Notes under the pieces: generated by a model
Databases searched by the model: none
What the model saw: the letters and a program-made list of their open reading frames with translations, nothing else
What the model was told of the DNA's origin: nothing
Shown here: piece after piece, positions 1 to 55,576 of the stretch
How positions within the stretch are numbered: the stretch's first letter is position 1
How the letters are laid out: each line of letters begins with the position of its first letter
Source of the DNA: a virus
Taxonomy: Duplodnaviria > Caudoviricetes
Direction: 5' to 3' (one strand)
DNA: 55,576 nucleotides
Virus record (IMG/VR): IMGVR_UViG_3300025601_000022
Location: 1 to 55,576 of that record
Made by a program: the position numbers and the translations under genes

Positions 1-1
1 G

Positions 2-124
2 TGCCCAGAGAATAATAAAGCGCAGGCGTTCGGATTAATCACAACCGAAGGATCGGCATGTAGTAGGTGCCGCCTATGTGTGTTCGGCAAGGCTGACATA
101 GTATTCAGCGCGACTAAAAAATAG
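2..124 (+). CDS. 3' end of a Cys-rich protein (GP88-like C-terminus), truncated by the window start
   Basis: Frame 2 reads CPENNKAQAFGLITTEGSACSRCRLCVFGKADIVFSATKK*. The CP...CxxCxLC...IxF ending resembles actinophage GP88-family proteins. Confidence 0.55.
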   Translation, partial: CPENNKAQAFGLITTEGSACSRCRLCVFGKADIVFSATKK

Positions 125-164
125 TTTAGGCAGAGGGACTGCCACCAAATGACGGGAGTACGAA

Positions 165-407
165 ATGAAAGTAAAAGATTTAATTCAGCAACTTAACGAC
201 CACTACAAACCGGAGGACGATATCTTCTTGATTTCTTGGGACAAGACCTTCGGAGCCGGTATGACAGAAGACGGCGTGCTAAGCGATGAGCAATGGGAAA
301 CCGCTGTTGCACTTATGGAGTTTAGAGAGCACAGAGATATGGAAAACGTAAACGGAGAGATGACAGAACTAATCCGTGAGAGAGTAAACGAAGCACTAGA
401 GGACTGA
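165..407 (+). CDS. hypothetical protein (80 aa)
   Basis: ORF with RBS GACGGGAG upstream and an MKVKDLIQQL start typical of small phage proteins. Confidence 0.75.
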   Translation: MKVKDLIQQLNDHYKPEDDIFLISWDKTFGAGMTEDGVLSDEQWETAVALMEFREHRDMENVNGEMTELIRERVNEALED

Positions 408-436
408 GATGTTTCTTAGTAGCACGAGTTAGAAGG

Positions 437-465
437 TTGACAACCGCCAGAAAAAATGTAATAAT
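437..465 (+). promoter_or_regulatory. sigma-70/SigA promoter
   Basis: TTGACA-17-AATAAT with an extended TG, preceded by the motif at 415. Confidence 0.7.
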
Positions 466-470
466 AGAAC

Positions 471-521
471 TTGTACGGCGAGGGTATGCGACCCCTAACG
501 ACTCGCTCCTTCGCCGTACAA
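471..521 (+). ncRNA. 5' leader hairpin with CCCCU loop
   Basis: 14-bp stem TTGTACGGCGAGGG/CCTTCGCCGTACAA plus GCGA/TCGC, loop CCCCTAACGAC, starting at the predicted TSS. Confidence 0.5.
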
Positions 522-555
522 CCAAATGACATTACACTAAGACGGGAGCAAGACA

Positions 556-1050
556 ATGGGTTTAGATCAGTACTTGAGAGTAAGTAAGAACTTCGGCTCG
601 TATATCAACGACACCGAATCCGCTTCATACGACGCAATTATGGCGGCGGCAGGGCTGGATAAGATCGGTAATTCGAACAGCAAATATGTCACAGTAGAAG
701 TAACCGCACTCTACTGGCGCAAGGCAAACGCGATCCACGGCTGGTTTGTCAACGAACTGGCAGGCGGCGAGGACGAGTGCCAAGTAATTCCGGTAACCCG
801 TGAAAATATAACTACGTTGCGCGATCTTTGCGTAGACGCTATGAGTGTTCCAGCAGGTATGTCTCTTGATACTCATGCGCGTACGGTGCTTCCCCCATCC
901 GATGGGTTCTTCTTCGGTGGGTCAGAAATTGACGATTACTATATTCAAGATCTGAAGGACACAATCGAAGGTATAGACCGTATCCTCGAAGAACTTCCAG
1001 AAACCGGCGAGGGCTGGGACTGGAGTTTGACATATCAAGCATCGTGGTGA
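556..1050 (+). CDS. conserved phage protein (MGLDxY...YWRKANAIHGWF family)
   Basis: Recognisable widespread phage motif. RBS GACGGGAG. Confidence 0.85.
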   Translation: MGLDQYLRVSKNFGSYINDTESASYDAIMAAAGLDKIGNSNSKYVTVEVTALYWRKANAIHGWFVNELAGGEDECQVIPVTRENITTLRDLCVDAMSVPAGMSLDTHARTVLPPSDGFFFGGSEIDDYYIQDLKDTIEGIDRILEELPETGEGWDWSLTYQASW

Positions 1051-1056
1051 CACGGC

Positions 1057-1085
1057 TTGACAACGGGCAACCGATTCGGTAGCCT
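1057..1085 (+). promoter_or_regulatory. sigma-70/SigA promoter driving the 6C-like RNA
   Basis: TTGACA-17-TAGCCT. Confidence 0.7.
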
Positions 1086-1090
1086 CTAAT

Positions 1091-1170
1091 CTTGTTGGTA
1101 GAGAACCCCCCTTCTCCCAACAACGAGTCCCGTCAGAGTTCTCCCCCGTCCTCTGGCGGGACTCACCTTT
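1091..1170 (+). ncRNA. 6C-like small RNA (two hairpins with C-rich loops)
   Basis: Stem 1 TTGTTGG..GAGAA/TTCTC-CCAACAA with loop CCCCCC. Stem 2 is 14 bp, GAGTCCCGTCAGAG/CTCTGGCGGGACTC, with loop TTCTCCCCCGTC, then CCTTT. It has its own promoter. Confidence 0.65.
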
Positions 1171-1229
1171 CTTAGTAGCACGAAAAAACAAACGACAAAA
1201 CGACAAAAACTAGAAACCAGGAGTAGACA

Positions 1230-1373
1230 ATGCCAATCTTTATCGAAGTTGAAGACACGGACGGCACGATCTTCGAGTGGGTAACAGACAGCGAAACTTT
1301 AGACAAATTGCGCGGCCATCTTGGAAAACCGCAAAATGTCTACTCTTTAGTAGCAAGTGATCTCGCGGCTTGA
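1230..1373 (+). CDS. small hypothetical protein (47 aa)
   Basis: AGGAG RBS then MPIFIEVEDTDGTIFEW...; below the ORF-track cutoff. Confidence 0.6.
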   Translation: MPIFIEVEDTDGTIFEWVTDSETLDKLRGHLGKPQNVYSLVASDLAA

Positions 1374-1398
1374 CCGCGTGAAAGTAAACCTCTATAAT
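1370..1398 (+). promoter_or_regulatory. sigma-70/SigA promoter
   Basis: TTGACC-17-TATAAT. Confidence 0.8.
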
Positions 1399-1429
1399 AG
1401 GTAAACACCTACAAGAGATGGAGAACAAA

Positions 1430-2092
1430 ATGCCAAACTGGGTTCATAACAGCCTAAACATTACCGGAGACAAAGAGCAGATCACGCGCCTAGTCGCGCA
1501 GGTATCTGCCCCCTACACCACAAAAGGTTCTGAGTGGGCAGACGGCAAGATGATTGCGGTAGATGCCGTAGTCACAGATCAAGATTTCTCATTCTGGAAT
1601 ATCTCACGGCCTGAAGGCGAGGACTTGGGTAAGTACAACGAGTCTATGGAAGGTCGCGCAGGCGCACATCCGTTCTGGTACGGCTGGAACAACACCCACT
1701 GGAATACTAAGTGGGAAGCCTGTGATGCTACAAGTGAAGTAACTCACGGAGAGAAGGAGAGTCAGGCTTCCTACCACTTCCAAACGGCGTGGAGTCCACC
1801 AACTATCGTACTTGCTAAGTTGGCAGAGCAATACCCAACGCTAAACATGACACTCTTCTGGGAAGAAGAGCAGGGTTTCGGTGAGGACTTAGAGATTACG
1901 GGCGGGGAGATTGTCGTCAATGATTCGTGGGATATCCCAGAGACACATGAGGACACAATGAAACGGCGCGACTACTGCTATTGCGAAGATGCAGAAGATC
2001 AAGATGATATTCCGTTTGATGATTGCCCGACTAAGTTTGATCCGAATATGATAATTGACAAAAACGAAATAGAAATGGAGGCACTAATATGA
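1430..2092 (+). CDS. DUF1281/YubB-like ferredoxin-fold protein
   Basis: MPNW..N start, WYGW...WNTKW, FxTAWSPP and YPxL motifs. Start moved to MPNW after GGAG. Confidence 0.8.
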   Translation: MPNWVHNSLNITGDKEQITRLVAQVSAPYTTKGSEWADGKMIAVDAVVTDQDFSFWNISRPEGEDLGKYNESMEGRAGAHPFWYGWNNTHWNTKWEACDATSEVTHGEKESQASYHFQTAWSPPTIVLAKLAEQYPTLNMTLFWEEEQGFGEDLEITGGEIVVNDSWDIPETHEDTMKRRDYCYCEDAEDQDDIPFDDCPTKFDPNMIIDKNEIEMEALI

Positions 2093-2322
2093 GTAACGTG
2101 ACATCACTTACTTACTTCGCAACTGACGGGAACTACGGGAATGCAGGAGGTCTCACCGTTGTAGATACGTCTGCATGGACAGACCTTGACTTCGAGTTGC
2201 TAGATGGCGTGACAGATGAGTTGCGCCCTACTGCCGGTCGAACGATCTCCGATTGGATTGAGGGTGGTCGAACAGATGACTACAATACTTACTTCCAGAA
2301 ATTGGGAATAGATATTCCTTAG
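2089..2322 (+). CDS. hypothetical protein (YFAxDGNYG motif)
   Basis: Overlapping start/stop with the previous gene; GGAGG RBS. Confidence 0.75.
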   Translation: MSNVTSLTYFATDGNYGNAGGLTVVDTSAWTDLDFELLDGVTDELRPTAGRTISDWIEGGRTDDYNTYFQKLGIDIP

Positions 2323-2426
2323 TAGCACGATTTATATGATCGTCCCTGCCGTGAGGTGGGGACTTTCGTATTTAGTAGCAAAGTTGCGTATCTACTTAGT
2401 AGCAACACGCAAACTTCGATATAGAT

Positions 2427-2455
2427 TTGACAAGTACTCGAATAACCTGTAAGTT
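2427..2455 (+). promoter_or_regulatory. sigma-70/SigA promoter
   Basis: TTGACA-17-TAAGTT downstream of a terminator hairpin (2342-2366) and two motif copies. Confidence 0.65.
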
Positions 2456-2500
2456 TGCTCTTGTAAGGAAAACACCTACTAAACGACAGAAGGAAATAAA

Positions 2501-2992
2501 ATGGACGTTACTAAGTCAGTTCAGGGGATCGCCGTTTATGGCGAGTTTGTACGCCCCGGCACCACCACGCAGGTTATTGTTACTCCTGACGGACGCAACA
2601 CAGCAGGCGACAAGGTTCAGATGCACATTGTGCGCCGAACAATCAGCCTATCTACACCACGCAAGCAATGGCGTTTCAGCACACTATCTACCACTGACCC
2701 AATTACAACCTACGCAGGGTCAAACGTAGACGCTCTAAAAGAGATCTACTGCGACAATCGCATGAGGTACGCCTCGTCATTGTTCGAGCAACTGGCACGC
2801 GGAGATTGGTTCTTAGTAGCAGATCCAATTCTGGTTGAGGTCTCCAAAATGGATATGGATCATATCTCCATAAACAAGACACCTACCAAATTGCTTTATC
2901 GCATCACGCAATCCCGTCTAATGATTCCGGGATATCCAACTGACGTTGTAAATGAAGAAATAACCACAACACCTACACTTGCCACTATTTAG
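2501..2992 (+). CDS. hypothetical protein (163 aa)
   Basis: ORF with AAGGA RBS; first gene of the AAA/VWA operon. Confidence 0.8.
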   Translation: MDVTKSVQGIAVYGEFVRPGTTTQVIVTPDGRNTAGDKVQMHIVRRTISLSTPRKQWRFSTLSTTDPITTYAGSNVDALKEIYCDNRMRYASSLFEQLARGDWFLVADPILVEVSKMDMDHISINKTPTKLLYRITQSRLMIPGYPTDVVNEEITTTPTLATI

Positions 2993-3017
2993 TAGCAACG
3001 AGCCGAAGGATAAAAAA

Positions 3018-4058
3018 ATGTTATCAGAAAAGTTTGCAAATATCGGATCAGTCTCAGAGCCAACAAAGTTCTGGAGCATGGTTGTCGAAGTCGCTGCACA
3101 AATGGACGTACCAGAGTCTGCTATGAAATTGTCATCAGAGGTATTGCCACAGGGTCGGTACGTCGAACGTGCTGCAAATGGGACACGCAAGCCAAAGACT
3201 CCAAAGGCACTTCCCACCGTTGAGTCATTAGATGCAGATACCGAATATCTGCGACCTAATGGAATGATCTATCACACCCGCGAATGGGGAGAGCATGGAG
3301 ATGTCGCTGCCCTACGCAAGGCGCGTGAAGTTACGGCGCAAGCCTTCACAGAAAGTTCCGGCTCTCCAATGTTCTCGCTGCTCTACGGCGCACCCGGCTG
3401 CGGAAAGACTGCACTAGTTGAGGCTGCTTTCGGTGATAATATCTACACGATCTTGGGGACTGGCGATACCGAAGTGGCAGACATGATCGGTGGATATATT
3501 CAGACACCTAGTGGTGGCTTCGAGTGGTTGGACGGCGATCTCTTAAAGGCTGCCGAAACTGGTGGAGTCTACTTCATAGATGAGGTCGGACTCATTGATC
3601 CGAAGGTTCTCTCCATTGTGTACGGACTCATGGACGGACGGCGCGAGATCACTGTCACCGCAAACCCAGAGCGAGGCACAGTCAAGGCTCACCCAGAGTT
3701 CTATGTAATCGCTGCTACTAACCCAAACGCACCCGGCGTTCGGTTGTCAGAGGCTTTGCTGTCGCGGTTCACTATTCAGGCAGAGATGACAACAGATTGG
3801 AGTCTGTCACGCAAACTAGGCGTAAGCACCACTATGGTGACGGCTGCACAGAATCTAGCCAAGAAGCAAGCGAGCCACGAAGTTTCATGGTCTCCACAAA
3901 TGCGCGAACTACTGGCCTTCCGCGATATATCCGTATCGTTCGGAGTCCCGTTCGCCATATCAAACCTACTCGCTGCTGCACCCGAAATTGACCGCCCAGT
4001 CGTCGCTGACGTACTGACGCGAGCGTTCGGTAGTGAGTGCAAGCCTGCCAAGATCTAA
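3018..4058 (+). CDS. MoxR/CbbQ/CobS-type AAA+ ATPase
   Basis: Walker A GAPGCGKT, Walker B YFIDE, AATNP sensor, ALLSRF arginine finger. Start placed after AAGGA. Confidence 0.92.
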   Translation: MLSEKFANIGSVSEPTKFWSMVVEVAAQMDVPESAMKLSSEVLPQGRYVERAANGTRKPKTPKALPTVESLDADTEYLRPNGMIYHTREWGEHGDVAALRKAREVTAQAFTESSGSPMFSLLYGAPGCGKTALVEAAFGDNIYTILGTGDTEVADMIGGYIQTPSGGFEWLDGDLLKAAETGGVYFIDEVGLIDPKVLSIVYGLMDGRREITVTANPERGTVKAHPEFYVIAATNPNAPGVRLSEALLSRFTIQAEMTTDWSLSRKLGVSTTMVTAAQNLAKKQASHEVSWSPQMRELLAFRDISVSFGVPFAISNLLAAAPEIDRPVVADVLTRAFGSECKPAKI

Positions 4059-4177
4059 TCCTTCGATCTGGCAGATCGGGGGAGTCGGTGTAGGTGCTGA
4101 CTCCCCCACCCTTCCATTCTTAGTAGCATGGTGATACGCTTTCCATAAGTAATCGGACACTAAACAAAGGACACAAA

Positions 4178-5989
4178 ATGGGACACTACAAAATTGACGG
4201 AACACGCGCAGAGATGACAGACCCTAAGTGGTTGAGAGTTGGCAGTCAGGTTGGCGCACTCGCAAATGAGTGGTCAGATCGGTCAGACATTATTGCCTAC
4301 GTTGGATCTGGTGCTGGTGGAGAAGCCCCTGCATGTTTCATACCTGCAAGCGCAGAGGTTGAGGTGAACGTAGACGTTGCTTTCGGTTATGGCGTAGAGC
4401 CTGCCGACATTGACTTGACTACGCGGTCAGGACGCTACGAGTTTCCACGCGCTGTCGGTGCGATCTTGCACGAAGCCTTTCATGCAAAGTTCTCAAAGTG
4501 GGATCTACTAGAGGCACGAAAAGATCTAAAGAAAGATGAGTTTGAGGCTTTGATGCTGCTAGAGGAAAGTCGGATCGAAGCACACGGTATTCGGTCGAAT
4601 CCAAAAGCAAAGCCTTTCCTTGAGACTTGCGCTATGGAAATTGTTATCGCAGACGCTGGCGAACAGTTTGCAGAGATGAGTAGCACAGAGAAGGCTGCCC
4701 TACTGGTCGCATTAGTTTGGGCGCGTGTTGATCTTGGGATTCTAAAGTTTCGAGATGTCGCAAAAGTTACGGACTTGATTGACGAATACTTAGGGCTAGA
4801 TGTGATTGCAGAGTTGCGCGATCTTGCTACTAAGGCACAGAGGCATGGCTATCATTATGACGCTACCGATATGTACCCGATTGCGATTGAGTGGGCAAAG
4901 ATTGTGCGCGAGGTAGCAGAGGAAAAAGGCGAAGGTTCCCCGGACTCTGGCGAAGGCAAAGGCGAAGGCGAAGGCGAAGGCGAAGGCGAAGGCGAAGGCA
5001 ACGAGTTTATGGAAGATCTTATGGACGCATTAAACGAGGCTGCCGACAACGTATCCGTTAGTAACAGTGACTCACTTGGCGACGCGGAGACAATGGAAAA
5101 GTATGAAGAAGTTGTCAAAGAAAAGTCAGACAAATCCAAAGAGAGAAAAGATGCCAAAGAAATGGCGAGCAAAATCTTTGGATCTGGTACGGCAGAAGTT
5201 GTTGGAGCCGGAACATTCTCTACGTTGAAAGAGACCCGAAATCCACGGTCAGATGAACGGATCGCTGCAACAATTATTGCTACTAAGTTGGAGAAGGCAA
5301 AGTACCGCGACCGTGATGTGACCAAGGTGTCAAGCATTACTCCACCCGGACGGCTTCGCGCACGAACAGCGGTTCAAGGTGCTGCCATGAAATCGCGCGG
5401 AGTGATGACACAACCAGAGGCATGGCGCAAGAAGGTTCGCAAACAAACGGACGAACCCACATTGACTATCGGAGTCATGGTGGATATCTCCGGCTCAATG
5501 GGCGACGCTATGGAGCCAATGGCAACTACGGCATATGTCTTGAGCGAGGCTGCCGTCCGTGTTCAGGGCAAGGCTGCAATGGTCTACTACGGCAACACGG
5601 TATTCCCCACACTTCGACCCGGCGAGCGCATGGATCAGGTCAAGGTCTATACCGCTTCCGACGCAACCGAAAAGTTTAATGACGCTTTCCTTGCTCTTGA
5701 CGGTTCGATCAACCTGCTAAACGGCGAGGGTGCAAGACTGCTGGTAGTTGTTAGTGACGGTCACTATGTCAGGGACGAGGCGGTCGCTGCCCAACGCTGG
5801 GTCAAGCGGTGCGCTGAACAGGGCGTGGCGGTTGTATGGCTACCGTTTGACGAAGGTTCAACGGCTAGGGCATTGGCTGGTGACAACGCGGTCGTACTAT
5901 CCGGCAGGTTTAGCCCAACGGCTGCTGCCGACAAGATCGGTGCTGCATGTGAAAAAGCGATCTCAAGCGCAACGGCGCGCAAGATGTAG
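4178..5989 (+). CDS. CobT-like protein: N-terminal HEXXH zincin domain plus C-terminal VWA domain
   Basis: HEAFH and downstream EExRIE; MIDAS DISGSM and VVSDG; GE-repeat linker (GGCGAA tandem at 4949-4999); adjacent to the MoxR ATPase. Confidence 0.9.
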   Translation: MGHYKIDGTRAEMTDPKWLRVGSQVGALANEWSDRSDIIAYVGSGAGGEAPACFIPASAEVEVNVDVAFGYGVEPADIDLTTRSGRYEFPRAVGAILHEAFHAKFSKWDLLEARKDLKKDEFEALMLLEESRIEAHGIRSNPKAKPFLETCAMEIVIADAGEQFAEMSSTEKAALLVALVWARVDLGILKFRDVAKVTDLIDEYLGLDVIAELRDLATKAQRHGYHYDATDMYPIAIEWAKIVREVAEEKGEGSPDSGEGKGEGEGEGEGEGEGNEFMEDLMDALNEAADNVSVSNSDSLGDAETMEKYEEVVKEKSDKSKERKDAKEMASKIFGSGTAEVVGAGTFSTLKETRNPRSDERIAATIIATKLEKAKYRDRDVTKVSSITPPGRLRARTAVQGAAMKSRGVMTQPEAWRKKVRKQTDEPTLTIGVMVDISGSMGDAMEPMATTAYVLSEAAVRVQGKAAMVYYGNTVFPTLRPGERMDQVKVYTASDATEKFNDAFLALDGSINLLNGEGARLLVVVSDGHYVRDEAVAAQRWVKRCAEQGVAVVWLPFDEGSTARALAGDNAVVLSGRFSPTAAADKIGAACEKAISSATARKM

Positions 5990-6124
5990 CGCGTGCTACT
6001 AAGAAGGTTGTCCCCTTCGTGTCCGGCACGCGCACAAAGTCACCCCCCATGTTTAGGCGTGGGGGGTTTGACTTGTCTGACGTTAGTAGCACGACACGGC
6101 GCGCGATCAAGTTTCGATAACGGC

Positions 6125-6153
6125 TTGCATGTTGGACTCTACTTTGCTAAACT
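6125..6153 (+). promoter_or_regulatory. sigma-70/SigA promoter
   Basis: TTGCAT-17-TAAACT with an extended TG. Confidence 0.7.
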
Positions 6154-6196
6154 GAACACATCACGGACAGCCCGTGGTGATGAGCAAGGAGTCCAC

Positions 6197-6589
6197 ATGG
6201 CTATACGCAAAACGAACAAGGGAACCGTATCGGTATCCCATAAGGGCGCGCTGGTTGCAACCGGCGAGGTAGCCGAAGCAGTAGCAGTAATCAGCAACAT
6301 GCGTGCTACTAAGAAGCAATGCACGAACAAAGAAAAGACCGCCAAGGATCTAGTGGAGCAGGCTGCTGGGAACCGCGCTCGAATTATCCTCAATGAGGAC
6401 GGGGACGTAATTTGCGAGATCATCAAAGTTGTTGCCGAAACAACTAAACTTGATGACTTCATCATCGAACTAGAACGGCTGTACCCAAAAGAGTGGGCGG
6501 TACTCATGGACTCCGACCCCAGGGCGATCGAACTGACCAAGGTCGCTGCTACTAAAGAGGGAGTGAGTTACAGAGTTATGCCGAAGTAA
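6197..6589 (+). CDS. hypothetical protein (130 aa), paralog of 10149-10541
   Basis: AAGGAG RBS. MAIRKTNKGTVSVSHKGA aligns end to end with the second copy. Confidence 0.85.
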   Translation: MAIRKTNKGTVSVSHKGALVATGEVAEAVAVISNMRATKKQCTNKEKTAKDLVEQAAGNRARIILNEDGDVICEIIKVVAETTKLDDFIIELERLYPKEWAVLMDSDPRAIELTKVAATKEGVSYRVMPK

Positions 6590-6722
6590 TCGGAGCGTGA
6601 GGGGATCCCCAATCGGGATCCTCTCACAATCGGTTAGTAGCACGACACGGCGCGCAGGGGGCAGGCTTGCATTGTCGGTCAGAACTGATAAACTGGACAC
6701 ACCACCTACGAAAGGACACCAG

Positions 6723-6956
6723 ATGACAACAATCTTGAATCCACAAAGCAGTCGGATACGGTTATTCGTTTCCATGCAAGCACTGGACATGTATCTAAAG
6801 AGCAACGGGGCGATGGAACTCACTCGCAACGGATCACGAAACGCGGTTGCGATTATCGAGGAAGCAACCGGCAAGACATACAAGCGGTCAATGAAAGGCA
6901 AGCGCGAAGCACTAACGGACGTTAAGGACTTGCTGGGCGAGGGGATATCATCATGA
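6723..6956 (+). CDS. hypothetical protein (77 aa)
   Basis: AAAGGA RBS; promoter TTGCAT-16-TAAACT at 6667-6694; terminator hairpin at 6597-6627 upstream. Confidence 0.75.
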   Translation: MTTILNPQSSRIRLFVSMQALDMYLKSNGAMELTRNGSRNAVAIIEEATGKTYKRSMKGKREALTDVKDLLGEGISS

Positions 6957-7342
6957 GTCGCAGGTACGAAACAACAAAGACCGACCTAGACAACTATCGG
7001 TTAATCACGGACAAAGTGCGCGAGGATCTGCGCGAGGAGTTTGGTTTAGTTGCTACTAAGTATGACGGCGTAGAGGTGCTAACAATTAGAGGAGACCTAG
7101 GCGTATGCACAGAGTGCCTACGGAAAGACCGCGCAGAATCTGAAACAGACGTCTCCACAGTCGTCTACAACTTGATTGTGCCGGTGCAAGAGGATCACGG
7201 CGTGGACTGGACAGAAGGCGAGACAGTCTGTGATGAGTGCGGTGAGATTAGTTGGTGTTCAACAATGGACGAACTTGATGAGTCCAACCGTCAAGATGCA
7301 GGCGAGGCGCGCTACGAACAGATGAAAGATGAGGGGTGGTGA
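6953..7342 (+). CDS. hypothetical Zn-binding protein (two CxxC pairs)
   Basis: CTEC and CDEC motifs; coupled ATGA overlap; AGGGGA RBS. Confidence 0.75.
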   Translation: MSRRYETTKTDLDNYRLITDKVREDLREEFGLVATKYDGVEVLTIRGDLGVCTECLRKDRAESETDVSTVVYNLIVPVQEDHGVDWTEGETVCDECGEISWCSTMDELDESNRQDAGEARYEQMKDEGW

Positions 7343-7473
7343 ACACGGTGACTCTCACGGAGAAGGGAGAAAACGTGCTACTAAGAGTATGGGCAACCGT
7401 CAAGCTGACGGGCGCGATAGGTGGGATCCTTGCGATCATGTTGGTTGCAGGCGCGATAGAAGTGGGTGGTTGA
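7339..7473 (+). CDS. small membrane protein (44 aa)
   Basis: GTGA overlap; hydrophobic C-terminal stretch. Confidence 0.55.
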   Translation: MNTVTLTEKGENVLLRVWATVKLTGAIGGILAIMLVAGAIEVGG

Positions 7474-7474
7474 A

Positions 7475-7747
7475 ATGAACGGATATGCAGTTGCTACTAA
7501 GAGAGTGAACTTCGAGATCGAGAACGGATCCGAAGTCTGGGAGATCATGATGCAGGTCATGAGTGACGGAATGACGTTTGTATTCGCAGAAACAGAATAT
7601 GAATCGCCATTCGGAGTACAGCGCGACATTCACGACGGACTGGACTTCGATACCGCGCCGACAGTTGCAGACATTCTGATGCGGATAGACGCGGAGCGCG
7701 AGAATCTATGGGATCAAGAGCAAGAGAAATCCCAAGCACCTGATTAG
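7475..7747 (+). CDS. hypothetical protein
   Basis: ORF directly follows the previous stop; ends before a hairpin at 7758-7779. Confidence 0.7.
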   Translation: MNGYAVATKRVNFEIENGSEVWEIMMQVMSDGMTFVFAETEYESPFGVQRDIHDGLDFDTAPTVADILMRIDAERENLWDQEQEKSQAPD

Positions 7748-7843
7748 TAGCACGACAGGGGAAGGAGAAATCCTTCCCCGTTGCGCCGGTCGCTCAGAAA
7801 AAATGTTTTTTCTGGACAGACCTTTCTTTTTTTTTGCTTAGGC

Positions 7844-7872
7844 TTGCACTTAGTGTCGAGTTCGCGTATTCT
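7844..7872 (+). promoter_or_regulatory. sigma-70/SigA promoter with the motif over the TSS
   Basis: TTGCAC-17-TATTCT immediately followed by CTTAGTAGCAC. Confidence 0.75.
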
Positions 7873-7914
7873 CTTAGTAGCACAAACAATCACCTACAAC
7901 GAAGGAGAGACATC

Positions 7915-8220
7915 ATGGCACTAAGTTACGCGGGCATTAAGGGCAAGATCTCCGAGCGCGAAATCTTTACCGGCAACAGCATGACTGCCGAGTACGTCCA
8001 GAATGAATACGCCTCATTAGGGCGACTCCCAACCCATGACGCAAGCGTCCTACGCGCCGACATTCAACGCGCAAAAGACAATGCTGACAGCGTTTATGTA
8101 ATCTATTCGTATGCCACGCCGATTGCATGGGCATACGGTGACACGGTGCGCGTACCAGAGGTTAAGTACAGCGTTACCACGTCGAAGCAACAGAGTCTAG
8201 TGCGCGGATACCTAAGGTAG
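7915..8220 (+). CDS. conserved small phage protein (YSYxTPIA...YSVTTSK motif)
   Basis: Widespread phage motif; AAGGAG RBS. Confidence 0.8.
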   Translation: MALSYAGIKGKISEREIFTGNSMTAEYVQNEYASLGRLPTHDASVLRADIQRAKDNADSVYVIYSYATPIAWAYGDTVRVPEVKYSVTTSKQQSLVRGYLR

Positions 8221-8485
8221 ACTTGCATCATGGCTAATCGTGCTACTAAGAAGGACAGGGGGCGCACCTTGTACGGGGTAGGTGCGCCCGGAAACTTCGC
8301 GCTCAATACTCACGCGCCACGCTTTGCCGACAGGCGCACGAAACGAAACAGATCACGCGCCGAAATCGAGCGCAAAGCAGTTAATGAGTCTAAGTCTAGT
8401 TAGTAGCAGGCAGTCTTGCACTTGTCAGAGAGTACTGATACGCTGGATACATACCGCAAAGCGCGGTCAAGATAGGGGACATCAG

Positions 8486-8686
8486 ATGAGCATCACTCAA
8501 GCACAGAACACGGCGATTGTTTCCGCTGGTTTCACGGTAACTAATTTCAAGAGTCCTGCCATAATGTGCGCGACTCAGCCACTGGAAACATTTAGCGCAC
8601 CTGACTGGCACTCACTCGCTCTTTACGCGATAAAGTTTCAACTGTGCGAGTGCGAGAACCACCAACCAATTACATTGTGCTACTAA
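8486..8686 (+). CDS. hypothetical protein (66 aa)
   Basis: Promoter TTGCAC-17-TACGCT (8416-8444); RBS ATAGGGGACATC. Confidence 0.65.
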   Translation: MSITQAQNTAIVSAGFTVTNFKSPAIMCATQPLETFSAPDWHSLALYAIKFQLCECENHQPITLCY

Positions 8687-8700
8687 GAAAGAGGGACATC

Positions 8701-8946
8701 ATGAGCATAAAATTTTCTGAGACAGAATATGCAGTTTGCCTAGATTGCGTCATGTCTGCTGCTGGATACGACGCGCACGAATTAGGCTGTGAGCCAGAGC
8801 ATGAGCCACTGTCAAAGTTTGCAGGCGATACGACCACCACAATTATTCCGACAAACACGGATCTGGGTTTCTCGAATAAGGGCTGCCAAGGTTGCGAGGA
8901 CAAACTAGCAGGCAATCGCTACGCGATAACGCTGCTAGATATTTAA
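8701..8946 (+). CDS. small Zn-finger-like protein
   Basis: CLDC ... FSxxxCQGC...LAGxR; RBS GAGGGA. Confidence 0.7.
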   Translation: MSIKFSETEYAVCLDCVMSAAGYDAHELGCEPEHEPLSKFAGDTTTTIIPTNTDLGFSNKGCQGCEDKLAGNRYAITLLDI

Positions 8947-8974
8947 TCATGCTACTAAGAGAAGGGGAAACGAA

Positions 8975-9178
8975 ATGACTTGCCTACAAGACCACACGGA
9001 CAAATGTAAGGGAACAGTGGAATACCGCGAATCTCTGTCAGGTACGGGTGTAGAGATTGCAAGATGCGAGAATCACTGGGGCGAAGCACTAGAGCGCGAC
9101 GAGCAGATCAGACTACGTTATCCACGCAACGCGCCAAGTGACTTTGATCCTTCGTACGCTGGTGAGTCATGGGAGTGA
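8975..9178 (+). CDS. small Cys/His actinophage protein
   Basis: CxGxVEYR..LSGTG...RCxxH and a PSDFDPSYAGExW ending; AAGGGG RBS. Confidence 0.75.
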   Translation: MTCLQDHTDKCKGTVEYRESLSGTGVEIARCENHWGEALERDEQIRLRYPRNAPSDFDPSYAGESWE

Positions 9179-9255
9179 ACGAAATTATTAAGTAGCAGGA
9201 GAAAGTTGCGACCAGAAAAAATGTTTTTTCTGAAGTGCCAAGTTATTCGCCAGAC

Positions 9256-9284
9256 TTGCATAATCACTAAAGTTAATGTATTCT
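9256..9284 (+). promoter_or_regulatory. sigma-70/SigA promoter with the motif over the TSS
   Basis: TTGCAT-17-TATTCT followed by CTTAGTAGCAC. Confidence 0.75.
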
Positions 9285-9338
9285 CTTAGTAGCACAAAAT
9301 GATCAGCGAAATACGCGGATCGAAAGGGGCGGGGAGAT

Positions 9339-9548
9339 ATGCCAAAGCAAGGGACAGTCACAGTAGTTTCAGTCCGACCATTCTGTGACTTTGGGTGCGG
9401 ATCAGAAGCAAAGATTGACGGGCGCACGACTATGGGTGCGTGGGCGAACATGTGCCTAGATCATTGGATCTCATACGGCTGCGGGAAATTGGGCGTGGGG
9501 CACGGTCAAAAGTTAGCACTTGCCCCTAAGAATGAAGGGGGCGAGTGA
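9339..9548 (+). CDS. small Zn-binding phage protein
   Basis: CDFGC..DGRT..GAWANMC..H..G.G.LG.G.GQ, a widespread phage motif. Confidence 0.8.
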   Translation: MPKQGTVTVVSVRPFCDFGCGSEAKIDGRTTMGAWANMCLDHWISYGCGKLGVGHGQKLALAPKNEGGE

Positions 9549-9549
9549 T

Positions 9550-9888
9550 ATGGCATTCGACATGAGTCTGGACTACGCCAATGGGACATGTTTACAGGGG
9601 CGCATAGACATAACTAGAGCGCGTATCGAAGAGGTGTTTGGCGCACCTCTGTACGACAGCACCGACAATGACGAAAAAGTCATGACAGAGTGGGGCATCA
9701 TGTTTGATGATGGAACATGCGCGACTATCTATGACTGGAAACGCTACGAAATGGGCGCGGTTGGATTCCATGAAGTTTATGACTGGCACATAGGTGGAAC
9801 TAGCCATGATGCTATGGATAAGGTTACAGCGGTGCTACTAAAGAGAGGGGGTGAGCGAGATGACTGGAGTTACATTAACAATTCATGA
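9550..9888 (+). CDS. conserved phage protein (EW..ATIYDWK..WHIGG)
   Basis: Recognisable motif; AAGGGGG RBS. Confidence 0.8.
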   Translation: MAFDMSLDYANGTCLQGRIDITRARIEEVFGAPLYDSTDNDEKVMTEWGIMFDDGTCATIYDWKRYEMGAVGFHEVYDWHIGGTSHDAMDKVTAVLLKRGGERDDWSYINNS

Positions 9889-10024
9889 TCAGGCTAAGGG
9901 GATTGCTCCGACACAAACTTTCACGTTTGAGTGCCATAGTCCCAAAAGACTGGCAGAGATTGTTCAGGGCACGTTCGACAACATGCCAGAGAGTGCGCGG
10001 ATTACGCAGATTTATGTGGACTAA
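9860..10024 (+). CDS. small hypothetical protein (54 aa)
   Basis: GAGGGGGTGA RBS; MTGVTLTIHDQAKG... Confidence 0.55.
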   Translation: MTGVTLTIHDQAKGIAPTQTFTFECHSPKRLAEIVQGTFDNMPESARITQIYVD

Positions 10025-10148
10025 TTAGATCTACTTAGTAGCACGACAAACACGCGGAACCTAATTTAGGTTTAGGCTTGCACATGTCAGTCACTTAGTG
10101 TATTGTTCTACTTATACGGAAAGCCCGTACAAAAGTGAAGGGGTCAAG

Positions 10149-10541
10149 ATGACTATCAAAAAGACAAACAAGGGCACGGTTAGCGTTTCGCACCGTGGCG
10201 CAGTAGTGGCAGACAGCGCACTTATCGCTGCTATCGCTCAAGTGAGTAACATGCGTGCTACTAAGAGAGAGTGCACTAAGGCTGAGGACGCTGCCAAGGT
10301 TGCAATCAAAGTTGCCACGGGAGATCGTGCGCGCCTTATCCTCAATGTCGAGGGAGACATCATCTGTGAAGTCAAAGAAGTTGCAACAACTAGCGTGAGC
10401 GTAGATGGGTTTCTCGAAGCACTAGAGGGACTCTACCCCGACATCTGGGCAACGCTCATGGACAGAGATCCCAAAGCAGTTGAGACCGCTAAGACCGCTG
10501 CTACCAAGCATGACACCTACCTTAAGGTGTTGCCTAAGTAA
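10149..10541 (+). CDS. hypothetical protein (130 aa), paralog of 6197-6589
   Basis: Promoter TTGCAC-17-TATTGT (10078-10106), AAGGGG RBS and terminator hairpin at 10551-10577. Confidence 0.85.
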   Translation: MTIKKTNKGTVSVSHRGAVVADSALIAAIAQVSNMRATKRECTKAEDAAKVAIKVATGDRARLILNVEGDIICEVKEVATTSVSVDGFLEALEGLYPDIWATLMDRDPKAVETAKTAATKHDTYLKVLPK

Positions 10542-10897
10542 TTAGGACTCGGAGAGGGGGACACGCGCCCCCTCTCCACACCATAACAGTGTGCTACTAA
10601 GAGAGAGACATCATGACAACAGACAAAGCAAAGACGATTACAGGGGTAGTCCTATCCTTGGCCATAGTTGGGACGCTGATAGGCATGGTTATGTCCATGC
10701 AAAGTCACGGACTACTTTGGTAGCACGCGAAAAATAGAGGGGAGTCGCGGAGATTCGTGGCTCCCGTTTAGTTTCGAGGAACCAGAAAAAATGTTTTTTC
10801 TGACATCCCCGCCGCGCGGTCAGACTTGACAGATAATTATTTTCATGATGTAATTTATCTATCACTCCAAGGGGGGTGATCAATGAAAGGACACAGC

Positions 10898-11272
10898 ATG
10901 AGGGCATTGACAGTGAACGCAGAGACATTAGAAACAACTCTGATTGACCTGCCACGCGAGGGCGGGCTGGCACAATTACAGCGCGAGGTCGGCGGATATA
11001 TCGAAGCGGTACGGTTAGAAGAGTTTGATTTCTATCTCAATGAAGAGGGCAAGATGATTGGCCTACCTCTCAATGAAGTGGGCACGCTGCTTTGGGAGAG
11101 CGTATATGGTCAGACCGACGTGATCATGGGTAATATCGTTGTCGTAGGTAAGCCTGATGATGAGGGCTACGAAACAGAGTTAAGTTTAGAGAGCGCGCAA
11201 GAGATTCAGAATATCGCCATTACGTTGCAAGTCACGCGGTTTGGTAATGCGCTTATGGCGCGCGGTAACTAA
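10898..11272 (+). CDS. DUF3846-domain protein
   Basis: LQxxVGGYIE...YLNEEGK..GLPLN...IxGN motif; TTGACA promoter at 10826. Confidence 0.8.
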   Translation: MRALTVNAETLETTLIDLPREGGLAQLQREVGGYIEAVRLEEFDFYLNEEGKMIGLPLNEVGTLLWESVYGQTDVIMGNIVVVGKPDDEGYETELSLESAQEIQNIAITLQVTRFGNALMARGN

Positions 11273-11441
11273 TCCTAGTCAAGGGGAGAGAGTGCATGTC
11301 TGACATTCTCTCCCCCTACACTTTAGTAGCACGATTTATATGCTACTAAGAAAGACACGCAAAGATTGCTCTCAGTTTGCATATGTCAGTGCATTGTGAT
11401 ATTGTTACACCACAAGCACAAACGAGCGAGAGGGGCACAAA

Positions 11442-11624
11442 ATGAGGTTCATGCCAGATAGCGCGATACTCGGAACCATAGGCCACGCAAAGCGTCGCTC
11501 AGCAAAGAGTAAGGCTCGCGCACGTCGCGCATCACGCAACCAACGCCCATTGACAGGCGTGGACATCATTGGCGGTATCGCCCTCATGTTCGGATTCATA
11601 TTGTTCGTAGCACTATTCGTTTAA
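11442..11624 (+). CDS. small basic membrane protein
   Basis: Arg-rich N-terminus with a C-terminal TM helix; promoter TTGCAT-17-TATTGT (11377-11405); AGGGG RBS. Confidence 0.65.
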   Translation: MRFMPDSAILGTIGHAKRRSAKSKARARRASRNQRPLTGVDIIGGIALMFGFILFVALFV

Positions 11625-11650
11625 TCGTGCTACTAAGAGAAGGGGAGATC

Positions 11651-11767
11651 ATGACAACACAGACACAGACACTTTGCAAGGATTGCAATATGTATCCTGC
11701 GATTCAGATTCAGCCGGAATACACAGAGCGTTGCCGGCACTGCCACAATAAATTGTGGAAGAAATAA
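11651..11767 (+). CDS. 38-aa Zn-finger peptide
   Basis: AAGGGGAG RBS; CKDC...CRHC. Confidence 0.55.
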   Translation: MTTQTQTLCKDCNMYPAIQIQPEYTERCRHCHNKLWKK

Positions 11768-12246
11768 TCATGCTACTAAGAGGGAGCACGATTGCGTTTA
11801 AGTGCGTAGAGTGTTTGCGGACGTGGACAGTATTTGATGACGCTCAAGAATGGGCGTATGGTCACGATTGCGAAGGGGGGTGATCGTGGAGATAGCCCAA
11901 GCGGTACTTGCGGGGATTCTAATGGGATTCGGCGCGGGGATCATATTCATTCGACGATGCTACTAAGAGAGAGAGACAGGCAAAATGTGTGTTTGACTTG
12001 CAATTGTCAGATGACTAATGTAGACTAAAGACATGCCAACACGGGCACAGAGATAGGGGACATCATGGCACCGGCTCAAGATTACGTGGAGACCTGCGGA
12101 TACTGCACCAATGAGTATCTTTACTCAAACCTACGCACCAATAATGAGGGGGACGCAATTTGCCCCCCCTGTCGGAAAGAGGGGGAGTGAGCGAGATGAT
12201 TTATGTTCCCATTATTCATGCTACTAAGAGAGAGAGTGACAAAGAG

Positions 12247-12519
12247 ATGACAACACCATTGATATTTATCACAGATCCTGGACATGGTTGGTTAGAGGTA
12301 GACTTAGCAGAATTCCCAGAAGCATTTGATTGTGGGACAGGATACGGATACATAGACGAAGCGCGCGGAAAGATATACCTCGAAGAGGATACAGAGCTTT
12401 GGGCATTCTTGAAGACTCACCCAGAGATTAACGACCGCATTACAGAGAAGGTGTGGGCAGACAGAGACGCACCATTGCGAAACCTGCCAAGGAACGAGGC
12501 CAGACTTGTGAGGGCGTAG
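12247..12519 (+). CDS. conserved phage protein (DPGHGWL...YLEED)
   Basis: Recognisable motif family. Confidence 0.8.
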   Translation: MTTPLIFITDPGHGWLEVDLAEFPEAFDCGTGYGYIDEARGKIYLEEDTELWAFLKTHPEINDRITEKVWADRDAPLRNLPRNEARLVRA

Positions 12520-12721
12520 GTATTAGTAGCGAGGGGGCGTGGCGAGAGTCGCGCCCCTAAGTTGCCGCCAGCTTAGAAAAAATGTTTTTTCTGAGAGCCA
12601 CGATACGCGGTCAGATTTGCAATTAAATATATTGTAAAGTAAAGTAAGGTAAAGTTAAATAGACAGCCACGCAGGTGCTCGCCACCTACGCTACTAAGAG
12701 ATAGAGGGAATACTAATAATA

Positions 12722-13297
12722 ATGAAAACTAAACGAAAGTCTTATCTACCAGTAGAGGTAGCAGACGCCTTTAATAAGATCTCAGGTGAACCACAATCTT
12801 TGCGAGACTCCTACATGCTACGTCTAGTAATGAATGGATGGACGCATAACTCTGTTGCAGTCGCTGCTGGAGATCTCTCACGTGAGCGAGTACGTCAGTG
12901 CGTGCATCCAAGTGTTTCTGACACTAATCCTTATTGGGACTATGTAACTACTCATGGCATTGACTCTCTCCCAGTCCCAGACTTACCAGATCGCATTGAA
13001 AAGCCTAGGGCTGCCCCAAGACCTATGCCTAGTGACGAAACTCTGGCACGACTAAGAGAACTAAAGCCACTCGCTGCGGAGGTACGATTTAATCACAGCC
13101 ACAACAGAGCAGAGGCTGAAGAGTATGTCGGGTTAATTTGGCACGCGCATACCGTAGAAGGCGTAAGTGTGTACCGTTTAGGAAAGTTGCTAGACGTGCT
13201 GCCTTGCGGTATCGAGAGTCGTCTAGTGCGTTATGGGTACAAGAAAACCAATGGTGGATCTGAAGCCTTTAGTCCGATTAAGTATCGGAAAGTCTAA
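12722..13297 (+). CDS. dual helix-turn-helix DNA-binding protein
   Basis: N-terminal HTH (GWTHNSVAVAAGDLSRERVRQ, sigma region-4-like), Pro-rich linker, second HTH (GVSVYRLGKLLDV). Promoter TTGCAA-17-TAAAGT at 12617-12645. Confidence 0.75.
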   Translation: MKTKRKSYLPVEVADAFNKISGEPQSLRDSYMLRLVMNGWTHNSVAVAAGDLSRERVRQCVHPSVSDTNPYWDYVTTHGIDSLPVPDLPDRIEKPRAAPRPMPSDETLARLRELKPLAAEVRFNHSHNRAEAEEYVGLIWHAHTVEGVSVYRLGKLLDVLPCGIESRLVRYGYKKTNGGSEAFSPIKYRKV

Positions 13298-13350
13298 GAT
13301 CATATTGTGTAGTGAAGTGGAGTGCTACTAAGTAGTAGCACGACACTCAC

Positions 13351-13423
13351 GCCCTCGTAGTTCAACGGACAGAATAACCGGCTTCTACCCGGTAGGTTGG
13401 GGGTTCGATTCCCTCCGAGGGCA
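13351..13423 (+). tRNA. tRNA-Arg (anticodon UCU, reads AGA)
   Basis: Acceptor stem GCCCTCG/CGAGGGC, D-arm GTTC/GAAT, anticodon arm ACCGG-CTTCTAC-CCGGT, T-loop TTCGATT. CCA is not encoded. Confidence 0.95.
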
Positions 13424-13426
13424 CAC

Positions 13427-13455
13427 TTGACAAACAAAGTAATGTCATATATTAT
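13427..13455 (+). promoter_or_regulatory. sigma-70/SigA promoter
   Basis: TTGACA-17-TATTAT. Confidence 0.8.
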
Positions 13456-13659
13456 TGTACTAACAACACAACAACTAAGGAGTGAGTCACATGATTTAAG
13501 TAAAGGAGTGAGGGTGGGGATACTCCAAAACCGCCAGCCAAAGGGACATAATCCCCTAGGCACAGAACACAGATAGGGGACAATAAGTTCACGGTAGTGG
13601 GAGGTGCAGAAGAACCCTCCCTCTACTGCTTGCTACTAACTACAAGAAGGGGTAAGACA

Positions 13660-13947
13660 ATGAGACTTCAAATGAACAGCGCAGAAGAGTTAGGACTCAT
13701 GCTCAGTCAAGATGAGGTAAGCGTACTTGCTACGGCATTAGGTGGGCTGCTAAGCACACTAAACCATGAGATCGAAGAGATCGGAGATACCGCAAAGGAA
13801 GATCAAAGTAATCTTATGATGATGCTCTCCATGAAAATGGATACGGAGATAATGTTTCTCAGTCTTTGGACGGCTCTAGGATTGGGCGAGGAAAAACTTG
13901 CCATGCTACTAAAGACAACACAGATAGGTGAGGGGGAGAGTGAGTGA
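13660..13947 (+). CDS. hypothetical protein
   Basis: AAGGGG RBS; helical, acidic sequence. Confidence 0.7.
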   Translation: MRLQMNSAEELGLMLSQDEVSVLATALGGLLSTLNHEIEEIGDTAKEDQSNLMMMLSMKMDTEIMFLSLWTALGLGEEKLAMLLKTTQIGEGESE

Positions 13948-13948
13948 A

Positions 13949-14116
13949 ATGAGAAAGTTTAATAAAGAAAATTATGGTGAAGACTTCTACGGTGTAATAA
14001 CCCACTGTGAGGTGAGGGTTAATTGGATCAACTGCCCTCTCCATAACAAAACAGGTTGCAAGGGAACGGTTTGTGCGATTTGTAGAGTAACCGACTTCGA
14101 TTGTGAAGGTGAGTGA
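13949..14116 (+). CDS. small Cys-rich protein
   Basis: Several Cys/His pairs; GGGGGAG upstream. Confidence 0.55.
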   Translation: MRKFNKENYGEDFYGVITHCEVRVNWINCPLHNKTGCKGTVCAICRVTDFDCEGE

Positions 14117-14117
14117 A

Positions 14118-14339
14118 ATGGTAGATCGCATAGAAAGTACGAAAACGGTCATGTTTGTAGGTGACTACTTTGCGCTGACAACTACGGTCATACTAGATGA
14201 GGGGCTACGTTACGAGGACGAAGAGGACGAGGACTTTGCCATAAGGATTGCCACCGTATTCCTATCAGAGCATTACGGGTTTGATGACATAGATGAAAAG
14301 TCCAATCAGATAGGTATCGTGGACGAGGACATGCCATAG
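14118..14339 (+). CDS. acidic hypothetical protein
   Basis: AAGGTGAG RBS; ORF track. Confidence 0.7.
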   Translation: MVDRIESTKTVMFVGDYFALTTTVILDEGLRYEDEEDEDFAIRIATVFLSEHYGFDDIDEKSNQIGIVDEDMP

Positions 14340-14357
14340 ATGCGGTACACTTTGACT

Positions 14358-14463
14358 TCTAAGTAGTAGCATGTAATCCCCTTTCCGTGCTCCTTAGATG
14401 TGGGAACCCCTTACCCACGAAGGCTGGCCTCTGGATACTTCCCAGAGGTCAGCCGTCTTTATT
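14358..14463 (+). ncRNA. three-hairpin small RNA with CCCCUU loops
   Basis: -10 TACACT at 14346. Hairpins: TCTAAG..AGCATG/CGTGCT..CTTAGA (loop TAATCCCCTTTC), GTGGG/CCCAC (loop AACCCCTTA), and a 13-bp GGCTGGCCTCTGG/CCAGAGGTCAGCC followed by a T-rich tail. Confidence 0.55.
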
Positions 14464-14525
14464 GTGGATGTGGAGCTGAGAAAAAACGTTTTTTCTATGA
14501 TACAGATTGGATGTACGCTATTCAC

Positions 14526-14786
14526 ATGTCTAACATCGAGATCGTTCAGAGTTCCTTTCACAGTAATGGTCACGCTGCCCCCTTCTACGCGGCAATAGTC
14601 GATGACCCAGACACAGGAGAAACAAAGATCGTCATTATGTTCGATGAGCCTGAATACACAGCCGTACTATCGTTGGATGCGCTACTTAATGACGAGGACA
14701 TTTCTCATGACAAGCATAATTCGAGAGGAGATATCTACGATTCTAAGTTGAGAGATGTTTTGTGGTATCCGGAGTCCGGGTCATAG
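14526..14786 (+). CDS. hypothetical protein, probably leaderless
   Basis: TACGCT -10 lies 6 nt before the ATG; FHxNG..AAPFY motif. Confidence 0.7.
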   Translation: MSNIEIVQSSFHSNGHAAPFYAAIVDDPDTGETKIVIMFDEPEYTAVLSLDALLNDEDISHDKHNSRGDIYDSKLRDVLWYPESGS

Positions 14787-14787
14787 G

Positions 14788-15345
14788 GTGACAACCATTA
14801 TTGGAGTTCAAGGATCTTCATGGGCTGTTATGGGCGCTGACTCACAGGTGAGTGAGGAGTCAAAAAAATTTCGATTGCCATCATCGTTTAGTAAGTTGAT
14901 TTCTAATGGTGAGTTTCTCATAGGGACAGCAGGAGATGTTCGCGCCGTCAATATTCTTACCCATACATTCGTGCCACCGATTGTAGGGAAGATCCCAGAT
15001 GAGGGGCTGGATAAGTTTATGGTATCCCGTTTTGTTCCTGCTCTCAAAGTTTGCTTTGATAATAATTTCTATGGCAAAGACAACGAGCATGACTCAGTAT
15101 TTATTGTTGCAGTTCGCGGGGTGTTATATGAAGTAGGGGGAGGCTATGAATGTATTCGAGATGATACGGGGTTATATTCGGTAGGTAGTGGATCCTCATA
15201 CGCATTAGGCGCGTTGCATGTCTTAAACAAGAAGCCCAGGACATTAAGCGGTGCTAAGGTTATGATCAAAGAGGCATTGCAAGCGGCAAGCAGATACGAT
15301 ACAGGTACATCGGATCCAGTTACTATTATCGTACAAAGATATTAG
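14788..15345 (+). CDS. proteasome beta/HslV-like Ntn-hydrolase protease
   Basis: GTG start gives (M)TTIIG with a catalytic N-terminal Thr; ADSQ, conserved K, GTAG and SVGSGSSYALGAL. Confidence 0.9.
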   Translation: MTTIIGVQGSSWAVMGADSQVSEESKKFRLPSSFSKLISNGEFLIGTAGDVRAVNILTHTFVPPIVGKIPDEGLDKFMVSRFVPALKVCFDNNFYGKDNEHDSVFIVAVRGVLYEVGGGYECIRDDTGLYSVGSGSSYALGALHVLNKKPRTLSGAKVMIKEALQAASRYDTGTSDPVTIIVQRY

Positions 15346-15357
15346 TAGCAGTCTCGG

Positions 15358-15480
15358 TTACTTGCCGTTGCGTTTGGTTGGCCTGAGGCAAACAATCTCC
15401 AAGAATATGCTCAGGATCGCTGCGCCTAGCGCAAAGGCTCCCAAACCTATTCCTACGGTTATTGCGTAGTCCCATGTCAT
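15358..15480 (-). CDS. 40-aa single-TM peptide
   Basis: MTWDYAITVGIGLGAFALGAAILSIFLEIVCLRPTKRNGK on the opposite strand. Confidence 0.4.
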   Translation of the reverse strand: MTWDYAITVGIGLGAFALGAAILSIFLEIVCLRPTKRNGK

Positions 15481-15589
15481 GTGACCTATCATGACAGGAG
15501 TATATGACACTTTAAGCGTGGTGCGCTAGGTATTATCGTTTGGATAGTGTAGGATAGTGCTAACACAACGACAACACATAGGGGACACC

Positions 15590-15742
15590 ATGAAAGATGT
15601 ACGATTGACACTCAGAGGCAAGATTGTATTGGCTATGGCATTGCTAGGGCTAGTGAGTGCTGCTATCTACGCCGTTACACCAGAGGAATGCAGGTCGGGC
15701 GAGAGTCGTCAAAGTGCCTACTGTGCGGAATATCTACGCTAG
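15590..15742 (+). CDS. small membrane/secreted protein
   Basis: ATAGGGGAC RBS; RLTxRG followed by a TM segment and two Cys. Confidence 0.65.
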   Translation: MKDVRLTLRGKIVLAMALLGLVSAAIYAVTPEECRSGESRQSAYCAEYLR

Positions 15743-15751
15743 GATGAGATC

Positions 15752-15904
15752 ATGATGAAGCGTATAGTTTGGGCTGCCGTAGTTTCGGCATTGCTCGCCG
15801 TTGTATCTGTCGTCCTTGCGGTGCTAGGACATGAGTCAGAGTCTATTGCATTTGGTATGGCTGCCGTAGTGTCTGCAATTCTCTCCAATAGGGAACGCGT
15901 ATAA
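15752..15904 (+). CDS. small two-TM membrane protein
   Basis: MMKRIVWAAVVSALLAVVSVV...; hydrophobic. Confidence 0.5.
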   Translation: MMKRIVWAAVVSALLAVVSVVLAVLGHESESIAFGMAAVVSAILSNRERV

Positions 15905-15920
15905 CGCTTATACTAATCTC

Positions 15921-16331
15921 ATGACTGATGCCCCGACACCTAATGAAAGCCCTAAGCCTGCCCCTACGCCCTTAAATGTAGTGCCAGCTAGTAAGAGTGA
16001 TGGTGAGAGTGTTGTCGCTCCTAAGCCCGTTCCTGCCCCGCCTAAGCCCGTTGCGGTAGTGTCCTCGATTGGATCCGTGGATGTTGTAGTGGGATCACTT
16101 GTATATCAAGCACGCGCCCTTCGAAGTATTAGCGTGGCAGTCGTGCAAGATAGATTGACAGAGTTAGGCTACGGGGATGCGCGTGGAGATCTCCGTGGAT
16201 GGCTATCTGATGGGACAGTAAAGGCTCTGTCAGCGTTTCAGAGTGCATCAGGACTGTTGGTAACAGGTATAGCCGATATGGACACCGTTAAGGCTCTGCT
16301 CAAAGATACAGGGGCAACCGTAACCGATTAG
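15921..16331 (+). CDS. peptidoglycan-binding domain protein (PG_binding_1-like), leaderless
   Basis: VQxRLxxLGY...T.KALSAFQ..SGL.VTGIAD..T; TATACT 6 nt before the ATG; Pro-rich N-terminus. Confidence 0.8.
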   Translation: MTDAPTPNESPKPAPTPLNVVPASKSDGESVVAPKPVPAPPKPVAVVSSIGSVDVVVGSLVYQARALRSISVAVVQDRLTELGYGDARGDLRGWLSDGTVKALSAFQSASGLLVTGIADMDTVKALLKDTGATVTD

Positions 16332-16352
16332 TATTAGTAGCACTATAAGTGA

Positions 16353-16382
16353 AAGCCCCCCATGTTTGAGATGAGGGGCTTT
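16353..16382. terminator. bidirectional terminator at the convergence point
   Basis: AAAGCCCC...GGGGCTTT hairpin between convergent genes. Confidence 0.75.
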
Positions 16383-16395
16383 CCTAGTTGCTGAT

Positions 16396-16518
16396 TTATT
16401 CGACCAGATCCGCGTAGCAGATGAAGCACACTAGGTGCTTGCCAAAGTATCGGCTACTTGCTGACCCACATAGGGTGCATGTCTCGGTCTCGGTCTCGGT
16501 CTTGATCTCGGTTGTCAT
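16396..16518 (-). CDS. 40-aa Zn-finger peptide (cassette 5)
   Basis: CTLC...CFIC; own promoter TTGACA-17-TACACT (16587-16559); AAGGGG RBS. Confidence 0.65.
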   Translation of the reverse strand: MTTEIKTETETETCTLCGSASSRYFGKHLVCFICYADLVE

Positions 16519-16643
16519 GTCTTGCCCCTTGTCTTGCACCCCCTTGGTGCATGGCTTGAGTGTAGCGTAGCCCTAATCTGATGTCAAGTTAGGGGATACA
16601 TGAGTGAGCCCCCCACCTTGCGGTGAGGGGCTTCACTTGATGT

Positions 16644-16880
16644 CTAGGAGGTCTCACACTCCCACTCCAACGTCAAGCCCTCCATTAGTTGCATACCCTC
16701 TGAGACCCCGTTACACCAGCGGATAGCGGGGTAACTCTTGTCAAAGTGCTTCCACATGAATGGCTGACCCCAGTTGTTCCCGTACCCCTTACGCTCACCG
16801 TTAGCATCTATCTCCCATGCGTATCGTCCACTATTCGCAACGGCCTCTTCCCATGTAACGGGCTTAAGATTTTGACTCAT
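16644..16880 (-). CDS. hypothetical protein (78 aa, cassette 4)
   Basis: Promoter TTGCAT-17-TACTGT (16952-16924); ATAGGGGA RBS. Confidence 0.7.
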   Translation of the reverse strand: MSQNLKPVTWEEAVANSGRYAWEIDANGERKGYGNNWGQPFMWKHFDKSYPAIRWCNGVSEGMQLMEGLTLEWECETS

Positions 16881-16984
16881 TTGATATTCCCCTATCTGTG
16901 CGCCCCGAGTTGGGCATAGCCTGACAGTACAGCAAAGTGCAGGGTAATGCAATACCTACGCGGAATTAGTTTCGGCGTGTCTAC

Positions 16985-17091
16985 TCGCGCTCACGAGCTC
17001 ACGCCTACGCGCTCACGCGCTCACGCCTACGCGCTCACGCGCTCACGCGCTCACGCTCACGCCTACGCGCCTACGCGCCTACGGCTCACGC
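16985..17091. repeat. tandem repeat of CGCTCACG / CGCCTACG units
   Basis: About 13 imperfect 6-8 bp units, intergenic. Confidence 0.9.
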
Positions 17092-17135
17092 AAAAGCCCC
17101 CCACCCGTGAGGGTGAGGGGCGCTAGGCAAGAGGA

Positions 17136-17630
17136 CTACACGCGCCCCCCACATACGGGGCCAATACCGGCAGCCACGCTAACGGGATTAGTTAGCATGG
17201 CAGCGCATACGCAACAAAAACCGAACTCCACGCCCCACGCCTTAGCCTCGGCCAATGTCATACGATCCTCGGCGGTGAGTGTGCGAATAGCACCGGCAGC
17301 GTAAACAAATTGAGCGTTACCTTCAGCCAACATATCGAGACGCTTCGCGTATAGGTTGCCAGACTCGCGTGACTTGACCACACGGAATATGTCCCCGTTC
17401 ACGCGGTACATACCCACTTCGAGAGGCGCGGTCGGCGCGACAACGATCTTAGGCGCTTGCAATAACAGATTAATGCTACGCGAGGCCAGATCCTTATCTA
17501 GTGTTCCAGACTCAATGCGCGACAGTAGTGCTACGCGAATTTCGGCCAACTCGGTGCGTGTGTTGAGTAGGTGCGTAAGGTATGAAACTTGACGCTCTGT
17601 GGCGGGTGAGATTGTCGCGGTCATGGTCAT
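17136..17630 (-). CDS. DUF6011-domain protein (cassette 3)
   Basis: C-terminal CCVC..LTNPxS..GIGPVC; N-terminal ATxRQ..YL; promoter TTGACA-17-AATACT (17700-17672). Confidence 0.8.
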   Translation of the reverse strand: MTMTATISPATERQVSYLTHLLNTRTELAEIRVALLSRIESGTLDKDLASRSINLLLQAPKIVVAPTAPLEVGMYRVNGDIFRVVKSRESGNLYAKRLDMLAEGNAQFVYAAGAIRTLTAEDRMTLAEAKAWGVEFGFCCVCAAMLTNPVSVAAGIGPVCGGRV

Positions 17631-17794
17631 GATGTCCCCTTTTTTTGTGGAGCCCCTTGCTCCATGTCTTAAGTATTACATAGTACTGAAAGTATGTCAA
17701 GTCCAAACGGATAGTTATTTATTTCAGCGTGTCGCGCGCTTGCGGATATGAAAGAGCCCCCCACCTTGCGGTAGGGGGCTCTCAAAGTCTTGAC

Positions 17795-17989
17795 CTAAAC
17801 CGCGTGGCGCGTATAGGTTCGACGTTCGGGAGTGTCCCAGACGATATAGTCATGATCAAGGTGTCCACAATTGGAGCACCACGCTAGGCCACCCTTGATG
17901 ACACCGATTGAAACTATGCGCTCGAATGACTCTGCGCGTTCGGCAACATCACAGTGGAGCAATACGGTTGCTCTGATTTTCTTTGACAT
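17795..17989 (-). CDS. small Cys/His protein (cassette 2)
   Basis: Promoter TTGACA-17-AATACT (18065-18037); GAGGGGA RBS. Confidence 0.7.
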   Translation of the reverse strand: MSKKIRATVLLHCDVAERAESFERIVSIGVIKGGLAWCSNCGHLDHDYIVWDTPERRTYTRHAV

Positions 17990-18115
17990 GGGATCCCCTC
18001 TCAGGAGATGTATGGAGCCCCTTGCTCCATGTCTTAAGTATTACATAGTGCGGTTATATTGTCAAGTGGAAGAGCCCCCCACCTTGCGGTAGGGGGCTCT
18101 GTTGGAGATTAGGGG

Positions 18116-18367
18116 TTATCTCCCCTCATCTAAGAATGTAATGTGCGGGTATGTGAGTGCGGTAGTTGGAGTTGGATCGCTCGTTACTTGGAGATATACC
18201 GCGCTGACCTTGGCTTGATCACATGTTGCGAGTAGCGCGGTGAGTTTGCGGTCTCCGTAGGTTGCGTTGAACTCACCAGACCAGGTGAACCCATCTGTGA
18301 AAGTAATGACTACACCAGAGATGCGGTCTCCTAATAAAGCCTTGCGATCTGCTAATACGGTATTCAT
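18116..18367 (-). CDS. hypothetical protein (83 aa, cassette 1)
   Basis: Promoter TTGACA-17-TATTCT (18436-18408); ATAGGGGA RBS. Confidence 0.7.
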   Translation of the reverse strand: MNTVLADRKALLGDRISGVVITFTDGFTWSGEFNATYGDRKLTALLATCDQAKVSAVYLQVTSDPTPTTALTYPHITFLDEGR

Positions 18368-18417
18368 GATATCCCCTATCTTTTGCCGCCCCTTGCGACA
18401 TGACATAAGAATATACT

Positions 18418-18667
18418 ATGCGGATGCGGTTGTCAATTCTAGATGAATTAAAGCATTTATGTATACAAGAATATATTATTTCATGCGGATGCGGTTAATG
18501 TTTGGGGGGCTAGTCCTGCCCAATTGCCTGCCATGAGATGCGGATGCGGTTAATGGATTGGCTTAGCCATAGGTCATAGGCCATAGGCACTAGGCCATAA
18601 GAGGGATGCGGTCAATGTAGGCGCGTTGCCTTAGGTAACTACATGTCAGGGTCATGCGGATGCGGTG
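18418..18667. repeat. ATGCGGATGCGGT direct repeats spaced about 55-65 bp apart
   Basis: Copies near 18418, 18483, 18538, 18604 (partial) and 18654. Confidence 0.85.
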
Positions 18668-18694
18668 AGTCGGTTATGGACGGCTAGGGGGCTG

Positions 18695-19160
18695 CCCCCC
18701 ACCCCCTAGTAGTAGGTAGTAGGTAGTAGGTAGTAGGCCAGATGGGTCAGATGTAGGTATGTATGTATGTATGTATGTATGTATGTATGTATGTATGTAT
18801 GTCAGATGTATGTATGTTTGATGTATATCTGTCAGATGTATGTATGTTTGATGTATATACATAATTTGATGTCTGTCAGTTTGTTTGTCAATTTGTCAAT
18901 GTCTATCTGTCAATGTCTATCTGTCAATGTCTGTCAGTTTGTTTGTCAGTTTGTTTGTCAGTTTGTTTGATGTCTGTCAATGTCTGTCAGTTTGTTTGAT
19001 GTCTGTCAGTTTGATGTCTGTCAGTTTGATGTCTCTCATTTGATTGTCAGATGATTGTCAGATGATTGTCTGTCAGTTTGTTTGTCTGTCAGTTTGTTTG
19101 ATGTCTGTCAATCTGTTAGTGCTCATTTGTTTGCCTGCCAATTTGCCTGTCAATTTGTGA
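18695..19160. repeat. low-complexity array: C-run, (AGTAGGT)n, (ATGT)n and about 20 co-oriented TGTCA(A/G) units
   Basis: Directly visible; non-coding; strongly T/G-biased on the + strand. Confidence 0.95.
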
Positions 19161-19531
19161 TCACATAATTTAACGGTCATCGGTTGATCGGTTGTCTCAG
19201 AGATATTTCATGGTCGGATAGGCATGTTGTCTCAGACGCCAAAGATTTCGGATCCGTCCGGATTTCGGACGAAAGTTTAGGAAACGTTTTTGGAGAGTGC
19301 CCAATGTACCCGGAGCCAACTCAGCAACCAAATTCAAATAAAGTTAATGTTCATACTTTCTCCTCTTCGTCCAATAAAGTAGCCACCCCCACCCCCCTCT
19401 AAAAAACGCTTCGTAATTTTGGAAAAATTTTTAAAAAACTTAAACGTTTAAGCTTCACACTTTCAACAATCGTACAAGATCTGTCCGACTTTAGTGCTGT
19501 ACGTTAATTAAAAATACGGTAGAGTGCTTTT

Positions 19532-20050
19532 ATGCGTTTCGACTCCCATTTGCCTCAAGATGAGGTCCGTTTTCTTGAGGCTCTTCCCATCCCCGAGATG
19601 CACTCTCGTCTTGCGGCATTGCATCATAACGGTTGGTCTTTTGCAGCCCTTGGGCGTTCACTAAACCCTGAGAAAGCAAAGACTACAGTCCATTACTGGG
19701 TTCGTAATGCTCCTACCCCCACCCCTCAGCGCAGGGCCATTCCTCAAGCGCCGAATCATTCGCTCTTTCATGCAGTTCCTACCCTACGCACTCCTCAAGC
19801 GCGCTCGATTGCACCTAAAGTACCGCCAGATCTGCGCCCTCACCTGCGAGAACTCGCACAATTATCCCGTAGATACCGAGCGCGAACCCCAGGTAACTCG
19901 GTTACCGCTCAGGCGAACCAAGAACTCACCCGTTTAGCTGTTCAGTTGCACTCTTACGGGGTACCTACCTCCGATATTGCAGCGGCAGCGGGTATTACCT
20001 ATCGAGCGGTAGCACGGCGCATCTCACTTCACGCTAAAAAGGACAAATAA
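19532..20050 (+). CDS. dual helix-turn-helix protein, paralog-like to 12722-13297, leaderless
   Basis: NGWSFAALGRSL HTH, Pro linker, LRELAQL helix, GVPTSDIAAAAGITYRAVARRI HTH; TAGAGT 6 nt before the ATG. Confidence 0.75.
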   Translation: MRFDSHLPQDEVRFLEALPIPEMHSRLAALHHNGWSFAALGRSLNPEKAKTTVHYWVRNAPTPTPQRRAIPQAPNHSLFHAVPTLRTPQARSIAPKVPPDLRPHLRELAQLSRRYRARTPGNSVTAQANQELTRLAVQLHSYGVPTSDIAAAAGITYRAVARRISLHAKKDK

Positions 20051-20394
20051 TGACTCCCAAGCGGCAATATCGTACCGAATCTGGTACTTTTGAGGCATCT
20101 GAGCTTGCTATTCTGGTCTGGATGAACCCCGACCGCGACAATAAGCCACAATCGAGGCTACTTATGACGCTTACTGATCGTTTGAGCCCTCATCCGATGG
20201 CATTTCCACTAAAAACCTTGCAAAATACCCCTGAATTCGCATCCTGCCCCCTTGCAACCCCCGAAACGCTCGCAGATCTGCTTGTCGCTTCTACTCCAAC
20301 AACTCCAATCATCATTTTACTACCTATTGCACAGGATCAACTCGGGTGGACTGACTTTTATATCCCTACAAAATACACGGATGCCCCTAAATGA
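20050..20394 (+). CDS. hypothetical protein
   Basis: TAATG coupling; AAGGA RBS. Confidence 0.7.
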   Translation: MTPKRQYRTESGTFEASELAILVWMNPDRDNKPQSRLLMTLTDRLSPHPMAFPLKTLQNTPEFASCPLATPETLADLLVASTPTTPIIILLPIAQDQLGWTDFYIPTKYTDAPK

Positions 20395-20756
20395 TCAAAA
20401 AACTAGACCTTTTTCCTGCGGTTATCCTTGTAGCACCCCCCGAATCGCTGTCTGACTACACAAAATTGATCTTTTTTCAAGATAAACCCAAAGAAACGCG
20501 CAGAGTAGACAGATGCAGGGTATCTATTCTAAACTCAACAATATATGTTGTAGTAGACACTCCTGAAGGATTTAGCATCATTTTTAAGGAAAAACTGGCT
20601 GATTACAACAAATCAGACGCCCAACACAACGCAATCACCGTTTCTGGGAAGATTCTTGCTTTTCGCAAGGACGAAAACTGCGGCTGCGGTTCACGATTGC
20701 GGAGCTGGTCTCCATTTGGAAAACAAGTTACATCTAATAACGACCCACAGGAGTAG
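20391..20756 (+). CDS. hypothetical protein with a CGCGSxL motif
   Basis: ATGA overlap; lies upstream of the portal. Confidence 0.7.
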   Translation: MIKKLDLFPAVILVAPPESLSDYTKLIFFQDKPKETRRVDRCRVSILNSTIYVVVDTPEGFSIIFKEKLADYNKSDAQHNAITVSGKILAFRKDENCGCGSRLRSWSPFGKQVTSNNDPQE

Positions 20757-20761
20757 ACACT

Positions 20762-21043
20762 ATGCAAAGTCTTATCACGAGCGCACTTGCCACATATCGA
20801 CTGACTCGTCTCATCACTACCGATGAAATTACAGCACCAATCCGCGACCGTATCTGGGAAACGCACCCCCCAGAGACATCCCGTCTCGGGTATCTCATTA
20901 CGTGCGACTGGTGTAGCAGCGTTTATGCGGCATCAGCACTTCAATTATCCCGTATGATTGCGCCTAGAACAACTACCGCTGTCGAGATGGTTCTAGCTCT
21001 CTCTGCAGCGGCAGCACTACTAGCCGCACATTCGGACAGCTGA
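20762..21043 (+). CDS. DUF1360-family membrane protein
   Basis: LAxYRLTRLITxDEITxPxR...YLITCxWCxSV. Confidence 0.85.
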   Translation: MQSLITSALATYRLTRLITTDEITAPIRDRIWETHPPETSRLGYLITCDWCSSVYAASALQLSRMIAPRTTTAVEMVLALSAAAALLAAHSDS

Positions 21044-21077
21044 CCGTATGTACCGCAACCGTATGACAGGAGTGTAA

Positions 21078-22838
21078 GTGGGCATTTTTAGTAGGGACTC
21101 TAATGAACCATCTACTAGCAAAGAACTTCTTCCGTCAACATTCCTTTCCCCTGGTGTAAATACAGCTAAGTCTGCACCCTACGGAGCTCCTCGCACGCTT
21201 ACGGCTGCTGCTGCTCAAGTAAAGATTAATGACAAGGGCGAGTTCGATCAATTCCGTATGCGTCGCTCTGCCGCCTCGAGCGCATGGCAATCTGAAGCCT
21301 GGGAATATTACGATGCTATTGGCGAAATCAAATACGCATTTAATCTTGTTGCATCCGTTGTCTCTCGCATTCGTATGTATGCCGCAGTTGTTGAAGATCC
21401 AGCGGAGGCTCCATCTCCTGTATCTCGCTCCGAAAAAATTGATCAGCGTCTTGCTGCTGCTGCCGAACGTGCACTAGAACGTTTAGATTCTGCTTACGGA
21501 GGTCAAGCGGGCCTACTTAAAGACGCAGCTCTTAATCTTTCTGTCACTGGAGAGTGCTATCTGGTTCAGATGCCCGCACGCATCGGGACAGGACTTCCTG
21601 AGAGCTGGGACATCAGATCTACAGATGAACTGATGACAGATGCTCGAGGTAATTTTATTGTTGTAGGCCGACGTGAACAAGCACCCGGAGGTAACTCAGG
21701 CTCCGCTTCTTCCGCGATGGGAAGCCCAATATCGCTAGGCGAAAGATCTTTCGTCGGGCGTATCTGGCGTTCACATCCTCGCTACTCAGATGAAGCCGAT
21801 TCGAGTTTGCGTGGTCTATTAGACATGTGTGCGGAATTACTTTTGCTTAACCGTACCTTCCGCGCCACTGCTCGTAGCCGTCTTAATGCCGGTGCGCTTT
21901 ATCTCCCTGACGGTCTTTCTGTCGCTGCTCAAGGTGATGGAGATTTCCCTCTGGACTCTGACGTTGACGTTGACCCCTCTGCCTTTACTGCTGAAGAAGC
22001 AGAAGACGAGTTTGAAGAACAACTTATTGATGCAATGACTACACCTATTAGAGATGAGGAATCCGCTAGTGCCGTTGTGCCGCTTATCATCCGAGGCCCT
22101 GCAGAACTTGGGGACGCTATCAAGCAGTTTAAATTTGAAAGATCGTTCGACCCAGCTCTTGCACAGCGTGCTGATCGCGTCCTCGAACGTATTCTTCAGG
22201 GTCTTGATGTACCGAAAGATGTAATAACAGGTCTTGCTAACGTCAAATACTCAAACGCCGTACAAATTGACGAGTCTCTTTACAAGGCGCACATCGAACC
22301 ACTCATGCTGCTTCTTGTTGACTCGTTCACAGTTGTCTACCTTCGACCATACTTAATTGCGAACGGATTTTCCGCAGAAGATGTCAGTAAGGTTGTTGTT
22401 TGGTTTGATCCTTCACAGGTGTCTACTCGCAATGACCGCGCTGCTGATGCAGATTCAGGTTTTGATCGTAATGCTATTTCTTACAGTTCCTGGAGACGCG
22501 CACACGGATTCTCTGAAGCAGATGCACCTGAAGGTACCGAAATTGCGCTTCGCATGATGATTGAGCGTGGACAAATTCTTCCAGAAACTGTAGAAGCCAT
22601 GCTCGGGTCTATTGCCCCTGAGATAATGAACTCCGTACGTGAGGCACAACAGGCATCCAGTATTGCTCCTGTCCCACCTGAGGTGCAGCAAGCCCTTGCA
22701 AACGCAACTGAAACTCCAGATGGTGAGCCTGCATCAGAAACTCCGGATGATTCCCCCGCCGAAGCAGCACCCCCCGCAGGACCGGAAGCAACCCAACCGA
22801 CTGAGACCCCCGCCGGTCTTTTTGAGCCAGGACAGTAG
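21078..22838 (+). CDS. portal protein
   Basis: WQxEAWEYYD..GE, LSVTGECYL, WRxHPR..xADS and GLDVP..xTGL..xYSNA motifs typical of actinophage (cluster B-like) portals; position in the module. Confidence 0.9.
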   Translation: MGIFSRDSNEPSTSKELLPSTFLSPGVNTAKSAPYGAPRTLTAAAAQVKINDKGEFDQFRMRRSAASSAWQSEAWEYYDAIGEIKYAFNLVASVVSRIRMYAAVVEDPAEAPSPVSRSEKIDQRLAAAAERALERLDSAYGGQAGLLKDAALNLSVTGECYLVQMPARIGTGLPESWDIRSTDELMTDARGNFIVVGRREQAPGGNSGSASSAMGSPISLGERSFVGRIWRSHPRYSDEADSSLRGLLDMCAELLLLNRTFRATARSRLNAGALYLPDGLSVAAQGDGDFPLDSDVDVDPSAFTAEEAEDEFEEQLIDAMTTPIRDEESASAVVPLIIRGPAELGDAIKQFKFERSFDPALAQRADRVLERILQGLDVPKDVITGLANVKYSNAVQIDESLYKAHIEPLMLLLVDSFTVVYLRPYLIANGFSAEDVSKVVVWFDPSQVSTRNDRAADADSGFDRNAISYSSWRRAHGFSEADAPEGTEIALRMMIERGQILPETVEAMLGSIAPEIMNSVREAQQASSIAPVPPEVQQALANATETPDGEPASETPDDSPAEAAPPAGPEATQPTETPAGLFEPGQ

Positions 22839-22849
22839 AAAGAAATAAC

Positions 22850-23311
22850 ATGACAGTAAATAAGCCGGAGCTAGTTAATATCCTCGCTACTCTACTTAGC
22901 GATTATGTTGTCATTAAGTATGTCTTCCACGGCGCGCATTGGAATGTCGTAGGACAAGACTTCTCTCAGTATCACGAAATGTTTGCTACGTTCTATGAGG
23001 ATGCAGAAGAAGCAATTGATATTATTGGTGAAGATATTCGTAAACTTGGATCCCCTACCCCCGCTTCGCTCTCTGACTTCCTACGACTTACTACCATTCC
23101 AGAGGTACCTAGCGGAGCCTCCGTACAAGAACTTCTTAAGTCCTGCTACGAGGCTAACGAGCTCATCCTTTCTGACATTAATGATGCTTTTGCTCAAGCA
23201 AATTCGGACAACGAGCAGGGAATTGCTGATGACCTTGCAGCCAGAGATTCAGCGCATAAAAAGTTTCGCTGGATGATGAAGGCTTCTCTTGATCCAAAGT
23301 ACGGATACTAA
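22850..23311 (+). CDS. dps: Dps-family ferritin-like protein
   Basis: HWNVVGxDFxxYHEMF...DxIxExIRxLG ferroxidase signature; KxRWMM near the C-terminus. Confidence 0.9.
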   Translation: MTVNKPELVNILATLLSDYVVIKYVFHGAHWNVVGQDFSQYHEMFATFYEDAEEAIDIIGEDIRKLGSPTPASLSDFLRLTTIPEVPSGASVQELLKSCYEANELILSDINDAFAQANSDNEQGIADDLAARDSAHKKFRWMMKASLDPKYGY

Positions 23312-23313
23312 AT

Positions 23314-24357
23314 ATGACAACACAATCGTCAAAGAACTGGGTACAAGTAAAGGTAGTGCAAGAATATTTGCCTTCCGAGACTTTGGTGTCTCCCGATACG
23401 ATTGTTGCTGCTGCAAGCGAGCCTGCTCCTAAAGAAGATCAGATCAAGGGCTCAGACACAAATAAAAAAGACTCTGCTAGTGGCGAAGGAAAGATTTCTT
23501 TTGGAGCTCGTACCGAGACTGCTATCAAAAACAAAGTAGAAGAACACAATAAAAAGGCTCCTAAGGGACGTAAAGCTACTCTTTCTATGCTTAAAGCGGT
23601 TTATCGCAGGGGGGCTGGAGCATTCTCTACCAGTCACCGACCAGGAATGTCCAGAGACCAGTGGGCTATGGCGCGCGTTAACGCCTATTTAAAGCTTCTT
23701 AAGTCTGGTAAGCCATCAAACTCTGCGTACACAACTGATAACGATCTTTTACCTGCATCACACCCCAAGAGCAGCAAGAAGTCCAATTCAGCGCTTACCG
23801 CCAGCGGATTGGTACCTGAAGAGCGTGATTTAGCAGATGCAATTCTTTCTGTAGTAGAAAAGCACGGAAAGTTTAACGAAGACGCTACAGGAGTCTGGGC
23901 CGGATATACTCCTGCCGATAAAAATACAGATGCAGGCATCGGGGTTATTTGCGCCAACTGCGTGTTTTATCAAGGTGGAGCAGATTGCGCAATCATTAGT
24001 CTCCCTGTCGAGCCCAATGGGAAGTGCCGACTAGCGATTCTACCTGACGGAGTCGTAACTGCAAAAAAGAATACTCAGGACATAGAGCTAGAACTAGTTT
24101 CTTTTACAGCCGAAAATGAACTTGCTCTTAACGATTTAAAAGAAAATACATTTTCTACTGCTCAAGGTGCAATTACGTATCTTACAGAACTTTCCGGTCT
24201 CGGATACGAAGCCGAGTATGCAATAAAAGCTTCCTGGATGCGAGCAGTAAAAGAAAGTCAAGATCCATATTTACGTGCACGAGAGCTGGCAATTACTACG
24301 TATAATAGTCAAGATGCAGATTTGCTCCCTAAGAAAACAGAAAGTGCGGAACTGTGA
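23314..24357 (+). CDS. multidomain head-associated protein with a HiPIP-like Cys cluster
   Basis: LKAVYRRGAGAFSTSHRPG..QWAMARVNA domain; CANCxFY..C..VxxNGxC at 23950-24027. Confidence 0.75.
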   Translation: MTTQSSKNWVQVKVVQEYLPSETLVSPDTIVAAASEPAPKEDQIKGSDTNKKDSASGEGKISFGARTETAIKNKVEEHNKKAPKGRKATLSMLKAVYRRGAGAFSTSHRPGMSRDQWAMARVNAYLKLLKSGKPSNSAYTTDNDLLPASHPKSSKKSNSALTASGLVPEERDLADAILSVVEKHGKFNEDATGVWAGYTPADKNTDAGIGVICANCVFYQGGADCAIISLPVEPNGKCRLAILPDGVVTAKKNTQDIELELVSFTAENELALNDLKENTFSTAQGAITYLTELSGLGYEAEYAIKASWMRAVKESQDPYLRARELAITTYNSQDADLLPKKTESAEL

Positions 24358-27300
24358 TTAACAACCTCACTAACAAGCAGCTAGCAAAGGTTACAGCCTC
24401 TGCTATCACTCTTGTTGCTAGTGCCAACAAAGAAACTCAAATATATCGGCGCGTTAGCCCGAGATCTGCAGTAGAGATTCTTGCTCGGTCACTAGAGAAA
24501 ACTGCCAAACTTCCGTTCTCTATCCGTGAGTATCTCGCCATACGCGATGTATCTGACTTTGTGCTTGTCTCTCAGAAGAACAAAACAAACCTTGCAAAAC
24601 GTCGTAACACAGATCTTCTTCCAATATGCCACCCGTCATCTAGCAAGAAGCACGCAATGACGGCTAGCGCTTTGCGTATTGAGCGTGGACGTTGGATCGC
24701 AGCTGACCCTAGAATTACTGACACAGAAGCTCAAGCGATGATTGCATCTGCATTTAGCTCTGCCCCGTTCTCTCCTGAAGAGTCTTACTACATTACGCGC
24801 CTTACCGCCCTCCCACAGGGTTCCGTCCCTCTTACGGCAATTATCGCTGCCTTTGGTGATGGAAACTCTACGGCGGCTCGTTCTGCTCGAGCTCGTATGC
24901 AGCGTCGTGACCGCAAAGGTCGCTTTGCGTGGATGGGTGGGGGCATGTCCACTATTGTTCGTCGTAGAGACGGATCTACTCGTAAACTTAGCGGTAGAAC
25001 AATTGCTCAGGGTGTTGGAGCGGATGACACTTTCGATCTAGAAACTCCTGACGGTCGATTGCTCAGAGTTCCTGCCGGAAGCTCTGAAGCAAGTAAGGCT
25101 TACCTGCGGGGAGAAGACTCTCCTGACGGATTCTCGGTTGCTGAAGTTGGTGCGATTGATAGAAAAGATGCAGTAGATGAAGATCAAATTCTTGAGGTAG
25201 AGTTCCCTAATCTTTTCCGTAAGGACGGTTCTTACACAGGAGCTGGTACTAAATACACCGACGATGCCTATGACGTTATTAAATTAGATCCAAATAATGA
25301 TGACGACTTTGAAGCACTCCCAGACGAACTTGTTCAAAGAAAGCCTGACGGCTCCTTCCCTATTGATTTAGATAAGCCTGTATTTATTCTAAATAGAGAT
25401 ACTGGTCAGCGTGGCGGTACCGATCTAGGCCAGTTCCAAAACTGGGCAGACACTCAGGGCATGATTAATGTAGATGAAATTGTTCGAGACAAAGAAGAAG
25501 GCCGCGAGTCTGACGCTATTGCTGTTCTCGATCAAGAAACATACAACAGACTGTACGACACCGTAGGTGACAGGGATCCTTATGAGGTCCTCCAAGAAAT
25601 TCAAAAAGAGTCTTCGGGTCAAGAAGACAGGGCCCCCCTTAACGATAAGAGTCAAGCTTTTAATTTTGTTGACCCAACGGGTGCAAATTTTGTAGATGAT
25701 GATTTTACATACGAGCCTAAAGGTCGTACTGATCAAGACTCTACCGACTATACCGATGATCCTTCAGTACTGGCTAACTCTTTTTCTGAAGAAGAATTAA
25801 CAAGCGCACTAAAAGAAGCCGTTACTCCTGCAGAGCCCACAGAAAATTCAGAAGACCTAGACGCCCTTGACTTTGGGCCTCCAGGAGATGGAGATCTCTC
25901 CTTTAATGACGGGGATGAAAAAGTTCCCGCTCAAGCGTTGTATGACGCGCTAAAAGAACAAGGCACTGACGCGCAAAATAAACTTGCAGAGATTTATGAC
26001 GAACTACCTGAATCAAGCACTACGAATGTTTCTGACCTAGAAAAAGCTCGCGCTGAAGGACCAAAAGCTACCCTAGTAGAAGAAGTTGCTCGTACTCCTA
26101 AGGCTGTGCTCCCCACACCAGAAGAAGTTCCTGAAGAAGAAGCACCCTTGGCTTCAAAATATGAAAATCTTCCTCCACTCTTTGATGGACTTTCTGATGA
26201 TGAAAAAGCAGAAATTCTTGACGGCAAAGACTACAGTAAGTATCTTCCAAAGAATCCAGACAAAGATGTTCCAGAAGGATTCCAGCCAGTATTTCCAGAA
26301 CCTTTTGAAAATGTTGATGAAAACCCAGACTTTGACCCTATAAATCTTGCTAACACGAATGACGCGGTCGATCTTAAAGAGGCTCTTGCTGAAGGACTTA
26401 GTCCTGACGCAGAACGGCCAGGTTATGGGACTGTAGGACGTACTGATGAAGACGGTGAAGAATCTTTTACTACTGCTCCTCTCGCTGCTATTCGAGATGC
26501 TCTTCAAATGCAGGGCGAAGATGCAGATAAGCTTATTGATGATGTCTACAAAAAAGATGAGGACACAAGCTCTTCTGATGCTGCAGATGCCCTAGACGAT
26601 CTACTTGGAGATCTTGATGACGCAGACGCAGACACTCAAGACCTGTCAACTGAACCAACCACTAGGACAGTAACTGCTCCTAACGGGAAAGACTACACAG
26701 TCAGCACTCGTAAAAATGAAGATGGAACTGTTGACCTAGTTCTTTCAGACTCTGAAGGCAGAGAATTTGTTGAAAGCTCGGGAGATGAAGAAGAGCTACA
26801 AGAACTAAACGGTCAAGCAGAGCAGTACGCGCAGTCCATTGAAGACGGCGACGAAGCCGGGCAAGCATTAACTGAGATAATTGACGATGAAGATATCTCA
26901 GACGTTCCAGAAGATGTCACTCCAGAAGATCAAGTAGATGATGTTGTTGATGATGTAGTAGAGCCAGAAAAAACTGAAAGGGAGAAGGCTCTTGAAAATC
27001 CTCCTGGAGATATTCCTGCCGTAGGATCTCCAACAGGTGAACCGTCAGTTCAAGGAACCATAAAACTTCGTGCTGGTAAGTTGAGAGTTGGAGACTGGGT
27101 ACTTGGTGCGGATAATAAATGGCATAAAATTGTTTCTAGTAAAAAATTTCCTTCTTTTAGGGATAAAGAAATAGCACGGGAAAATAGAGTACCGGCAAAA
27201 AAATCTGTAACTCTGCTTACATTAGACGATGGAACAACAATTTCTAGCGGGTTGGGCGACACTAGAACGGAGGAATTTTATGACGTATCTACCCCTCCTC

Positions 27301-30300
27301 AGGACTCAAATGTTTCTGTAATAGATCTCCGAAATGGGGAATTTTTCTATAAAGGTATTTACTTTAAGAAAGTTTATGGAACTTATCGGGTAGTTAACTA
27401 CGGTCCCAAGCTAGGACAAACGGACACTATTGAAGAAATGGTTGAAAAGATTGATGCGGCAGAAGGCGTTGAAGCAGATCAACCATCTACGCCCACTACT
27501 CCTACTATTCCCACTCCCACTCCCACTCCCACTCCCACTCCTACTCCTACTATTCCTACGCCCACTACTCCTATTCCCCCCAGCCCTAAACCTCCTCGAG
27601 TTCCTTTAATTCCTTCTGTAACTCCAGAAGATGAAGAAGGTATCCCCTCTAGAGAGCCTGGAAAAGATTTTACTCCAGCATACGTTGACTACCTAAAAAA
27701 TACTGATCCTCGGGATTTTACTCGAGAAGAGATAGATGACTACGGACAGCTTCTTAAGTCACTCTCTCGCGCAGAGAAAAAAGAACTTAGAAGAAAAAAT
27801 AAAAAAGCTTTCCTATCTATGATGGGTCTACGGGCTGGTCAAGACCTACCTCAAAACTCTAAATTCGACGGAGAGCGTACTCAAGATGAAGCATCCGAAC
27901 CTTCTTCTACTCCTACAAATGCAACTGATGAAGAAGTAGCCGAAGCAGAAGAGTCTGGTGAAGGTACAACTAAGCCTAAGCCCGCAGAAGGAAAACGTCG
28001 TCGTCAGCTCGTGCCTGCGCAAGATTTTTTCTACGTAGATGCAACTGGAAAAATTAGACCAGTAAAATTCACTCTCGAATATGTTAATCATCTTTTTACT
28101 ACTGACCCAAAAAATCTTACTGATCAAGAACTCAGAGATCTTATGACAATGATCAGTCAAATTCCCGAAAAAGATGCTAAACAATATAGCAAGAAAAAAG
28201 AAAAGGCTCAACAAGAATACCTTGACAGGACTTTTGGGAAAACTACAGAACCTATCACTAGGTACCCAGGGGACAGGTACTTTTCCGATGGGGAAGAGCC
28301 AACTCCTTCTGAAGAAGATTCAGACATTGATGCAGGCGTCTTCACTCCAGGCGATACTACTCCGTCAAAACCAAAGCCAGTAGAACGCCCACTCCCAGGA
28401 GAGAAGAGAAAGCAAAACTTAAACCGTAGAGCACGAAATCTTCTTAAAGAGACAGAAGACTCACTCAATAAATTACTTGACTACGGTATGCCTGATAATT
28501 TTTATCCAAACTTGCCTCAAAAAGATAGAGAAGATCTTTTCAATAAAAGATTGTCCGAACTTGAAGAAACTCTTGAGGATTTGCGTACGTCTCTTCGTAA
28601 GTACATTAAAACTAAAGACTCTAGTCAAGACAATTTAACTGCCCTTGAAGAGATTGCTGCAAAGATTGACCTTGCTCGTAGGCAACTTAATCGTCTCGAG
28701 CAGGGAGGCTTTAAAGGAGATGTATCTGAAAAAGATCGTGACTCAAGTCTTGTCTCCACGCAAAAGACTCTTGACGACATGTCTGATTGGATTGAAGATG
28801 CTATTGATCCAGCGTGGTCCCCGGAAAGTTCTTCTTCCACTACAGAAACACCTTCTAGCTCTTCAGCTCCTGACGAGTCGTCTGACTGGCTCGACCTTGA
28901 CTTTGGGCCTTCAATATATAAAGACTCCTCATCTTTACCTAAAAACAAAGATGCTGAATTAGCAGCAGACTTTTTAGATGACTTTAACGCCAGACTGAAA
29001 ACTTTAGCTCTAGAAAAACGCACTGCTGCAAGAGCAAAAGAGTACGAAACTATTCTTTTTGAAAATGTTCCAGAAAAAAATCTAGAAGACTCTGTATCAA
29101 GAAAAATTATTAATGATGCAATGGCTCAAGCAGCGCTTGCTGATGCGTGGGAAGAAGACCACGAAGATGAAAAGTTTAATCAATTTAGGGCAATAGAAGC
29201 AGAGCTAGACTACAACACTATTCTTAATAAAGAGTATTTAGTTGGTCAAATAACAAAGCTAAGAGATCTTCTTCGTAATGGAGGAGACTCAGAAGAAATT
29301 GCTTACACAGCTAATAGTCTCACTCCTATTTTTAATCCGAAAAACCCTGACCCAATTATTGACGAAAATCCTCTTGTAAAGATTCTTCGCAGTAAACCAG
29401 AAGTTTCTGAACTTATTCGCAAGGGCCTTGAGGCTCGCGGCGTATCAATAGATGAGTCCGACAAGGTAGAAACTTTTAAGCCAAAAACTCGTGCTCCTAG
29501 AGCTCCTAAGCCAGCAACTGAAACTCCTACACCTGAAAAGAAGCCTATAAAGCCTAAAGCTCCTAAAGTAAAAGAAAAAACTGATGACGATGATGACGAT
29601 GATGATGATGATGATGATGATTCTGGTCCAATACAGAAAGATGAAGGATCTTTTGCAGTAGATATTGAGCCTGGATCACCTCTTCCTGAGGATGACTATG
29701 ACTACTCAGAAGAAAGCTTCCCACCAACAGAAGAGCAAGTAAACATTATAACCGCGATTATGACTAGAGCAAGTACTACTGTACGAGCTCTTGCAGGCTC
29801 AGGAAAAACCAGCACCATAAGAATAGCTGCAAGAAGAATACTTAAAGAGCGTCCTAACGATAGAATTCTTTACATTGCCTTCAACAGATCCATCAACGCT
29901 GAGGCTGTTGCTGTGATGCCAGGGAATGTTACGTCTCGTACAGCAGACTCCCTTGCGCATAAAGATATGAAGAGTCGTCCTAACTGGAAATTTATGACGG
30001 AAAGATTAAACGCTTCTAGCAATAAAGAGTACAGAGACACAGTTATATATAAATCAGAACTTATTTCTGACCACTTTGAGGTAAAAAACTACTATCCAAA
30101 AGATGGCGGAGAGCCTGTTGGATTTACTGATGTTGTGAAAACAGCTCAAGAAGCTATAAAAGAGTTTGCTATTAGTGCTGACGAAAAAATTCTTCCTAAG
30201 CATTTTAAGGAAATGGATCCTGATAACGTTCCTAAAGAATTTGTAGATCTTGCAGAGCGCATGTGGGCAGATAAAACAAATCCTGATGGAGTTCTACAAG

Positions 30301-33300
30301 TAAACCACGAAGATATTCTTAAGCAATTTACTTTGCTTAAACCTAATATGCGTCTTGAAGGAGGAAATACTCCTCCATTTGATATTATTTTTATGGATGA
30401 GGCTCAGGATATTAACCCTGTTCTTGCTAAATTTTTGGATGATCAAGAAGTACAAATTGTTATGGTGGGTGATAGCAATCAAAGTATTTATGGCTTCCGA
30501 GGAGCTACAGACGAACTAGACAGAGTTGTGTCAAGTTACGACCTACCACTAACTAAATCTTTCCGTTTTGGTACGGAAATTGCAGGTACTGCAAATAGAT
30601 TTTTATCTCTGCTAAAGTCTCCTTTTAGAATTGATGCTGCTGGACCTTCTGGTAAAGTTGTAAAGCCTGGAACAATGGTGGATCCTGATGCAATTCTCAC
30701 AAGAACTACTATAGGTAAAGTTGTTTCAGTAATTCAAGAGCTTGCAAAAGATAGAAGAGTTGCTATGGATGAGAACTCTCGAAACGATTTTATTTCCCTA
30801 GTATCCTCCGCTAGAGCACTTAGATTTAACGACTCTAAAAATGTTCTTCATCCAGACCTTAGAAGCTATAGCTCTTGGGAAGAGGCTCTTCTATCTGTCG
30901 CAGAAGGGAAAGCTGGACCTAGACTAACTCAACTTTTTATCTACTTACAGAGTAAGAAACAGTCAGCAGAATTAGATGATTTAATTAAGCAAGTTAAGTT
31001 TCCTTACGTTGAAGGTCTTACAGCTGGAACATTTATTCCTAACTTTACGGAAGAAGACATAGTAAATCCTGATGGTCCTGACAAGTCTTCAGTAGTTATT
31101 CACAACACCCCTGAATATCAAATGTTTTACTCTAGAGAAAAACTTGCGGAGCACGAAGCAGAACGACGTGCTGTAAAAGAAAGAAATAAAGCTATTAAAG
31201 CTGGATGGGAGCCAACAAAAAAACTTCCCGCTAGGTTGCGAAGCACCTCAAACCCAGAAAAAGTTGCGGAGAGAGATGCGCTACGAGAAGCTATAACAGA
31301 AGAAAATAAAATTATTAAAGCTGGCCGAAAGAAAGTTGAAAAACTTCCTACCAAGCTAAGAAAAACACAGGCGCAAAAGCCAATTAATATTTCGACTAGA
31401 AAAAATGAAGATGGATCCATAGATGTGTACTTATATGGAAACATTCTTACTGGAGATACTAGAGGAAAATACTTATACGACATGAGACGTATAGGATTTA
31501 AAGGTGTCCCAGAAGAGTACGGTCCCGAAAACAGTCCTATACCTCTTAATATTCAAAACAATAAAACAAAAGCAACAAAAGTAAATTTTGTTGACGATGA
31601 AAATGGAACTGCTGCTCAGAATGCCGTTGCAGCACTAAACGACTTAAAAGCTTCTTGGCAGGGAGTTCCTCCTGAAGACATAGATGTAACTATTATTACT
31701 GCTCACGTAGCTAAAGGACTTGAGTTTGACAGAGTCCAGATTAGTGATGACTTCCTTGGTGAAAGATACTCACCAAAGACTGACCCAGACACGGGAGAAA
31801 CTATTCTCCCAGACCTTGAAGAACTTCGTCTTGGTTATGTAGCTGTAACTCGATCAAAAAAAGAACTGGATCCCGGCGGTCTAAGCTGGATCTTCAATGT
31901 TACAAAAGAAGAAGAACCAGTAGAAGATATTTACAGTGCTACAAAAGAATTAATAATAGATTCTGACACTTCTGATATATCCCCTAGTTTTGGGTCAGCG
32001 CTACAAGCAATATCTGTAAACCCTGATTTCTACCTAAGTAAAAACCCTGAAACTTCAGTAAAACTTCTTGAAGCTAAGAAAAAACTTCCTGGCGCGGATG
32101 TAGAAGAACTTGATAAGATTATTAATCTTGTACGAGCTCAAGCGGCACCTAAAGCTCCTAAGCTTTCCGAAAAAGAAAAAGAAGCAAAAGAAAAAGAATC
32201 TATTGAAGAGCTTAATGAGACACTTCCTGAAGCAGAAAGAGTTTCATCACCATCTTCAGAAATTTTTCAGAGTCAAATATCCAGCTCTCCAGATAAAAAT
32301 GTTGCAAAGATTGAAGAGAGTCTTGCAAAGAAAAATCTAGGTGGCGGAAGATGGCAAACCTGGAGTAAAGATGTTGAAGAGTCAGACGGTACTGTAACTC
32401 GATATGAAGTAATTATTCAGAAAAATAAAAATAACACCTTTTCCGTTGTGCATCGCAGTTACACGGTAGGTGACCCAAAAAATGAAAGTAAAGGAAAGTT
32501 TAAGAATGAAGTAAGAATTCATTCTTACCCCGCAAGTCACTCATTTGAACTTTTACAGACACAAACTAGAGACGCTTTAGGAAATCTTAGTCTGTCTCAA
32601 AGCCAGGCTCCAAGGACTAAAGAAGGTCAGAAAAAAGCTGTAGTTGATCTTTTCAATAGCCGTAGAGCTTTTGAAAGTCCTCAGGATGTTACTGATAATC
32701 CAGCGGCAACCCATATAACTGCAGATGGAGTTACTGAAATTTTTGGCGGAGAAAGAATCTACGACCATGTACGTGGCCGCTGGGGTACAGTAATTAAGAC
32801 CATAGATGTGTATGGTGACTACAAATACACAGATTACCTAGATTGGCAGCCTGACGGAGAGGCCGCTACTAGAGGACCCGCTAAAAACTTTTTCGTGGTT
32901 GATCCTAATACGGGCGCTTGGACTCCTTCAAAAGGAGTTAGTATTCCTTCTTTCTACAGAGCCACAGGTCAAGTTCCTGTGTCCCCACCTCTAGAGGGCT
33001 ACTCAAATCCTCCGAGGGCTACAGCATTTAAAAAAGACCTAATTGAAAGGCCAGAAATTAAAGAAAGGCGTCGAAAGGCTGCAGAAAGAGCTGCCAAAGA
33101 CGCTAATAGGCCCGGAAATGAAGACAATGGCGACGACAATCCTCCGTCCGGAGGTGGCGGAACTCCAGTAACACCAACAACCCCTTCTTCGAGCTCTCCA
33201 TCAACTAATACCTCCCCAGAAACAGATGAAGAAATAGCGGCCCAAGTTCTTGATGATCTCTTAAATGGTTTAGGCGAAGACACATCTGCTGGCGGTGACG

Positions 33301-35666
33301 ACACTATGTTGTCAGGTGGCTGGACTAGGGCTGATAAAAGTCAGTTTTTTGGAAAAGTTGAGCAAGCTTACTACAACCAGATGAGGAAGCTTTGGGATTC
33401 CGTTGGGTACAACAAACAATTAGCAGATACTGTTGAAAGACAGGTTCGTCCTCTCCTAGATTCACAAATAAAAAGTGGAGAAATAACCGAACAAGAAGCT
33501 TACGACCAGCTTGGACTTTCTACAGAGCTACGAACGGACGAGAGGGTTCAGGTACGTTTAAAAGAATTTATGCTAGATAAGATTGGAAGTCCTTCAAAAA
33601 TATACAAAAGCAATAGAGGAAGCACTATTGCAGTTAGTGCAAGAGGAGTCTCTGACGAACAGATTACTTATTTTATGAACGCGGTTGATCAACTTGAGTC
33701 CGTAATCTCAAAACCTGGCATGGTGTATGTCATAAGTAATAAAGTAGGAGCGGACGGCGTTTTGGGGGCTACACTTGCCTCTGACCATATAATGATGATC
33801 AGACCGTCAATAATTGTCCCCGGAGATGACATAGCTGTGGGAATGAATCATCAAAATTGGATGAATGAGAGGCGTGCAAAAAAAGACAAAGTACGAGCAC
33901 CATCACCTCTAGATCCAAATAACCTTCCTTCAGGTAAAGCTGATAGATATAGAGCGCAGTTTGACGCTGCTTTAGCCAAGACTTCTATCTCAGGGCTGCT
34001 TGGAGTTATGGCCCATGAAATGGGACATGCAATTGATGATCTGTTCTCAACTGATTTTACAGGGTCTATTGATGAAACACCTAAAGGACCGAGAGACATG
34101 TACAAAAAGCAGAATCCTAAAGGATATCAAGCTCTAAATGCTTATCAAAAATCTTCAGGTTCTGGTACATATTCAAATCAAGATCTAGTAGAAGCATTTG
34201 CAGAAGGATTTAGTTCTTGGTTTGTCCAGGGAGGCTCCCCTACATCAAAAGAAGTTCAAGATCTCGCTGAAGCTTATGGATGGAATGAGAGATACCCCGA
34301 CATTGTAAAAATTAACACAAGACCAGAAAATTATAAAGCAAGGAATACTTTTTCCGATTTAAAAGCCCTTGAGTCTAATGTAGATCTATCCTACCGAGGA
34401 TATCATCAGGCTCCAGGAAAAAACGATGACAATGCAAATGCAAGTGATTTAGAGTCTATGCTTCCGGATTTTTACTCCCGTCCAGATATCTATAAAACAG
34501 GTGACACTGCATCAGATAATGAATCACTCAAAGTTTTACAGGAAGTAAAAGGAAATCCTGACGCTATAGTAACGGTATATCGTGCTGCTCCAGAAGGTTC
34601 TAATATCAATCCTGGCGATTGGGTATCTTTAAGCCCCACCTACGCCGAAACTCATGGTTACGGTGAGACTGACGACAAAAATATGCCTGTAATATCTAAA
34701 AAAGTAAGAGCAGGAGACTTGTTTAGCGAAGGTAATAGCATAAATGAGTTCGGTTGGGATCCTGAATCCTTCGACATCGAGCCAATGAGGGGAATGTCTA
34801 CTAAGGGAGCAAACCCTGAAGTTTTTTCTTCTACAAATCAGCTTCTTCCTGGTGTAGCCGTACTTAGACTAGATGATCTTCCTGACTCAGCAAAGAAAAG
34901 AATTGATACATACATTCAAAAAAATAATGTAAATATTGATGGAATGGCAGACGCAATGCTTGGCGCTCTCTCAAACACGGCTGCTGTTAATATTGGAAGA
35001 AATTGGTATAAAGATGAAATGCAAACTGGTGCTAGAAATCTAGCAGAAAAAACTGGATATCCAGAGGATGTAGTAACTGCTGTAGTAGCCATTACTTCTG
35101 CTCAAAACAGGTGGAGTACCTCTAGCGGGGGAAGGCCAAACCTTGAGACAGCAGAAAAGTTTATTCAAGCTCATAAAGATGGATTATTTGATAATGCCAC
35201 GTCTATTGAAGAAATTAGAAAAGTAGATATTGGATATATGATGGGTAATGGTTTTGGATGGAATGTTGTTCGACTTCTCAATGGAGATATTTCTATAGAT
35301 CAAGCTGTTAGTGGATCTAAAAGACGTTCTTTTTATAATAACGGGGTAGATCCCGAAAACTCAGGTCATATAACAATTGATTCGTGGATGGGAGCGTTCC
35401 TTGCTCAAAACTCGTCAGTAAAACCAGAAGACGTAGCAGCAGCTATTTCTAGAACACAAACTCCTCAATATCTTTCTGTTCTTGGGTTAAATGCCACCCC
35501 TGCCTATCTTCTAATCTCTGAAGCAACTATGAGAGCGCATCAGAGAGCAATTAAGCTAGGCTATGTAGAAGACACATGGATGCCGCACCAGACGCAAGCG
35601 ACAGCATGGGAAGCACTTAGGTTAGGAATGCTAGGACCGATCCCAGAGGAGATATTTAATGACTAA
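24354..35666 (+). CDS. giant 3770-aa polyvalent virion protein (SF1 helicase, zincin, ART-like, glycosylase-like)
   Basis: Single ORF between portal and protease. UvrD motifs AGSGKT, DEAQD, VGDxxQSIYGFRGA, SFRFG, TAHxAKGLEF, YVAVTR; HEMGH...EAFAE; YR..WVSLS..YA..E; WY..NL..KxxSFYNN..TID..QAxxW. Confidence 0.9.
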   Translation: MINNLTNKQLAKVTASAITLVASANKETQIYRRVSPRSAVEILARSLEKTAKLPFSIREYLAIRDVSDFVLVSQKNKTNLAKRRNTDLLPICHPSSSKKHAMTASALRIERGRWIAADPRITDTEAQAMIASAFSSAPFSPEESYYITRLTALPQGSVPLTAIIAAFGDGNSTAARSARARMQRRDRKGRFAWMGGGMSTIVRRRDGSTRKLSGRTIAQGVGADDTFDLETPDGRLLRVPAGSSEASKAYLRGEDSPDGFSVAEVGAIDRKDAVDEDQILEVEFPNLFRKDGSYTGAGTKYTDDAYDVIKLDPNNDDDFEALPDELVQRKPDGSFPIDLDKPVFILNRDTGQRGGTDLGQFQNWADTQGMINVDEIVRDKEEGRESDAIAVLDQETYNRLYDTVGDRDPYEVLQEIQKESSGQEDRAPLNDKSQAFNFVDPTGANFVDDDFTYEPKGRTDQDSTDYTDDPSVLANSFSEEELTSALKEAVTPAEPTENSEDLDALDFGPPGDGDLSFNDGDEKVPAQALYDALKEQGTDAQNKLAEIYDELPESSTTNVSDLEKARAEGPKATLVEEVARTPKAVLPTPEEVPEEEAPLASKYENLPPLFDGLSDDEKAEILDGKDYSKYLPKNPDKDVPEGFQPVFPEPFENVDENPDFDPINLANTNDAVDLKEALAEGLSPDAERPGYGTVGRTDEDGEESFTTAPLAAIRDALQMQGEDADKLIDDVYKKDEDTSSSDAADALDDLLGDLDDADADTQDLSTEPTTRTVTAPNGKDYTVSTRKNEDGTVDLVLSDSEGREFVESSGDEEELQELNGQAEQYAQSIEDGDEAGQALTEIIDDEDISDVPEDVTPEDQVDDVVDDVVEPEKTEREKALENPPGDIPAVGSPTGEPSVQGTIKLRAGKLRVGDWVLGADNKWHKIVSSKKFPSFRDKEIARENRVPAKKSVTLLTLDDGTTISSGLGDTRTEEFYDVSTPPQDSNVSVIDLRNGEFFYKGIYFKKVYGTYRVVNYGPKLGQTDTIEEMVEKIDAAEGVEADQPSTPTTPTIPTPTPTPTPTPTPTIPTPTTPIPPSPKPPRVPLIPSVTPEDEEGIPSREPGKDFTPAYVDYLKNTDPRDFTREEIDDYGQLLKSLSRAEKKELRRKNKKAFLSMMGLRAGQDLPQNSKFDGERTQDEASEPSSTPTNATDEEVAEAEESGEGTTKPKPAEGKRRRQLVPAQDFFYVDATGKIRPVKFTLEYVNHLFTTDPKNLTDQELRDLMTMISQIPEKDAKQYSKKKEKAQQEYLDRTFGKTTEPITRYPGDRYFSDGEEPTPSEEDSDIDAGVFTPGDTTPSKPKPVERPLPGEKRKQNLNRRARNLLKETEDSLNKLLDYGMPDNFYPNLPQKDREDLFNKRLSELEETLEDLRTSLRKYIKTKDSSQDNLTALEEIAAKIDLARRQLNRLEQGGFKGDVSEKDRDSSLVSTQKTLDDMSDWIEDAIDPAWSPESSSSTTETPSSSSAPDESSDWLDLDFGPSIYKDSSSLPKNKDAELAADFLDDFNARLKTLALEKRTAARAKEYETILFENVPEKNLEDSVSRKIINDAMAQAALADAWEEDHEDEKFNQFRAIEAELDYNTILNKEYLVGQITKLRDLLRNGGDSEEIAYTANSLTPIFNPKNPDPIIDENPLVKILRSKPEVSELIRKGLEARGVSIDESDKVETFKPKTRAPRAPKPATETPTPEKKPIKPKAPKVKEKTDDDDDDDDDDDDDSGPIQKDEGSFAVDIEPGSPLPEDDYDYSEESFPPTEEQVNIITAIMTRASTTVRALAGSGKTSTIRIAARRILKERPNDRILYIAFNRSINAEAVAVMPGNVTSRTADSLAHKDMKSRPNWKFMTERLNASSNKEYRDTVIYKSELISDHFEVKNYYPKDGGEPVGFTDVVKTAQEAIKEFAISADEKILPKHFKEMDPDNVPKEFVDLAERMWADKTNPDGVLQVNHEDILKQFTLLKPNMRLEGGNTPPFDIIFMDEAQDINPVLAKFLDDQEVQIVMVGDSNQSIYGFRGATDELDRVVSSYDLPLTKSFRFGTEIAGTANRFLSLLKSPFRIDAAGPSGKVVKPGTMVDPDAILTRTTIGKVVSVIQELAKDRRVAMDENSRNDFISLVSSARALRFNDSKNVLHPDLRSYSSWEEALLSVAEGKAGPRLTQLFIYLQSKKQSAELDDLIKQVKFPYVEGLTAGTFIPNFTEEDIVNPDGPDKSSVVIHNTPEYQMFYSREKLAEHEAERRAVKERNKAIKAGWEPTKKLPARLRSTSNPEKVAERDALREAITEENKIIKAGRKKVEKLPTKLRKTQAQKPINISTRKNEDGSIDVYLYGNILTGDTRGKYLYDMRRIGFKGVPEEYGPENSPIPLNIQNNKTKATKVNFVDDENGTAAQNAVAALNDLKASWQGVPPEDIDVTIITAHVAKGLEFDRVQISDDFLGERYSPKTDPDTGETILPDLEELRLGYVAVTRSKKELDPGGLSWIFNVTKEEEPVEDIYSATKELIIDSDTSDISPSFGSALQAISVNPDFYLSKNPETSVKLLEAKKKLPGADVEELDKIINLVRAQAAPKAPKLSEKEKEAKEKESIEELNETLPEAERVSSPSSEIFQSQISSSPDKNVAKIEESLAKKNLGGGRWQTWSKDVEESDGTVTRYEVIIQKNKNNTFSVVHRSYTVGDPKNESKGKFKNEVRIHSYPASHSFELLQTQTRDALGNLSLSQSQAPRTKEGQKKAVVDLFNSRRAFESPQDVTDNPAATHITADGVTEIFGGERIYDHVRGRWGTVIKTIDVYGDYKYTDYLDWQPDGEAATRGPAKNFFVVDPNTGAWTPSKGVSIPSFYRATGQVPVSPPLEGYSNPPRATAFKKDLIERPEIKERRRKAAERAAKDANRPGNEDNGDDNPPSGGGGTPVTPTTPSSSSPSTNTSPETDEEIAAQVLDDLLNGLGEDTSAGGDDTMLSGGWTRADKSQFFGKVEQAYYNQMRKLWDSVGYNKQLADTVERQVRPLLDSQIKSGEITEQEAYDQLGLSTELRTDERVQVRLKEFMLDKIGSPSKIYKSNRGSTIAVSARGVSDEQITYFMNAVDQLESVISKPGMVYVISNKVGADGVLGATLASDHIMMIRPSIIVPGDDIAVGMNHQNWMNERRAKKDKVRAPSPLDPNNLPSGKADRYRAQFDAALAKTSISGLLGVMAHEMGHAIDDLFSTDFTGSIDETPKGPRDMYKKQNPKGYQALNAYQKSSGSGTYSNQDLVEAFAEGFSSWFVQGGSPTSKEVQDLAEAYGWNERYPDIVKINTRPENYKARNTFSDLKALESNVDLSYRGYHQAPGKNDDNANASDLESMLPDFYSRPDIYKTGDTASDNESLKVLQEVKGNPDAIVTVYRAAPEGSNINPGDWVSLSPTYAETHGYGETDDKNMPVISKKVRAGDLFSEGNSINEFGWDPESFDIEPMRGMSTKGANPEVFSSTNQLLPGVAVLRLDDLPDSAKKRIDTYIQKNNVNIDGMADAMLGALSNTAAVNIGRNWYKDEMQTGARNLAEKTGYPEDVVTAVVAITSAQNRWSTSSGGRPNLETAEKFIQAHKDGLFDNATSIEEIRKVDIGYMMGNGFGWNVVRLLNGDISIDQAVSGSKRRSFYNNGVDPENSGHITIDSWMGAFLAQNSSVKPEDVAAAISRTQTPQYLSVLGLNATPAYLLISEATMRAHQRAIKLGYVEDTWMPHQTQATAWEALRLGMLGPIPEEIFND

Positions 35667-35937
35667 AATGATTGAAGTATTTGCTGGACCAAAAGAAATT
35701 GAAATTTCAAACGCTCAGTTGGATGCTGAAGCAATAAAAGATACTCCATATCAAGGAGCCTTGCCCTCCGCTGAGCGCACTTCTGGAATTAAATTTGCAC
35801 ATGAAAATTCTGCTGCCTGGGCCCTTCTCTCTAATAGTATAGCACAAGAGGAGTATCTAGCCTTAAAAAATGCCGTTGCGGAAAGAGTTGGAATTTTTCA
35901 AGAAAAGACGCCTGAATTGGAGGAAAATGATGAGTAA
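35659..35937 (+). CDS. small hypothetical protein
   Basis: Overlaps the giant-protein stop; GAGGAG RBS. Confidence 0.7.
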   Translation: MTKMIEVFAGPKEIEISNAQLDAEAIKDTPYQGALPSAERTSGIKFAHENSAAWALLSNSIAQEEYLALKNAVAERVGIFQEKTPELEENDE

Positions 35938-36172
35938 TTTTAATCCGGTAATTTATCGTACTGTTGATGGCCCTGTACGGGGTCCTATGGTTGATGCACC
36001 TGCTGATATTATTGTTGAGCAAGTAGGTAGAGGCAACATTGACGCTTGGAGAGCTCTTTTACAGAATATAGGTTCTTCTGAAGAAGAGTTCATTAACGAA
36101 GTTGCTGAGGCTGTTAAGAAAGATCTTGATGACTTTATTGCAAAGAAAAACTCTTCTAAGGCGGTAGAGTAG
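35927..36172 (+). CDS. small hypothetical protein
   Basis: GGAGG RBS before the ATG at 35927. Confidence 0.7.
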   Translation: MMSNFNPVIYRTVDGPVRGPMVDAPADIIVEQVGRGNIDAWRALLQNIGSSEEEFINEVAEAVKKDLDDFIAKKNSSKAVE

Positions 36173-36176
36173 CAAC

Positions 36177-36920
36177 ATGGCTGATGTAAAAAAAGACTTT
36201 AAAGCGGAACGAGCAGGCTCTATGGCACTGCATGTACTTGCAAAAGATGATCAACCTCTTGAATTGATTCTAGATTGGCATGGAGTCGGGCAATTTTTTA
36301 GAATAGATGGTGGTTGGTCTTTAGAACCTAAGGACTCAGATAATTTAGATGATTCTAAAATTGTTTACATTAATCCTGAAAGATCAATAGAATTTATTGA
36401 TAAATGGGATACTGAAGACTCAGAGTTAGACACTGACTACGTTGCGTACACTGCCACCAGAGAGCAATTAGTCACAATGTACCCAGAATATGCTAACGCC
36501 TCAGAGGTTGAAAATGCTGTTGTAGCGGCTGGAAACTTTACTTGCCCCCCTGCAACTCAGGATATAATGATTAATCTGGAAAACAGAAATAAGGCCATTA
36601 AAAGTGCTGGTTATGGTCCTCTTAATCCAGATAGGCCAAATGTTGATTTCTGGGAGGAAAAAGCCGAACTCTGGAGCACTACGGTTGATGAAGCTAAAAG
36701 CTCTAGATGTGGTAACTGCGCAGTATTTATTCGTACTCCCGAGATGCTCGACTGTCTTGACTCAGGTCTGACGCAGGAAGGCAGCAAGGAAGCTTGGGAC
36801 GCTATAGATGCAGGAACTCTTGGATATTGCGAAGCGTTTGACTTTAAATGTGCAGCAGGAAGAACATGTGTTGCCTGGGTCGCTGGCGGTCCAGTCACCG
36901 GAAAAGACAAGGATAACTAA
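36177..36920 (+). CDS. head-associated protein with a Cys-rich C-terminal domain
   Basis: After VVAAG: CPPATQD..N..YGP.NP...CGNC..F...GYC..F.FKCA..RTC..W..GGP. Confidence 0.8.
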   Translation: MADVKKDFKAERAGSMALHVLAKDDQPLELILDWHGVGQFFRIDGGWSLEPKDSDNLDDSKIVYINPERSIEFIDKWDTEDSELDTDYVAYTATREQLVTMYPEYANASEVENAVVAAGNFTCPPATQDIMINLENRNKAIKSAGYGPLNPDRPNVDFWEEKAELWSTTVDEAKSSRCGNCAVFIRTPEMLDCLDSGLTQEGSKEAWDAIDAGTLGYCEAFDFKCAAGRTCVAWVAGGPVTGKDKDN

Positions 36921-36921
36921 T

Positions 36922-39900
36922 ATGCAGTTTGCAGGAAGAAGCGGGACAAGAGTTCTTTTTTCGTCTGACAATAAATCAGCGATAATTGATGAAGAGCTTA
37001 ATTATGTCCTATCTATTGACTATACCCCCGTGCTTGCTTCTTCTTATGTTTGGTCTCAAACAGATTTTAAGCCCAGCGTCCAATCTGAGGACCTTGCGAT
37101 GGCTGCTCTTACAGAATTAGATATTTCTGTTTTTTCTTCCTCGGAACGTATGCACACGATCCCTAAGTCTGTCCAAGAAGAAGCCAAACGTGCTATCGAG
37201 TGGCGTAAAGAATTTAAGCGAGGTGGCACTCCTATCGGTCTAAGCAGTGCTCGCACTCTTGCAAAGGGTGGACAAATCGGCATTAAAAAAATTCGTCACG
37301 TTGCCAAATACTTTCCTCGTCATGAAGTAGATAAAAAGGGTAAAGGCTATAAGCCTGCAGATAAAGAATACCCGTCTAATGGTCGTATTGCTTGGGCGCT
37401 CTGGGGCGGTGACGCTGCGCAGAAGTGGTCATCCTCAATTGTTGATCGTGAGAATAAAAAAGAAAACTCTTCTCTTGTTGCATCTCATGGCTACTATGAC
37501 TTTGAAGACCCTAAAACTGTAGATTTTTCAGGGTTTGACTCGCCAGCTGTGAAATATATGGCTCGTGTACGACTTGATGGGTCAGGCATAGACAGATTAT
37601 ATGCAGTAAAACCCTGTGGAACTGTTCTTGTATGGGATGACGGCTCTTGGAACGACCTAGGACACGTAGACCATGACATTAAAACCTACGATAAAACTCT
37701 AGACGATCCTTACGACACTGTAGATAAAATGCACGTCCCACTGGACCCGGAGGCTGCTGTTACTGTAGCCGCTCTATTCGATGCTGACCCATTCTCTGTC
37801 CGGTCTTTAGATGAAGTAGCTCCAGAAGAAACTGCAGTATATGATCTTGCTCGCTTTGAAATGGATTTTTCTATTGTAGATGCAATCGTAGCTGCCCCTG
37901 GGTTTAAAACTAATCAGGACGGTGACTATACACCAGAAGAACGCTCTGAAAAAGCTACAGCCCAGATGAGAGATGGTCTAGGAAGATTTGCTGTTACTGG
38001 TTCTCGAGTCATTATCGGTAAAAACCCTAACTATAAGGGTGAAATTGTTTCTCAGGACGGGGGGGCTCAAACAGTAAAAATTAAACTCGATGACGGTAAA
38101 TATATTGATATCGCTGCAAATCAAACTCAGCAGGAAGATACTTTTAATCCTATTGAACAGGGCAGAGAACAGCCTGCCGGGGGCGGATCACTTTTTGACT
38201 CTAATCCGATAGATACGTCTGGAATTATTGGAGAACCTCGAACTCCTATTGGGTTCGCTGCTCAAATACCGGGAACTCTCCCCCCTCTCTCTAGAGAGTC
38301 TTTAGCTACTATGCTAAACGACTTTCCTGCATGGGTTTCTTCTCAACGGCTATCAGATAAACCTGTAGAAGCTCAAACTGTTGTAGGCCTTCAAAAAGCA
38401 GATTACTGGTACAAAAAACCAGACTACAACTGGAGCAAACTTCCAAACGCTATGAATAATCCGATGCTACGAGACTTCCTAGAGAATCCAAAAAATAGAG
38501 GATGGTACGCATCAGATATTAGAATGCCAGATCAGTTAGAAGCGACTAAAAGCTATGAAGATGTGTATAGAACTCCAAAAGCACGCGCTCAAAAAGATGC
38601 CTTAATCTATGAATCTAATAGTAAGTATTCATACAGTAAGCAAATATCTAATGGAAAAACTACTGTATCTTCTAAATACAGTAAAAACTCCATTATTGCT
38701 GCAGCAGAGAATCAATCTACTGAAACAGGTGCATACGAAAACCCTCGTCAGTCGGATGTAGCTCCTATCTATATGGCAGTTGTTGCGGATGATGATGCAC
38801 AAGCTGTTATGAATCTTATTGCTCTAGTGCCAAAAGGTCCGGGTACTACTGCTCCTATGACATTTAAACGGGACCCAGGCCAATGGGTTGCAGATGAAAG
38901 TATCCTTAAAGATCTTAATAGTCCTACACCTCCTCCTGTAGTTGTTCTAGATAACAAAGCTTTAGAGGATGTCATAACGCAAATTGATGGCCCTGCTGTT
39001 GCTGCTCAGAAAAAAATTGACGCAATGGATGGTACACAAGAGACGACTACTGCTTCAGGGTTTTCTGGCGGCCCTAACGAAAAACATTTGAGAAGATTTT
39101 GGATTCAAGGAAAAGGATCTTCAAAAGTCCGTTGGGGCTCTTCCGGAGACATGGAAAGATGTATTGAAAAAATGTCTATACATCTTGGCCCGAGAGCACA
39201 GGCTTTTTGCGCCACTTTAAAAAAGGATGCAGTCGGCTCTTGGGAATCTTCTTTGACTGCTAGTGCACTCCCTTCCGAGGAAGCCGTTCTCGATTTTATT
39301 GCTATGCGCAGCCAGCGAAGAGAAGCAAAAAATAGAATTCTTGCCAGTGCTTCTTCATACATAGTGAGTGAAGGCGAAGAAGGAGCAGAGTTTTATATCC
39401 CTTTGGTTATCCCTGAAGAAGTCGAATCCGGCGATGGACGTATCTTTGTTTCAGACGCTATAACTATAAGAGAGCTGCCTCTTCCCCTTCTTTGGCAAAT
39501 AAAAACTGGAGAAGGTCATAACGGATCTGTAGTTGTTGGGAAAATTGTTCGCATGGAGAGAACTGAAGAAGGCATAGGTAATGCCTATGGATTTTTTGAC
39601 AAAGGGATTTATGGAAAAGAAGCTGAAAGACTGGTAAAAAACGGATTTATTCGTGGAGTTTCTGCCGATTTAGATCAATTTGAAGCTGATGAAGAGGCCC
39701 CAGAAGAAGGAACTGACGAAGAAGGAAAAATTTCAAGCGGTAAAATAAAGATTAGGAAAGCAAGAGTTATGGCAGTAACTATTGTCCCTAAGCCTGCGTT
39801 CCAAGAATGTAAAATTAAAGTGCTCGAAACAATGAAAAATCAGGAGGACATAGTGGTTCCGGACGGTGTATATGTCGATGACTTAGACGCTATTGAAGCA

Positions 39901-41712
39901 TCTGCGCTTGTCGCTTGTGGAATTGTGGCGGGAGTAATTCCTACCACTCCCCCTGCAACGTGGTTCAATAACCCTGCATTGAAAGAGGCAACCCCTCTGA
40001 CAGTAGACGATGATGGTCGAGTTTTTGGCCACATTGCTGCATGGCATGTTGACCATATTGGAATGTCTTTTGGGACCAGACCTCCTCGAAGTAGAAGCAA
40101 ATATGCTTACTTCCATACCGGAGTCGTTCGTACCGAGGAAGGTAACGATGTCCCGGTTGGTCAACTAACTTTAGCTGGTGGCCATGCTTCTCTTGAAGCG
40201 TCAGCTCAGGAAGCCGTTCGTCACTACGACGACACCGCTTCGTCTATTGCAGATGTTCATGCAGGTGAAGACTCCTACGGAATTTGGGTAGCAGGGGCCC
40301 TACGTCCAGGCACATCTCCTGAGCAAGTCCGAGCTCTTCGTGCCTCTGCTCCTTCAGGTGACTGGCGTCCTATTAAGGGACAGCTTGAATTAGTTGCTGT
40401 ATGTCAAGTAAATGTTCCTGGATTCCCAATTGCCCGTGCTCGTGTTGCATCCGGCCAAGTCATGGCCCTCGTCGCGGCAGGTGCCAACACCTTGGCTCGA
40501 ATGAAGAGTGATCCCGTAACTGATCTAAAAAACCGTATCTCTAAATTAGAAGAGAAAGAAAATGCTCCTTTAGTGGCAGCAATGGAGTCTGCTAGATCTA
40601 AGGTTCTTGCTGTAAAAGCTGAAGAATTAGCTGCAAAAATGGGCAAAACCAAGAAAGAAATTGAAAAAGACTCTGACTACATGGTTTACGGAATAGATGA
40701 CGGTAACCCTGAAGAAGAGCTTGCAATTGTTTCACGCAGAATGCGTAAGCGTTTGGCTCAGGAAGGTAAAGCACTTCCTGACGGCTCATTCCCTATCAGA
40801 AATATAAACGACCTCAAAAATGCTATTCAATCATACGGTAGAGCAAAAGTTGGCAGCAAAGCTATGGTTCGTAGACATATTGTAAAAAGAGCTAGGGCAC
40901 TTAAACAGAGGGACATTGTCCCTCGAGAGTGGAAGGAAGCAGCGCTACTTGACTCTGTAGATAATATTCCTGACGAAGGAATTCTTGCAGCAGCAGATGA
41001 TCCGTGCTGGGAGGGCTACGTCATGATTGGGATGAAAACTCTCGATGGCAAAGAGGTTCCCAATTGCGTACCTAAAGATTCTGCAGTCCACGAGGTAGAT
41101 GAAGAAGATGATCTCCCAAAAGCACAGAGAGAGAGTAACAAAGAAAGTCTTACTCTCTCGAACGACATTCTTAGAGAAAGAATAAGAATTGTTGAGTCTA
41201 TGGTTGCTGCCGGTGGAGCCGACAGAAATCGTGGGAATGCTGAAAGTCTTCGTCGATACTGGACTCGCGGTGCAGGTGCATTAAAGATTCGCTGGGGAAC
41301 TCCTGGAGATTGGACTCGGTGCGTTCGATACCTGTCTAAGTACATGGGTGTTCGGGCAAAAGGCTACTGCCAATTGCGTCATAAAGAAGCAACTGGTGTA
41401 TATACCGGAAGCAAACTTAACCCAGGAAAACGCCGTGGTCGCAACAATAGTATCTTTTCTGCTTTTTCTGAGGCAGAATTTGGAATTTTTGAATCACTTT
41501 ATGGTGACCCAGAAGATTACACTACAAAAGTCTCTAACTCTGATTTAGAAATTCCTATGGAAGAGATTATGGCTCAGACTGACGATCTCTATGACAGCCA
41601 ATGGAACCCCCCTAAAGTTGTAGTTGTACTTATCAAAAAATGTGGATATTCTCCAGAAGGAGCTAGTCCAATAGTTGATGACTATAAGGATAATGACTAT
41701 GATAACAATTAG
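36922..41712 (+). CDS. multidomain capsid maturation (prohead) protease polyprotein, about 1596 aa
   Basis: Start at MQFAGRS after AAGGA. Protease-like domains GDGRIF..PLPL.WQ..GH..VVVG..GVSADLD..V.KPAF and GRVFGHIAAW..GIWVAG..SGDWR..VNVPGFP as in cluster-B-like actinophages. Lies just upstream of the capsid genes. Confidence 0.85.
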   Translation: MQFAGRSGTRVLFSSDNKSAIIDEELNYVLSIDYTPVLASSYVWSQTDFKPSVQSEDLAMAALTELDISVFSSSERMHTIPKSVQEEAKRAIEWRKEFKRGGTPIGLSSARTLAKGGQIGIKKIRHVAKYFPRHEVDKKGKGYKPADKEYPSNGRIAWALWGGDAAQKWSSSIVDRENKKENSSLVASHGYYDFEDPKTVDFSGFDSPAVKYMARVRLDGSGIDRLYAVKPCGTVLVWDDGSWNDLGHVDHDIKTYDKTLDDPYDTVDKMHVPLDPEAAVTVAALFDADPFSVRSLDEVAPEETAVYDLARFEMDFSIVDAIVAAPGFKTNQDGDYTPEERSEKATAQMRDGLGRFAVTGSRVIIGKNPNYKGEIVSQDGGAQTVKIKLDDGKYIDIAANQTQQEDTFNPIEQGREQPAGGGSLFDSNPIDTSGIIGEPRTPIGFAAQIPGTLPPLSRESLATMLNDFPAWVSSQRLSDKPVEAQTVVGLQKADYWYKKPDYNWSKLPNAMNNPMLRDFLENPKNRGWYASDIRMPDQLEATKSYEDVYRTPKARAQKDALIYESNSKYSYSKQISNGKTTVSSKYSKNSIIAAAENQSTETGAYENPRQSDVAPIYMAVVADDDAQAVMNLIALVPKGPGTTAPMTFKRDPGQWVADESILKDLNSPTPPPVVVLDNKALEDVITQIDGPAVAAQKKIDAMDGTQETTTASGFSGGPNEKHLRRFWIQGKGSSKVRWGSSGDMERCIEKMSIHLGPRAQAFCATLKKDAVGSWESSLTASALPSEEAVLDFIAMRSQRREAKNRILASASSYIVSEGEEGAEFYIPLVIPEEVESGDGRIFVSDAITIRELPLPLLWQIKTGEGHNGSVVVGKIVRMERTEEGIGNAYGFFDKGIYGKEAERLVKNGFIRGVSADLDQFEADEEAPEEGTDEEGKISSGKIKIRKARVMAVTIVPKPAFQECKIKVLETMKNQEDIVVPDGVYVDDLDAIEASALVACGIVAGVIPTTPPATWFNNPALKEATPLTVDDDGRVFGHIAAWHVDHIGMSFGTRPPRSRSKYAYFHTGVVRTEEGNDVPVGQLTLAGGHASLEASAQEAVRHYDDTASSIADVHAGEDSYGIWVAGALRPGTSPEQVRALRASAPSGDWRPIKGQLELVAVCQVNVPGFPIARARVASGQVMALVAAGANTLARMKSDPVTDLKNRISKLEEKENAPLVAAMESARSKVLAVKAEELAAKMGKTKKEIEKDSDYMVYGIDDGNPEEELAIVSRRMRKRLAQEGKALPDGSFPIRNINDLKNAIQSYGRAKVGSKAMVRRHIVKRARALKQRDIVPREWKEAALLDSVDNIPDEGILAAADDPCWEGYVMIGMKTLDGKEVPNCVPKDSAVHEVDEEDDLPKAQRESNKESLTLSNDILRERIRIVESMVAAGGADRNRGNAESLRRYWTRGAGALKIRWGTPGDWTRCVRYLSKYMGVRAKGYCQLRHKEATGVYTGSKLNPGKRRGRNNSIFSAFSEAEFGIFESLYGDPEDYTTKVSNSDLEIPMEEIMAQTDDLYDSQWNPPKVVVVLIKKCGYSPEGASPIVDDYKDNDYDNN

Positions 41713-41733
41713 TTTTTTAATAAAGGATGACAA

Positions 41734-42444
41734 ATGAAAATATACCCTGAAAACTACGATTTTACTCAAAAAGAAATAGATAATATGACTGCAGAAGAGC
41801 AAGATTTTTATAGTCCTCTGCCTGAAAATGACACCAATGGTCCTCCTGACGAAGCATATGATGAGTCCCCAGACGAACGAATGTTAGATGACAATCTTGA
41901 ACCTGGTGTAGAGCAGAAATACCGCTTTGAAGGCGGTAAATTTACGCCTGACACTCAGCCGAGAGATGCTGCAGGTCGTTTTCGGACAGTTTTAGCTCGA
42001 CTTAAGATTGATTTAGGCGCTGTGGGATCAGATAGAGCGCTTGAAAAGATTACAGAAGTTGAAAATTTTGACTTTACAGGAAACTACAGCGAGGCAGCTA
42101 AAGCTGCTGGAGATCTGATAGATATTATAGATCGACTTGATACAAAGGCACTTAACCCAGATTCTATCAGTAATGTTAGAGAAAGTAGTAGAGAGCTAGG
42201 AAAAACTATTGCTAATCTTCCGTTTGCATTTGGCGAAGACTCTAAGAAAATTAGATTTTCAGACGTTCCCCCGGCTCTTAGGGATCTTATCGAAGACATG
42301 ATTACTAGAGTTGAAGCAAAAATTGGTCCAGAAGATGCTGCTATTGCTACTAAAGAAATAAAATCTTTTATGTCTGGTCAAGAATTTTATAGTCAATCTG
42401 ACATCTCTTCTCAGATGGCAAAGCTACTTCGGTTGCTTACCTAA
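41734..42444 (+). CDS. head-associated protein with a QPRDxxGRF motif
   Basis: AAGGA RBS; acidic N-terminus; QPRDAAGRF. Confidence 0.8.
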   Translation: MKIYPENYDFTQKEIDNMTAEEQDFYSPLPENDTNGPPDEAYDESPDERMLDDNLEPGVEQKYRFEGGKFTPDTQPRDAAGRFRTVLARLKIDLGAVGSDRALEKITEVENFDFTGNYSEAAKAAGDLIDIIDRLDTKALNPDSISNVRESSRELGKTIANLPFAFGEDSKKIRFSDVPPALRDLIEDMITRVEAKIGPEDAAIATKEIKSFMSGQEFYSQSDISSQMAKLLRLLT

Positions 42445-42454
42445 AAACCAAAAA

Positions 42455-42491
42455 AATCGTACAACTAGGCATACAAAAAGCACTGTACAAT
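42455..42491 (+). promoter_or_regulatory. putative late promoter of the major capsid gene
   Basis: AATCGTACAA-N18-CTGTACAAT (TG-TACAAT -10); same layout at 19468-19505. Confidence 0.55.
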
Positions 42492-42601
42492 TTGTTACTA
42501 GGTGGAGTGCCTCCACGCCTCGTGCGTCTCGGAGTCCCTCGGCCCGACCGATCAGCATGGACTGAGAAAGCCTCAGACCCCACGACTGCCCTGGAGGGAC
42601 A

Positions 42602-44659
42602 GTGGACCGTATAAAAGAACAGCTAGATCAGCTGGCGGAGCTTGGCGACGAAGATGTCGCTTCACTTCAGTCAGAGATCATTGGTGAATTTGAATCGGTC
42701 GAGACTCAAGATCCCACTCCACAGACAGTTGACGCTATGACGTCGCTTGCCGACATGCTTGACACCGTTCGCGGTGAAGTTAAGCGCCGCGAGGTTTTGG
42801 CAGCAGAGCTTGCTCAAAGAGCATCCGAAGCTGCTAGTCGTGTGTACGGTCAAGACGGCGGTCCTATGGAGGACATGGAAGATGGTATGGAAGATGGTAT
42901 GGAAGAGGAGGACAAGTCAATGACAGAAGCAGCAATGCCTATGGATGATGAAGTCTCCGACGATATGCCTTCCGATGAAGCCCCAATGGAAGATGAAATG
43001 CCAATGGAAGACGAGGCAGCTGTCGAAGTTGAGGTTGAAGAAGAAGAAATGCCTGAAATGAAATCTGAATCCGATGAGGACGAAGAAAAAATGGAAATGT
43101 CTACCACATCCGAAGCGTCAACCGCTGTAGAAGAGACCGTAGAGCTCTCGACAGAAGAAGTTACACCCGAGACCGTCACTGAGGCATCCGCCGAGGAGAC
43201 TGTTGTCGCTGCAGCTGAAGAACAAACTGCAGATACAACACCTGCCGAAGCGGAACTTTCTGCTAAGGAAGAAACAGCTTCAACTGATGCCGAAGTAAAT
43301 GCTGAGGCCGCAGTGCAAGAAACATCCCAAGAAGACCCAACCCCAATTATGGAGGCACCCGTGACCGCCGCTGCAGAAAACGCAGATAACCTCGATATCG
43401 AGGCCCCGGCTGACCGTCGTCCTGTTGTTCAGGCTGCTGCCGCTCCCGTGGCGATCACGGCGGGCGCTGACATCCCTGGATACACCGCTGGCAGCCCACT
43501 GAATGATATGAACGCTGTTGCTGAGGCAATGGCAAAGCGACTTCACGCGCTTAGGCGTGTGAATGGTGGAGATGGAGAACAACATATCGTTGCTTCTGTC
43601 ACCACATCCTTTCCAGAGGGTCGCACTCTCGGCACAGACGCCGAATCCAACTGGAACAAGATCCAGAACGTCGTTGGCCCAGAAGCCCTCGTCGCCGCTG
43701 GTGGACATCAAGCACCATTCGAGGTTCGCTACGACATCTTCGGTTTCGGTACCACAAACCGTCCCGTTCGTGACGCACTTCCTCGTTTCCAGGCCGACCG
43801 TGGCGGTATTCGCTACATCGTGCCTCCGGTGCTGACAAGCTATGACAATGCCGTCGGTGTATGGACCTCAGCAAATGATGCTGCAGGAAGTCCAGACCCA
43901 GCAGCAAAGAATAGCTTGACCGTGACTGCTGCTCAGGAAGTTACCGTCGCTACTGACGCTGTAACTCTGCAGATGCAGTTTGGTAACCTCGCAACTCGTG
44001 CATACCCAGAACTGATTGCTCGTCACAACGAGCTTGGTCTGATTCAGCACGCTCGTGAGTCAGAGCAGTATCTGCTCAGCAAGATTGCAGCCGGTTCGAC
44101 GGCAGTAACAACCGCAAGCCTTATTGGTTTCGGTCGGGACTTCCTCGTTCAGCTCAGTCGTGCTGCAACAGCGTATCGTTCGCGCCACCGCCTCGAAGCA
44201 GATGCTCCTCTGCGTGTCATTGTTCCTGCATGGATCAAGGATGCAATGGTTGCTGACCTCACCCTGTCAATGCCAGGTGACAGCACCATGAATGCTTACG
44301 GAGAAATTGAAGGCTACATGTCCTCACGCGGGATTGTAGCTAGCTATTCACTCGATCAAAACGTGTACGGTGTTCAGAATTCAGGAACTCTCAATGAGTT
44401 TGCTGACTCGTTCACTTGGTACATGTTTGCTGAAGGAACCTTCGTGTTCCTTGATGGCGGTACTCTGGATCTCGGAATTATTCGGGATTCAACCCTCACC
44501 GGAACCAACGATTACAAGATGTTCGTTGAAACCTTTGAAGGTGTCGCTAAGGTCGGTATCGAGGCACTTGTAGTTACAAGCACTATTAGTGTGAACGGTG
44601 TGGCTGCTGCCCTCCGCGATACCACTGGTGGAGCAACTGCAACGGCAATTGAATACTAA
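42602..44659 (+). CDS. major capsid protein with N-terminal acidic scaffold region
   Basis: Acidic N-terminal half, then ALVAAGG and RPVRDALP..RGG..., F.EGTF.FLDGGTLDLGIIRDSTL..TNDY..F.ETFEG typical of cluster-B-like MCPs; higher GC and strong codon bias. Confidence 0.92.
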   Translation: MDRIKEQLDQLAELGDEDVASLQSEIIGEFESVETQDPTPQTVDAMTSLADMLDTVRGEVKRREVLAAELAQRASEAASRVYGQDGGPMEDMEDGMEDGMEEEDKSMTEAAMPMDDEVSDDMPSDEAPMEDEMPMEDEAAVEVEVEEEEMPEMKSESDEDEEKMEMSTTSEASTAVEETVELSTEEVTPETVTEASAEETVVAAAEEQTADTTPAEAELSAKEETASTDAEVNAEAAVQETSQEDPTPIMEAPVTAAAENADNLDIEAPADRRPVVQAAAAPVAITAGADIPGYTAGSPLNDMNAVAEAMAKRLHALRRVNGGDGEQHIVASVTTSFPEGRTLGTDAESNWNKIQNVVGPEALVAAGGHQAPFEVRYDIFGFGTTNRPVRDALPRFQADRGGIRYIVPPVLTSYDNAVGVWTSANDAAGSPDPAAKNSLTVTAAQEVTVATDAVTLQMQFGNLATRAYPELIARHNELGLIQHARESEQYLLSKIAAGSTAVTTASLIGFGRDFLVQLSRAATAYRSRHRLEADAPLRVIVPAWIKDAMVADLTLSMPGDSTMNAYGEIEGYMSSRGIVASYSLDQNVYGVQNSGTLNEFADSFTWYMFAEGTFVFLDGGTLDLGIIRDSTLTGTNDYKMFVETFEGVAKVGIEALVVTSTISVNGVAAALRDTTGGATATAIEY

Positions 44660-44718
44660 GCTAAAACAGTAATTAATAACAACTAGGCCGTTCAGAAGCC
44701 CCGAGAGGAATAAAAAAG

Positions 44719-45594
44719 ATGGCATTTCAAGGAGCGTTTTTACCTCCAGAACTGACACCTGCCTCTTGCGGGCTTCTGAGCGTTGCCGACGTTGAGAAGC
44801 ACACAGGTCGGGAGTATGACGAGCGTTGGGTTCGTGGTTTTGACTATGAATTTGACACTCTTCCTACAGTCCGGTTGCTCTCTGTCGATGATGATGTAGT
44901 CACTGGCGGGGAGCTTTACGATGGTACGAGAAGTACTCGGTATCTCCCATACACCCCATTTTTTATTGAAGTAGAAGATTTTAGATCAGCATTTGACCTT
45001 CCCGGTGAAGATCGGTTCAAGAGGGTAAAAAAGCAACTAGAAGCTGCAACACAAAAAGCTACCGAAACAGAGTTGTGGAGCGGAAAAACTGCTTTAGGAA
45101 ACTCTAATGACAATTTATTCTTAAGCAAAGAAGGCTCTGCAACCTTGGCAGCAACTGGTGCGTTTCCACCAAATGTTGCTCTTATGTATTTAGAACAGGC
45201 GATATCAAACTCCCCTACGGGAGAGAGTGCAACAATCCACTTGACAAGAGACGTTGCCTCATATCTAAACAATGCCATTCTAGACACAGACCCATCAGAA
45301 AAAGGTTTACATCTAACTACTCGGATGGGAACTCGTGTTGTTATTGGTTCTGGGTACTCTGGAAGTGGCCCTATCGGGGCAGCGGGAGCGGCAGCAAGTC
45401 CTACAAATAAATGGATGTACGCGACCAGCAGGGTTCAAGTCCATTTAGGTAAAGTTGAAGTAGTAAACGACAATTTAGGTCAAGGAGTCAATGCTACTAT
45501 TAACGACATGAGAATCAAGGCTTTCCGCCCTGCAGCGGTCTACTTTGATCCCAGCATCCATTACACCGTCAGAGTGACTCTACCCACCTCGTAA
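44719..45594 (+). CDS. capsid-associated/minor capsid protein
   Basis: Directly after the MCP; GLLSVA..RW..G and G.IH...T..GT.VV.G.GY pattern seen at this position in related actinophages. Confidence 0.65.
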   Translation: MAFQGAFLPPELTPASCGLLSVADVEKHTGREYDERWVRGFDYEFDTLPTVRLLSVDDDVVTGGELYDGTRSTRYLPYTPFFIEVEDFRSAFDLPGEDRFKRVKKQLEAATQKATETELWSGKTALGNSNDNLFLSKEGSATLAATGAFPPNVALMYLEQAISNSPTGESATIHLTRDVASYLNNAILDTDPSEKGLHLTTRMGTRVVIGSGYSGSGPIGAAGAAASPTNKWMYATSRVQVHLGKVEVVNDNLGQGVNATINDMRIKAFRPAAVYFDPSIHYTVRVTLPTS

Positions 45595-45633
45595 CATTAA
45601 CTAACGTAAGAAATACTAAAGGAGAAAAAAGGA

Positions 45634-46677
45634 ATGGCCACTCAGGATTACGCGGCTAGCGTTCAAGGTGTGGCGATCCGAGTCACCAGACTGGACGCTG
45701 CTGGAAACTTGCTCAATGAAGCAGGAGATAGCTACACTACTACAGCATTTATGCGAACATCTTTTACCCCTGAATATGAAGAGGGCGACGAAGTTGTTGA
45801 AAAATCTGCGGACGGCACTGTGTGCGTGTCCTACAAGGCTCCCGATACCATGAAACGAATTACAATGGAACTTGCCATTTGTGAGCCAGATACAGAACTG
45901 ACTGCACTTATCTCAGGTGGATTGCTGCTTCGTAAAAACTTTGGAACATTTGCATCGCCTGAAAATAAGAGCATTGGTTGGGCAGCACCATCTGTTGGAG
46001 ATGACCCCACAGGAAATGGTGTCGCTCTAGAATGTTGGTCATTTGCTGTCAAAGATGGTCGTCGTTCTGCATCACTTCCATACTTTCACTGGGTGTTTCC
46101 CTACTGCCGCCTGCGTCAATCAGGCGATCGTGTGATTGAAAACGGAATGCTTGCAACTACGTTCGAGGGCTATGGCCTAGGTAACAATCTGTTTGCAGAC
46201 GGTCTTGATGGCCGCTGGGAGTTCCCTGTAGCCACCGAGCGCTCGTACTCATATGCTCGTACAACATATGCTCCTTCTGGGCTTAAAGGCTTCTATACAT
46301 GGCACAAGGATCTTGCTGCTTCTGTCTCGAACAAGTCTTTGACATCCAATATTGCAACTCTTACCACATCTTCTCCCCACACATATGCTGTAGGACAGAA
46401 AATTGTTGTCGCTGATGTTGACGCAACATTCAATGGTACACACACCATCACTGCAGTACCGTCTGCAACACAGATTAGATTTGCTAAGACAGCAAGTGAT
46501 GTTGTATCAACTGCAGTGTCACCTGCAGGTACCGTGGTCAGAAGCAAAGGATACGCAGCCGTAACAGACATTGATGGTTCACTTACTGAAAACTTCAACG
46601 TTCCAGGTAACGAAACGTATAACGACGAGTTGGATATTGACTTCATTGTTCCATCCGTTGAGGATCCAGTAGCATAA
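45634..46677 (+). CDS. major tail tube protein with an inserted beta-sandwich module
   Basis: IRVTRLD..G, EYEEGDE..K.ADG.VC, ALE.WS, YFHWVFP; followed by a long terminator. Confidence 0.85.
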   Translation: MATQDYAASVQGVAIRVTRLDAAGNLLNEAGDSYTTTAFMRTSFTPEYEEGDEVVEKSADGTVCVSYKAPDTMKRITMELAICEPDTELTALISGGLLLRKNFGTFASPENKSIGWAAPSVGDDPTGNGVALECWSFAVKDGRRSASLPYFHWVFPYCRLRQSGDRVIENGMLATTFEGYGLGNNLFADGLDGRWEFPVATERSYSYARTTYAPSGLKGFYTWHKDLAASVSNKSLTSNIATLTTSSPHTYAVGQKIVVADVDATFNGTHTITAVPSATQIRFAKTASDVVSTAVSPAGTVVRSKGYAAVTDIDGSLTENFNVPGNETYNDELDIDFIVPSVEDPVA

Positions 46678-46682
46678 TTCTA

Positions 46683-46750
46683 AAAAAGAGGGGCGAGTTG
46701 ACGTCCGCTAGTGGTTACACTGTTAGGCGGAACGTTACTCGCTCCTTTTT
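46683..46750. terminator. long bidirectional hairpin terminator
   Basis: AAAAAGAGGGGCGAGT...ACTCGCTCCTTTTTT. Confidence 0.7.
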
Positions 46751-46767
46751 AGATATCGAGGTATATT

Positions 46768-47907
46768 GTGAGTAATCTATGGACTACCGTAGAAGATCTT
46801 GGAGATTTCTCCGAGTCTGACTATGCCTATGATGCTTGCAAAACTGCTTCAAGCATTTTGTGGGCACTCTCTGGTCGAAAATTTAGTGGGGTAACCACGG
46901 TTACAGAACGATATGTATCTCAATTTGATCCTTATTTTAGTACTTCTGGTGCTGGATTTAAGTTTTTTCCTACTCTTGTTGGCGGGGAGACTCAAAACAT
47001 TCCAGTAGGAAGAGATCTTGCTGTCTACGGTAATGACTACCTAGGAGATGGAACTTCTTCTCGTTCACGAGTGCGTCTTAGGGGTCGTAAGGTTATCAAG
47101 GTCCACTGTGTAAGAAATAACGTCGGTGCGATTGTAGACCCTAAAACGTATTATTTAGCAGATCATTCGACTGTTTATGGCGCTCCAGGGTCCAATTGGA
47201 CAGCATTCAACGTTGAGATCACATATTCGTATGGAACACCTCCTCCCTCTTCTGGCAGAGCTGCTGCCCGACTTTTAGCAACAGAGCTAGTGAAAATGTA
47301 CGAAGGAGATGCCACCTGCGCTCTCCCTCAGAGAGTCACGAGTGTTTCTCGTCAGGGAGTAAGTTATACAATTCTAGATAGTCAAGACTTTCTTGATGAC
47401 ATGCGTACAGGGGTATACGCGGTAGATCTGTTTCTTAAGTCTGTTAACCCTGATAAGGCCAGAGCTAGAGCTAGAGTCTTTAGTCCCGACACTCCTAGGG
47501 CCAGAAGGATCACTCCTAAAGCTCCTGCTATTCCTCTCAGCTCATTTGACTTGTACGTTACACCTGAAGGTGGAGCGGTTCTGATCTATCTAGATGAAAT
47601 TGGCGGAGACTTTTTACTAGAAGACTCTTCTTGGACAATTAGTGCTCATGTGTCTGACTGGTCTAATGAGAAAATAGTACAACTTGTTGATGCTACAGAC
47701 CTGGATATAGTAGACGGCACTATACGAGTATCTGCCTCTTATTCAGACATTTCAAATATCATTGGTGCCAGAGATCCAGGAGTGTTGGATATTTATGCAA
47801 CACGTCCAAGTCTAGGCAACCCTGAAATTGATGAAATTATTAATTTAGTCTCCAGCAACGTGCTTTTCCAGCTGGGAGAACGAGTACTACCCATATATAC
47901 TGCATAA
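46768..47907 (+). CDS. head-to-tail adaptor
   Basis: ILWALSGRxF and CxLPxRVTSVSRQGV motifs. Confidence 0.8.
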   Translation: MSNLWTTVEDLGDFSESDYAYDACKTASSILWALSGRKFSGVTTVTERYVSQFDPYFSTSGAGFKFFPTLVGGETQNIPVGRDLAVYGNDYLGDGTSSRSRVRLRGRKVIKVHCVRNNVGAIVDPKTYYLADHSTVYGAPGSNWTAFNVEITYSYGTPPPSSGRAAARLLATELVKMYEGDATCALPQRVTSVSRQGVSYTILDSQDFLDDMRTGVYAVDLFLKSVNPDKARARARVFSPDTPRARRITPKAPAIPLSSFDLYVTPEGGAVLIYLDEIGGDFLLEDSSWTISAHVSDWSNEKIVQLVDATDLDIVDGTIRVSASYSDISNIIGARDPGVLDIYATRPSLGNPEIDEIINLVSSNVLFQLGERVLPIYTA

Positions 47908-47925
47908 AGACGAATTGGAGATGTT

Positions 47926-48435
47926 GTGACTACAAATAGAGACTTATCAAATGTTTCTGAGGATGCAAAAGCCCTTGCAGAGTACCTACAACAGATTTTA
48001 GACAAAACAGTTAATATTTTTGACAGCTACAGTCTTCCTTTGCCAGACAGAAGATACTGGACAATGGCGGATCCTGTCGTAGATTGTGAACAGTTAGTAG
48101 TGTCATTTATTCAAATGTATATTGGTGCTCCTGGGGATGAAGCTACTATGCCTAGACGTTGTATGGACCCTCGCACCGCTACTGTACACATTCAAATTGC
48201 TCGTCAAGTCCCTGTTGTTGGTCCTAGCGGTTCAGCCCCTTCTGCAGCCGTTATTCAAGAAAACTCTCAACTACAAGCATACGACGCTTGGGCCATGATA
48301 CAGAGTGCCGCTGAGTTAGATGCTTGGGAGACATCTGGGGGTTTTGGTCTAGGTGTTATTGCCACCGTAGAGACTTCAGAGCCTGAAGGCGGGTATCAGA
48401 GCACTACATTGACCATTACATCGGCGGTGCCATAA
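47926..48435 (+). CDS. neck/tail completion protein
   Basis: Position in the module; DCxQLVV and PxGG motifs. Confidence 0.65.
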   Translation: MTTNRDLSNVSEDAKALAEYLQQILDKTVNIFDSYSLPLPDRRYWTMADPVVDCEQLVVSFIQMYIGAPGDEATMPRRCMDPRTATVHIQIARQVPVVGPSGSAPSAAVIQENSQLQAYDAWAMIQSAAELDAWETSGGFGLGVIATVETSEPEGGYQSTTLTITSAVP

Positions 48436-48821
48436 TGGTAAATATTGTATTCAGAGAGCCAGTACTTTCTAAATTTTTAGACTCCCCTTCCGGAGAAGTA
48501 GGAAAATATCTTTCCAAAAAAGGTACACAGATTGTCGCTCTTGCTAAGGGACAAGTAGGAGTACGAAGTGGAGCTTTAAGATCTTCTATTCATATGAGGC
48601 ATCTTAGGGACTCAAGGGGTCAATATATTAAAGTAGGGTCCTCAAAAAAATATGCTCGATTGCATCATGAAGGCAGTCGTCCACACATGATTTACCCAAG
48701 AAAAGCAAAAATGCTCAGATTTGTTAGTAGAGGTCAGGTGGTGTATGCGAACTCCGTTCGGCACCCTGGGACCAAAGCAAACAAGTATCTTACGGATCCC
48801 ATGCGTAAGATAGTACGGTAA
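48435..48821 (+). CDS. HK97 gp10-like neck/tail completion protein
   Basis: VxSGxLRxSI...YAxxHHEG..PH.I.P..K.LRF...V.HPGT..N.YL. Confidence 0.85.
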   Translation: MVNIVFREPVLSKFLDSPSGEVGKYLSKKGTQIVALAKGQVGVRSGALRSSIHMRHLRDSRGQYIKVGSSKKYARLHHEGSRPHMIYPRKAKMLRFVSRGQVVYANSVRHPGTKANKYLTDPMRKIVR

Positions 48822-48869
48822 AATAAAGGTAGACCTAGACAAGGTCAACGACACACGAAGGAAGAGAAT

Positions 48870-49223
48870 ATGACATCTAGATTCAAGGATTTTGGCGAAG
48901 ATAGTGGAGTCAATAAGGCCCCACTTTCATTTAAGCTTTATGGAGAAGAGTTTCACTGCGTTCCCGCAATTCAAGGAAGAGTTCTTTTAGACCTCGTTAG
49001 GAAAGCATCTGATGAAAATGATCCCGGTGCTGCTGCAGAAGTAGTAGATGAGTTTTTTAAGAAAACACTTAATGTAGAAAGTTATGAACGATTTGCTGCA
49101 TTGACAAGCGATTCAGAAAAAATTGTCACAGTTGAAACACTGAGTGAAATTACTGGATGGCTGGTATCAGAGTACTCGGAACGCCCTACGAAGGGGCCAG
49201 AAGTCTCCTCCAATGGGGAGTAG
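48870..49223 (+). CDS. tail assembly chaperone (G)
   Basis: Two genes upstream of the TMP; ends WL..xY..RPT. Confidence 0.8.
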   Translation: MTSRFKDFGEDSGVNKAPLSFKLYGEEFHCVPAIQGRVLLDLVRKASDENDPGAAAEVVDEFFKKTLNVESYERFAALTSDSEKIVTVETLSEITGWLVSEYSERPTKGPEVSSNGE

Positions 49224-49618
49224 ATCTTTGGCCCTATGTGAATGGTAAAGCACTTATGAGTGGAATAAGACTTGAAAGCTTAGATGCTTCTGACATGGTT
49301 GATGTTCTTCATTTTATGTTTGAAGAAGATCTGTACGCTGCTACTGGAGAAGAAGCAATTCATAAGTCTAAAATCAGAACCACTCTTTATCGGGAGTTCT
49401 ATAAAAAAGAATATGACTATACAGTAGATGATAGCTCTAATAATTCTTATAGCGCAGATGGATCACTCTTACCCCCTTTAGATGATGAGTTTGGTCTAGA
49501 ACCATTTAACCCTGATAACCCAGTAAAACCAAAAACAAAAGCATTTGTTCCAACAACTAAATTCAGTCCAAACTCTGCTCTACCTTTTGGTAGAGACGTA
49601 GATGCTCCACTCGGTTAG
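49185..49618 (+). CDS. tail assembly chaperone extension (GT), -1 frame
   Basis: Overlapping -1 frame ORF with no good RBS, running to just before the TMP. Confidence 0.65.
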
Positions 49619-49631
49619 GAGGTGATGGCGC

Positions 49632-52600
49632 GTGGCAGTTGTAGGTGATGCATACATTGTTGTACGCGCCATTACCAACCAAGTAAAAGACGACATTAAG
49701 CGCGGATTTGACGGAGCTGATCGAGAGGGTGGAAAAGCCGGTGATGATGCCGGTAAGTCTTTTTCTAAAGGATTTAAAAAATCTATGGGAAGGGGAGGTG
49801 GCGGCGGCGGCGGAGGAATGTTCTCCTCGCTCAGGAGAGATGCAGATCAAGCTAAAATTAAATTTGATCGACTTATTAATACGGGGTACATACTTGGTCC
49901 TGTATTAGCTGGTCTTATTTCTATAGCAACTGGACTAGCTGGAGGTCTGTTTGCATTAGGTTCGCAAGCTGCTGCTGCTGGCCCATCACTTTTAGCTCTT
50001 CTCAATGTATTTTCATCTTTAGCTCAAGCGGGAGGGGTTCTAAAGGTAGCATTTAGTGGTATTGGAGATGCACTAGGAGCAGCAAGTCAAACTTCTGGTG
50101 GCGCTGCTCAAAATATGAGTAAGCAGATTGAAGCTGCTGAAAAAAGAATTGATAATGCTAAAAAAAGAGTTCTTACTGTTCAAAAACAAAATGAGAGAGC
50201 AACACTATCTGCTCGTAAGCAGCAAGAAGATGCAGATAAAGCATATCAAGACAGTATAAACAATCAAACAAAAGCTGCCGAAAGAGTAGTTGAAGCTGAA
50301 AAAAATATTCTTAAGGCTCAAGAAGAAACAACAAAAGCTCGAGAAGAAGCAATTGAAGCAATTCAACAACTCGGATTTGCCTTAGAAGACGCAGTTCTGT
50401 CTGAGCAACGTGCCGTGCTTAACTTTGAAGATGCCAGAGAAGCTCTCGCTAAAGTACAAAATCTTCCACCTAATAACCGAGCTCGACGGGAAGCAGAGCT
50501 TGCTTTTGCTGAAGCAGATTTAAAGCTTCGTAAAGCAAAAGACAACACACTAGACACTCAAAAAGAAGTAGACGACTCGGTTAAAAAGGGTGTTGAAGGT
50601 TCTGATCGAGTAGTGTCCGCTATTGAAAATGAGACAGATGCTAAAAAAGCTCTCGCTAATGCTCAAGAAGGTGTTGAACAAGCTGCTATAGCTGTTACAG
50701 AAGCTATACAAGGTCAGGCAGATGCTACAAATAATTTGACTGCAACTGTTGAAGAGAATAAAGCTCGCATGGCAGAAGCAAAAGAGTCACTTTTAGACGC
50801 TAAAGATGCTTTAAAAGACTTAAAAAGTGAGACAGGGGGCGCTAGTGGTGGTGTAGACAAGTTTGCAGAAGCTATGGCAAAACTTTCTCCTAATGCTCAA
50901 GGCTTTGTTCGAGAACTTATCAGCATAAAAGAAGAATTTAAAGAAGTTAAACTTGCTACTCAAGAAGCACTCTTTGGCACCTTAACAAAAGATGTTAGCA
51001 AACTAGCGGATGTGTGGTTTCCTAAGCTAAAAGCACTTATGCCAGACACTGCTACTGAAATCGGCAAAGTAGCTACTAAGCTCACAAACGTTCTTACTGA
51101 GAGCGGAAATATTGGGCAAATTGAAAACATCTGGAAAAGCAACGATGTACTTATTAGCAGTTTTGGTGGGGCTACCGCAAACTTAGTAGATATTTTTATT
51201 GATCTTATGGAAGCTGCTGCCCCCCTTGCTGAAGAATTCGCCGCTTGGATCGAAACACTTACGGGTGGTTGGAAAGAGACCGTAAATGCTGATAGAGAAT
51301 CAGGAAAACTTTCAAAAACTTTAACAGATTCTGCGGGGGTTGCTAAAGTTCTTGCTGGAGTTTTTGGAGATTTATTCGCAACTATCGGGAATATTGGAAA
51401 AGCAGCCGCCGGTCCAGGATCAGGCGGAGAAATGCTTCTTAATATGCTCAAAAAGGTTACAGGTAAATGGAAAGAGTTTACTGGAAGTGAAGAGGGACAA
51501 GCAAGACTAGAAAAATTTTTTATAGGTATTGTCCCTCTTGTCTCTGAAGTTGGTGGGCTTATTGCCGATATCGGTAAAGCTTTTTTTGAGTTGACGGAAA
51601 GCAGCGCTAATGCTGAAGGCGGAGACCCTACTGCAAAATTTGTTGAATCGCTGAGAAATGTTGTTGCAATTTTTGCAGAAATAGGTCCAGATCTAGTAGG
51701 GGTGCTCCCTACAATTGGTGAAGGCTTTGAGGCAGCTGCGCAGGCCATCGTTAACCTTACCAGCGGTGGCGCTCTTGAAGCATTCTTTGGCTTTTTGACA
51801 AAGTTTGCAGAGTTTGCAGAAGACATTACAGGAAGTCCCGTATTTCAAAAAATCTTTGCTATCGTGGCCCCGGCTTTTGCACTGAGTCGCGCGTTCTCTC
51901 TTGTTTTTAAGTTTGCTCGTTTTCTATTCTTAGGTGCAATCATAGGAAACATTACAAAGTTTGCCGGAGCCTTTTCAGCTTTAAAAAGTGCAGTGAGTGC
52001 TGTCCTTTTCAATATTAAATTACTCTTTTTTACTTTTGGAACAGGTCCAGTACTTTTATTTACAGCCGTTATTATTGGTCTTGTTGCAGCGTTTGTCGCA
52101 ATGTGGAATGAATCAGAGATTTTTCGTGAAGCAATAAAGGACCTAATCGACAATGTTATACAAAGAGCAATTGAAATTTTTGAAAGACTAAAGGCTAAAG
52201 TAGAAGAAGCTTTGAAACCTCTTGGTGGAACATCTGGTGTAGTTGACAAGCTTAAGGTAGCTTTTAAATTTCTTGGTGACATCATAGGTAAGTATATTAT
52301 TCCGCTCTTCGAGGGAGGACTAAAAAATGCACTTGATATAATTGGTGCAATTTTTGGAACAATTATTGACACTATTGGTAAATTTATTGCTGCTTTTATG
52401 AGAATCTTTAATGGTATTAAAGAGGGGGATATTAGTGAAATTTTTGCTGGTATCGTTGATGCAATTATTGCGCCATTTAGTGCCTTAATAGGCAACCTAG
52501 TAGATCTTTTCACCCGAATTTGGGACAATGTCATCTCTGCCGTAAAAAAAGTTCTCGGTATCGCCAGTCCTTCGCAAGTATTTACAGACATTGCTACAGC

Positions 52601-53456
52601 AATTTTTGATGCCATTATTGGTGTAATTACTTTTCTACCTGAAAAATTCTTAGAGTTCTTCACTACTATGTGGACTAATGTCACTGATTTTGTCACAAAT
52701 ACTATAGGCCCTGAGCTAGTAAAACTTCCAGGAAGAATAACAGGGTGGATTTCGGGCCTCTGGGATGAATTTTTAAAGAGGTTAGAAGTTATCTGGGGTA
52801 GAATTGTTTCCTTTATAGATATAGCCGGAAAAGTTGGACTATTTATTTTAGGTCTTCCAGGTAAGTTTGGTAAATGGCTAAGAGGGATTTGGGATACTTT
52901 CTATGAATTTCTTACCGGGCCAGACGGTCCTTGGGAGAAAGTTAAAGCTTTCTTTGGCGATAATGGCCCGATAGCAAAATTCGTTAGAGCCATTCCGGGA
53001 GCTGTAAAGGATTGGCTTGATGGCCTATGGGACCCAATGGTAACTGGAATTAAAGCTGCTTGGGGCTTAGTAAAAGACTTTTGGAACACTTCTATTGGTG
53101 GAAAAACAGTCGGACTTGATTTTCCAGATTGGATAAGTAGGGTTCCAGGTTTTTCTTGGGTGCCAAAAGAATTTAAATTTACTATCCCTAAACTGTTAGC
53201 TGACGGGGGTGTAGTTTCTGCTAGTAGAGGAGGGACTCTAGCAGTTATTGGCGAAGGAGGACGGTCTGAGCGAGTAGAGCCTCTTGATCCGGACGGGCTA
53301 TCTAAACGAGACAAAGCAATGATTACTCTTCTATCTGGCGGGAGTGCAGGAGGAGCTACAATTAACGTGTATCCTTCCGAGGGAATGGACGAAAGAGAAT
53401 TGGCACAAAAGGTGTCACGAGAACTAGCATTTATGATGCGTAGAGGAACTCTGTAA
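49632..53456 (+). CDS. tape measure protein
   Basis: MAVVGxAYIxV start, coiled coil, AMAKLSPNA, Trp/Phe-periodic repeats, LADGG...IGEGG..E C-terminus. Confidence 0.92.
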   Translation: MAVVGDAYIVVRAITNQVKDDIKRGFDGADREGGKAGDDAGKSFSKGFKKSMGRGGGGGGGGMFSSLRRDADQAKIKFDRLINTGYILGPVLAGLISIATGLAGGLFALGSQAAAAGPSLLALLNVFSSLAQAGGVLKVAFSGIGDALGAASQTSGGAAQNMSKQIEAAEKRIDNAKKRVLTVQKQNERATLSARKQQEDADKAYQDSINNQTKAAERVVEAEKNILKAQEETTKAREEAIEAIQQLGFALEDAVLSEQRAVLNFEDAREALAKVQNLPPNNRARREAELAFAEADLKLRKAKDNTLDTQKEVDDSVKKGVEGSDRVVSAIENETDAKKALANAQEGVEQAAIAVTEAIQGQADATNNLTATVEENKARMAEAKESLLDAKDALKDLKSETGGASGGVDKFAEAMAKLSPNAQGFVRELISIKEEFKEVKLATQEALFGTLTKDVSKLADVWFPKLKALMPDTATEIGKVATKLTNVLTESGNIGQIENIWKSNDVLISSFGGATANLVDIFIDLMEAAAPLAEEFAAWIETLTGGWKETVNADRESGKLSKTLTDSAGVAKVLAGVFGDLFATIGNIGKAAAGPGSGGEMLLNMLKKVTGKWKEFTGSEEGQARLEKFFIGIVPLVSEVGGLIADIGKAFFELTESSANAEGGDPTAKFVESLRNVVAIFAEIGPDLVGVLPTIGEGFEAAAQAIVNLTSGGALEAFFGFLTKFAEFAEDITGSPVFQKIFAIVAPAFALSRAFSLVFKFARFLFLGAIIGNITKFAGAFSALKSAVSAVLFNIKLLFFTFGTGPVLLFTAVIIGLVAAFVAMWNESEIFREAIKDLIDNVIQRAIEIFERLKAKVEEALKPLGGTSGVVDKLKVAFKFLGDIIGKYIIPLFEGGLKNALDIIGAIFGTIIDTIGKFIAAFMRIFNGIKEGDISEIFAGIVDAIIAPFSALIGNLVDLFTRIWDNVISAVKKVLGIASPSQVFTDIATAIFDAIIGVITFLPEKFLEFFTTMWTNVTDFVTNTIGPELVKLPGRITGWISGLWDEFLKRLEVIWGRIVSFIDIAGKVGLFILGLPGKFGKWLRGIWDTFYEFLTGPDGPWEKVKAFFGDNGPIAKFVRAIPGAVKDWLDGLWDPMVTGIKAAWGLVKDFWNTSIGGKTVGLDFPDWISRVPGFSWVPKEFKFTIPKLLADGGVVSASRGGTLAVIGEGGRSERVEPLDPDGLSKRDKAMITLLSGGSAGGATINVYPSEGMDERELAQKVSRELAFMMRRGTL

Positions 53457-55576
53457 TGGCTACTGAAGAACAGCTACAGCGCGGAATAGAGCAAGCACGA
53501 GAAAACGCTATCGTTAATAAGTCTCTTACAAATGTAAAGCAGCCTAAGTTTACTAACCTTAAACTTCAAAGAGACATAATTCTTGGGGACTTTATTTTTA
53601 ACACTATTGATGATTATGGTGTTGTATGGGTCATTACAGATATTGATGGGTGGTGGACTCCACCTGAAGCAGATATGCCAGAAATCCCTCGAGGTTATGG
53701 CGACGGATCCTACGACGTACAAGGCAGATATGTAGCCAGATCACTTAACTTAAAAGGTGTATTTCTCACTCCCGACTCTTCTTTGGTTGAAGCCGCCCGA
53801 GATCGACTAACCGCTGCTACTGATCTTGTCTATCGAGGTACTTGGCTGCTAGCGGGAACTGACCCTATTCGCGCATCTTTCGTTCGACTCTCAAGCGGTC
53901 CAAAGATAGCTACAGTAAATGCAAGAGGCCGTACCGAATTTGAGATCCCGCTAAGGGCACCAGACCCTATCAAATATGCGTGGAACGATTCTCAACCTGA
54001 CGGCTACGAGACAATAGAAATCTCTGCACTTAAGTATGGAGATACTCTTTCTGGTTCCGGAATTGTCAATAATATTGGAAACTATAAAGTCCCTGCAATC
54101 TTAGAAGTTAGCGGTCCTGTAGTCGCGCCAGCAACAATCTACAATAGAACTACAGATGAACTTATCATTCTGACTACTGGTTTTGGTGGGTCACTTAGTG
54201 CAAGAATTGAAAATGTTCAGCTTTCGTTTGATCAAAATATTCTCGAAGATATGGCAACAATTACAACAAGAAATCCTCATGGATTCTCTGTAGGAAGCGA
54301 GATCACTGTTTCAGGAGTTAATGAAACATTTGATGGGACGTATACAATCAGAAGTATCCCTACAGAAACTACTTTTAAGTACTCGAGACTGCCCAGGGTT
54401 TCTGACATCAAACAAGTTTTGTATCGTTCATTAATCAGCAATATTGCTAAAATTGAAACAACTACAAATCATGGATTCTCTATTGGAAATGAAATTCTTA
54501 TTTCTAATGTAGACAGCGTATTTGATGGTACGTACAGTATTACATCTATTCCTAATTTGACATCATTCACTTATCAAACAACACGAGTCCCCGTTGCTCC
54601 TGTTACAGGTAAAATTCTTGTTTCTAATATTGCAACTCTTACCACATCTGCTCCTCACGGATTTCTTGTCGGAGAGCAAGTAAATATTTTGGGAGTAGAT
54701 GATATTAATTTCAATGGAGTTTACGTTATTTCTTCCGTATCTTCTGACGGATTAAAATTTAGTTATGCAAAAAGTAGAACAAACTCTAAAACTATTCTAA
54801 CATCTGTAATTGCTTCTTTGCAAGCAACAATTACTACGTCAGGTAGTCACGGATTTTCTGTAGGTGAGCAAGTAAATATCACCGATATGTCTCAGGCATA
54901 CGGAGGATCTTTTACTGTTAGTGCACTTCCCACCCTAAACTCTTTTACATTTTTTAGAGACAGATCCACTAAAAGCTCGGTAATATCTAAGGCAATTGCA
55001 TCTGCCGTTGCTACTCTCACAACATCAACTCCGCACGGGGTACTGCCTGGGGAAAAGATTATTGTAAAAGACTCCAATGTTGGATCACCTGCAGTATTTA
55101 ATGGAGAGTTTACCGTAATATCTACTCCAAGTAGTACTGCTCTATCCTATAACAGATCAGGAATAGAAAACATTATTCCTACAGTAGTTTCAGGTGGGTC
55201 GATTTCTCCTAGCTCTAGATGGATCGTTAGAAAAAATTTAATTGGAAGCGTTGCCACACTTACTACGCTAAGTGCACACGGGATTCTTGTGGGCGAGTCT
55301 GTTCAAATAAATAATGTTGATGCTACATTCAACGGTGCATACCAGGTTACTGCTGTGTCGCAAAATACTTTTAGTTTCACGAAGGCTTCTGCTAACGTAT
55401 CAGACTCTTCTACAGCGATTGCCATTGTAAACATTGAAAGATCTGGAACTACTGCAACTATTACTACAGGGGGTAATCATGGATTCCCTTCTGGAAGCGA
55501 ATTATTAATAGGAAATATAGCAATCTCTTCACTTAATGGGTATTACACTGTCACTGTTCCTGCTGCAAATCAGTTG
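53456..55576 (+). CDS. distal tail (Dit-like) protein with at least 7 beta-sandwich repeats, truncated by the window end
   Basis: TAATG coupling; ORF open to the window end (so missing from the track). D.YGV.W..IDGWW..P, DG and L.APDP.KY Dit motifs, then repeats ATxTT..HG..G....V...FxG.Y.I. Confidence 0.85.
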   Translation, partial: MATEEQLQRGIEQARENAIVNKSLTNVKQPKFTNLKLQRDIILGDFIFNTIDDYGVVWVITDIDGWWTPPEADMPEIPRGYGDGSYDVQGRYVARSLNLKGVFLTPDSSLVEAARDRLTAATDLVYRGTWLLAGTDPIRASFVRLSSGPKIATVNARGRTEFEIPLRAPDPIKYAWNDSQPDGYETIEISALKYGDTLSGSGIVNNIGNYKVPAILEVSGPVVAPATIYNRTTDELIILTTGFGGSLSARIENVQLSFDQNILEDMATITTRNPHGFSVGSEITVSGVNETFDGTYTIRSIPTETTFKYSRLPRVSDIKQVLYRSLISNIAKIETTTNHGFSIGNEILISNVDSVFDGTYSITSIPNLTSFTYQTTRVPVAPVTGKILVSNIATLTTSAPHGFLVGEQVNILGVDDINFNGVYVISSVSSDGLKFSYAKSRTNSKTILTSVIASLQATITTSGSHGFSVGEQVNITDMSQAYGGSFTVSALPTLNSFTFFRDRSTKSSVISKAIASAVATLTTSTPHGVLPGEKIIVKDSNVGSPAVFNGEFTVISTPSSTALSYNRSGIENIIPTVVSGGSISPSSRWIVRKNLIGSVATLTTLSAHGILVGESVQINNVDATFNGAYQVTAVSQNTFSFTKASANVSDSSTAIAIVNIERSGTTATITTGGNHGFPSGSELLIGNIAISSLNGYYTVTVPAANQL

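What the first reader, a model, noticed from the sequence alone, without database searches (positions are those of the whole stretch)
415..16343. Dense network of about 44 asymmetric TAGTAGCA sites with orientation-specific placement
Seen: the 8-mer occurs about 44 times in 16.4 kb, where roughly 0.5 would be expected by chance, and about twice in the other 39 kb. The + orientation (CTTAGTAGCACG) sits on stop codons, after terminators, shortly upstream of -35 boxes, or directly over the TSS (7873, 9285). The - orientation (GTGCTACTAAGAGA) sits just before RBSs (8677, 8949, 10591, 11627, 11770, 12218) or is built into codons (A-T-K or L-L-R). It is kept at the same position in two paralogous genes. 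Known analogues are the stoperators of cluster A mycobacteriophages and the start-associated sequences of cluster K. Inference: a single protein coats the whole early region, as a global repressor/roadblock, an early-to-late switch, or a DNA-organising or protective factor. I do not recognise this motif.
Basis: partly seen in the sequence, partly recalled or inferred. Interest (0 to 1): 0.85.

Follow-up and report, generated by a model that had tools for sequence, protein, structure and literature searches.

The report
Phage gene block studded with one 9-mer
A 16-kb block of small genes in an uncultured phage of actinobacteria carries 44 exact copies of one short DNA word, in both orientations, and a second, diverged phage keeps the same word, so it is most likely the landing site of one still unidentified DNA-binding factor.

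Summary
TAGTAGCA occurs 46 times in the window, against about 2 expected. Of these, 44 lie in 417-16342 (21 '+', 23 '-'), and the true core is the 9-mer TTAGTAGCA.

I found a second, collinear phage contig, G001. It has 57% GC against about 48%, and its proteins are 32-80% identical. It carries 45 copies in all: 44 in the syntenic 15-kb block and only one in the 9 kb to the left. No other relative has the word, and it is rare in 401 Actinomycetes genomes.

Copies inside genes are held by selection on the DNA:
- 15 in-gene copies are seen, against 0.84 expected after synonymous shuffling.
- Three copies sit at the same codons in both phages, with 12 of 12 codons identical against a background of about 40%.
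- In two of these three the residues themselves changed to fit the word.

Two thirds of the copies lie outside coding interiors: on stop codons, after terminator hairpins, just upstream of -35 boxes, over two predicted start sites, or directly 5' of ribosome-binding sites.

My best reading (about 0.4) is an orientation-free duplex-DNA site for one sequence-specific protein that controls transcription of this block. It works like stoperators or P1 C1 operators but is not a member of either. No binder was identified. The rivals are a cassette-recombination boundary, an RNA-level signal, a nuclease or nick tag, and a phage-specific promoter.

The parts
417..16342 (.). Motif-dense block: about 39 small '+' strand genes plus an AAA ATPase and a CobT-like gene, one tRNA, and 44 copies of TAGTAGCA
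   Evidence: syntenic to G001 9121-24521
417..424 (+). copy 10 nt after the stop of 165-407 and 12 nt upstream of -35 TTGACA (437)
1173..1180 (+). copy after a strong hairpin (-28 kcal); same place as G001 9851
1348..1355 (+). copy inside ORF 1230-1373 (L-V-A), 14 nt upstream of -35 TTGACC (1370)
2320..2327 (+). first TAG is the stop of 2089-2322; same place as G001 11022
2373..2380 (+). copy after a hairpin; same place as G001 11085
2397..2404 (+). copy 22 nt upstream of -35 TTGACA (2427)
2814..2821 (+). in-gene copy in 2501-2992 (L-V-A frame)
2990..2997 (+). first TAG is the stop of 2501-2992
3713..3720 (-). in-gene copy in the AAA ATPase gene (A-A-T-N = GCT GCT ACT AAC); identical codons in G001 12494, other codons in 4 of 4 relatives without the motif
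4121..4128 (+). copy after a hairpin (-24.7 kcal); same place as G001 12904
4825..4832 (-). in-gene copy in the CobT-like gene (L-A-T-K); same in G001 13645; relatives have other residues
5278..5285 (-). in-gene copy in the CobT-like gene (I-A-T-K); same in G001 14125; relatives have other residues
5994..6001 (-). copy 5 nt after the stop of 4178-5989
6084..6091 (+). copy after a hairpin, 33 nt upstream of -35 TTGCAT (6125)
6304..6311 (-). in-gene copy (N-M-R-A-T-K) in paralog 6194-6589
6547..6554 (-). in-gene copy (A-A-T-K) near the end of 6194-6589
6635..6642 (+). copy after a hairpin, 24 nt upstream of -35 TTGCAT (6667)
7051..7058 (-). in-gene copy (V-A-T-K) in 6953-7342
7376..7383 (-). copy in the small ORF 7329-7478, 5 nt before an in-frame ATG
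7492..7499 (-). copy just inside 7475-7747
7745..7752 (+). first TAG is the stop of 7475-7747
7875..7882 (+). copy over the predicted start site of promoter TTGCAC-17-TATTCT (7844)
8241..8248 (-). copy at the start of ORF 8230-8403 (N-R-A-T-K)
8401..8408 (+). first TAG is the stop of 8230-8403; 7 nt upstream of -35 TTGCAC (8416)
8678..8685 (-). its TAA is the stop of 8486-8686; 14 nt before SD and ATG 8701
8950..8957 (-). copy 16 nt before SD and ATG 8975
9287..9294 (+). copy over the predicted start site of promoter TTGCAT-17-TATTCT (9256)
9833..9840 (-). copy 18 nt before SD and ATG 9860
10036..10043 (+). copy 12 nt after the stop of 9860-10024, 34 nt upstream of -35 TTGCAC (10078)
10256..10263 (-). 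in-gene copy (N-M-R-A-T-K) in paralog 10149-10541, same place as 6304
10592..10599 (-). copy 12 nt before ATG 10613
11324..11348 (.). inverted pair ('+' 11324, '-' 11341) after a hairpin and upstream of promoter 11377
11628..11635 (-). copy 3 nt after a TAA stop, 14 nt before ATG 11651
11771..11778 (-). copy 3 nt after the TAA stop of 11651-11767
11958..11965 (-). copy 32 nt upstream of -35 TTGCAA (11998); in strain variants X7 and X10 homology resumes here
12219..12226 (-). copy 19 nt before ATG 12247
13323..13340 (.). everted pair ('-' 13323, '+' 13333) directly 5' of tRNA-Arg (13351-13424)
13631..13638 (-). copy 20 nt before SD and ATG 13660
13904..13911 (-). copy near the end of 13660-13947; one search pairs it with the GTG at 13940, 27 nt on (my gene model starts at ATG 13949, 36 nt on)
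14364..14371 (+). copy 25 nt after the stop of 14118-14339
15343..15350 (+). first TAG is the stop of 14755-15345 (proteasome/HslV-like); same in G001 23033
16335..16342 (+). last copy, 4 nt after the stop of 15921-16331 and before a terminator hairpin; same place as G001 24514

Best explanation
TTAGTAGCA is the recognition site, on duplex DNA, of one sequence-specific factor. The factor is most likely a phage-encoded protein that binds an asymmetric site as a single unit. It is encoded either outside the two partial contigs or by one of the unassigned small genes.

The phage keeps about one site per 370 bp along a bounded block of about 16 kb of small non-structural genes. It puts a site wherever local constraints allow:
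- as the TAG stop of a gene;
- in the tail of a terminator;
- next to or over a promoter;
- fused to the purine run of a ribosome-binding site;
- inside long genes, by choosing codons or even residues.

A bound factor would sit over start sites, next to -35 boxes and at gene junctions. It would therefore set the transcription of the whole block at once, by repression, insulation or a temporal switch.

Shown: the sites, their exactness, their bounds, their conservation, and selection on the DNA. Inferred: that a protein binds, that it is the phage's own, and that the outcome is transcriptional control.
For: 1. Non-random and bounded. The block holds 44 of the window's 46 copies against about 2 expected. 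In G001, 44 of 45 copies lie in 9121-24521, and the 9 kb to its left, also small '+' strand genes, hold one.
2. Orientation-free on a block transcribed in one direction (21/23 in the window, 23/22 in G001). This fits a duplex site rather than an RNA signal.
3. Selection on the DNA. There are 15 in-gene copies against 0.84 (max 4) in 300 synonymous shuffles. Three in-gene copies are shared with G001 with 12 of 12 codons identical, where identical codons at identical residues are otherwise 112/270 and 148/385. The same A-A-T-N is spelt with other codons in 4 of 4 relatives without the motif, and two CobT-like sites needed residue changes. G001 adds copies as GTA GTA GCA where the window has GTC GTC GCT.
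4. Exact and in place at orthologous junctions while the flanks diverge. At 21 orthologous gene ends, 6 have a copy in both phages, 5 only in the window, 4 only in G001 and 6 in neither, yet the totals stay at 44-45. That is turnover at constant number.
5. Contact with transcription signals. Two copies lie over predicted start sites in the window and one directly after a -10 in G001 (19108). Five G001 copies lie 3-6 nt upstream of a -35. Of 16 candidate promoters in the window block, 13 have a copy within reach.
6. 29 of 44 copies lie outside coding interiors, which make up 19.5% of the block (p = 2.6e-11). 22 of 38 gene junctions hold a copy.
7. The word is rare in possible hosts. Only 138 of 401 Actinomycetes genomes have any copy, the most is 16, and the count is mostly below the reversed-word control. 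A factor reading it would find the phage, not the host.
8. The DUF6011 gene lies inside the block in G001, with a copy at each end (15786, 16359). In the window it lies outside the block, inverted, with no copy. The word goes with the block, not with the gene.
Against: - No binder was found. Pfam and PHROGs give no DNA-binding family for any gene of the block. The only clear HTH nearby are a TerS-like protein at 19532 and a GerE/sigma-4-like protein in G001 (3840-4208), outside the window's reach.
- The promoters are my own consensus matches. The generic promoter scan finds no more sites than shuffles do (24 against 20.7).
- The distance from a copy to the -35 varies from 7 to 34 nt in the window, so the word is not a fixed promoter element.
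- 42 exact copies against 10 one-mismatch variants is unusually sharp for a transcription-factor site. It would also fit recognition by a nuclease, a methylase or base pairing.
- Only two genomes carry the word, and they are related, so shared ancestry inflates the apparent conservation.
- Timing of expression is unknown. No RNA data could be laid.
Confidence: 0.4

Rival explanations
1. The word is a cassette boundary. It is a short shared sequence, or the core site of a recombinase, at which small genes are gained, lost and shuffled in a hyperplastic region. Its conservation would then be a by-product of, or selected for, mosaicism.
For: - Copies flank most small genes: 22 of 38 junctions.
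- G001 has an extra cassette (9160-9850) bracketed by a 9121+/9160- pair and 9851+, where the window has a single copy at 1173.
- Gene order differs between the two phages in the middle of the block, and the window has a duplicated gene.
- In strain variants X7 and X10, a 2-kb replacement rejoins the reference exactly at the copy at 11958. Several other cassette-sized indels occur.
Against: - In-gene copies made by codon and residue choice, in conserved genes that are not shuffled, have no place in this model.
- 9 bp is very short for homologous exchange.
- No recombinase is seen in either contig.
- Most listed indel ends (for example 13939->14109, 5847->6965) are not at copies.
- A homology block that starts at a conserved word is expected whatever the word does.
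Confidence: 0.15
2. The word acts in RNA. UGCUACUAAGAG would be a leader element next to the SD, acting as a translational operator or enhancer. CUCUUAGUAGCA would be a 3'-end element. The two could also pair to close or process each mRNA.
For: - 8 of 23 '-' copies in the window and 9 of 21 in G001 lie 12-27 nt before an SD plus start codon (dropping the rows at distance 1-2).
- 6 of 21 '+' copies follow terminator-like hairpins.
- Several gene units are flanked by '-' at the 5' end and '+' at the 3' end.
- Cluster K SAS are a precedent for a leader word of unknown role.
Against: - Both orientations are selected inside genes.
- One RNA-binding factor cannot read both strands.
- Complementarity between flanking '-' and '+' copies does not extend beyond the 9-10 nt core (read), which is too short for RNase III-type duplexes.
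- Copies upstream of -35 boxes would not be transcribed from those promoters.
- No Rfam family matches.
Confidence: 0.12
3. The word is a tag read by a nuclease, nickase or DNA-modifying enzyme. It could be Chi-like protection against a host exonuclease, T5-like site-specific nicks, or a methylation target that marks this part of the genome.
For: - Very sharp exactness: 42 exact copies against 10 one-mismatch.
- An 8-9-nt asymmetric word, selected also inside genes and rare in host genomes. These are traits of Chi, KOPS and uptake words (recalled).
- The block borders a repeat-rich non-coding region next to a TerS-like gene, which may be a genome end.
Against: - There is no orientation bias (21/23), whereas Chi-like and KOPS-like words are polar (recalled).
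- The strong preference for gene junctions and promoters is not expected of such tags.
- No nuclease or methylase gene is seen in the block.
- Nicks could not be tested because only contigs were on hand.
Confidence: 0.1
4. The word is a single-block promoter for a phage-encoded sigma factor or RNA polymerase. '-' copies would drive the downstream genes and '+' copies would drive antisense RNAs.
For: - Many '-' copies lie just upstream of genes.
- Single 8-mer promoters exist, such as T4 late promoters (recalled).
- G001 encodes a small sigma-4/GerE-like protein.
Against: - A start site 6-8 nt after the word would remove the adjoining SD from the mRNA.
- Half of the copies would fire antisense into the upstream gene or a hairpin.
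- In-gene copies would be harmful.
- No conserved second block is seen.
Confidence: 0.05

Closest known systems
Stoperators and operators of cluster A mycobacteriophages (L5 gp71-type immunity repressor)
   Same: They are many (more than twenty) asymmetric sites spread over a phage genome, in promoters and short intergenic spaces, read by one protein as a monomer (passages of PMC9283540). Here too the copies lie on stop codons, at junctions and at promoters.
   Different: - Stoperators are 13-mers, and their orientation follows the direction of transcription. Reversing a site abolishes repression. Here a 9-mer core occurs 21 '+' and 23 '-' on a block transcribed one way.
- 15 copies here lie inside genes.
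- The sites are confined to one 16-kb block.
- No repressor homologue was found.
Start-associated sequences (SAS/ESAS) of cluster K mycobacteriophages
   Same: It is a repeated asymmetric word confined to the non-structural half of the genome, placed just before start codons and absent from the host genome. Its function is unknown (passages of PMC3203893). The '-' copies fused to the SD look alike.
   Different: SAS are 13 bp, contain the SD itself, lie 3-7 bp from the start codon and are nearly all in one orientation. Here the word lies 5' of the SD at 12-27 nt. Half of the copies are in the other orientation, at gene ends and promoters, and a third are inside genes.
C1 repressor operators of phage P1 (recalled, no call)
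   Same: It is an asymmetric operator word scattered at many places in a large phage genome, in either orientation and singly or as overlapping pairs, read by one repressor.
   Different: The P1 operators are a 17-bp word, with fewer sites that sit at promoters and are spread genome-wide. They are not packed into one block or built into coding sequence. I recalled these details and did not check them here.
Genome 'words' such as Chi, KOPS, DUS/USS and matS (recalled, no call)
   Same: They are exact 8-12-nt words, over-represented, tolerated or selected inside genes through codon choice. Some occur as inverted pairs that form terminators, and some define a chromosome domain.
   Different: Those belong to cellular chromosomes. 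Chi and KOPS are polar. None is known, to my recall, as a phage-internal block marker.
Repeated promoter-leader cassettes in the same block of related phages (Actinomycetia phage DSL-LC01, L200-L204)
   Same: They occupy the same syntenic block around the AAA and CobT-like genes. There are 17-20 copies of a repeated signal between small genes.
   Different: There the repeat is a one-orientation promoter (…AAAGATGTTATAAT) plus a leader (AACGACGAAAGGACA), not a both-orientation 9-mer. TAGTAGCA occurs 3 times in 129 kb of DSL-LC01, equal to the control.

Membership tests
Cluster A stoperator/operator system | Many copies of one asymmetric word dispersed in promoters and short intergenic spaces | tested here: met
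   There are 44 copies. 29 lie outside coding interiors, and 22 of 38 junctions hold a copy.
Cluster A stoperator/operator system | Orientation of the sites follows the direction of transcription | tested here: not met
   There are 21 '+' and 23 '-' copies on a block whose genes all read on '+'. The feature is taken from PMC9283540.
Cluster A stoperator/operator system | Cognate immunity repressor (HTH plus stoperator domain) encoded by the phage | tested here: inconclusive
   No HTH regulator is seen among the block's genes in Pfam or PHROGs. The contig is about 38% of a genome, so the gene may lie elsewhere. No direct comparison with gp71 was made.
Cluster K start-associated sequences | Word lies 3-7 bp upstream of start codons and contains the SD core | tested here: not met
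   Only 8 of 23 '-' copies precede a start, at 12-27 nt, with the SD downstream of the word. None of the 21 '+' copies does.
Cluster K start-associated sequences | Nearly all copies in one orientation | tested here: not met
   21 '+' against 23 '-'.
Cluster K start-associated sequences | Confined to the non-structural part of the genome and absent or rare in host genomes | tested here: met
   Two copies lie in 39 kb of structural genes. There are at most 16 copies per genome in 401 Actinomycetes genomes. The true host is unknown.
Polar genome words (Chi, KOPS) | Strong strand or orientation bias relative to a DNA end or to replication | tested here: not met
   21/23 in the window and 23/22 in G001.
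Site-specific nick sites (T5-like) | Molecule ends or nicks at the word in virion DNA | not testable with these tools
   All 23 runs that hold the sequence are kept as contigs. No raw reads were available.
Known RNA families (Rfam) | Match to a curated covariance model | tested here: not met
   Only tRNA-Arg and a chance hit in a GT repeat are found in 1-19600.

The most novel reading that the evidence does not exclude
The word is a self-mark that defines a genomic domain of the phage, a viral counterpart of matS-, KOPS- or uptake-type chromosome words. It is orientation-free, rare in the host, written into intergenic DNA and into codons alike, and kept at constant number while single sites turn over. 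It would be read by a phage factor that coats, compacts, protects or times the whole block, for example the first DNA to act after entry, rather than regulating single promoters.
Probability: 0.15. Interest if true: 0.8.

Novelty: new variant of a known kind. Interest (0 to 1): 0.6.

Why it matters
Dense networks of one short site are how some phages (L5, P1) switch whole genomes with a single protein, but few such systems are known and most are one-orientation.

Here a 9-mer is kept in two diverged, uncultured phages of actinobacteria. It is bounded to one block, free of orientation, and strong enough as a selective force to change codons and residues of conserved enzymes.

That gives a clean, testable handle: a 9-bp bait for finding a new DNA-reading protein and for understanding how large actinophages run their blocks of small unknown genes. 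It is also a caution for annotation. Several 'ORFs' and 'paralogous genes' in such blocks are regulatory modules, and 6 of 39 stop codons in my gene set belong to the word.

Tried and rejected
Searches for further carriers of the word:
- No near-identical phage record exists for either half of the window.
- 80 loci of portal relatives have at most 3 copies each.
- DSL-LC01 has 3 copies in 129 kb, equal to the control.
- The CobT-like protein scan found only 5 distant loci without the word.
- The AAA alignment scan found only G001 in viral contigs and nothing in metagenome contigs.
- The inverted-pair pattern gave 114 stretches in metagenome contigs and 120 in genome contigs. The few multi-copy hits (L341, L389, L333, L474) are palindromic hairpin repeats or AT-rich repeats of another kind.

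Analogous words in relatives. High k-mer counts in L011, L026, L033 and L051 are tandem arrays, not dispersed sites.

Search for a binder:
- Pfam and PHROGs on about 60 ORFs gave no DNA-binding family in the block.
- The Atlas gave only hypothetical viral clusters for the paralog.

Literature. The full-text search for the word with 'phage' gave one unrelated phage promoter table, where the word lies in the flank. The search for the reverse word gave only primers and the like in its listing of 15 of 139 papers. I therefore found no description of this motif in print in those two searches. Supplements were not seen.

RNA evidence. No RNA holder was listed among the 23 runs.

Population variants. 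Read laying showed only 40 of more than 1000 variant places, so a test for depletion of variants inside copies could not be made.

Other closed or uninformative calls:
- The generic promoter and terminator scan was no better than shuffles.
- The nearer-stop versus nearer-start test did not separate the orientations.

Full report
WHAT THE WINDOW IS

The window is a whole IMG/VR virus record of 55,576 b. It is linear, and CheckV estimates it at 38% of a genome.
- Positions 19.5-55.5 kb hold siphovirus structural genes. These are a TerS-like HTH protein, the portal, a Dps-like protein, a 3770-aa polyvalent protein, a MuF-like 1634-aa protein, the major head and tail proteins and the tape measure.
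- The portal's nearest named relatives are Actinomycetia phage DSL-LC01 (68% identity) and 190-kb Microbacterium and Arthrobacter phages.
- Positions 1-16.4 kb hold about 39 small '+' strand genes, an AAA (MoxR/CobS-like) ATPase, a 603-aa CobT-like protein, a proteasome/HslV-like subunit, a peptidoglycan-binding protein and one tRNA-Arg.

THE OBSERVATION

TAGTAGCA occurs 46 times against 1.95 expected. Of these, 44 copies lie in 417-16342 (21 '+', 23 '-') and 2 lie in the other 39 kb.
- The core is TTAGTAGCA (42 of 44 copies have the leading T), with weak flanks tcTCTTAGTAGCAcga.
- The word is unusually sharp. The block has 42 exact 9-mers and only 10 one-mismatch variants, where shuffles give 3.35.

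A SECOND CARRIER

Portal relatives (80 loci), DSL-LC01 and CobT-like relatives do not carry the word.

A scan of viral contigs for an inverted pair of the 9-mer gave 69 stretches. One of them had 25 copies in 14.5 kb. That record, G001, is 27,908 b with 57% GC, and CheckV puts it at 21% of a genome.
- It has 45 copies of the 8-mer (23 '+', 22 '-').
- It has 34 copies of the 9-mer, against 0 for the reversed-word control.
- It is collinear with window 541-16331 and with 19523-20050, at 32-80% protein identity.
- 44 of its 45 copies lie in 9121-24521. The 9 kb to the left, also small '+' strand genes, hold one.
- In both phages the last copy follows the peptidoglycan-binding gene and precedes a terminator.

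Further scans found no other carrier.

SELECTION ACTS ON THE DNA WORD

There are 15 copies inside my gene calls, against 0.84 (max 4) after 300 synonymous shuffles.

In the AAA gene the sensor residues A-A-T-N are spelt GCT GCT ACT AAC in the window and in G001. They are spelt with other codons in DSL-LC01, L200, L201 and L202; the last two are nearly the same sequence.

In the CobT-like gene two copies (L-A-T-K, I-A-T-K) sit at the same columns in both carriers, where the four relatives have other residues.

At these three shared copies 12 of 12 codons are identical. Across the two genes, identical codons at identical residues are 112/270 and 148/385.

G001 has extra in-gene copies spelt GTA GTA GCA where the window has GTC GTC GCT.

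In orthologous intergenic regions the word is exact and in place while the flanks diverge. Among 21 orthologous gene ends, 6 have a copy in both phages, 5 only in the window, 4 only in G001 and 6 in neither. Single sites turn over while the total stays at 44-45.

WHERE THE COPIES SIT

29 of 44 copies are outside coding interiors, which make up 19.5% of the block (p = 2.6e-11). 22 of 38 gene junctions hold a copy.

The '+' copies:
- 5 give the TAG stop of the upstream gene.
- 6 of 21 follow strong hairpins.
- 2 lie over the predicted start sites of two TTGCAy-17-TATTCT promoters.
- Most of the others lie 7-34 nt upstream of a -35.
- In G001, five lie 3-6 nt upstream of a -35.

The '-' copies:
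- 8 of 23 in the window and 9 of 21 in G001 lie 12-27 nt before an SD plus start codon, read as TGCTACTAAGAGAGGGG.
- One gives a TAA stop.
- One G001 copy directly follows a -10 (19108).
- The rest are in codons as A-T-K or L-L-R.

Several pairs form inverted or everted repeats (11324/11341, 13323/13333; G001 9121/9160, 16359/16410, 17123/17134, 20143/20158).

Caveats:
- The gene calls and promoters are my own.
- The generic promoter scan is no better than shuffles.
- A crude test does not separate the orientations by nearest boundary (p = 0.66).

My reading is that orientation is chosen by local economy. The word offers TAG TAG in one sense and TAA plus a purine run in the other. I do not think the two orientations have two functions.

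WHAT IT IS NOT

- It is not a host repeat. Only 138 of 401 Actinomycetes genomes have any copy, the most is 16, and counts are mostly below the control.
- It is not a known RNA family.
- It is not a sigma-A -10 or -35 element. No TAnnnT lies in the word in either sense (read).
- It is not the repeated signal of related phages. Those have 17-20 one-orientation promoter-leader cassettes in the same block.

MECHANISM

The word is free of orientation, bounded to a block, selected in codons, rare in the host, and in contact with start sites, -35 boxes and junctions. These traits are best explained by one sequence-specific protein that reads duplex DNA and sets transcription of the whole block (confidence about 0.4).

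The binder is not identified. No DNA-binding family is found in the block. The only candidates are a GerE/sigma-4-like protein upstream in G001 and whatever lies in the missing 60-80% of the genomes.

Rivals:
- Cassette-boundary recombination site (0.15). It is supported by a G001 cassette bracketed by copies and by a strain variant that rejoins at the copy at 11958. It is opposed by the in-gene copies.
- RNA leader, 3'-end or pairing signal (0.12). It is opposed by selection of both strands and by the lack of complementarity beyond the core.
- Nuclease, nick or modification tag (0.1). Sharpness fits, polarity does not, and nicks could not be tested.
- Phage-specific promoter (0.05).

COMPARISON WITH KNOWN SYSTEMS

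The word works most like L5-type stoperators and P1 C1 operators: one protein, many asymmetric sites. It is not a stoperator system, because those sites follow the direction of transcription and lose function when reversed (PMC9283540, passages).

The copies next to ribosome-binding sites resemble cluster K SAS. SAS are one-orientation, contain the SD and lie 3-7 bp from the start (PMC3203893, passages).

The exactness, the codon embedding and the block limit recall cellular genome words such as Chi, KOPS, DUS and matS. I recalled these and did not check them.

I file it as a new variant of a known kind.

Noticed in passing
window 18400-19200: This is a repeat-rich non-coding stretch just upstream of a TerS-like HTH gene (19532-20050). 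It holds several copies of atgcggatgcggtt, a GTAT tandem run, and many tgtcag/tgtcaa-type short repeats. It may be a packaging site, a genome end or an origin.
   Followed up: no
window 6125-12030 (promoters at 6667, 8416, 10078, 11377, 11998): Several predicted promoters read TTGCAy-n-TGTCAG(T)G-N8-TAnnnT. As I recall it, this is the form of the actinobacterial PafBC-dependent RecA-NDp DNA-damage promoter. The motif sequence is recalled; the paper read names the promoter but does not print it in the passages seen. The block also encodes a proteasome/HslV-like subunit (14755-15345).
   Followed up: partly
window 16396-18406, minus strand: Three or four small leftward genes, one with a DUF6011 end, each lie behind a TTGACA-17-TAxxCT promoter and converge on the motif block. 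None carries the word. In G001 the DUF6011 gene lies inside the block on the '+' strand with a copy at each end.
   Followed up: partly
window 16975-17095: An imperfect tandem array of about 8-nt units (cgctcacg / cctacgcg) lies between two minus-strand genes.
   Followed up: no
window 24354-35666 and 36808-41712: These are a 3770-aa protein with helicase, ParB-like, peptidase-like and other parts, and a 1634-aa MuF/portal-associated fusion. Both look like polyvalent proteins packed into the head.
   Followed up: no
window 22850-23311: A Dps/ferritin-like protein is encoded between the portal gene and the head genes.
   Followed up: no
window 13378-13389 (inside tRNA-Arg) and 13939-14109: Strain variants in runs X14 and X17 carry 431 other letters inside the tRNA gene and lack the small gene 13949-14116. 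Other cassette-sized differences occur at 5847-6965, 2028-3245 and 9943-11968.
   Followed up: partly
window 165-16331: TAG is the stop of 14 of 39 genes in my gene set (TGA 13, TAA 12). Five of the TAG stops and one TAA stop belong to the word.
   Followed up: yes
L276+L009 (phage DSL-LC01, record 24-43 kb); L200, L202-L204: In these related phages, the same block around the AAA and CobT-like genes carries repeated one-orientation cassettes: a promoter (…AAAGATGTTATAAT in DSL-LC01, GTATAATGGA in L202/L203) and a leader (AACGACGAAAGGACA). DSL-LC01 has 16-20 copies of each. Other relatives repeat GGGGTAAAA before genes.
   Followed up: partly
L011 1-900; L026 630-745; L051 650-1040; L033: Relatives carry long tandem arrays of 6-8-nt units (GCCAGGT, GCCAGTGC, CACAGG, CACA/CACATT) a few kb upstream of the portal gene.
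   Followed up: no
L274 3840-4208, minus strand (G001): A small (122-aa) GerE/LuxR, sigma-region-4-like HTH protein is encoded 5 kb left of the motif block. It is the only clear sequence-specific DNA binder seen near the block in either carrier.
   Followed up: partly
L275, G001 about 21480-21535: A tRNA-like 3' end (ggttcgagtcctgcc…) is followed at once by a '-' copy. This parallels the pair of copies just before tRNA-Arg in the window. I did not run the tRNA finder on G001.
   Followed up: no

Follow-up and report, generated by a model that had tools for sequence, protein, structure and literature searches.

Does an actinophage carry its own version of 6C, to our knowledge one of very few small RNAs (sRNAs) that are widely conserved among the Actinobacteria? 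The question is raised by a promoter and two adjacent hairpins with C-rich loops near the start of an IMG/VR virus fragment of 55,576 bases (the window, by which we mean this whole stretch of DNA). An initial annotation had read the locus as a phage-encoded 6C-like RNA directed at host mRNAs or at the phage's own genes with G-rich ribosome-binding sites (RBSs). We know of phage regulatory RNAs almost only from enterobacteria and, if this reading were true, the element would be the first phage copy of a conserved actinobacterial sRNA used for host takeover.

The window and its early region

The window, whose completeness is estimated at 38%, encodes a major capsid protein with 76% identity to that of the metagenome-assembled Actinomycetia phage DSL-LC01, with Microbacterium, Arthrobacter and Gordonia phages more distant; on the basis of these matches we assign it to an actinophage. 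Sequencing runs labelled as salt lake metagenome contain DNA near-identical to it, and none of the runs listed with it is an RNA run. Small genes on the plus strand form a block at positions 1–16,000, which takes in a DUF1281_C protein gene (1418–2092) and an AAA_5 ATPase gene (2979–4058) and in which a promoter scan found three strong sigma-70-like promoters, at 437, 1370 and 13427. The element lies in this early region among hypothetical genes and not beside Ms1/6S. Searches of GenBank phages at the DNA level, for near as well as for distant relatives, gave no match to the element region, and the proteins flanking it are without close relatives among the same phages. Elsewhere in the window, a tRNA gene (13351–13423, 67.8 bits) has counterparts near the same early genes in three other loci (L001, L005 and L158), and a single 3,770-aa open reading frame (ORF; 24354–35666) occupies the interval between the portal region and the capsid gene.

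A promoter-like sequence followed by two adjacent hairpins

The promoter reported in the initial annotation is present on the plus strand: a −35 hexamer TTGACA (1057–1062) is followed, after a 17-nt spacer, by the −10-like hexamer TAGCCT (1080–1085). This hexamer is of the TANNNT type, the actinobacterial −10 form, but it is a weak one; because it agrees with TATAAT at 3 of 6 positions, the 1057 promoter is absent from the list of the consensus scanner. As judged by eye, TTGACA with a 17-nt spacer and a TANNNT-like or similar hexamer also occurs in the related loci L001 and L158, at an unchanged distance to hairpin 1, and L142 has TGgTAGCGT instead.

Reading of the sequence and RNA folding delimit a two-hairpin element at 1089–1172 (plus strand). 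Hairpin 1 (1092–1123) has 12 pairs and the loop CCCCCC (1106–1111), hairpin 2 (1125–1164) carries the loop TTCTCCCCCGTC (1139–1150) on a 14-bp stem, and one unpaired base, C1124, separates them. Folding of 1088–1175 reproduced exactly these two hairpins, with the loops first described, at −39.6 kcal/mol (z −8.34), and none of 200 shuffles was as stable. After hairpin 2 the sequence continues as ACCTTTCTT, with a short, pyrimidine-rich tail, ACCTTTC (1165–1171), that amounts to a weak U-tract. The short T-run noted initially is there, but it is interrupted and weak; the terminator scan listed nothing at the element, which has fewer than the 5 or more U in 8 required of an intrinsic terminator. 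Among relatives, the tail is U-poor in L142 and reads CCCTTTTC in L158.

A comparable unit lies just upstream, where a 14-bp 5′-terminal hairpin (471–521, z −3.1) stands between the promoter at 437 (TTGACA-17-AATAAT) and ORF 556–1050; by eye, a longer hairpin with similar arms precedes the homologue of this ORF in L001 (~2830–2975).

The element is conserved and its stems covary

Related loci were gathered through ORF 556–1050 (6 loci), ORF 1418–2092 (1 locus) and the ATPase (80 loci). A script that looked for two adjacent hairpins with CCCC in both loops returned, from 1.06 Mb of related loci, 11 rows; these reduce to 10 places from 9 sources, every one of them on the gene strand, with the opposite strand yielding none. 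Within the same 1.06 Mb, R1, a covariance model whose only input sequence was the window, matched L001 at 4151–4242 (56.4 bits, E = 8.5e-11) and L014 at 10656–10733 (28.6 bits, E = 5.8e-4). An 18-nt pattern covering the loop-2 region, applied to metagenome contigs, yielded L142 and L158, which are full members, and L162 and L166, which are partial ones; among the 87 loci fetched by this pattern, a phage-only model (R2) scored the full members at 57.8 and 53.1 bits, respectively. Gene-strand placement held for 20 of the 21 R2 matches, and the whole records of L001, L014 and L010 each carry a single copy of the element. The loop GTTCYCCCCCGTCC recurs in L001 (in both hairpins), L142, L158, L162 and L166.

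Gene order in L001 and L142 is that of the window (ORF 556 homologue, element, the 9-mer TTAGTAGCA, homologue of a 47-aa ORF, DUF1281_C gene), despite protein identities to the window of 44–61%. In L158 and L014, by contrast with this shared order, a new promoter and other genes lie 3′ of the element, an arrangement that speaks for the RNA having a function of its own. Contigs from four DNA runs show, among the differences listed, strain variants only. Variant contigs in runs X14 and X15 each lack one base at 1138, 1142 and 1150, losses that would remove the apical pair G1138–C1150/1151 and one loop base while keeping the helix.

The stems vary in the manner expected of a base-paired structure. 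An alignment of three sequences contains compensatory changes in 18 of 26 pairs, with 97.4% of cells pairing; with seven sequences the count rises to 23 of 26, with 96.0% of cells pairing, which none of 500 shuffles equalled, and sliding the partner by 1–3 columns lowers pairing to 44–58%. Changes on both sides affect 11 of the 12 pairs of hairpin 1 and 12 of the 14 pairs of hairpin 2, the latter with 100% of cells pairing (seven sequences). Fitting these alignments to the model biases them towards the structure, yet they stand well apart from the slid controls; a MAFFT alignment of five candidates, in which the structure was poorly matched, was left out. Amid the changing stems the loops keep a consensus: loop 1 reads CCCCC or CCCCCC and loop 2 UUCYCCCCCGUC. 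A lack of loop conservation in homologues, which the initial annotation had named as refuting its reading, is not what these alignments show, as the loops stay C-rich while the stems covary. The element is a conserved, selected, strand-specific structured two-hairpin RNA.

Beyond phages, the 18-nt loop pattern had 44 matches in 185,579 species genomes, none in a long stem (at most 7 pairs), from which we conclude that no sequenced host carries the hairpin. Many of the 44 are from Actinomycetota; they look like coding coincidences, and none reaches the 6C cut-off. Bases 1–45000 of DSL-LC01 gave only a 12.9-bit match.

Other hairpins in these phages resemble parts of the element. On the minus strand, window 18063–18132 has two adjacent hairpins without C-rich loops and a weak R2 match (19.4 bits), within a stretch with minus-strand promoter-like sites. 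Paired hairpins with C-rich loops, some of them with good U-tracts, also occur on the gene strand at L068 10533–10604, L073 11851–11930 and ~9012–9155 of L064, L065, L066 and L069; these are more distant relatives that the covariance models missed. Single long hairpins with a common GCCCUCUCCCC-type loop and differing stems were seen at L046 2104–2180, L057 581–659 and 20598–20676 of DSL-LC01 (L190). A C-rich loop is thus not diagnostic by itself, since single terminator hairpins of these phages commonly have one.

Relationship to 6C RNA

Of 4,227 Rfam families compared with the element in a 501-nt search, the best match was 6C (RF01066), at 29.5 bits and E = 0.056 over model positions 1–75 of 75. 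The alignment places both C runs inside loops, giving the two stem-loops with C-rich loops that characterize 6C, and by our own arithmetic (one family, whole window) the score corresponds to E ~ 1.5e-3. The search with the Rfam 6C model proposed in the initial annotation nevertheless ends below the gathering cut-off (29.5 against 47 bits) in the window. Rfam scans of the relatives found no 6C match at E ≤ 10 in L001 (scanned as L088), L142, L162 or the first seven relative loci, and none in L158, which gave only weak matches to sX13 and ar14. In sampled Actinomycetota genomes, scanned with insensitive filters, 6C was detected at E ≤ 0.1 in 10 of 121 and above the cut-off in 6, with scores of 44–92 bits.

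The converse comparison speaks for a likeness to 6C. R2, although built from phage sequences only, recognized the genuine 6C genes L180, L181 and L182 at 41.0, 39.7 and 35.8 bits, exactly at their Rfam coordinates; other genuine 6C genes scored 18–24 bits, and unrelated sequences in a search of ~1.6 Mb all remained below 35 bits. A model from five phage copies (R3) gave the same three genes 35.4, 33.3 and 32.4 bits, the top three scores in 205 kb that also contained 18 other actinobacterial and phage loci. The synteny of 6C, a chromosomal position near the Ms1/6S gene, was not found for the phage element. The proposal of a 6C-like RNA therefore stands as regards design, best Rfam match and reciprocal recognition, and does not as regards the cut-off score and the unmatched relatives. 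Judged from sequence comparison, the phage element is similar to 6C in design and in part of its sequence while lying outside formal membership of the Rfam family. We read these copies as a phage family of 6C-like small RNAs, for which descent from a host 6C gene and convergence are both possible.

Our literature searches found no report of 6C from a phage, in agreement with the initial annotation. Two genuine 6C genes compared by blastn with GenBank phages gave chance-level partial matches only, one of which led to a hairpin in Gordonia phage Float294 (L194, MZ322022.1). It lies at 680–742, in an unannotated gap after the small terminase gene, with the loop CUCCUCCCCCC, and conservation of the region extends to 18 records of Gordonia phages. 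Against Rfam 6C it scores 36.2 bits (cut-off 47), above the window, and only its second hairpin is 6C-like.

Our preferred reading, to which we give a probability of about one half, is that the element encodes a phage sRNA of ~80 nt with the design of 6C, whose C-rich loops would act against G-rich RBSs and which would also serve as the leader of the 47-aa ORF. Host RNA polymerase would probably transcribe it early from the TTGACA-type promoter, and the transcript is predicted to present its C-rich loops on two neighbouring hairpins, as in actinobacterial 6C.

The downstream ORF and a 9-mer repeat

The 47-aa ORF of the ORF list (1230–1373, plus strand, AGGAG RBS) matches nothing in Pfam or PHROG, and has a homologue 3′ of the element in L001 (tblastn, 47% identity, E = 1e-5) and, by eye, in L142. 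The interval 1172–1229 contains no promoter, and the ORF is likewise without one of its own in L001 and L142; it is therefore probably co-transcribed with the element, which would then also be its leader and may be its leader only. Under the preferred reading, hairpin 2 and the weak U-tract would terminate part of the transcripts, and read-through would supply the 5′ leader of the ORF.

The same arrangement allows a purely cis-acting element without trans targets, one that would terminate transcription of ORF 556–1050 and/or stabilize or attenuate the mRNA of the 47-aa ORF at its 5′ end. The ORF must be read through the element in the window, L001 and L142; the neighbouring unit is built alike, with the promoter at 437, the hairpin at 471–521 and then an RBS; and in L014, L010, L036 and L029–31 the element or its second hairpin directly follows a gene and is itself followed by a U-rich run, in the manner of a terminator. 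What a plain terminator or stabilizer would have no need of is the retention of the loops GTTCYCCCCCGTCC and CCCCCC amid changes in 23 of 26 stem pairs. The other terminators of the window have ordinary loops of 4–7 nt, and the downstream context is not constant, L158 and L014 having a new promoter and other genes there. We consider an exclusively cis-acting role doubtful, although more likely than the decoy, antitermination and chance readings discussed below.

Directly after the element lies one copy (1172–1180, plus strand) of TTAGTAGCA, a 9-mer present 43 times where 0.55 would be expected, in both orientations, with 42 copies at 416–16342 and one at 42345. It also follows the element in L001 and L142, the closest relatives and the only ones in which it is abundant; L158 has CTTGATAGCA at this place. 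Eight of 19 plus-strand copies are close to a stop codon, at −8 to +25 nt (11% at random), and five overlap the stop; the two copies located at 11323 and 11341 make up a hairpin. We rejected the idea that minus-strand copies mark gene starts (7 of 24 against 25% at random in a crude ORF-distance test). The repeat could be an operator-like or an RNA-processing site.

Candidate targets of the loops

If the element acts in trans as we favour, its single-stranded C-rich loops would pair with G-rich translation-initiation regions and so reduce translation, of host mRNAs, as for 6C, and/or of phage mRNAs with GACGG(A/G)G RBSs. For the mycobacterial RNA (PMC6486639), the C-rich loops of 6C are reported to bind mRNAs without a chaperone, and its regulon to take in DNA replication and secretion genes.

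The initial annotation had also pointed to TCCCGTC (1128–1134) as a complement of the GACGGGA RBS of the two upstream genes. Both sequences are present, but TCCCGTC is the paired 5′ arm of hairpin 2. With loop 2 instead, the GACGGGAG RBSs of ORF 165–407 (151–158, plus strand; ATG at 165) and ORF 556–1050 (541–548, plus strand; ATG at 556) are candidate weak targets, with duplexes of −12.3 and −12.5 kcal/mol that stand at about the 5th percentile of random windows and are thus unremarkable. These two sites are the only ones of their kind in the window.

The motif GACGG[AG]G-N3-11-ATG/GTG is densest in L142, L001 and L158, at 0.55–0.88 per kb against at most 0.31 in other loci, and its sites there form loop duplexes of −17.7 to −19.0 kcal/mol; since these three phages and that of the window form one clade, the co-occurrence of motif and RNA counts as one event. 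An extended RBS motif, GACGGAGG(G)A, recurs before start codons in L001, L142 and L158 (for example, L158 8751, 10585, 11467 and 11792). The best complement of loop 2 in the window, GGACGGGGGGG (38047–38066, −23.7 kcal/mol), lies inside a 1,634-aa ORF. Many early-gene RBSs rank among the best loop duplexes in the window, an enrichment that is unspecific because any C-rich loop pairs with Shine–Dalgarno-like sequence.

Such breadth of pairing is what a decoy or sponge would display, if the loops mimicked the anti-Shine–Dalgarno end of 16S rRNA or bound a host protein and so shifted translation globally. CUCC and CCCCC in the loops are complementary to GGAG and GGGGG RBSs in general, early-gene RBSs are numerous among the best duplexes, and the weak matches to ar14 and sX13 are to sRNA families with C-rich loops. 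The conserved GUC/GUCC part of the loop does not resemble an anti-Shine–Dalgarno sequence, and we regard a decoy as unlikely.

In the put RNA of phage HK022, two stem-loops made just 3′ of an early promoter affect RNA polymerase in cis. A put-type RNA would bind RNA polymerase through its stem-loops and let it ignore downstream terminators, and the layout of our locus would suit it, with hairpins one base apart that begin ~7 nt past the −10 of an early promoter and terminator-like hairpins further downstream (for example, 2342–2363). No such Rfam family was matched, the members in L014 and L010 stand at gene ends before a new promoter, and the reciprocal matches are to 6C, a trans-acting sRNA; processive antitermination is accordingly a long shot. 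A functionless pair of chance palindromes, for which only the weak −10 hexamer and the weak U-tract speak, is contradicted by covariation, with compensatory changes, a z of −8.3 and homologues at E values of 1e-9 to 1e-11, and is very improbable.

Implications of a phage-borne 6C-like RNA

A wider form of the sRNA reading, which we put forward tentatively, is that aquatic actinophages carry 6C mimics: expressed immediately from a strong early promoter, such an RNA could enter the host 6C regulon, stall host growth and tune phage genes tagged with GACGGRG. A phage-borne 6C-like RNA that selection has kept in phages with proteins of only 45–60% identity would show mimicry of a host regulatory RNA by actinophages, and the element family would provide natural loop and stem variants with which to test chaperone-independent pairing of C-rich loops. 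The similar hairpin in cultured Gordonia phages suggests a theme that can be tested at the bench.

Comparison with known systems

Base-pairing sRNAs of enterobacterial phages and prophages are likewise phage-borne and are proposed to act on host or phage mRNAs; they belong to phages of E. coli and related bacteria and have neither sequence nor design in common with the element. Closer in form are alphaproteobacterial ar14 and Xanthomonas sX13, hairpin RNAs with C-rich loops that target G-rich RBSs. Both belong to another phylum and differ from the phage element in the number and spacing of hairpins, and their scores, 16.8 bits for ar14 in the window (cut-off 58.8) and 20.4 bits for sX13 in L158 (cut-off 50), are low.

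Extra copies of 6C on mycobacterial plasmids and chromosomes, as described in the available part of one study (PMC9569102), offer a parallel in being mobile or horizontally moved RNAs with C-rich loops; they were annotated in the manner of Rfam on plasmids and chromosomes, and that part of the study reports none on a phage. Canonical 6C is described as occupying a chromosomal place next to Ms1/6S (PMC6582537), whereas the phage element lies elsewhere. Compared with 6C, the phage element has A/U-richer stems, a longer loop 2 with a conserved GUCC and a weak U-tract followed by a probably co-transcribed small ORF, and it is missing the extra 5′ helix of real 6C loci; in L001, L142 and L158, unlike 6C, both loops are of the loop-2 type. 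What it has in common with 6C (RF01066; B11 in mycobacteria) is a length of ~75–85 nt, adjacent stable hairpins with C runs in their loops (CCCCCC, CUCCCCC) and one to a few bases between them, a pyrimidine/U tail, a putative sigma-70/SigA-type promoter and an actinobacterial setting.

Follow-up and report, generated by a model that had tools for sequence, protein, structure and literature searches.

Conserved C-loop small RNAs in the small-gene region of uncultured actinophages and their possible pairing with G-run Shine-Dalgarno sequences

The locus and its surroundings

The stretch of DNA analysed here, called the window throughout, is a whole contig of 55,576 bases. It covers part of the genome of a large, uncultured actinophage of the siphovirus type. 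Matches to PHROG families comprise a portal, a major head protein, a head-tail adaptor, a major tail protein and a tape measure. For the major capsid protein, identity to the counterpart in Actinomycetia phage DSL-LC01 (OQ999401, 129 kb) is 76%, the next capsid relatives being found in phages of Microbacterium, Arthrobacter and Gordonia, and the order of genes in the window is that of DSL-LC01 at 25-50 kb. An N4-like phage with hairpin promoters, an idea prompted by an open reading frame of 3770 aa, was considered and ruled out by the UvrD-helicase domains of this frame and by the siphovirus-like virion genes with their tape measure.

The element of interest occupies a gap of 186 nt between two small plus-strand genes (Table 1), for the second of which the start codon was set by alignment with relatives. 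Within this gap the plus strand is predicted to fold, at 14358-14464, into three consecutive hairpins (H1 to H3), the third of which is a terminator-like stem with a U-rich tail. The minimum free energy is -51 kcal/mol (z = -4.06; none of 200 shuffles was equally stable), whereas the minus strand of the same locus yields a weaker fold (z = -2.82). A terminator scan of 13300-15400 returned H3, with its tail GTCTTTATTG, as the sole terminator-like site on the plus strand; it consists of a GC-rich stem-loop and a T-rich tract, as in intrinsic (Rho-independent) terminators, with the T-run interrupted. An earlier, sequence-only reading of this DNA had described three hairpins, two of them with CCCCTT in the loop, and a terminator-like end, a description borne out by the sequence, the fold and the terminator scan alike.

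Table 1. Features of the window discussed in the text (positions in nucleotides unless given in kb; hairpins and promoter-like boxes are predictions)
Feature	Position	Strand	Remarks
Small plus-strand genes	1-16.4 kb	+	Include one tRNA-Arg, an AAA ATPase and an HslV/proteasome-like gene
Second C-loop RNA candidate	1089-1176	+	Two hairpins, loops CCCCCC and UUCUCCCCCGUC
RGGGG small-gene block	8470-18385	both
RGGGG starts	8486, 8975, 9339, 9550, 9860, 10149, 10883, 11442, 11651, 12065, 12196, 13660, 13940, 15590	+
RGGGG starts	16518, 16880, 17630, 17989, 18367	-
Gene 5' of the sRNA, 73 aa	14118-14339	+	No family match; stop at 14339
-10-like hexamer TACACT (TAnnnT)	14346-14351	+	7 nt ahead of the first paired base of H1
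Predicted sRNA, ~105 nt	14357-14465	+	Full-length match to models R1 and R2
Hairpin 1 (H1)	14358-14398	+	Outer stem CUAAG/CUUAG, inner stem AGCAUG/CGUGCU
H1 loop UAAUCCCCUUUC	14374-14385	+	Contains CCCCUU
Hairpin 2 (H2)	14400-14418	+	Stem GUGGG/CCCAC
H2 loop AACCCCUUA	14405-14413	+	Contains CCCCUU
Hairpin 3 (H3) stem	14422-14454	+	13 bp, 9 GC pairs, 7-nt loop AUACUUC
H3 with tail	14422-14464	+	Tail GUCUUUAUUG; intrinsic-terminator-like
TATGAT box, -10-like, of the 86-aa gene	14497-14502	+	23 nt before the ATG at 14526
Conserved gene 3' of the sRNA, 86 aa	14526-14786	+	No Pfam match; anchor for collecting 88 related loci
Minus-strand cassette	16.4-18.9 kb	-
Virion genes	19-55.6 kb

The hairpins are bracketed by promoter-like elements. 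The -10-like hexamer lies directly ahead of H1, and a TCTATGAT box is kept in the closest relatives about 23-30 nt ahead of the start of the next gene, being identical in L004/L006, L085-L087 and L089-L092 (related loci are numbered with the prefix L). Further upstream, at 13427-13455, there is a strong sigma-70-like promoter (11/12 matches), a transcript from which could additionally read into the sRNA. On these grounds 14357-14465 of the plus strand is best read as a stand-alone phage sRNA gene, that is, a putative promoter-to-terminator unit of ~105 nt. The sequence-only reading had likewise proposed a discrete RNA of this length, and the -10-like box, the covarying hairpins, the conserved C-loops and the terminator, the comparative evidence for which is set out below, all argue in favour of such a gene.

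A covarying RNA family in related phages

Nucleotide searches of a phage collection with the segment 13900-15400 returned no relatives, and relatives were therefore gathered by means of the flanking proteins, the family of the 86-aa gene being found in 80 viral and 8 metagenome contigs. Hairpins 1 and 2 were lost when the RNA was aligned with MAFFT, and a covariance model (R1) was built instead. Its six sequences came from a single distant clade (A6), the window not being among them, and for these RNAalifold gave all three hairpins. This window-free model matched the window at 14357-14465 over its full length (model positions 1-114 of 114) with 22.6 bits and E = 0.0076 over 442,709 bases, and matched 44 further places besides. 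A second model (R2), built from the R1 matches, detected the element in 51 of the 68 related contig loci at E <= 0.01; its score of 57.3 bits for the window sRNA is that of a member of its own training set. Ten matched loci lie outside both training sets (L004, L092, L089, L085, L086, L042, L081, L082, L079 and L091), of which L079 and L091 are weaker R2 matches with E values of 0.041 and 0.11. Around the capsid genes of 80 related contigs, 1,289,213 bases in all, R2 gave no match at E <= 0.01; in DSL-LC01, searched over its complete genome of 129 kb, it gave none at E <= 10. A third, weak R2 match at 18062-18136 on the minus strand (18.4 bits) was rejected as a family member, its fold being an ordinary terminator together with a GAGGGG/CCCCU hairpin.

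The secondary structure is maintained by compensatory change throughout. In the R2 alignment, with 52 distinct rows, every one of the 31 base pairs changes on both sides: 11/11 pairs vary on both sides in H1 (helices 1 and 2), 6/6 pairs covary in H2 (helix 3, 98% paired) and 14/14 in H3 (helices 4 and 5). Paired cells amount to 95.7%, against 60.4% in shuffles, none of 500 of which reached the observed value, and 40-48% when the partners were slid by 1-3 columns; for both alignments together the corresponding figures are 95.5-95.7%, 60-64% and 37-50%, the paired percentages being inflated in each case because alignments made with covariance models are fitted to the structure. The structure is nevertheless secure because of the slid controls and because wholly different stems can be seen by eye. 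In the closest diverged relative (L004), whose flanking proteins are 70-77% identical, the three-hairpin layout recurs at the equivalent place with an H2 stem of GGGAGG/CCUCCC instead of the GUGGG/CCCAC of the window, while the loop UUCCCCUUU is kept.

Conservation in the alignment is highest at the C and U positions of the loops, above the stems. Of the 17 columns that carry 1.2 bits or more, 6 are C, C and U columns in the loops of H1 and H2 and 2 more are C columns in the H3 loop; within the H1 loop the C, C and U columns carry 1.5-1.85 bits. CCCUU occurs in the loop of H1 or H2 in 43 of 50 distinct copies, the window having CCCCUU in both, and the length of the loop C-run ranges from 3 to 7 C across the relatives. 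Conservation extends to the putative promoter: in 43 of 48 distinct copies H1 is preceded, at a distance of 4-13 nt, by the end of a TAnnnT hexamer, compared with 1-5 of 48 for each of 25 equally wide background windows, the variants including TAGAAT, TAAACT, TAAAGT and TAAGAT besides the TACACT of the window. The comparison shows that many related uncultured actinophages have a predicted sRNA family conserved in their small-gene region, and the window sRNA belongs to it by its match to the window-free model, its compensatory helices, its CCCUU core, its -10-like box and its terminator-like end.

As regards known RNAs, no family of Rfam 15 fitted the sRNA when the whole window was searched at the gathering score and at E <= 10, and none fitted the distant member L068. 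The one Rfam family that comes near, and this in two relatives alone, is the actinobacterial 6C RNA (RF01066), which the phage family resembles in being an RNA of ~100 nt with several hairpins, C-rich apical loops and a GC-rich final stem. The window copy itself falls outside that family, for which the gathering score is 47 bits, and a search of 221 nt (14300-14520) alone at E <= 10 gave no 6C match for it. Two syntenic copies do align over the full length of the 6C model below threshold, L089 with 40.7 bits and L092 with 37.3 bits, and because their terminator loop is also C-rich, it is their H2 and H3 that align to the two 6C hairpins. The window RNA departs from the 6C consensus of two hairpin loops of about six C in that its loops contain CCCC twice, with a conserved UU(U)C after each, and in that these loops sit in hairpins 1 and 2, the terminator loop (AUACUUC) not being C-rich. 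It differs also in being encoded by a phage, with the phage's own genes as suggested targets. The family may thus be described as 6C-like in design, with perhaps a distant kinship. The second C-loop RNA candidate of the window, to which the sequence-only reading had referred as 6C-like, folds with z = -7.51, gives weak matches to both R1 and R2, and scores 29.5 bits against Rfam 6C at 1090-1168.

Several hairpins whose unpaired runs of C are directed at G-rich sequences at or near the ribosome-binding site are likewise found in sX13 of Xanthomonas, CcsR1/ar14 of alpha-proteobacteria and RsaE/RoxS of Firmicutes, which differ in being chromosomal, host-regulatory sRNAs of unrelated bacteria. Sub-threshold Rfam matches of L089 to sX13 (29.9 bits), ar14 (28.4) and CcsR1 (18.3) lie far under the gathering scores, and the resemblance is one of design rather than of demonstrated ancestry.

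G-run Shine-Dalgarno sites and their relation to the loops

The second regularity concerns the ribosome-binding sites. The window contains the hexamer CCCCTT 33 times where 20.95 copies would be expected, and none of 100 shuffles reached 33. Only 5 copies lie on the plus strand within 1-16.4 kb, two being the sRNA loops and one belonging to the second C-loop RNA (at 1108); AAGGGG sites ahead of plus-strand genes at 8.9-13.7 kb account for most minus-strand copies, and those ahead of minus-strand genes for most plus-strand copies at 16.5-18.4 kb. All 14 gene starts to which the sequence-only reading had assigned an AGGGG-type site do carry one 6-10 nt upstream, and further such starts are found at 6953, 9860, 10883, 12065, 12196 and 13940.

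When Shine-Dalgarno (SD) type was tabulated against gene class, as that reading had proposed, the split proved real: in a set of 70 rough gene calls (greedy open reading frames, with starts chosen in part for their pairing with an assumed anti-SD motif), RGGGG precedes 19 of the 29 genes at 8.7-18.9 kb and none of the 26 virion genes at 19-55.6 kb (Fisher p = 7e-8). The virion genes use GGAG/GAGG (11/26) and AGGA/AAGG (7/26), much as had been stated for those late genes that were checked. Upstream of the block at 8.7-18.9 kb, 14 of the 15 non-virion genes at 1-8.7 kb are without RGGGG (1/15 against 19/29, p = 3e-4). The class is a block of non-virion genes, not all 'early genes'.

The same division is seen among the relatives. 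GGGG is present in the SD window of 177 of 806 genes in loci that bear the RNA, as compared with 15 of 1047 in the relatives' virion-gene loci (Fisher p = 4e-51, the loci not being independent, and the gene calls being greedy open reading frame sets with starts partly chosen by pairing to the assumed anti-SD). In the virion-gene loci GGAG/GAGG is dominant, with 392 of the 1047 genes. One contig for which both regions are represented has GGGG sites at 4/19 genes around the RNA (L017) and 0/14 around the capsid gene (L161). Syntenic loci in which the model found no match have such sites at 7 of 239 genes, and in DSL-LC01, from which the RNA is absent, they number 2/59 in the small-gene region and 4/164 overall.

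The usage of G-run sites is, moreover, graded with the length of the loop C-run. Grouped by the longest run, GGGG is found at 134/442 genes with at least four C, 42/242 with three, 1/95 with two or fewer and 3/195 where there is no RNA; clades with CCC loops favour AGGGA, those with CCCC or longer favour AGGGG, and the commonest SD 5-mers combine into GAAAGGGG(A), to which the H1 loop is complementary. Complementarity between loop and SD is higher within a phage than between phages, both for 6-mers (0.291 vs 0.228, permutation p = 0.0004) and for 7-mers (0.167 vs 0.106, p < 0.0002). There are exceptions in either direction, clade B1 having loops of 5-6 C yet few GGGG sites (1/9, 1/8 and 1/16), and L013, L022 and L042 having CCC loops yet GGGG sites at 6/16 to 6/20 genes. 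On a tree of a neighbouring protein (58 loci) the traits change 2-4 times, which gives 2-4 independent pairs, too few for a sign test to reach significance; this count leaves out 21 loci never searched with the model, loci with less than 1500 nt upstream and no match, proteins below 60 aa and loci with fewer than 8 genes. Judged from these comparisons, the tracking of RNA presence and loop C-run length by G-run SD usage appears to be real, with only 2-4 of the contrasts phylogenetically independent.

Pairing energies can be considered in the light of the 16S anti-SD core, CCUCC. The predicted loop-SD duplex has a median of -13.05 kcal/mol for the 20 RGGGG genes of the window and -6.55 for the 50 other genes, while for the anti-SD duplex, calculated with an assumed 16S tail, the medians are -9.35 and -7.3, respectively. 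Comparing loop and anti-SD energies thus predicts that G-run sites favour the loop and canonical sites the ribosome. Once internal structure is admitted by cofolding, the medians become -7.55 (RGGGG) and -3.4 (others) and the classes overlap, a ddG of -4 or lower being obtained for 16/20 RGGGG genes and 16/50 others, and two virion-gene starts scoring -11.2 and -9.8. In this model the separation of the SD classes is partial and not cleanly class-specific. The H1 loop of many members (the CCCCCUUUCU type, for example) resembles this 16S tail with one U replaced by C. The predicted complementarity falls on the ribosome-binding site itself, as expected for the target site of an SD-occluding sRNA. 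We would add that a match of 5-6 nt to a purine-rich SD is easily obtained, and that any regulation is here deduced wholly from complementarity.

Possible functions of the RNA

How might the conserved loops and the G-run sites be connected? We think it plausible, at not quite an even chance, that the loops pair with the phage's own G-run SDs and occlude them in the manner of 6C. The sRNA would act in trans, as does the actinobacterial 6C RNA, its exposed loops (core CCCUU, in the window CCCCUU) pairing with the RGGGG SDs (commonly GAAAGGGG or AAGGGGA) that precede small non-virion genes of the same phage, and so blocking ribosome binding. A G in place of the A of GGAG would form only a wobble pair with the U of the anti-SD, but a G-C pair with the loop; on this account mRNAs with RGGGG are predicted to prefer the sRNA, and the GGAG/GAGG virion mRNAs are not. 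As a stable RNA accumulated, this class of genes would likely be damped or shut off.

Two extensions of this proposal are held with less confidence. The first, which we regard as doubtful, is that GGAG and GGGG constitute a two-letter 'RBS code', the sRNA being a phage mimic of the anti-SD and the change from GGAG to GGGG shifting an mRNA from ribosome-preferred to sRNA-preferred. Were such a code to exist, one abundant sRNA could silence the small non-virion block while virion mRNAs were still translatable; it would be an RNA counterpart of T4 RegB in a large group of lake actinophages, the RNA and the G-run SDs having been lost together in some lineages. The other, a true early-to-late switch, we consider rather doubtful, and a delayed action is not evident because a host-type-looking promoter sits among the supposed targets.

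Neither pairing of this kind nor shut-off by SD sequence is without precedent. According to Mai et al. 2019 (PMC6486639), the loops of 6C bind the panD ribosome-binding site, AGGGGGG, and repress it chaperone-free, and overexpression of 6C arrests growth, dnaB and panD being repressed via the C-rich loops. For phage T4, PMC1702504 describes how RegB cleaves the GGAG of Shine-Dalgarno sequences, thereby inactivating early mRNAs. The likeness to RegB is that a temporal class of phage mRNAs is inactivated by means of its SD sequence; the differences are that RegB is a protein nuclease that cuts, whereas the window RNA would occlude by pairing, and that the class it would recognise is the non-canonical G-run. 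The sequence-only reading had spoken of an undescribed RNA-based switch, and as a statement about mechanism this overstates the novelty, the 6C and RegB examples (PMC6486639 and PMC1702504) having come before it. In the literature on 6C with phage and on phage sRNAs with Shine-Dalgarno sequences, supplements excluded, there was no description of the window RNA or of a phage-borne 6C. The sRNA family is new and widely conserved, the class of mechanism (6C pairing and SD-specific early shut-off by RegB in T4, PMC1702504) being already known.

The 6C likeness could, however, be turned outward. The RNA might mimic host 6C, its loops binding the G-rich leaders of host mRNAs (the host 6C regulon, for example replication and division genes) in the course of host takeover, with the match to phage SDs secondary or tolerated; such a role, which could coexist with a phage-directed one, we consider unlikely. 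It would suit the 6C-like architecture, including the scores of L089, L092 and the second window RNA on the 6C model (40.7, 37.3 and 29.5 bits), the growth arrest and the repression of dnaB and panD on 6C overexpression (PMC6486639), and the horizontal spread suggested by extra plasmid copies of 6C (PMC9569102). It leaves unexplained why G-run SDs are enriched in phage small genes only where an RNA with C-run loops is present, and why loop length and SD type change jointly. The graded match of C-run to G-run is not predicted either if the CCCUU loops bind a phage or host protein or act as a sponge for another RNA, which is improbable in our estimation; conserved loop sequences on covarying stems would suit recognition by a protein equally well, and each RNA has two to three repeats of the loop motif, yet no candidate protein is linked to it and the flanking genes are without family match.

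In a purely cis-acting reading, the hairpins could simply form the 3' end of an upstream operon mRNA (13660-14339), terminating and stabilising it, with the C-loops incidental: the promoter at 13427-13455 could drive a transcript ending at the terminator at 14422-14454, and H3 by itself would account for much of the fold z-score. We judge this quite improbable, as against it stand the -10-like box conserved directly 5' of H1 in 43/48 copies, loops that are more conserved than the stems, and an sRNA unit that keeps its form though its upstream neighbours vary between loci. A leader or attenuator of the downstream gene (14526-14786) would accord with the terminator-ended element, which in the window and in roughly every second relative precedes that gene by 45-90 nt; in many loci, though (for example L027, L010, L013 and L078), the distance from the RNA to the gene is ~380-1250 nt, the DNA immediately ahead of the gene in L027 looks like the end of a different coding sequence, its 3' part, and the closest relatives have a separate TATGAT box after the terminator. 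The 86-aa gene therefore seems to own a promoter, so that we infer the sRNA not to be its leader, a role which is very improbable indeed.

Whatever the mechanism, the sRNA constitutes a well-supported structured RNA family of ~50 copies with full covariation, a putative promoter and a terminator, and it is absent from Rfam 15. If occlusion of the phage's own G-run SDs is real, a phage would control a whole class of genes with its own 6C-type RNA through the sequence of their ribosome-binding sites, and post-transcriptional temporal control would be exerted by an RNA where T4 uses a nuclease. Reporters would put the pairing to a direct test, since nature already supplies 'loop-mutant' clades as well as relatives that lack the RNA. 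The sharp and conserved SD split between gene modules of one genome also matters for gene calling and for start-site prediction in these phages.

A recurrent heptamer in the first 16.4 kb

The heptamer CTACTAA occurs 52 times in the window against 7.4 copies expected, a number reached in none of 100 shuffles, and 45 of the 52 copies, counting both strands, lie within the first 16.4 kb. The virion genes contain few, and the 7-mer count found none in the minus-strand cassette. Its extended consensus is approximately TAATCGTGCTACTAAGAGA. Many of the plus-strand copies stand immediately 5' of an RBS, and many reverse copies immediately follow gene ends, some of them providing the stop codon itself; the start of hairpin 1 of the predicted three-hairpin C-loop RNA (hereafter the sRNA) is a near reverse copy of this repeat type. 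The repeat may act as a promoter-like box, as a site for a protein or as one for RNA processing.

Features of the window discussed in the text
Feature	Position	Strand	Description
CTACTAA, example sites	8680, 8952, 11630, 13325, 13906	+	7-mer count
CTACTAA, example sites	2319, 11323, 15342, 16334	-	7-mer count
Second C-loop RNA candidate	1089-1176	+	two hairpins, loops CCCCCC and UUCUCCCCCGUC; fold z = -7.51
Perfect palindrome GTGCTACTAAGTAGTAGCAC	within 13322-13455	+	adjoins tRNA-Arg(TCT)
tRNA-Arg(TCT)	13351-13424	+	in region 13322-13455
Palindrome GAAAAAACGTTTTTTC	14481-14496	+	between sRNA terminator and TATGAT box of next gene
HslV/proteasome-like Ntn-hydrolase gene	14755-15345	+	Pfam Proteasome, 31.8 bits; second gene downstream of sRNA
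Intergenic terminator preceded by small hairpin	18040-18150	-	GAGGGG paired with CCCCU in cis
(TATG)n tandem repeat	18751-18806	+	~14 units; divergent junction of minus-strand cassette and virion genes
3770-aa ORF	24354-35666	+	UvrD-helicase and DUF7178 matches; inside virion module
1634-aa ORF	36808-41712	+	PHROG matches: portal protein, head maturation protease, virion structural protein

Boxes around the sRNA and the tRNA

Related loci, among them L010, L013, L026, L027 and L046, repeatedly carry a GGGGTAAAAA(G)T box ~25-40 nt before the -10 box of the sRNA. In several loci this box also stands 5' of the conserved downstream gene, and it may act as a promoter element of the phage. The palindrome GAAAAAACGTTTTTTC is probably not an operator, because it is not conserved in the near-identical relative L003/L005. 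The HslV/proteasome-like product is 42% identical to the 'ATP-dependent protease subunit' of the related Actinomycetia phage DSL-LC01. Immediately 3' of tRNA-Arg(TCT), on the plus strand of the same region, lies the near-consensus promoter TTGACA-17-TATTAT (11/12 matches).

Other C-rich and repetitive elements

The second C-loop RNA candidate is intergenic, between the genes at 556-1050 and 1230-1373, and scores 29.5 bits with the Rfam 6C model, below the gathering score of 47. A reverse CTACTAA-type copy comes after it. The minus-strand terminator was rejected as a member of the sRNA family, its weak match to the family covariance model (18.4 bits) consisting of the terminator and the small GAGGGG/CCCCU hairpin, and a mir-297 match at the cassette junction is spurious, being produced by the (TATG)n repeat. 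Within the virion module the 3770-aa ORF precedes the 1634-aa ORF on the plus strand, and the DSL-LC01 counterpart of the window's giant ORF measures ~3290 aa.

Follow-up and report, generated by a model that had tools for sequence, protein, structure and literature searches.

A 5' leader hairpin with a conserved AAGGG apex and matching loops of a candidate phage RNA suggest a possible RNA switch for putative early one-gene cassettes of an actinophage

The window, i.e., the whole stretch of 55,576 nucleotides that was analysed, is a fragment of an uncultured actinophage and covers about 38% of the phage genome. In a protein family search of the window, the tape measure, the major tail protein and the portal matched those of actinophage siphoviruses in type, and the capsid protein shares 76% identity with its homologue in Actinomycetia phage DSL-LC01. 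The relatives of the phage infect Actinobacteria, and a search of reference genomes returned no prophage relative. The habitat, known for the sequencing runs of the window itself only, is a salt lake, and no RNA run was among those that contain the locus.

Five leftward one-gene cassettes (A to E, minus strand, 16354-18436) are packed at five units per 2.1 kb in the interior of the window, between a lysis-like gene and the portal block (Table 1). In each, a promoter whose spacer measures 17 bp is followed by a leader, the ribosome site AGGGG, one small gene and a hairpin rich in G+C. The array had been described in a first-pass annotation, and the coordinates of its promoters, ribosome sites, genes and hairpins were all reproduced. 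The cassettes had also been said to lack TAGTAGCA; indeed, there is no copy inside 16396-18436, and the nearest one lies at 16335. A cassette of like build, read rightward, is found elsewhere in the window.

Table 1 Features of the cassettes and of the candidate C-loop RNA, with positions in the window
Feature	Position	Strand	Description
Promoter A	18408-18436	-	TTGACA-17-TATTCT; one ACCGCATCCGCAT repeat within the spacer
Leader hairpin A	18384-18400	-	UGUCGC-AAGGG-GCGGCA; one U·G pair, formable on the sense strand only
Ribosome site A	18371-18379	-	AUAGGGGAU
Gene A	18116-18367	-	83 aa; no family match
Terminator-like hairpin A	18072-18099	-	12-bp stem, GCAA loop, short U tail
Promoter B	18037-18065	-	TTGACA-17-AATACT; TG upstream
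Leader hairpin B	18012-18030	-	AUGGAGC-AAGGG-GCUCCAU; inside 37-bp repeat 18013-18049
Ribosome site B	17993-18001	-	AGAGGGGAU; within a second small hairpin
Gene B	17795-17989	-	64 aa
Terminator-like hairpin B	17754-17781	-	28-mer identical to hairpin A
Promoter C	17672-17700	-	TTGACA-17-AATACT; TG upstream
Leader hairpin C	17648-17664	-	UGGAGC-AAGGG-GCUCCA; in 37-bp repeat 17648-17684
Ribosome site C	within 17136-17642, 5' of gene C	-	AAAGGGGAC
Gene C	17136-17630	-	164 aa; C-terminal DUF6011; phrog_636
Terminator C	17096-17121	-	T-run passes the terminator scan
Tandem 7-8 bp repeats	16986-17091	.	between cassettes C and D
Promoter D	16924-16952	-	TTGCAT-17-TACTGT; weaker
Leader hairpin D	16901-16916	-	UGCCC-AACUCG-GGGCG; other class, no AAGGG loop
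Ribosome site D	within 16607-16895, 5' of gene D	-	AUAGGGGAA
Gene D	16644-16880	-	78 aa
Terminator-like hairpin D	16607-16632	-	
Promoter E	16559-16587	-	TTGACA-17-TACACT
Leader hairpin E	16535-16551	-	UGCACC-AAGGG-GGUGCA
Ribosome site E	within 16354-16531, 5' of gene E	-	CAAGGGGCA
Gene E	16396-16518	-	40 aa; CxxC...CxxC
Terminator-like hairpin E	16354-16380	-	
Rightward cassette of like build	11998-12190	+	TTGCAA-17-TAGACT; GAUAGGGGAC; 41-codon ORF from 12065
Leader hairpin of the rightward cassette	12034-12047	+	UGCC-AACACG-GGCA
Candidate C-loop RNA	14362-14462	+	follows the gene that ends at 14339, within the spacer

A scan of 11500-20000 returned 15 promoter sites overall, compared with 11.7 ± 3.0 in shuffled sequences. 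Promoters A, B, C and E were its only 10-of-12 matches on the minus strand, and the TTGCAT promoter of cassette D was missing from this independent list. The hairpin at 17096-17121 is the only one of the five cassette hairpins that passes the terminator T-run rule. At three junctions, the terminator hairpin is followed by the next -35 box within 6-30 nt, that of cassette B beginning 6 nt past hairpin A. Four copies and one partial copy of ACCGCATCCGCAT (18418-18666, minus strand) lie upstream of and within promoter A and are a possible operator array. The tandem repeat tract varies in length among population contigs. As for the proteins, four of the five had no PHROG or Pfam match above cut-off, and the fifth has DUF6011 only; the host-takeover role proposed in the first-pass annotation is a guess, and immediate-early timing is likewise conjectural.

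Four of the five leaders carry a hairpin at the predicted 5' end of the transcript, with a stem of 6-7 bp and the apex C-AAGGG-G. These four hairpins, as well as the exact 37-bp repeat common to B and C, had been claimed previously and are present (Table 1). No further AAGGG-loop hairpin with a stem of at least 6 bp, G·U pairs allowed, occurs on either strand of the window, whereas 200 dinucleotide shuffles gave a mean of 0.27 and a maximum of 2. The count alone is not significant, since the best loop 5-mer of any kind reaches about 3.4 copies (maximum 5) in the shuffles. The significance rests on position: all four hairpins (two of which, B and C, are one duplication) sit 6-7 nt past the -10 boxes of consecutive promoters. 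The minimum-energy fold includes each of them at modest z-scores (-4.2 for A, -1.0 for B, -1.6 for C and -2.0 for E), and from the promoter geometry 0-3 unpaired nucleotides are predicted at the 5' end. The leader motif had no Rfam match in the window at gathering score.

Eight viral contigs and a cultured phage, Arthrobacter phage Mimi, have the same apex, which sits on 12 different stems. In 13 aligned copies and in the Mimi copy, the hairpin follows a -10-like hexamer by 4-8 nt, which leaves at most a few unpaired nucleotides at the predicted 5' end. Stem positions are paired in 91.2% of the cells of the 13-row alignment, compared with 54.6 ± 4.4% after shuffling (none of 500 shuffles reached the observed value) and 24-46% in slid registers. 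Six of the seven stem pairs are altered on both sides (33 cells); the covariation test was also made on an 8-row version of the alignment. In the sister contig, for instance, hairpin E reads UGCCAC-AAGGG-GUGGCA, with two pairs altered on both sides. Furthermore, U·G or G·U pairs occur in G000_A, G002_x and G006 on the sense strand only, which fits an RNA of that strand. The comparison of these sequences indicates that the AAGGG hairpin is a real RNA element.

The apex itself is C-AAGGG-G in 13 of 13 aligned rows plus Mimi, a figure that is partly circular because the rows with this apex had been retrieved by an AAGGG search. In a tabulation of 62 hairpins defined by the upstream box and not by the loop, AAGGG was the commonest loop with five cases, any other reaching three at most. 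Orthologues of a zinc-ribbon gene in contigs G003 and G008 have kept the apex on completely different stems. Unbiased looks also brought up leader-context hairpins whose loop differs by one base (AAGGC in G002/G004 and in G008, AAAGG in G009) and many related cassettes with unrelated 5' loops. The loop had been called constant in the first-pass annotation; this stands in so far as the apex is kept on covarying stems, and the one-base variants limit it.

The cassettes also seem to behave as mobile regulatory modules, judging from sequence breaks between relatives. Breaks in the sister contig and in population contigs coincide exactly with promoter, leader and terminator boundaries. In G001, a different gene stands behind a promoter and leader identical to those of cassette C, and cassette D is absent. 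The population contigs show the joints 16554->17668, 16632->17786, 17702->18072 and 17634->16888. The first of these, at the promoter/hairpin boundary, and the 37-bp repeat would suit an element that acts as DNA, i.e., an operator, an N4-type hairpin promoter or a recombination hot spot kept by gene conversion. This is very unlikely. The stems differ among cassettes of one phage, so that one dimeric repressor cannot read all of them. The G·U pairs are A·C mismatches on the template strand, and gene conversion cannot yield the same apex on unrelated stems. An N4-type promoter was rejected specifically. N4 promoters are used by a phage single-subunit or virion RNA polymerase and consist of a template-strand hairpin with a 3-nt purine loop; here, the 5-nt loop is pyrimidine-rich on the template strand, and the wobbles agree with the non-template strand only. 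Searches of the window, where 38% of the genome is present and the PF00940 control matched nowhere, brought up neither a gene nor a domain of an RNA polymerase. Likeness to the nut boxB of lambda was dismissed as well: boxB is a GNRA-like pentaloop with G first and A last that works with boxA and an N-type protein, whereas AAGGG begins with A and ends with G. A repeat resembling boxA was not noticed.

A side variant of the DNA-level explanation would have a conserved 5' AUG open a leaderless mini-ORF. Such an AUG, with AUA in G008 and UUG in G009_a as variants, starts 11 of the 13 aligned hairpin copies (the G003/G006 forms and G009_b are excepted) and three AAC-loop leaders (window D, the window leader at 12033 and G001 A'). 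The mini-ORFs, however, differ in frame and in length (9, 12, 32 and 42 codons, and 17 in G001), and the G003_y and G006 hairpins lack the AUG.

The first-pass annotation had set the AAGGG loops against CCCUU loops of small RNAs. These were found on the plus strand at 14362-14421, in a candidate RNA that is called the C-loop RNA here. Its hairpin 1 displays UAAUCCCCUUUC and its hairpin 2 AACCCCUUA, CCCCUU being present in both loops; a 13-bp terminator with a T-run follows, the best terminator of 11500-20000. The 111-nt stretch 14362-14472 folds at -42.2 kcal/mol (z -4.4), and hairpin 1 contains a U·G pair that is a C·A mismatch on the opposite strand. As a reverse complement, the C-loop RNA lines up collinearly with a cassette leader over loop, ribosome site and AUG, and the CCCCUU of its two loops faces the apex AAGGGG and the ribosome-site (A)AGGGGA. 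No convincing sigma-70 promoter was seen upstream of it. Positions 14362-14425 are identical in the only close relative, and the C-loop RNA thus has no covariation of its own; this segment could be an inverted fossil of a leader.

Predicted duplex energies with the C-loop RNA place leader B above all 15,521 background windows, and leaders C, D, A and E at ranks 24, 47, 107 and 217 against the same background. Structure-aware cofolding puts the leaders at ranks 12 to 92 among 2,934. When 90 candidate starts that have a ribosome site were ranked, the five cassettes came out at 1, 5, 7, 8 and 14. Rightward genes starting at 6953 and 9339 also score high. For leader D and the leader at 12033, which lack the AAGGG loop, the predicted binding to the C-loop RNA is as good as for the AAGGG leaders, and the computed affinity is therefore due to the AGGGG ribosome site rather than to the apex. 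The control by kissing loops put forward in the first-pass annotation thus gains a complementary, collinear candidate partner RNA that the energy ranks support, while the predicted energy comes mostly from the AGGGG sites and not from the apex.

Could the partner come from the host instead? The leaders might titrate, as the first-pass annotation also proposed, or be targeted by, a host sRNA of the 6C type with C-rich loops. Excerpts of PMC6486639 describe 6C binding to G-rich loops and ribosome sites of many mycobacterial mRNAs; the window phage has relatives that infect Actinobacteria, and its leaders and ribosome sites are both G-rich. On the other hand, five short-lived leaders would make a weak sponge, and the reference genomes searched yielded no prophage relative. 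The AA of the apex demands UU in its partner, which the phage loops have; C runs alone would need none. The window had no match to 6C (RF01066) at gathering score or at E<=1, and 14200-14600 had none at E<=10. A role of host 6C hence seems highly improbable, and the C-loop RNA, without a match to the Rfam covariance model, was rejected as a member of the 6C family.

C-loops recur in other phages. A CCCCUU-loop hairpin lies at most 30 nt upstream of a terminator in G000, G001, G002, G003, G004, G006 (two) and G008, compared with a background of one in 1.31 Mb at the relaxed threshold and none at the strict one. CCCCTT is one of only four of the 4096 hexamers that occur in such loops in all four lineage representatives, and all eight phage C-loops listed read CCCCUU. 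At the same gene end in G003, G002/G004 and G006, the loop is kept on different stems. These co-occurrence tests were designed post hoc, after the data were seen. The co-occurrence is also incomplete: G007 (a contig 63% complete) has a C-loop and no AAGGG leader, G009 (a 13% fragment) has AAGGG leaders and no C-loop, and in Mimi the leader is present with an ambiguous C-loop that is unexposed in the minimum-energy fold. No C-loop change compensating for the AAGGC variants was found.

A simpler explanation is that the hairpin is only a 5' stabiliser against 5'-end-dependent decay and the C-loop RNA irrelevant or a fossil leader. The purine-rich apex would then be kept by 30S binding, as in STAB-SD leaders, or as a favourable loop. 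In all cases the hairpin stands at the predicted 5' end, and Mimi has a leader without a clear partner RNA. In the related arrays, a 5' hairpin of some sort is present in almost all cassettes, and the loops are diverse (AACACC, ACCAA, AACCG, ACCGG, AAGGC and others). Hairpins have even been interchanged between homologous cassettes, as in G003 at 6294 versus G002, in G001 A' versus window A, and at the joint 17634->16888. Moreover, AAGGGG can pair with the anti-SD core CCUCC with one G·U, although this core may not be that of the host. AAGGA is the apex that pairs best with the ribosomal anti-SD core. Selection by the 30S subunit thus predicts AAGGA or AGGAG, yet neither was seen among 15 distinct leader-context hairpins. 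A mere stabiliser apex should also drift like the stems, but 12 distinct stems share AAGGG, including unrelated stems in orthologous genes. The recurrent CCCCUU loops before terminators are left unexplained. Stabilisation as the sole role is possible, if somewhat unlikely.

An invariant apex and closing pair on variable stems is also the usual signature of a hairpin recognised by a protein. An RNA-binding protein of the host or of the phage, e.g., a zinc-ribbon protein of the cassettes, could set cassette stability or translation at the apex. Mini-proteins with the pattern CxxC...CxxC are encoded in several of the AAGGG cassettes (window gene E, G003_y and G008), and CAAGGG resembles the GGA-in-loop sites of CsrA-type regulators. 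CsrA is not known from Actinobacteria. Family and domain searches found no RNA-binding domain among the five cassette proteins, the genes behind the AAGGG hairpins are mutually unrelated, and the complementary C-loops are left unaccounted for. We consider a protein site rather improbable.

The best explanation, to which we assign a probability of roughly 40%, is that the AAGGG hairpin is a 5'-terminal stabiliser and at the same time a docking site for the phage C-loop RNA. The host RNA polymerase would transcribe the cassettes from promoters of the sigma-70/sigma-A type, with the hairpin at the extreme 5' end of monocistronic transcripts, where the stem would bar 5'-end-dependent decay enzymes. 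Promoter and leader would form a portable module. In combination with the terminator hairpins, this module would enclose small accessory genes and act as a joint for recombination. The conserved apex C-AAGGG-G would be a sequence-specific docking site, its likeliest partner being the C-loop RNA, which a rightward operon would carry at its 3' end. One CCCCUU loop would fit the apex AAGGGG and the other the ribosome site and start codon (GAAAGGGGAUUACAUG-like). With the onset of rightward transcription, loop-loop contact would be followed by pairing across the ribosome site, which would stop cassette translation and open the mRNAs to decay. The sequences themselves show the hairpin structure, its place with respect to the promoters, the conserved apex on covarying stems, the shuffling of cassettes, the complementarity and the joint occurrence of both loop types; transcription starts, timing, stabilisation, the actual pairing and its outcome are what we infer here. 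A loop of 5 nt is small for a kissing complex, which speaks against docking. The leader hairpin and the matching loops of the phage RNA suggest a possible RNA switch that would turn the putative early genes off.

More tentatively, and with some doubt, a two-part RNA switch of this kind may exist in several actinophage lineages. The leader hairpin with C-AAGGG-G would mark a regulon of one-gene cassettes transcribed by the host polymerase. A later operon would release from its 3' end a phage-encoded, 6C-like RNA that mimics the anti-SD sequence. This RNA would dock with its CCCCUU loops on the apex and on AGGGG ribosome sites, and the phage would thereby silence its early accessory genes by RNA alone. 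The repeated signals of the cassettes would double as recombination joints that shuffle these genes.

Temporal control in actinophages is poorly understood, and their small genes are mostly orphans. By its sequence, the leader motif tags one class of phage transcripts, and it can be tested at the bench, as it occurs in a cultured Arthrobacter phage besides the metagenome phages. Even if the hairpin is only a stabiliser, it would still be part of a compact, portable expression module for Actinobacteria.

Several known systems resemble parts of this arrangement. The terminal repeats of SPO1 and T5 are host-takeover arrays of many small genes, and the cassettes likewise give many small genes a strong host-type promoter each. 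The placement is SPO1/T5-like in Mimi, where the terminal repeats of the genome hold the equivalent array with its AAGGG leader, at 13907 and again at 186567, whereas the window array is internal. In the phage antisense RNAs of P1/P7 (c4) and P4 (CI), loops pair with two short mRNA sites, one of which covers the ribosome site. A small phage RNA that shuts off a gene set via two sites is likewise predicted here; c4 and CI act on one operon for immunity, while a whole family of monocistronic leaders is the putative target of the C-loop RNA.

The 5'-terminal stabiliser stem-loops and STAB-SD leaders of ompA, papA, ermC and cryIIIA, as covered in excerpts of a review (PMC3997798), share the hairpin at the very 5' end (predicted here) and a Shine-Dalgarno-like purine run outside initiation. 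In contrast to them, the apex is kept here across phages with only 20-40% protein identity and is never the optimal anti-SD complement, and stabilisation is presumed. Promoter-early stem-loops (PeSL) are mobile regulatory cassettes of T4-type phages, according to parts of PMC2839356 and PMC4122927. They too join a strong sigma-70-like promoter to a terminator stem-loop, are repeated among small accessory genes without assigned function, and hold in their repeats the breakpoints of the indels and replacements by which close relatives differ, as in the relatives of the window. PeSL phages are T4-like myoviruses with a hyperplastic region between core genes, whereas the window phage is a siphovirus-type actinophage. 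In its cassettes, the fixed-apex hairpin of the 5' leader is a third conserved element, one that these parts of the PeSL descriptions do not include. The population joints show PeSL-like modular shuffling outside the T4 group.

The closest parallel to the C-loop RNA is the 6C sRNA (RF01066). A literature search of limited coverage found no link between 6C-type RNAs and actinophages. According to excerpts of PMC6486639, 6C pairs through its C-rich loops with 5' UTRs, either at G-rich loops or at single strands, and needs no chaperone; the targets include an AGGGGGG ribosome site. Both are small RNAs, that of the phage known from its sequence, with C-rich hairpin loops before a terminator, and G-rich loops and ribosome sites in 5' UTRs are the targets, predicted ones here. 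Unlike 6C, the C-loop RNA is encoded by the phage in a 3' UTR position, has CCCCUU loops instead of longer C runs and is collinear with the whole leader. If it is indeed the partner of the leaders, the phage would encode a counterpart of the 6C mechanism of Actinobacteria that acts on a whole regulon.

The AAGGG hairpins that open the leaders of cassettes A, B, C and E are well supported as sense-strand RNA structures that sit where host-type transcripts are predicted to begin, and a portable regulatory module carries them. The window is the entire viral record (55,576 bases; estimated completeness 38%), and its proteins for the portal, capsid, adaptor, major tail and tape measure belong to the actinophage siphovirus type. 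For the capsid protein, identity is 76% with Actinomycetia phage DSL-LC01, described as assembled from a metagenome and predicted to infect Actinomycetia (PMC10611076), and about 50-56% with large Microbacterium, Arthrobacter and Gordonia phages. Salt-lake metagenomes (DNA runs) contain the stretch; a search for RNA runs that cover 13500-19500 found none. Genes run rightward from 1 to 16331 and again from 19532 on, with the leftward cassette block in between. A blastn search of 16300-18500 against 50,697 phage records gave zero matches, and no prophage relatives of the capsid gene were found in the reference genomes searched. The product of the longest ORF in the table looks like a polyvalent, possibly virion-borne protein.

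As the first-pass annotation had it, there are five serial minus-strand units, each with a promoter, a short leader, an AGGGG-containing ribosome site, a single small gene (83, 64, 164, 78 and 40 codons for A to E) and a G+C-rich hairpin. The promoter spacer is 17 bp in all five; the -35 box is TTGACA in four and TTGCAT in one, and four of these promoters are the sole 10-of-12 matches on the minus strand in a scan of 11500-20000. The related terminators also claimed stand only in part: a 3' hairpin is present in 5/5, but the terminator scan accepted one, because the other four have short U tails. Two of the 3' hairpins share one 28-nt sequence, looped by GCAA, and three stop 6-30 nt ahead of the next -35 box. 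All four AAGGG leader hairpins were found at the positions first claimed for them, each in the minimum-energy fold; leader D folds as UGCCC-AACUCG-GGGCG. In a shuffle test, the bare count of four was within chance once every loop word was considered. What exceeds chance is that 4/4 start 6-7 nt past the -10 box of neighbouring promoters.

Features of the window and joints seen in metagenome contigs
Feature	Position	Strand	Remark
Rightward unit of like build	11998-12070	+	leader hairpin UGCC-AACACG-GGCA
Joint	16554->17668		promoter of C + hairpin of E
Joint	16632->17786		terminator + terminator
Joint	17702->18072		promoter + promoter
Joint	17634->16888		leader of D ahead of gene C
TGCTACTA, reverse complement of TAGTAGCA	417-16342	+	25 copies, 23 of them within 3713-13904
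AGAAAAAAYGTTTTTTCT, 18-bp palindrome	7796, 9214, 10784, 12575, 14479	+	five copies in rightward intergenic spacers
tRNA-Arg(TCT) gene	13351-13424	+
HslV-family peptidase gene	14755-15345	+
GAGACC hexamer repeat	16481-16512	-	start of gene E; Thr-Glu repeats
ACCGCATCCGCAT array	18418-18666	-	four copies + one partial, upstream of cassette A
Short tandem repeats, dense	18709-19096		periods 4, 7, 12, 14, 15, 29, 30
ORF of 3770 codons	24354-35666	+	UvrD-type helicase, ParB C-terminal domain, peptidase-like stretch, DUF7178

Several repeats surround the cassettes. The spacer of promoter A is taken up by one ACCGCATCCGCAT copy; for such a 13-mer, 0.002 copies would be expected, and the array is a possible operator array of this first cassette. 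The tandem-repeat block separates the leftward cassettes from the rightward structural genes, and at the equivalent position the relative L144 has GGTGCCAG repeats. Gene E of the sister contig G001 has one more GAGACC unit and thus 42 codons against 40 in the window.

This sister contig shares 84-100% identity with the window in most proteins. Its cassette E hairpin reads UGCCAC-AAGGG-GUGGCA against UGCACC-AAGGG-GGUGCA in the window, so two stem pairs have changed on both sides. Moreover, the promoter and hairpin of C are unchanged there but precede a different gene, a diverged gene A follows a UGCC-AACAAG-GGCA leader, and cassette D is missing. Further versions of the hairpin occur in the more distant contigs G002, G003, G004, G006, G008 and G009. 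The first three share just 20-40% identity with the window in a few proteins; the other three were grouped with them through a common upstream box, not by protein comparison. A covariance model (R1) was built on 13 hairpin rows. In these rows, 91.2% of pairing cells are paired against 54.6% after shuffling, a value reached by 0/500 shuffles, and pairing falls to 24-46% in shifted registers. Both-side changes are found in 6/7 stem pairs, and wobble pairs fit the sense-strand reading only. The hairpin always starts 4-8 nt past a -10-like hexamer, and 12-26 nt separate the stem from the start codon, with the exception of one ambiguous start (G003_x).

Among the five reference records tested, R1 gave a convincing match in Arthrobacter phage Mimi and none in DSL-LC01 (whole record), A3Wally, Pumpernickel or GodonK; leftward genes are not among the annotations of the syntenic DSL-LC01 stretch. 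In Mimi, TTGACG-17-TAGAGT is followed by CAGCUC-AAGGG-GAGCUG, AGGAGG and ATG. The copies, at 13907 and 186567, both lie in the repeated genome ends, and some 40 small genes make up the array to which the hairpin belongs. For the "immediate-early" timing and "host takeover" first proposed, the only hints are the kind of promoter and the place where this array lies.

The genes downstream of AAGGG hairpins are mutually unrelated, and two orthologous zinc-ribbon genes, one in G003 and one in G008, have the apex in common on stems that are wholly different. In contigs from four DNA runs, comparison with the window shows the joints listed in the table and at least 73 single-base differences. The cassettes are shuffled as modules. 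A dimeric operator was rejected, as the stems vary among cassettes of one phage. An N4-type promoter was likewise rejected: the loop has 5 nt, no RNA polymerase family was found in the window (38% of the genome), and the wobble fits the non-template strand only. A leaderless mini-ORF from a 5' AUG conserves neither length nor frame and was discarded.

The apex is AAGGG in 13/13 rows, a figure inflated because most rows were located by searching for this word. Three less biased looks were taken. When promoter-proximal hairpins were chosen by an upstream CCTGTGGATAA box, no loop was as frequent as AAGGG (5/62; any other at most 3). A scan of loops one base off AAGGG brought the distinct leader-context hairpins to 15. 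The constancy claimed for the loop holds for 12 of them; the remainder carry one-base variants, AAGGC (G002/G004, G008) or AAAGG (G009), and AAGGA occurs in 0/15. Finally, 5' hairpins whose loops are unrelated, e.g., AACACC, ACCAA, AACCG and ACCGG, are numerous in the same arrays, and homologous cassettes may bear a different 5' hairpin. The general feature is therefore a 5' hairpin, and AAGGG forms a subclass that recurs and is under strong constraint.

Among the 117 matches listed for the loose pattern AAGNCATGNNNNCAAGGGG, four have a stem of at least 5 bp, and three of these four are one homologous hairpin with an 8-bp stem. Beyond the sister contig, GGGAACCCCTTACCC matched unrelated coding regions only; the matches listed for CCTGTGGATAACTAG were mostly chance and were filtered by box count. 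In L003 and L004, gene C homologues of 53-58% identity occupy one-gene cassettes whose ribosome sites read GAAAGGA and which lack the AAGGG hairpin. The hairpin is also absent from the 1.2 kb examined in L144 (63% on the neighbouring HTH gene). A CTCAAAAAACATAC-like word precedes each cassette promoter in L003 and L004. In G003 (4700-11000), CCTGTGGATAA, which holds a DnaA-box-like word, lies ahead of each one-gene cassette, as does a long inverted repeat, TTGTTTGTGTTGGGG...CCCCAACACAAAC, flanking an A+T-rich core.

The partner loops that the first-pass annotation supposed do exist. One gene stops at 14339, and the 158-nt spacer that separates it from its successor holds the candidate C-loop RNA (14362-14462). 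There, the plus strand folds as two hairpins with loops UAAUCCCCUUUC and AACCCCUUA, followed by a terminator that has a 13-bp stem and a T-run. G001 has an identical stretch, and no Rfam family matches it. Its reverse complement is collinear with the cassette leaders (AAGGGG hairpin, spacer, AAAGGGGA, CATG); it is either a trans-working antisense copy of a leader or an inverted fossil. The terminator and the display of both C-rich words in loops argue for a working plus-strand RNA, and one U·G pair, which the opposite strand would turn into a C·A mismatch, favours the same strand.

In duplex energy with the C-loop RNA, leader B exceeds all 15,521 background windows, and the other leaders rank 24 to 217. 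When intramolecular structure is included, the leaders rank 12 to 92 of 2,934. When 90 candidate starts that have a ribosome site are ordered by predicted pairing, the five cassettes take places 1, 5, 7, 8 and 14. Leader D and the leader of the rightward unit at 11998-12070 score equally well though they have no AAGGG loop; the computed affinity thus rests mainly on the AGGGG ribosome sites.

Other words recur in this region. TAGTAGCA has 21 copies on the plus strand of 417-16342 and is often found 3' of terminators; TGCTACTAAGAGA is often directly upstream of a ribosome site. One copy of the TAGTAGCA/TGCTACTA pattern lies 10 nt ahead of the tRNA gene and another at the C-loop RNA start. Such a distribution resembles that of a transcription or processing signal peculiar to the phage. 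One AGAAAAAAYGTTTTTTCT copy is immediately 3' of the C-loop RNA terminator.

Hairpins with CCCCUU in the loop, at most 30 nt upstream of a terminator-like site, were counted in tests designed post hoc, with the pattern already seen. They are present in the window, G001, G002, G003, G004, G006 (two), G007 and G008, and absent from G005 and G009 (a 13% fragment). In 1.31 Mb of unrelated viral loci there was a single one; a further 0.99 Mb contained four, two of them (L217, L223) on contigs that belong to the same phage group. One conserved gene has the CCCCUU loop at its end on three different stems (G003, G002/G004, G006). Only 4/4096 hexamers, CCCCTT included, are found in such loops of all four lineage representatives. 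There are two exceptions: G007 has the C-loop and no AAGGG leader, and Mimi has the AAGGG leader and an ambiguous C-loop only. At 1614-1870 of Mimi, within the terminal repeat, about 220 nt without annotated gene follow an intergenic TTGACA-17-AATAAT promoter; 1740-1880 folds strongly (z -4.8) and the stretch closes in a terminator-like hairpin, which makes it a candidate for a non-coding RNA.

The leader hairpins likely shield the transcript 5' end, as would be expected by analogy with known 5' stem-loops and SD-like leaders (PMC3997798). A stabiliser of this kind with no RNA partner comes second in probability, not far behind the reading favoured below. The extra constraint on the apex would require a sequence-specific partner. 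A protein binding the apex could supply it and is the clearly less probable choice. A boxB element was rejected, as AAGGG starts with A and ends with G. The best-fitting partner would be the phage C-loop RNA, because AAGGGG and CCCCUU are both loop-conserved and AAGGA is never used. We therefore favour, tentatively and with a probability of about 0.4, a 5' hairpin that would act both as stabiliser and as docking site for the C-loop RNA. Decoying of host 6C RNA, DNA-level and mini-ORF readings stand well below all of these.

The components are familiar ones, namely promoter-terminator cassettes, 5' stabilisers and C-loop sRNAs. Together, the joints and the differences in G001 match the behaviour reported for PeSL cassettes of T4-type phages (PMC2839356; PMC4122927). 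For the pairing, the 6C sRNA offers a precedent, its C-rich loops being reported to bind G-rich loops and an AGGGGGG ribosome site (PMC6486639). Judging from Rfam and a limited literature search, the conserved leader apex and its spread across actinophage lineages are apparently undescribed, as is the possibility that it pairs with a C-loop RNA encoded by the phage.
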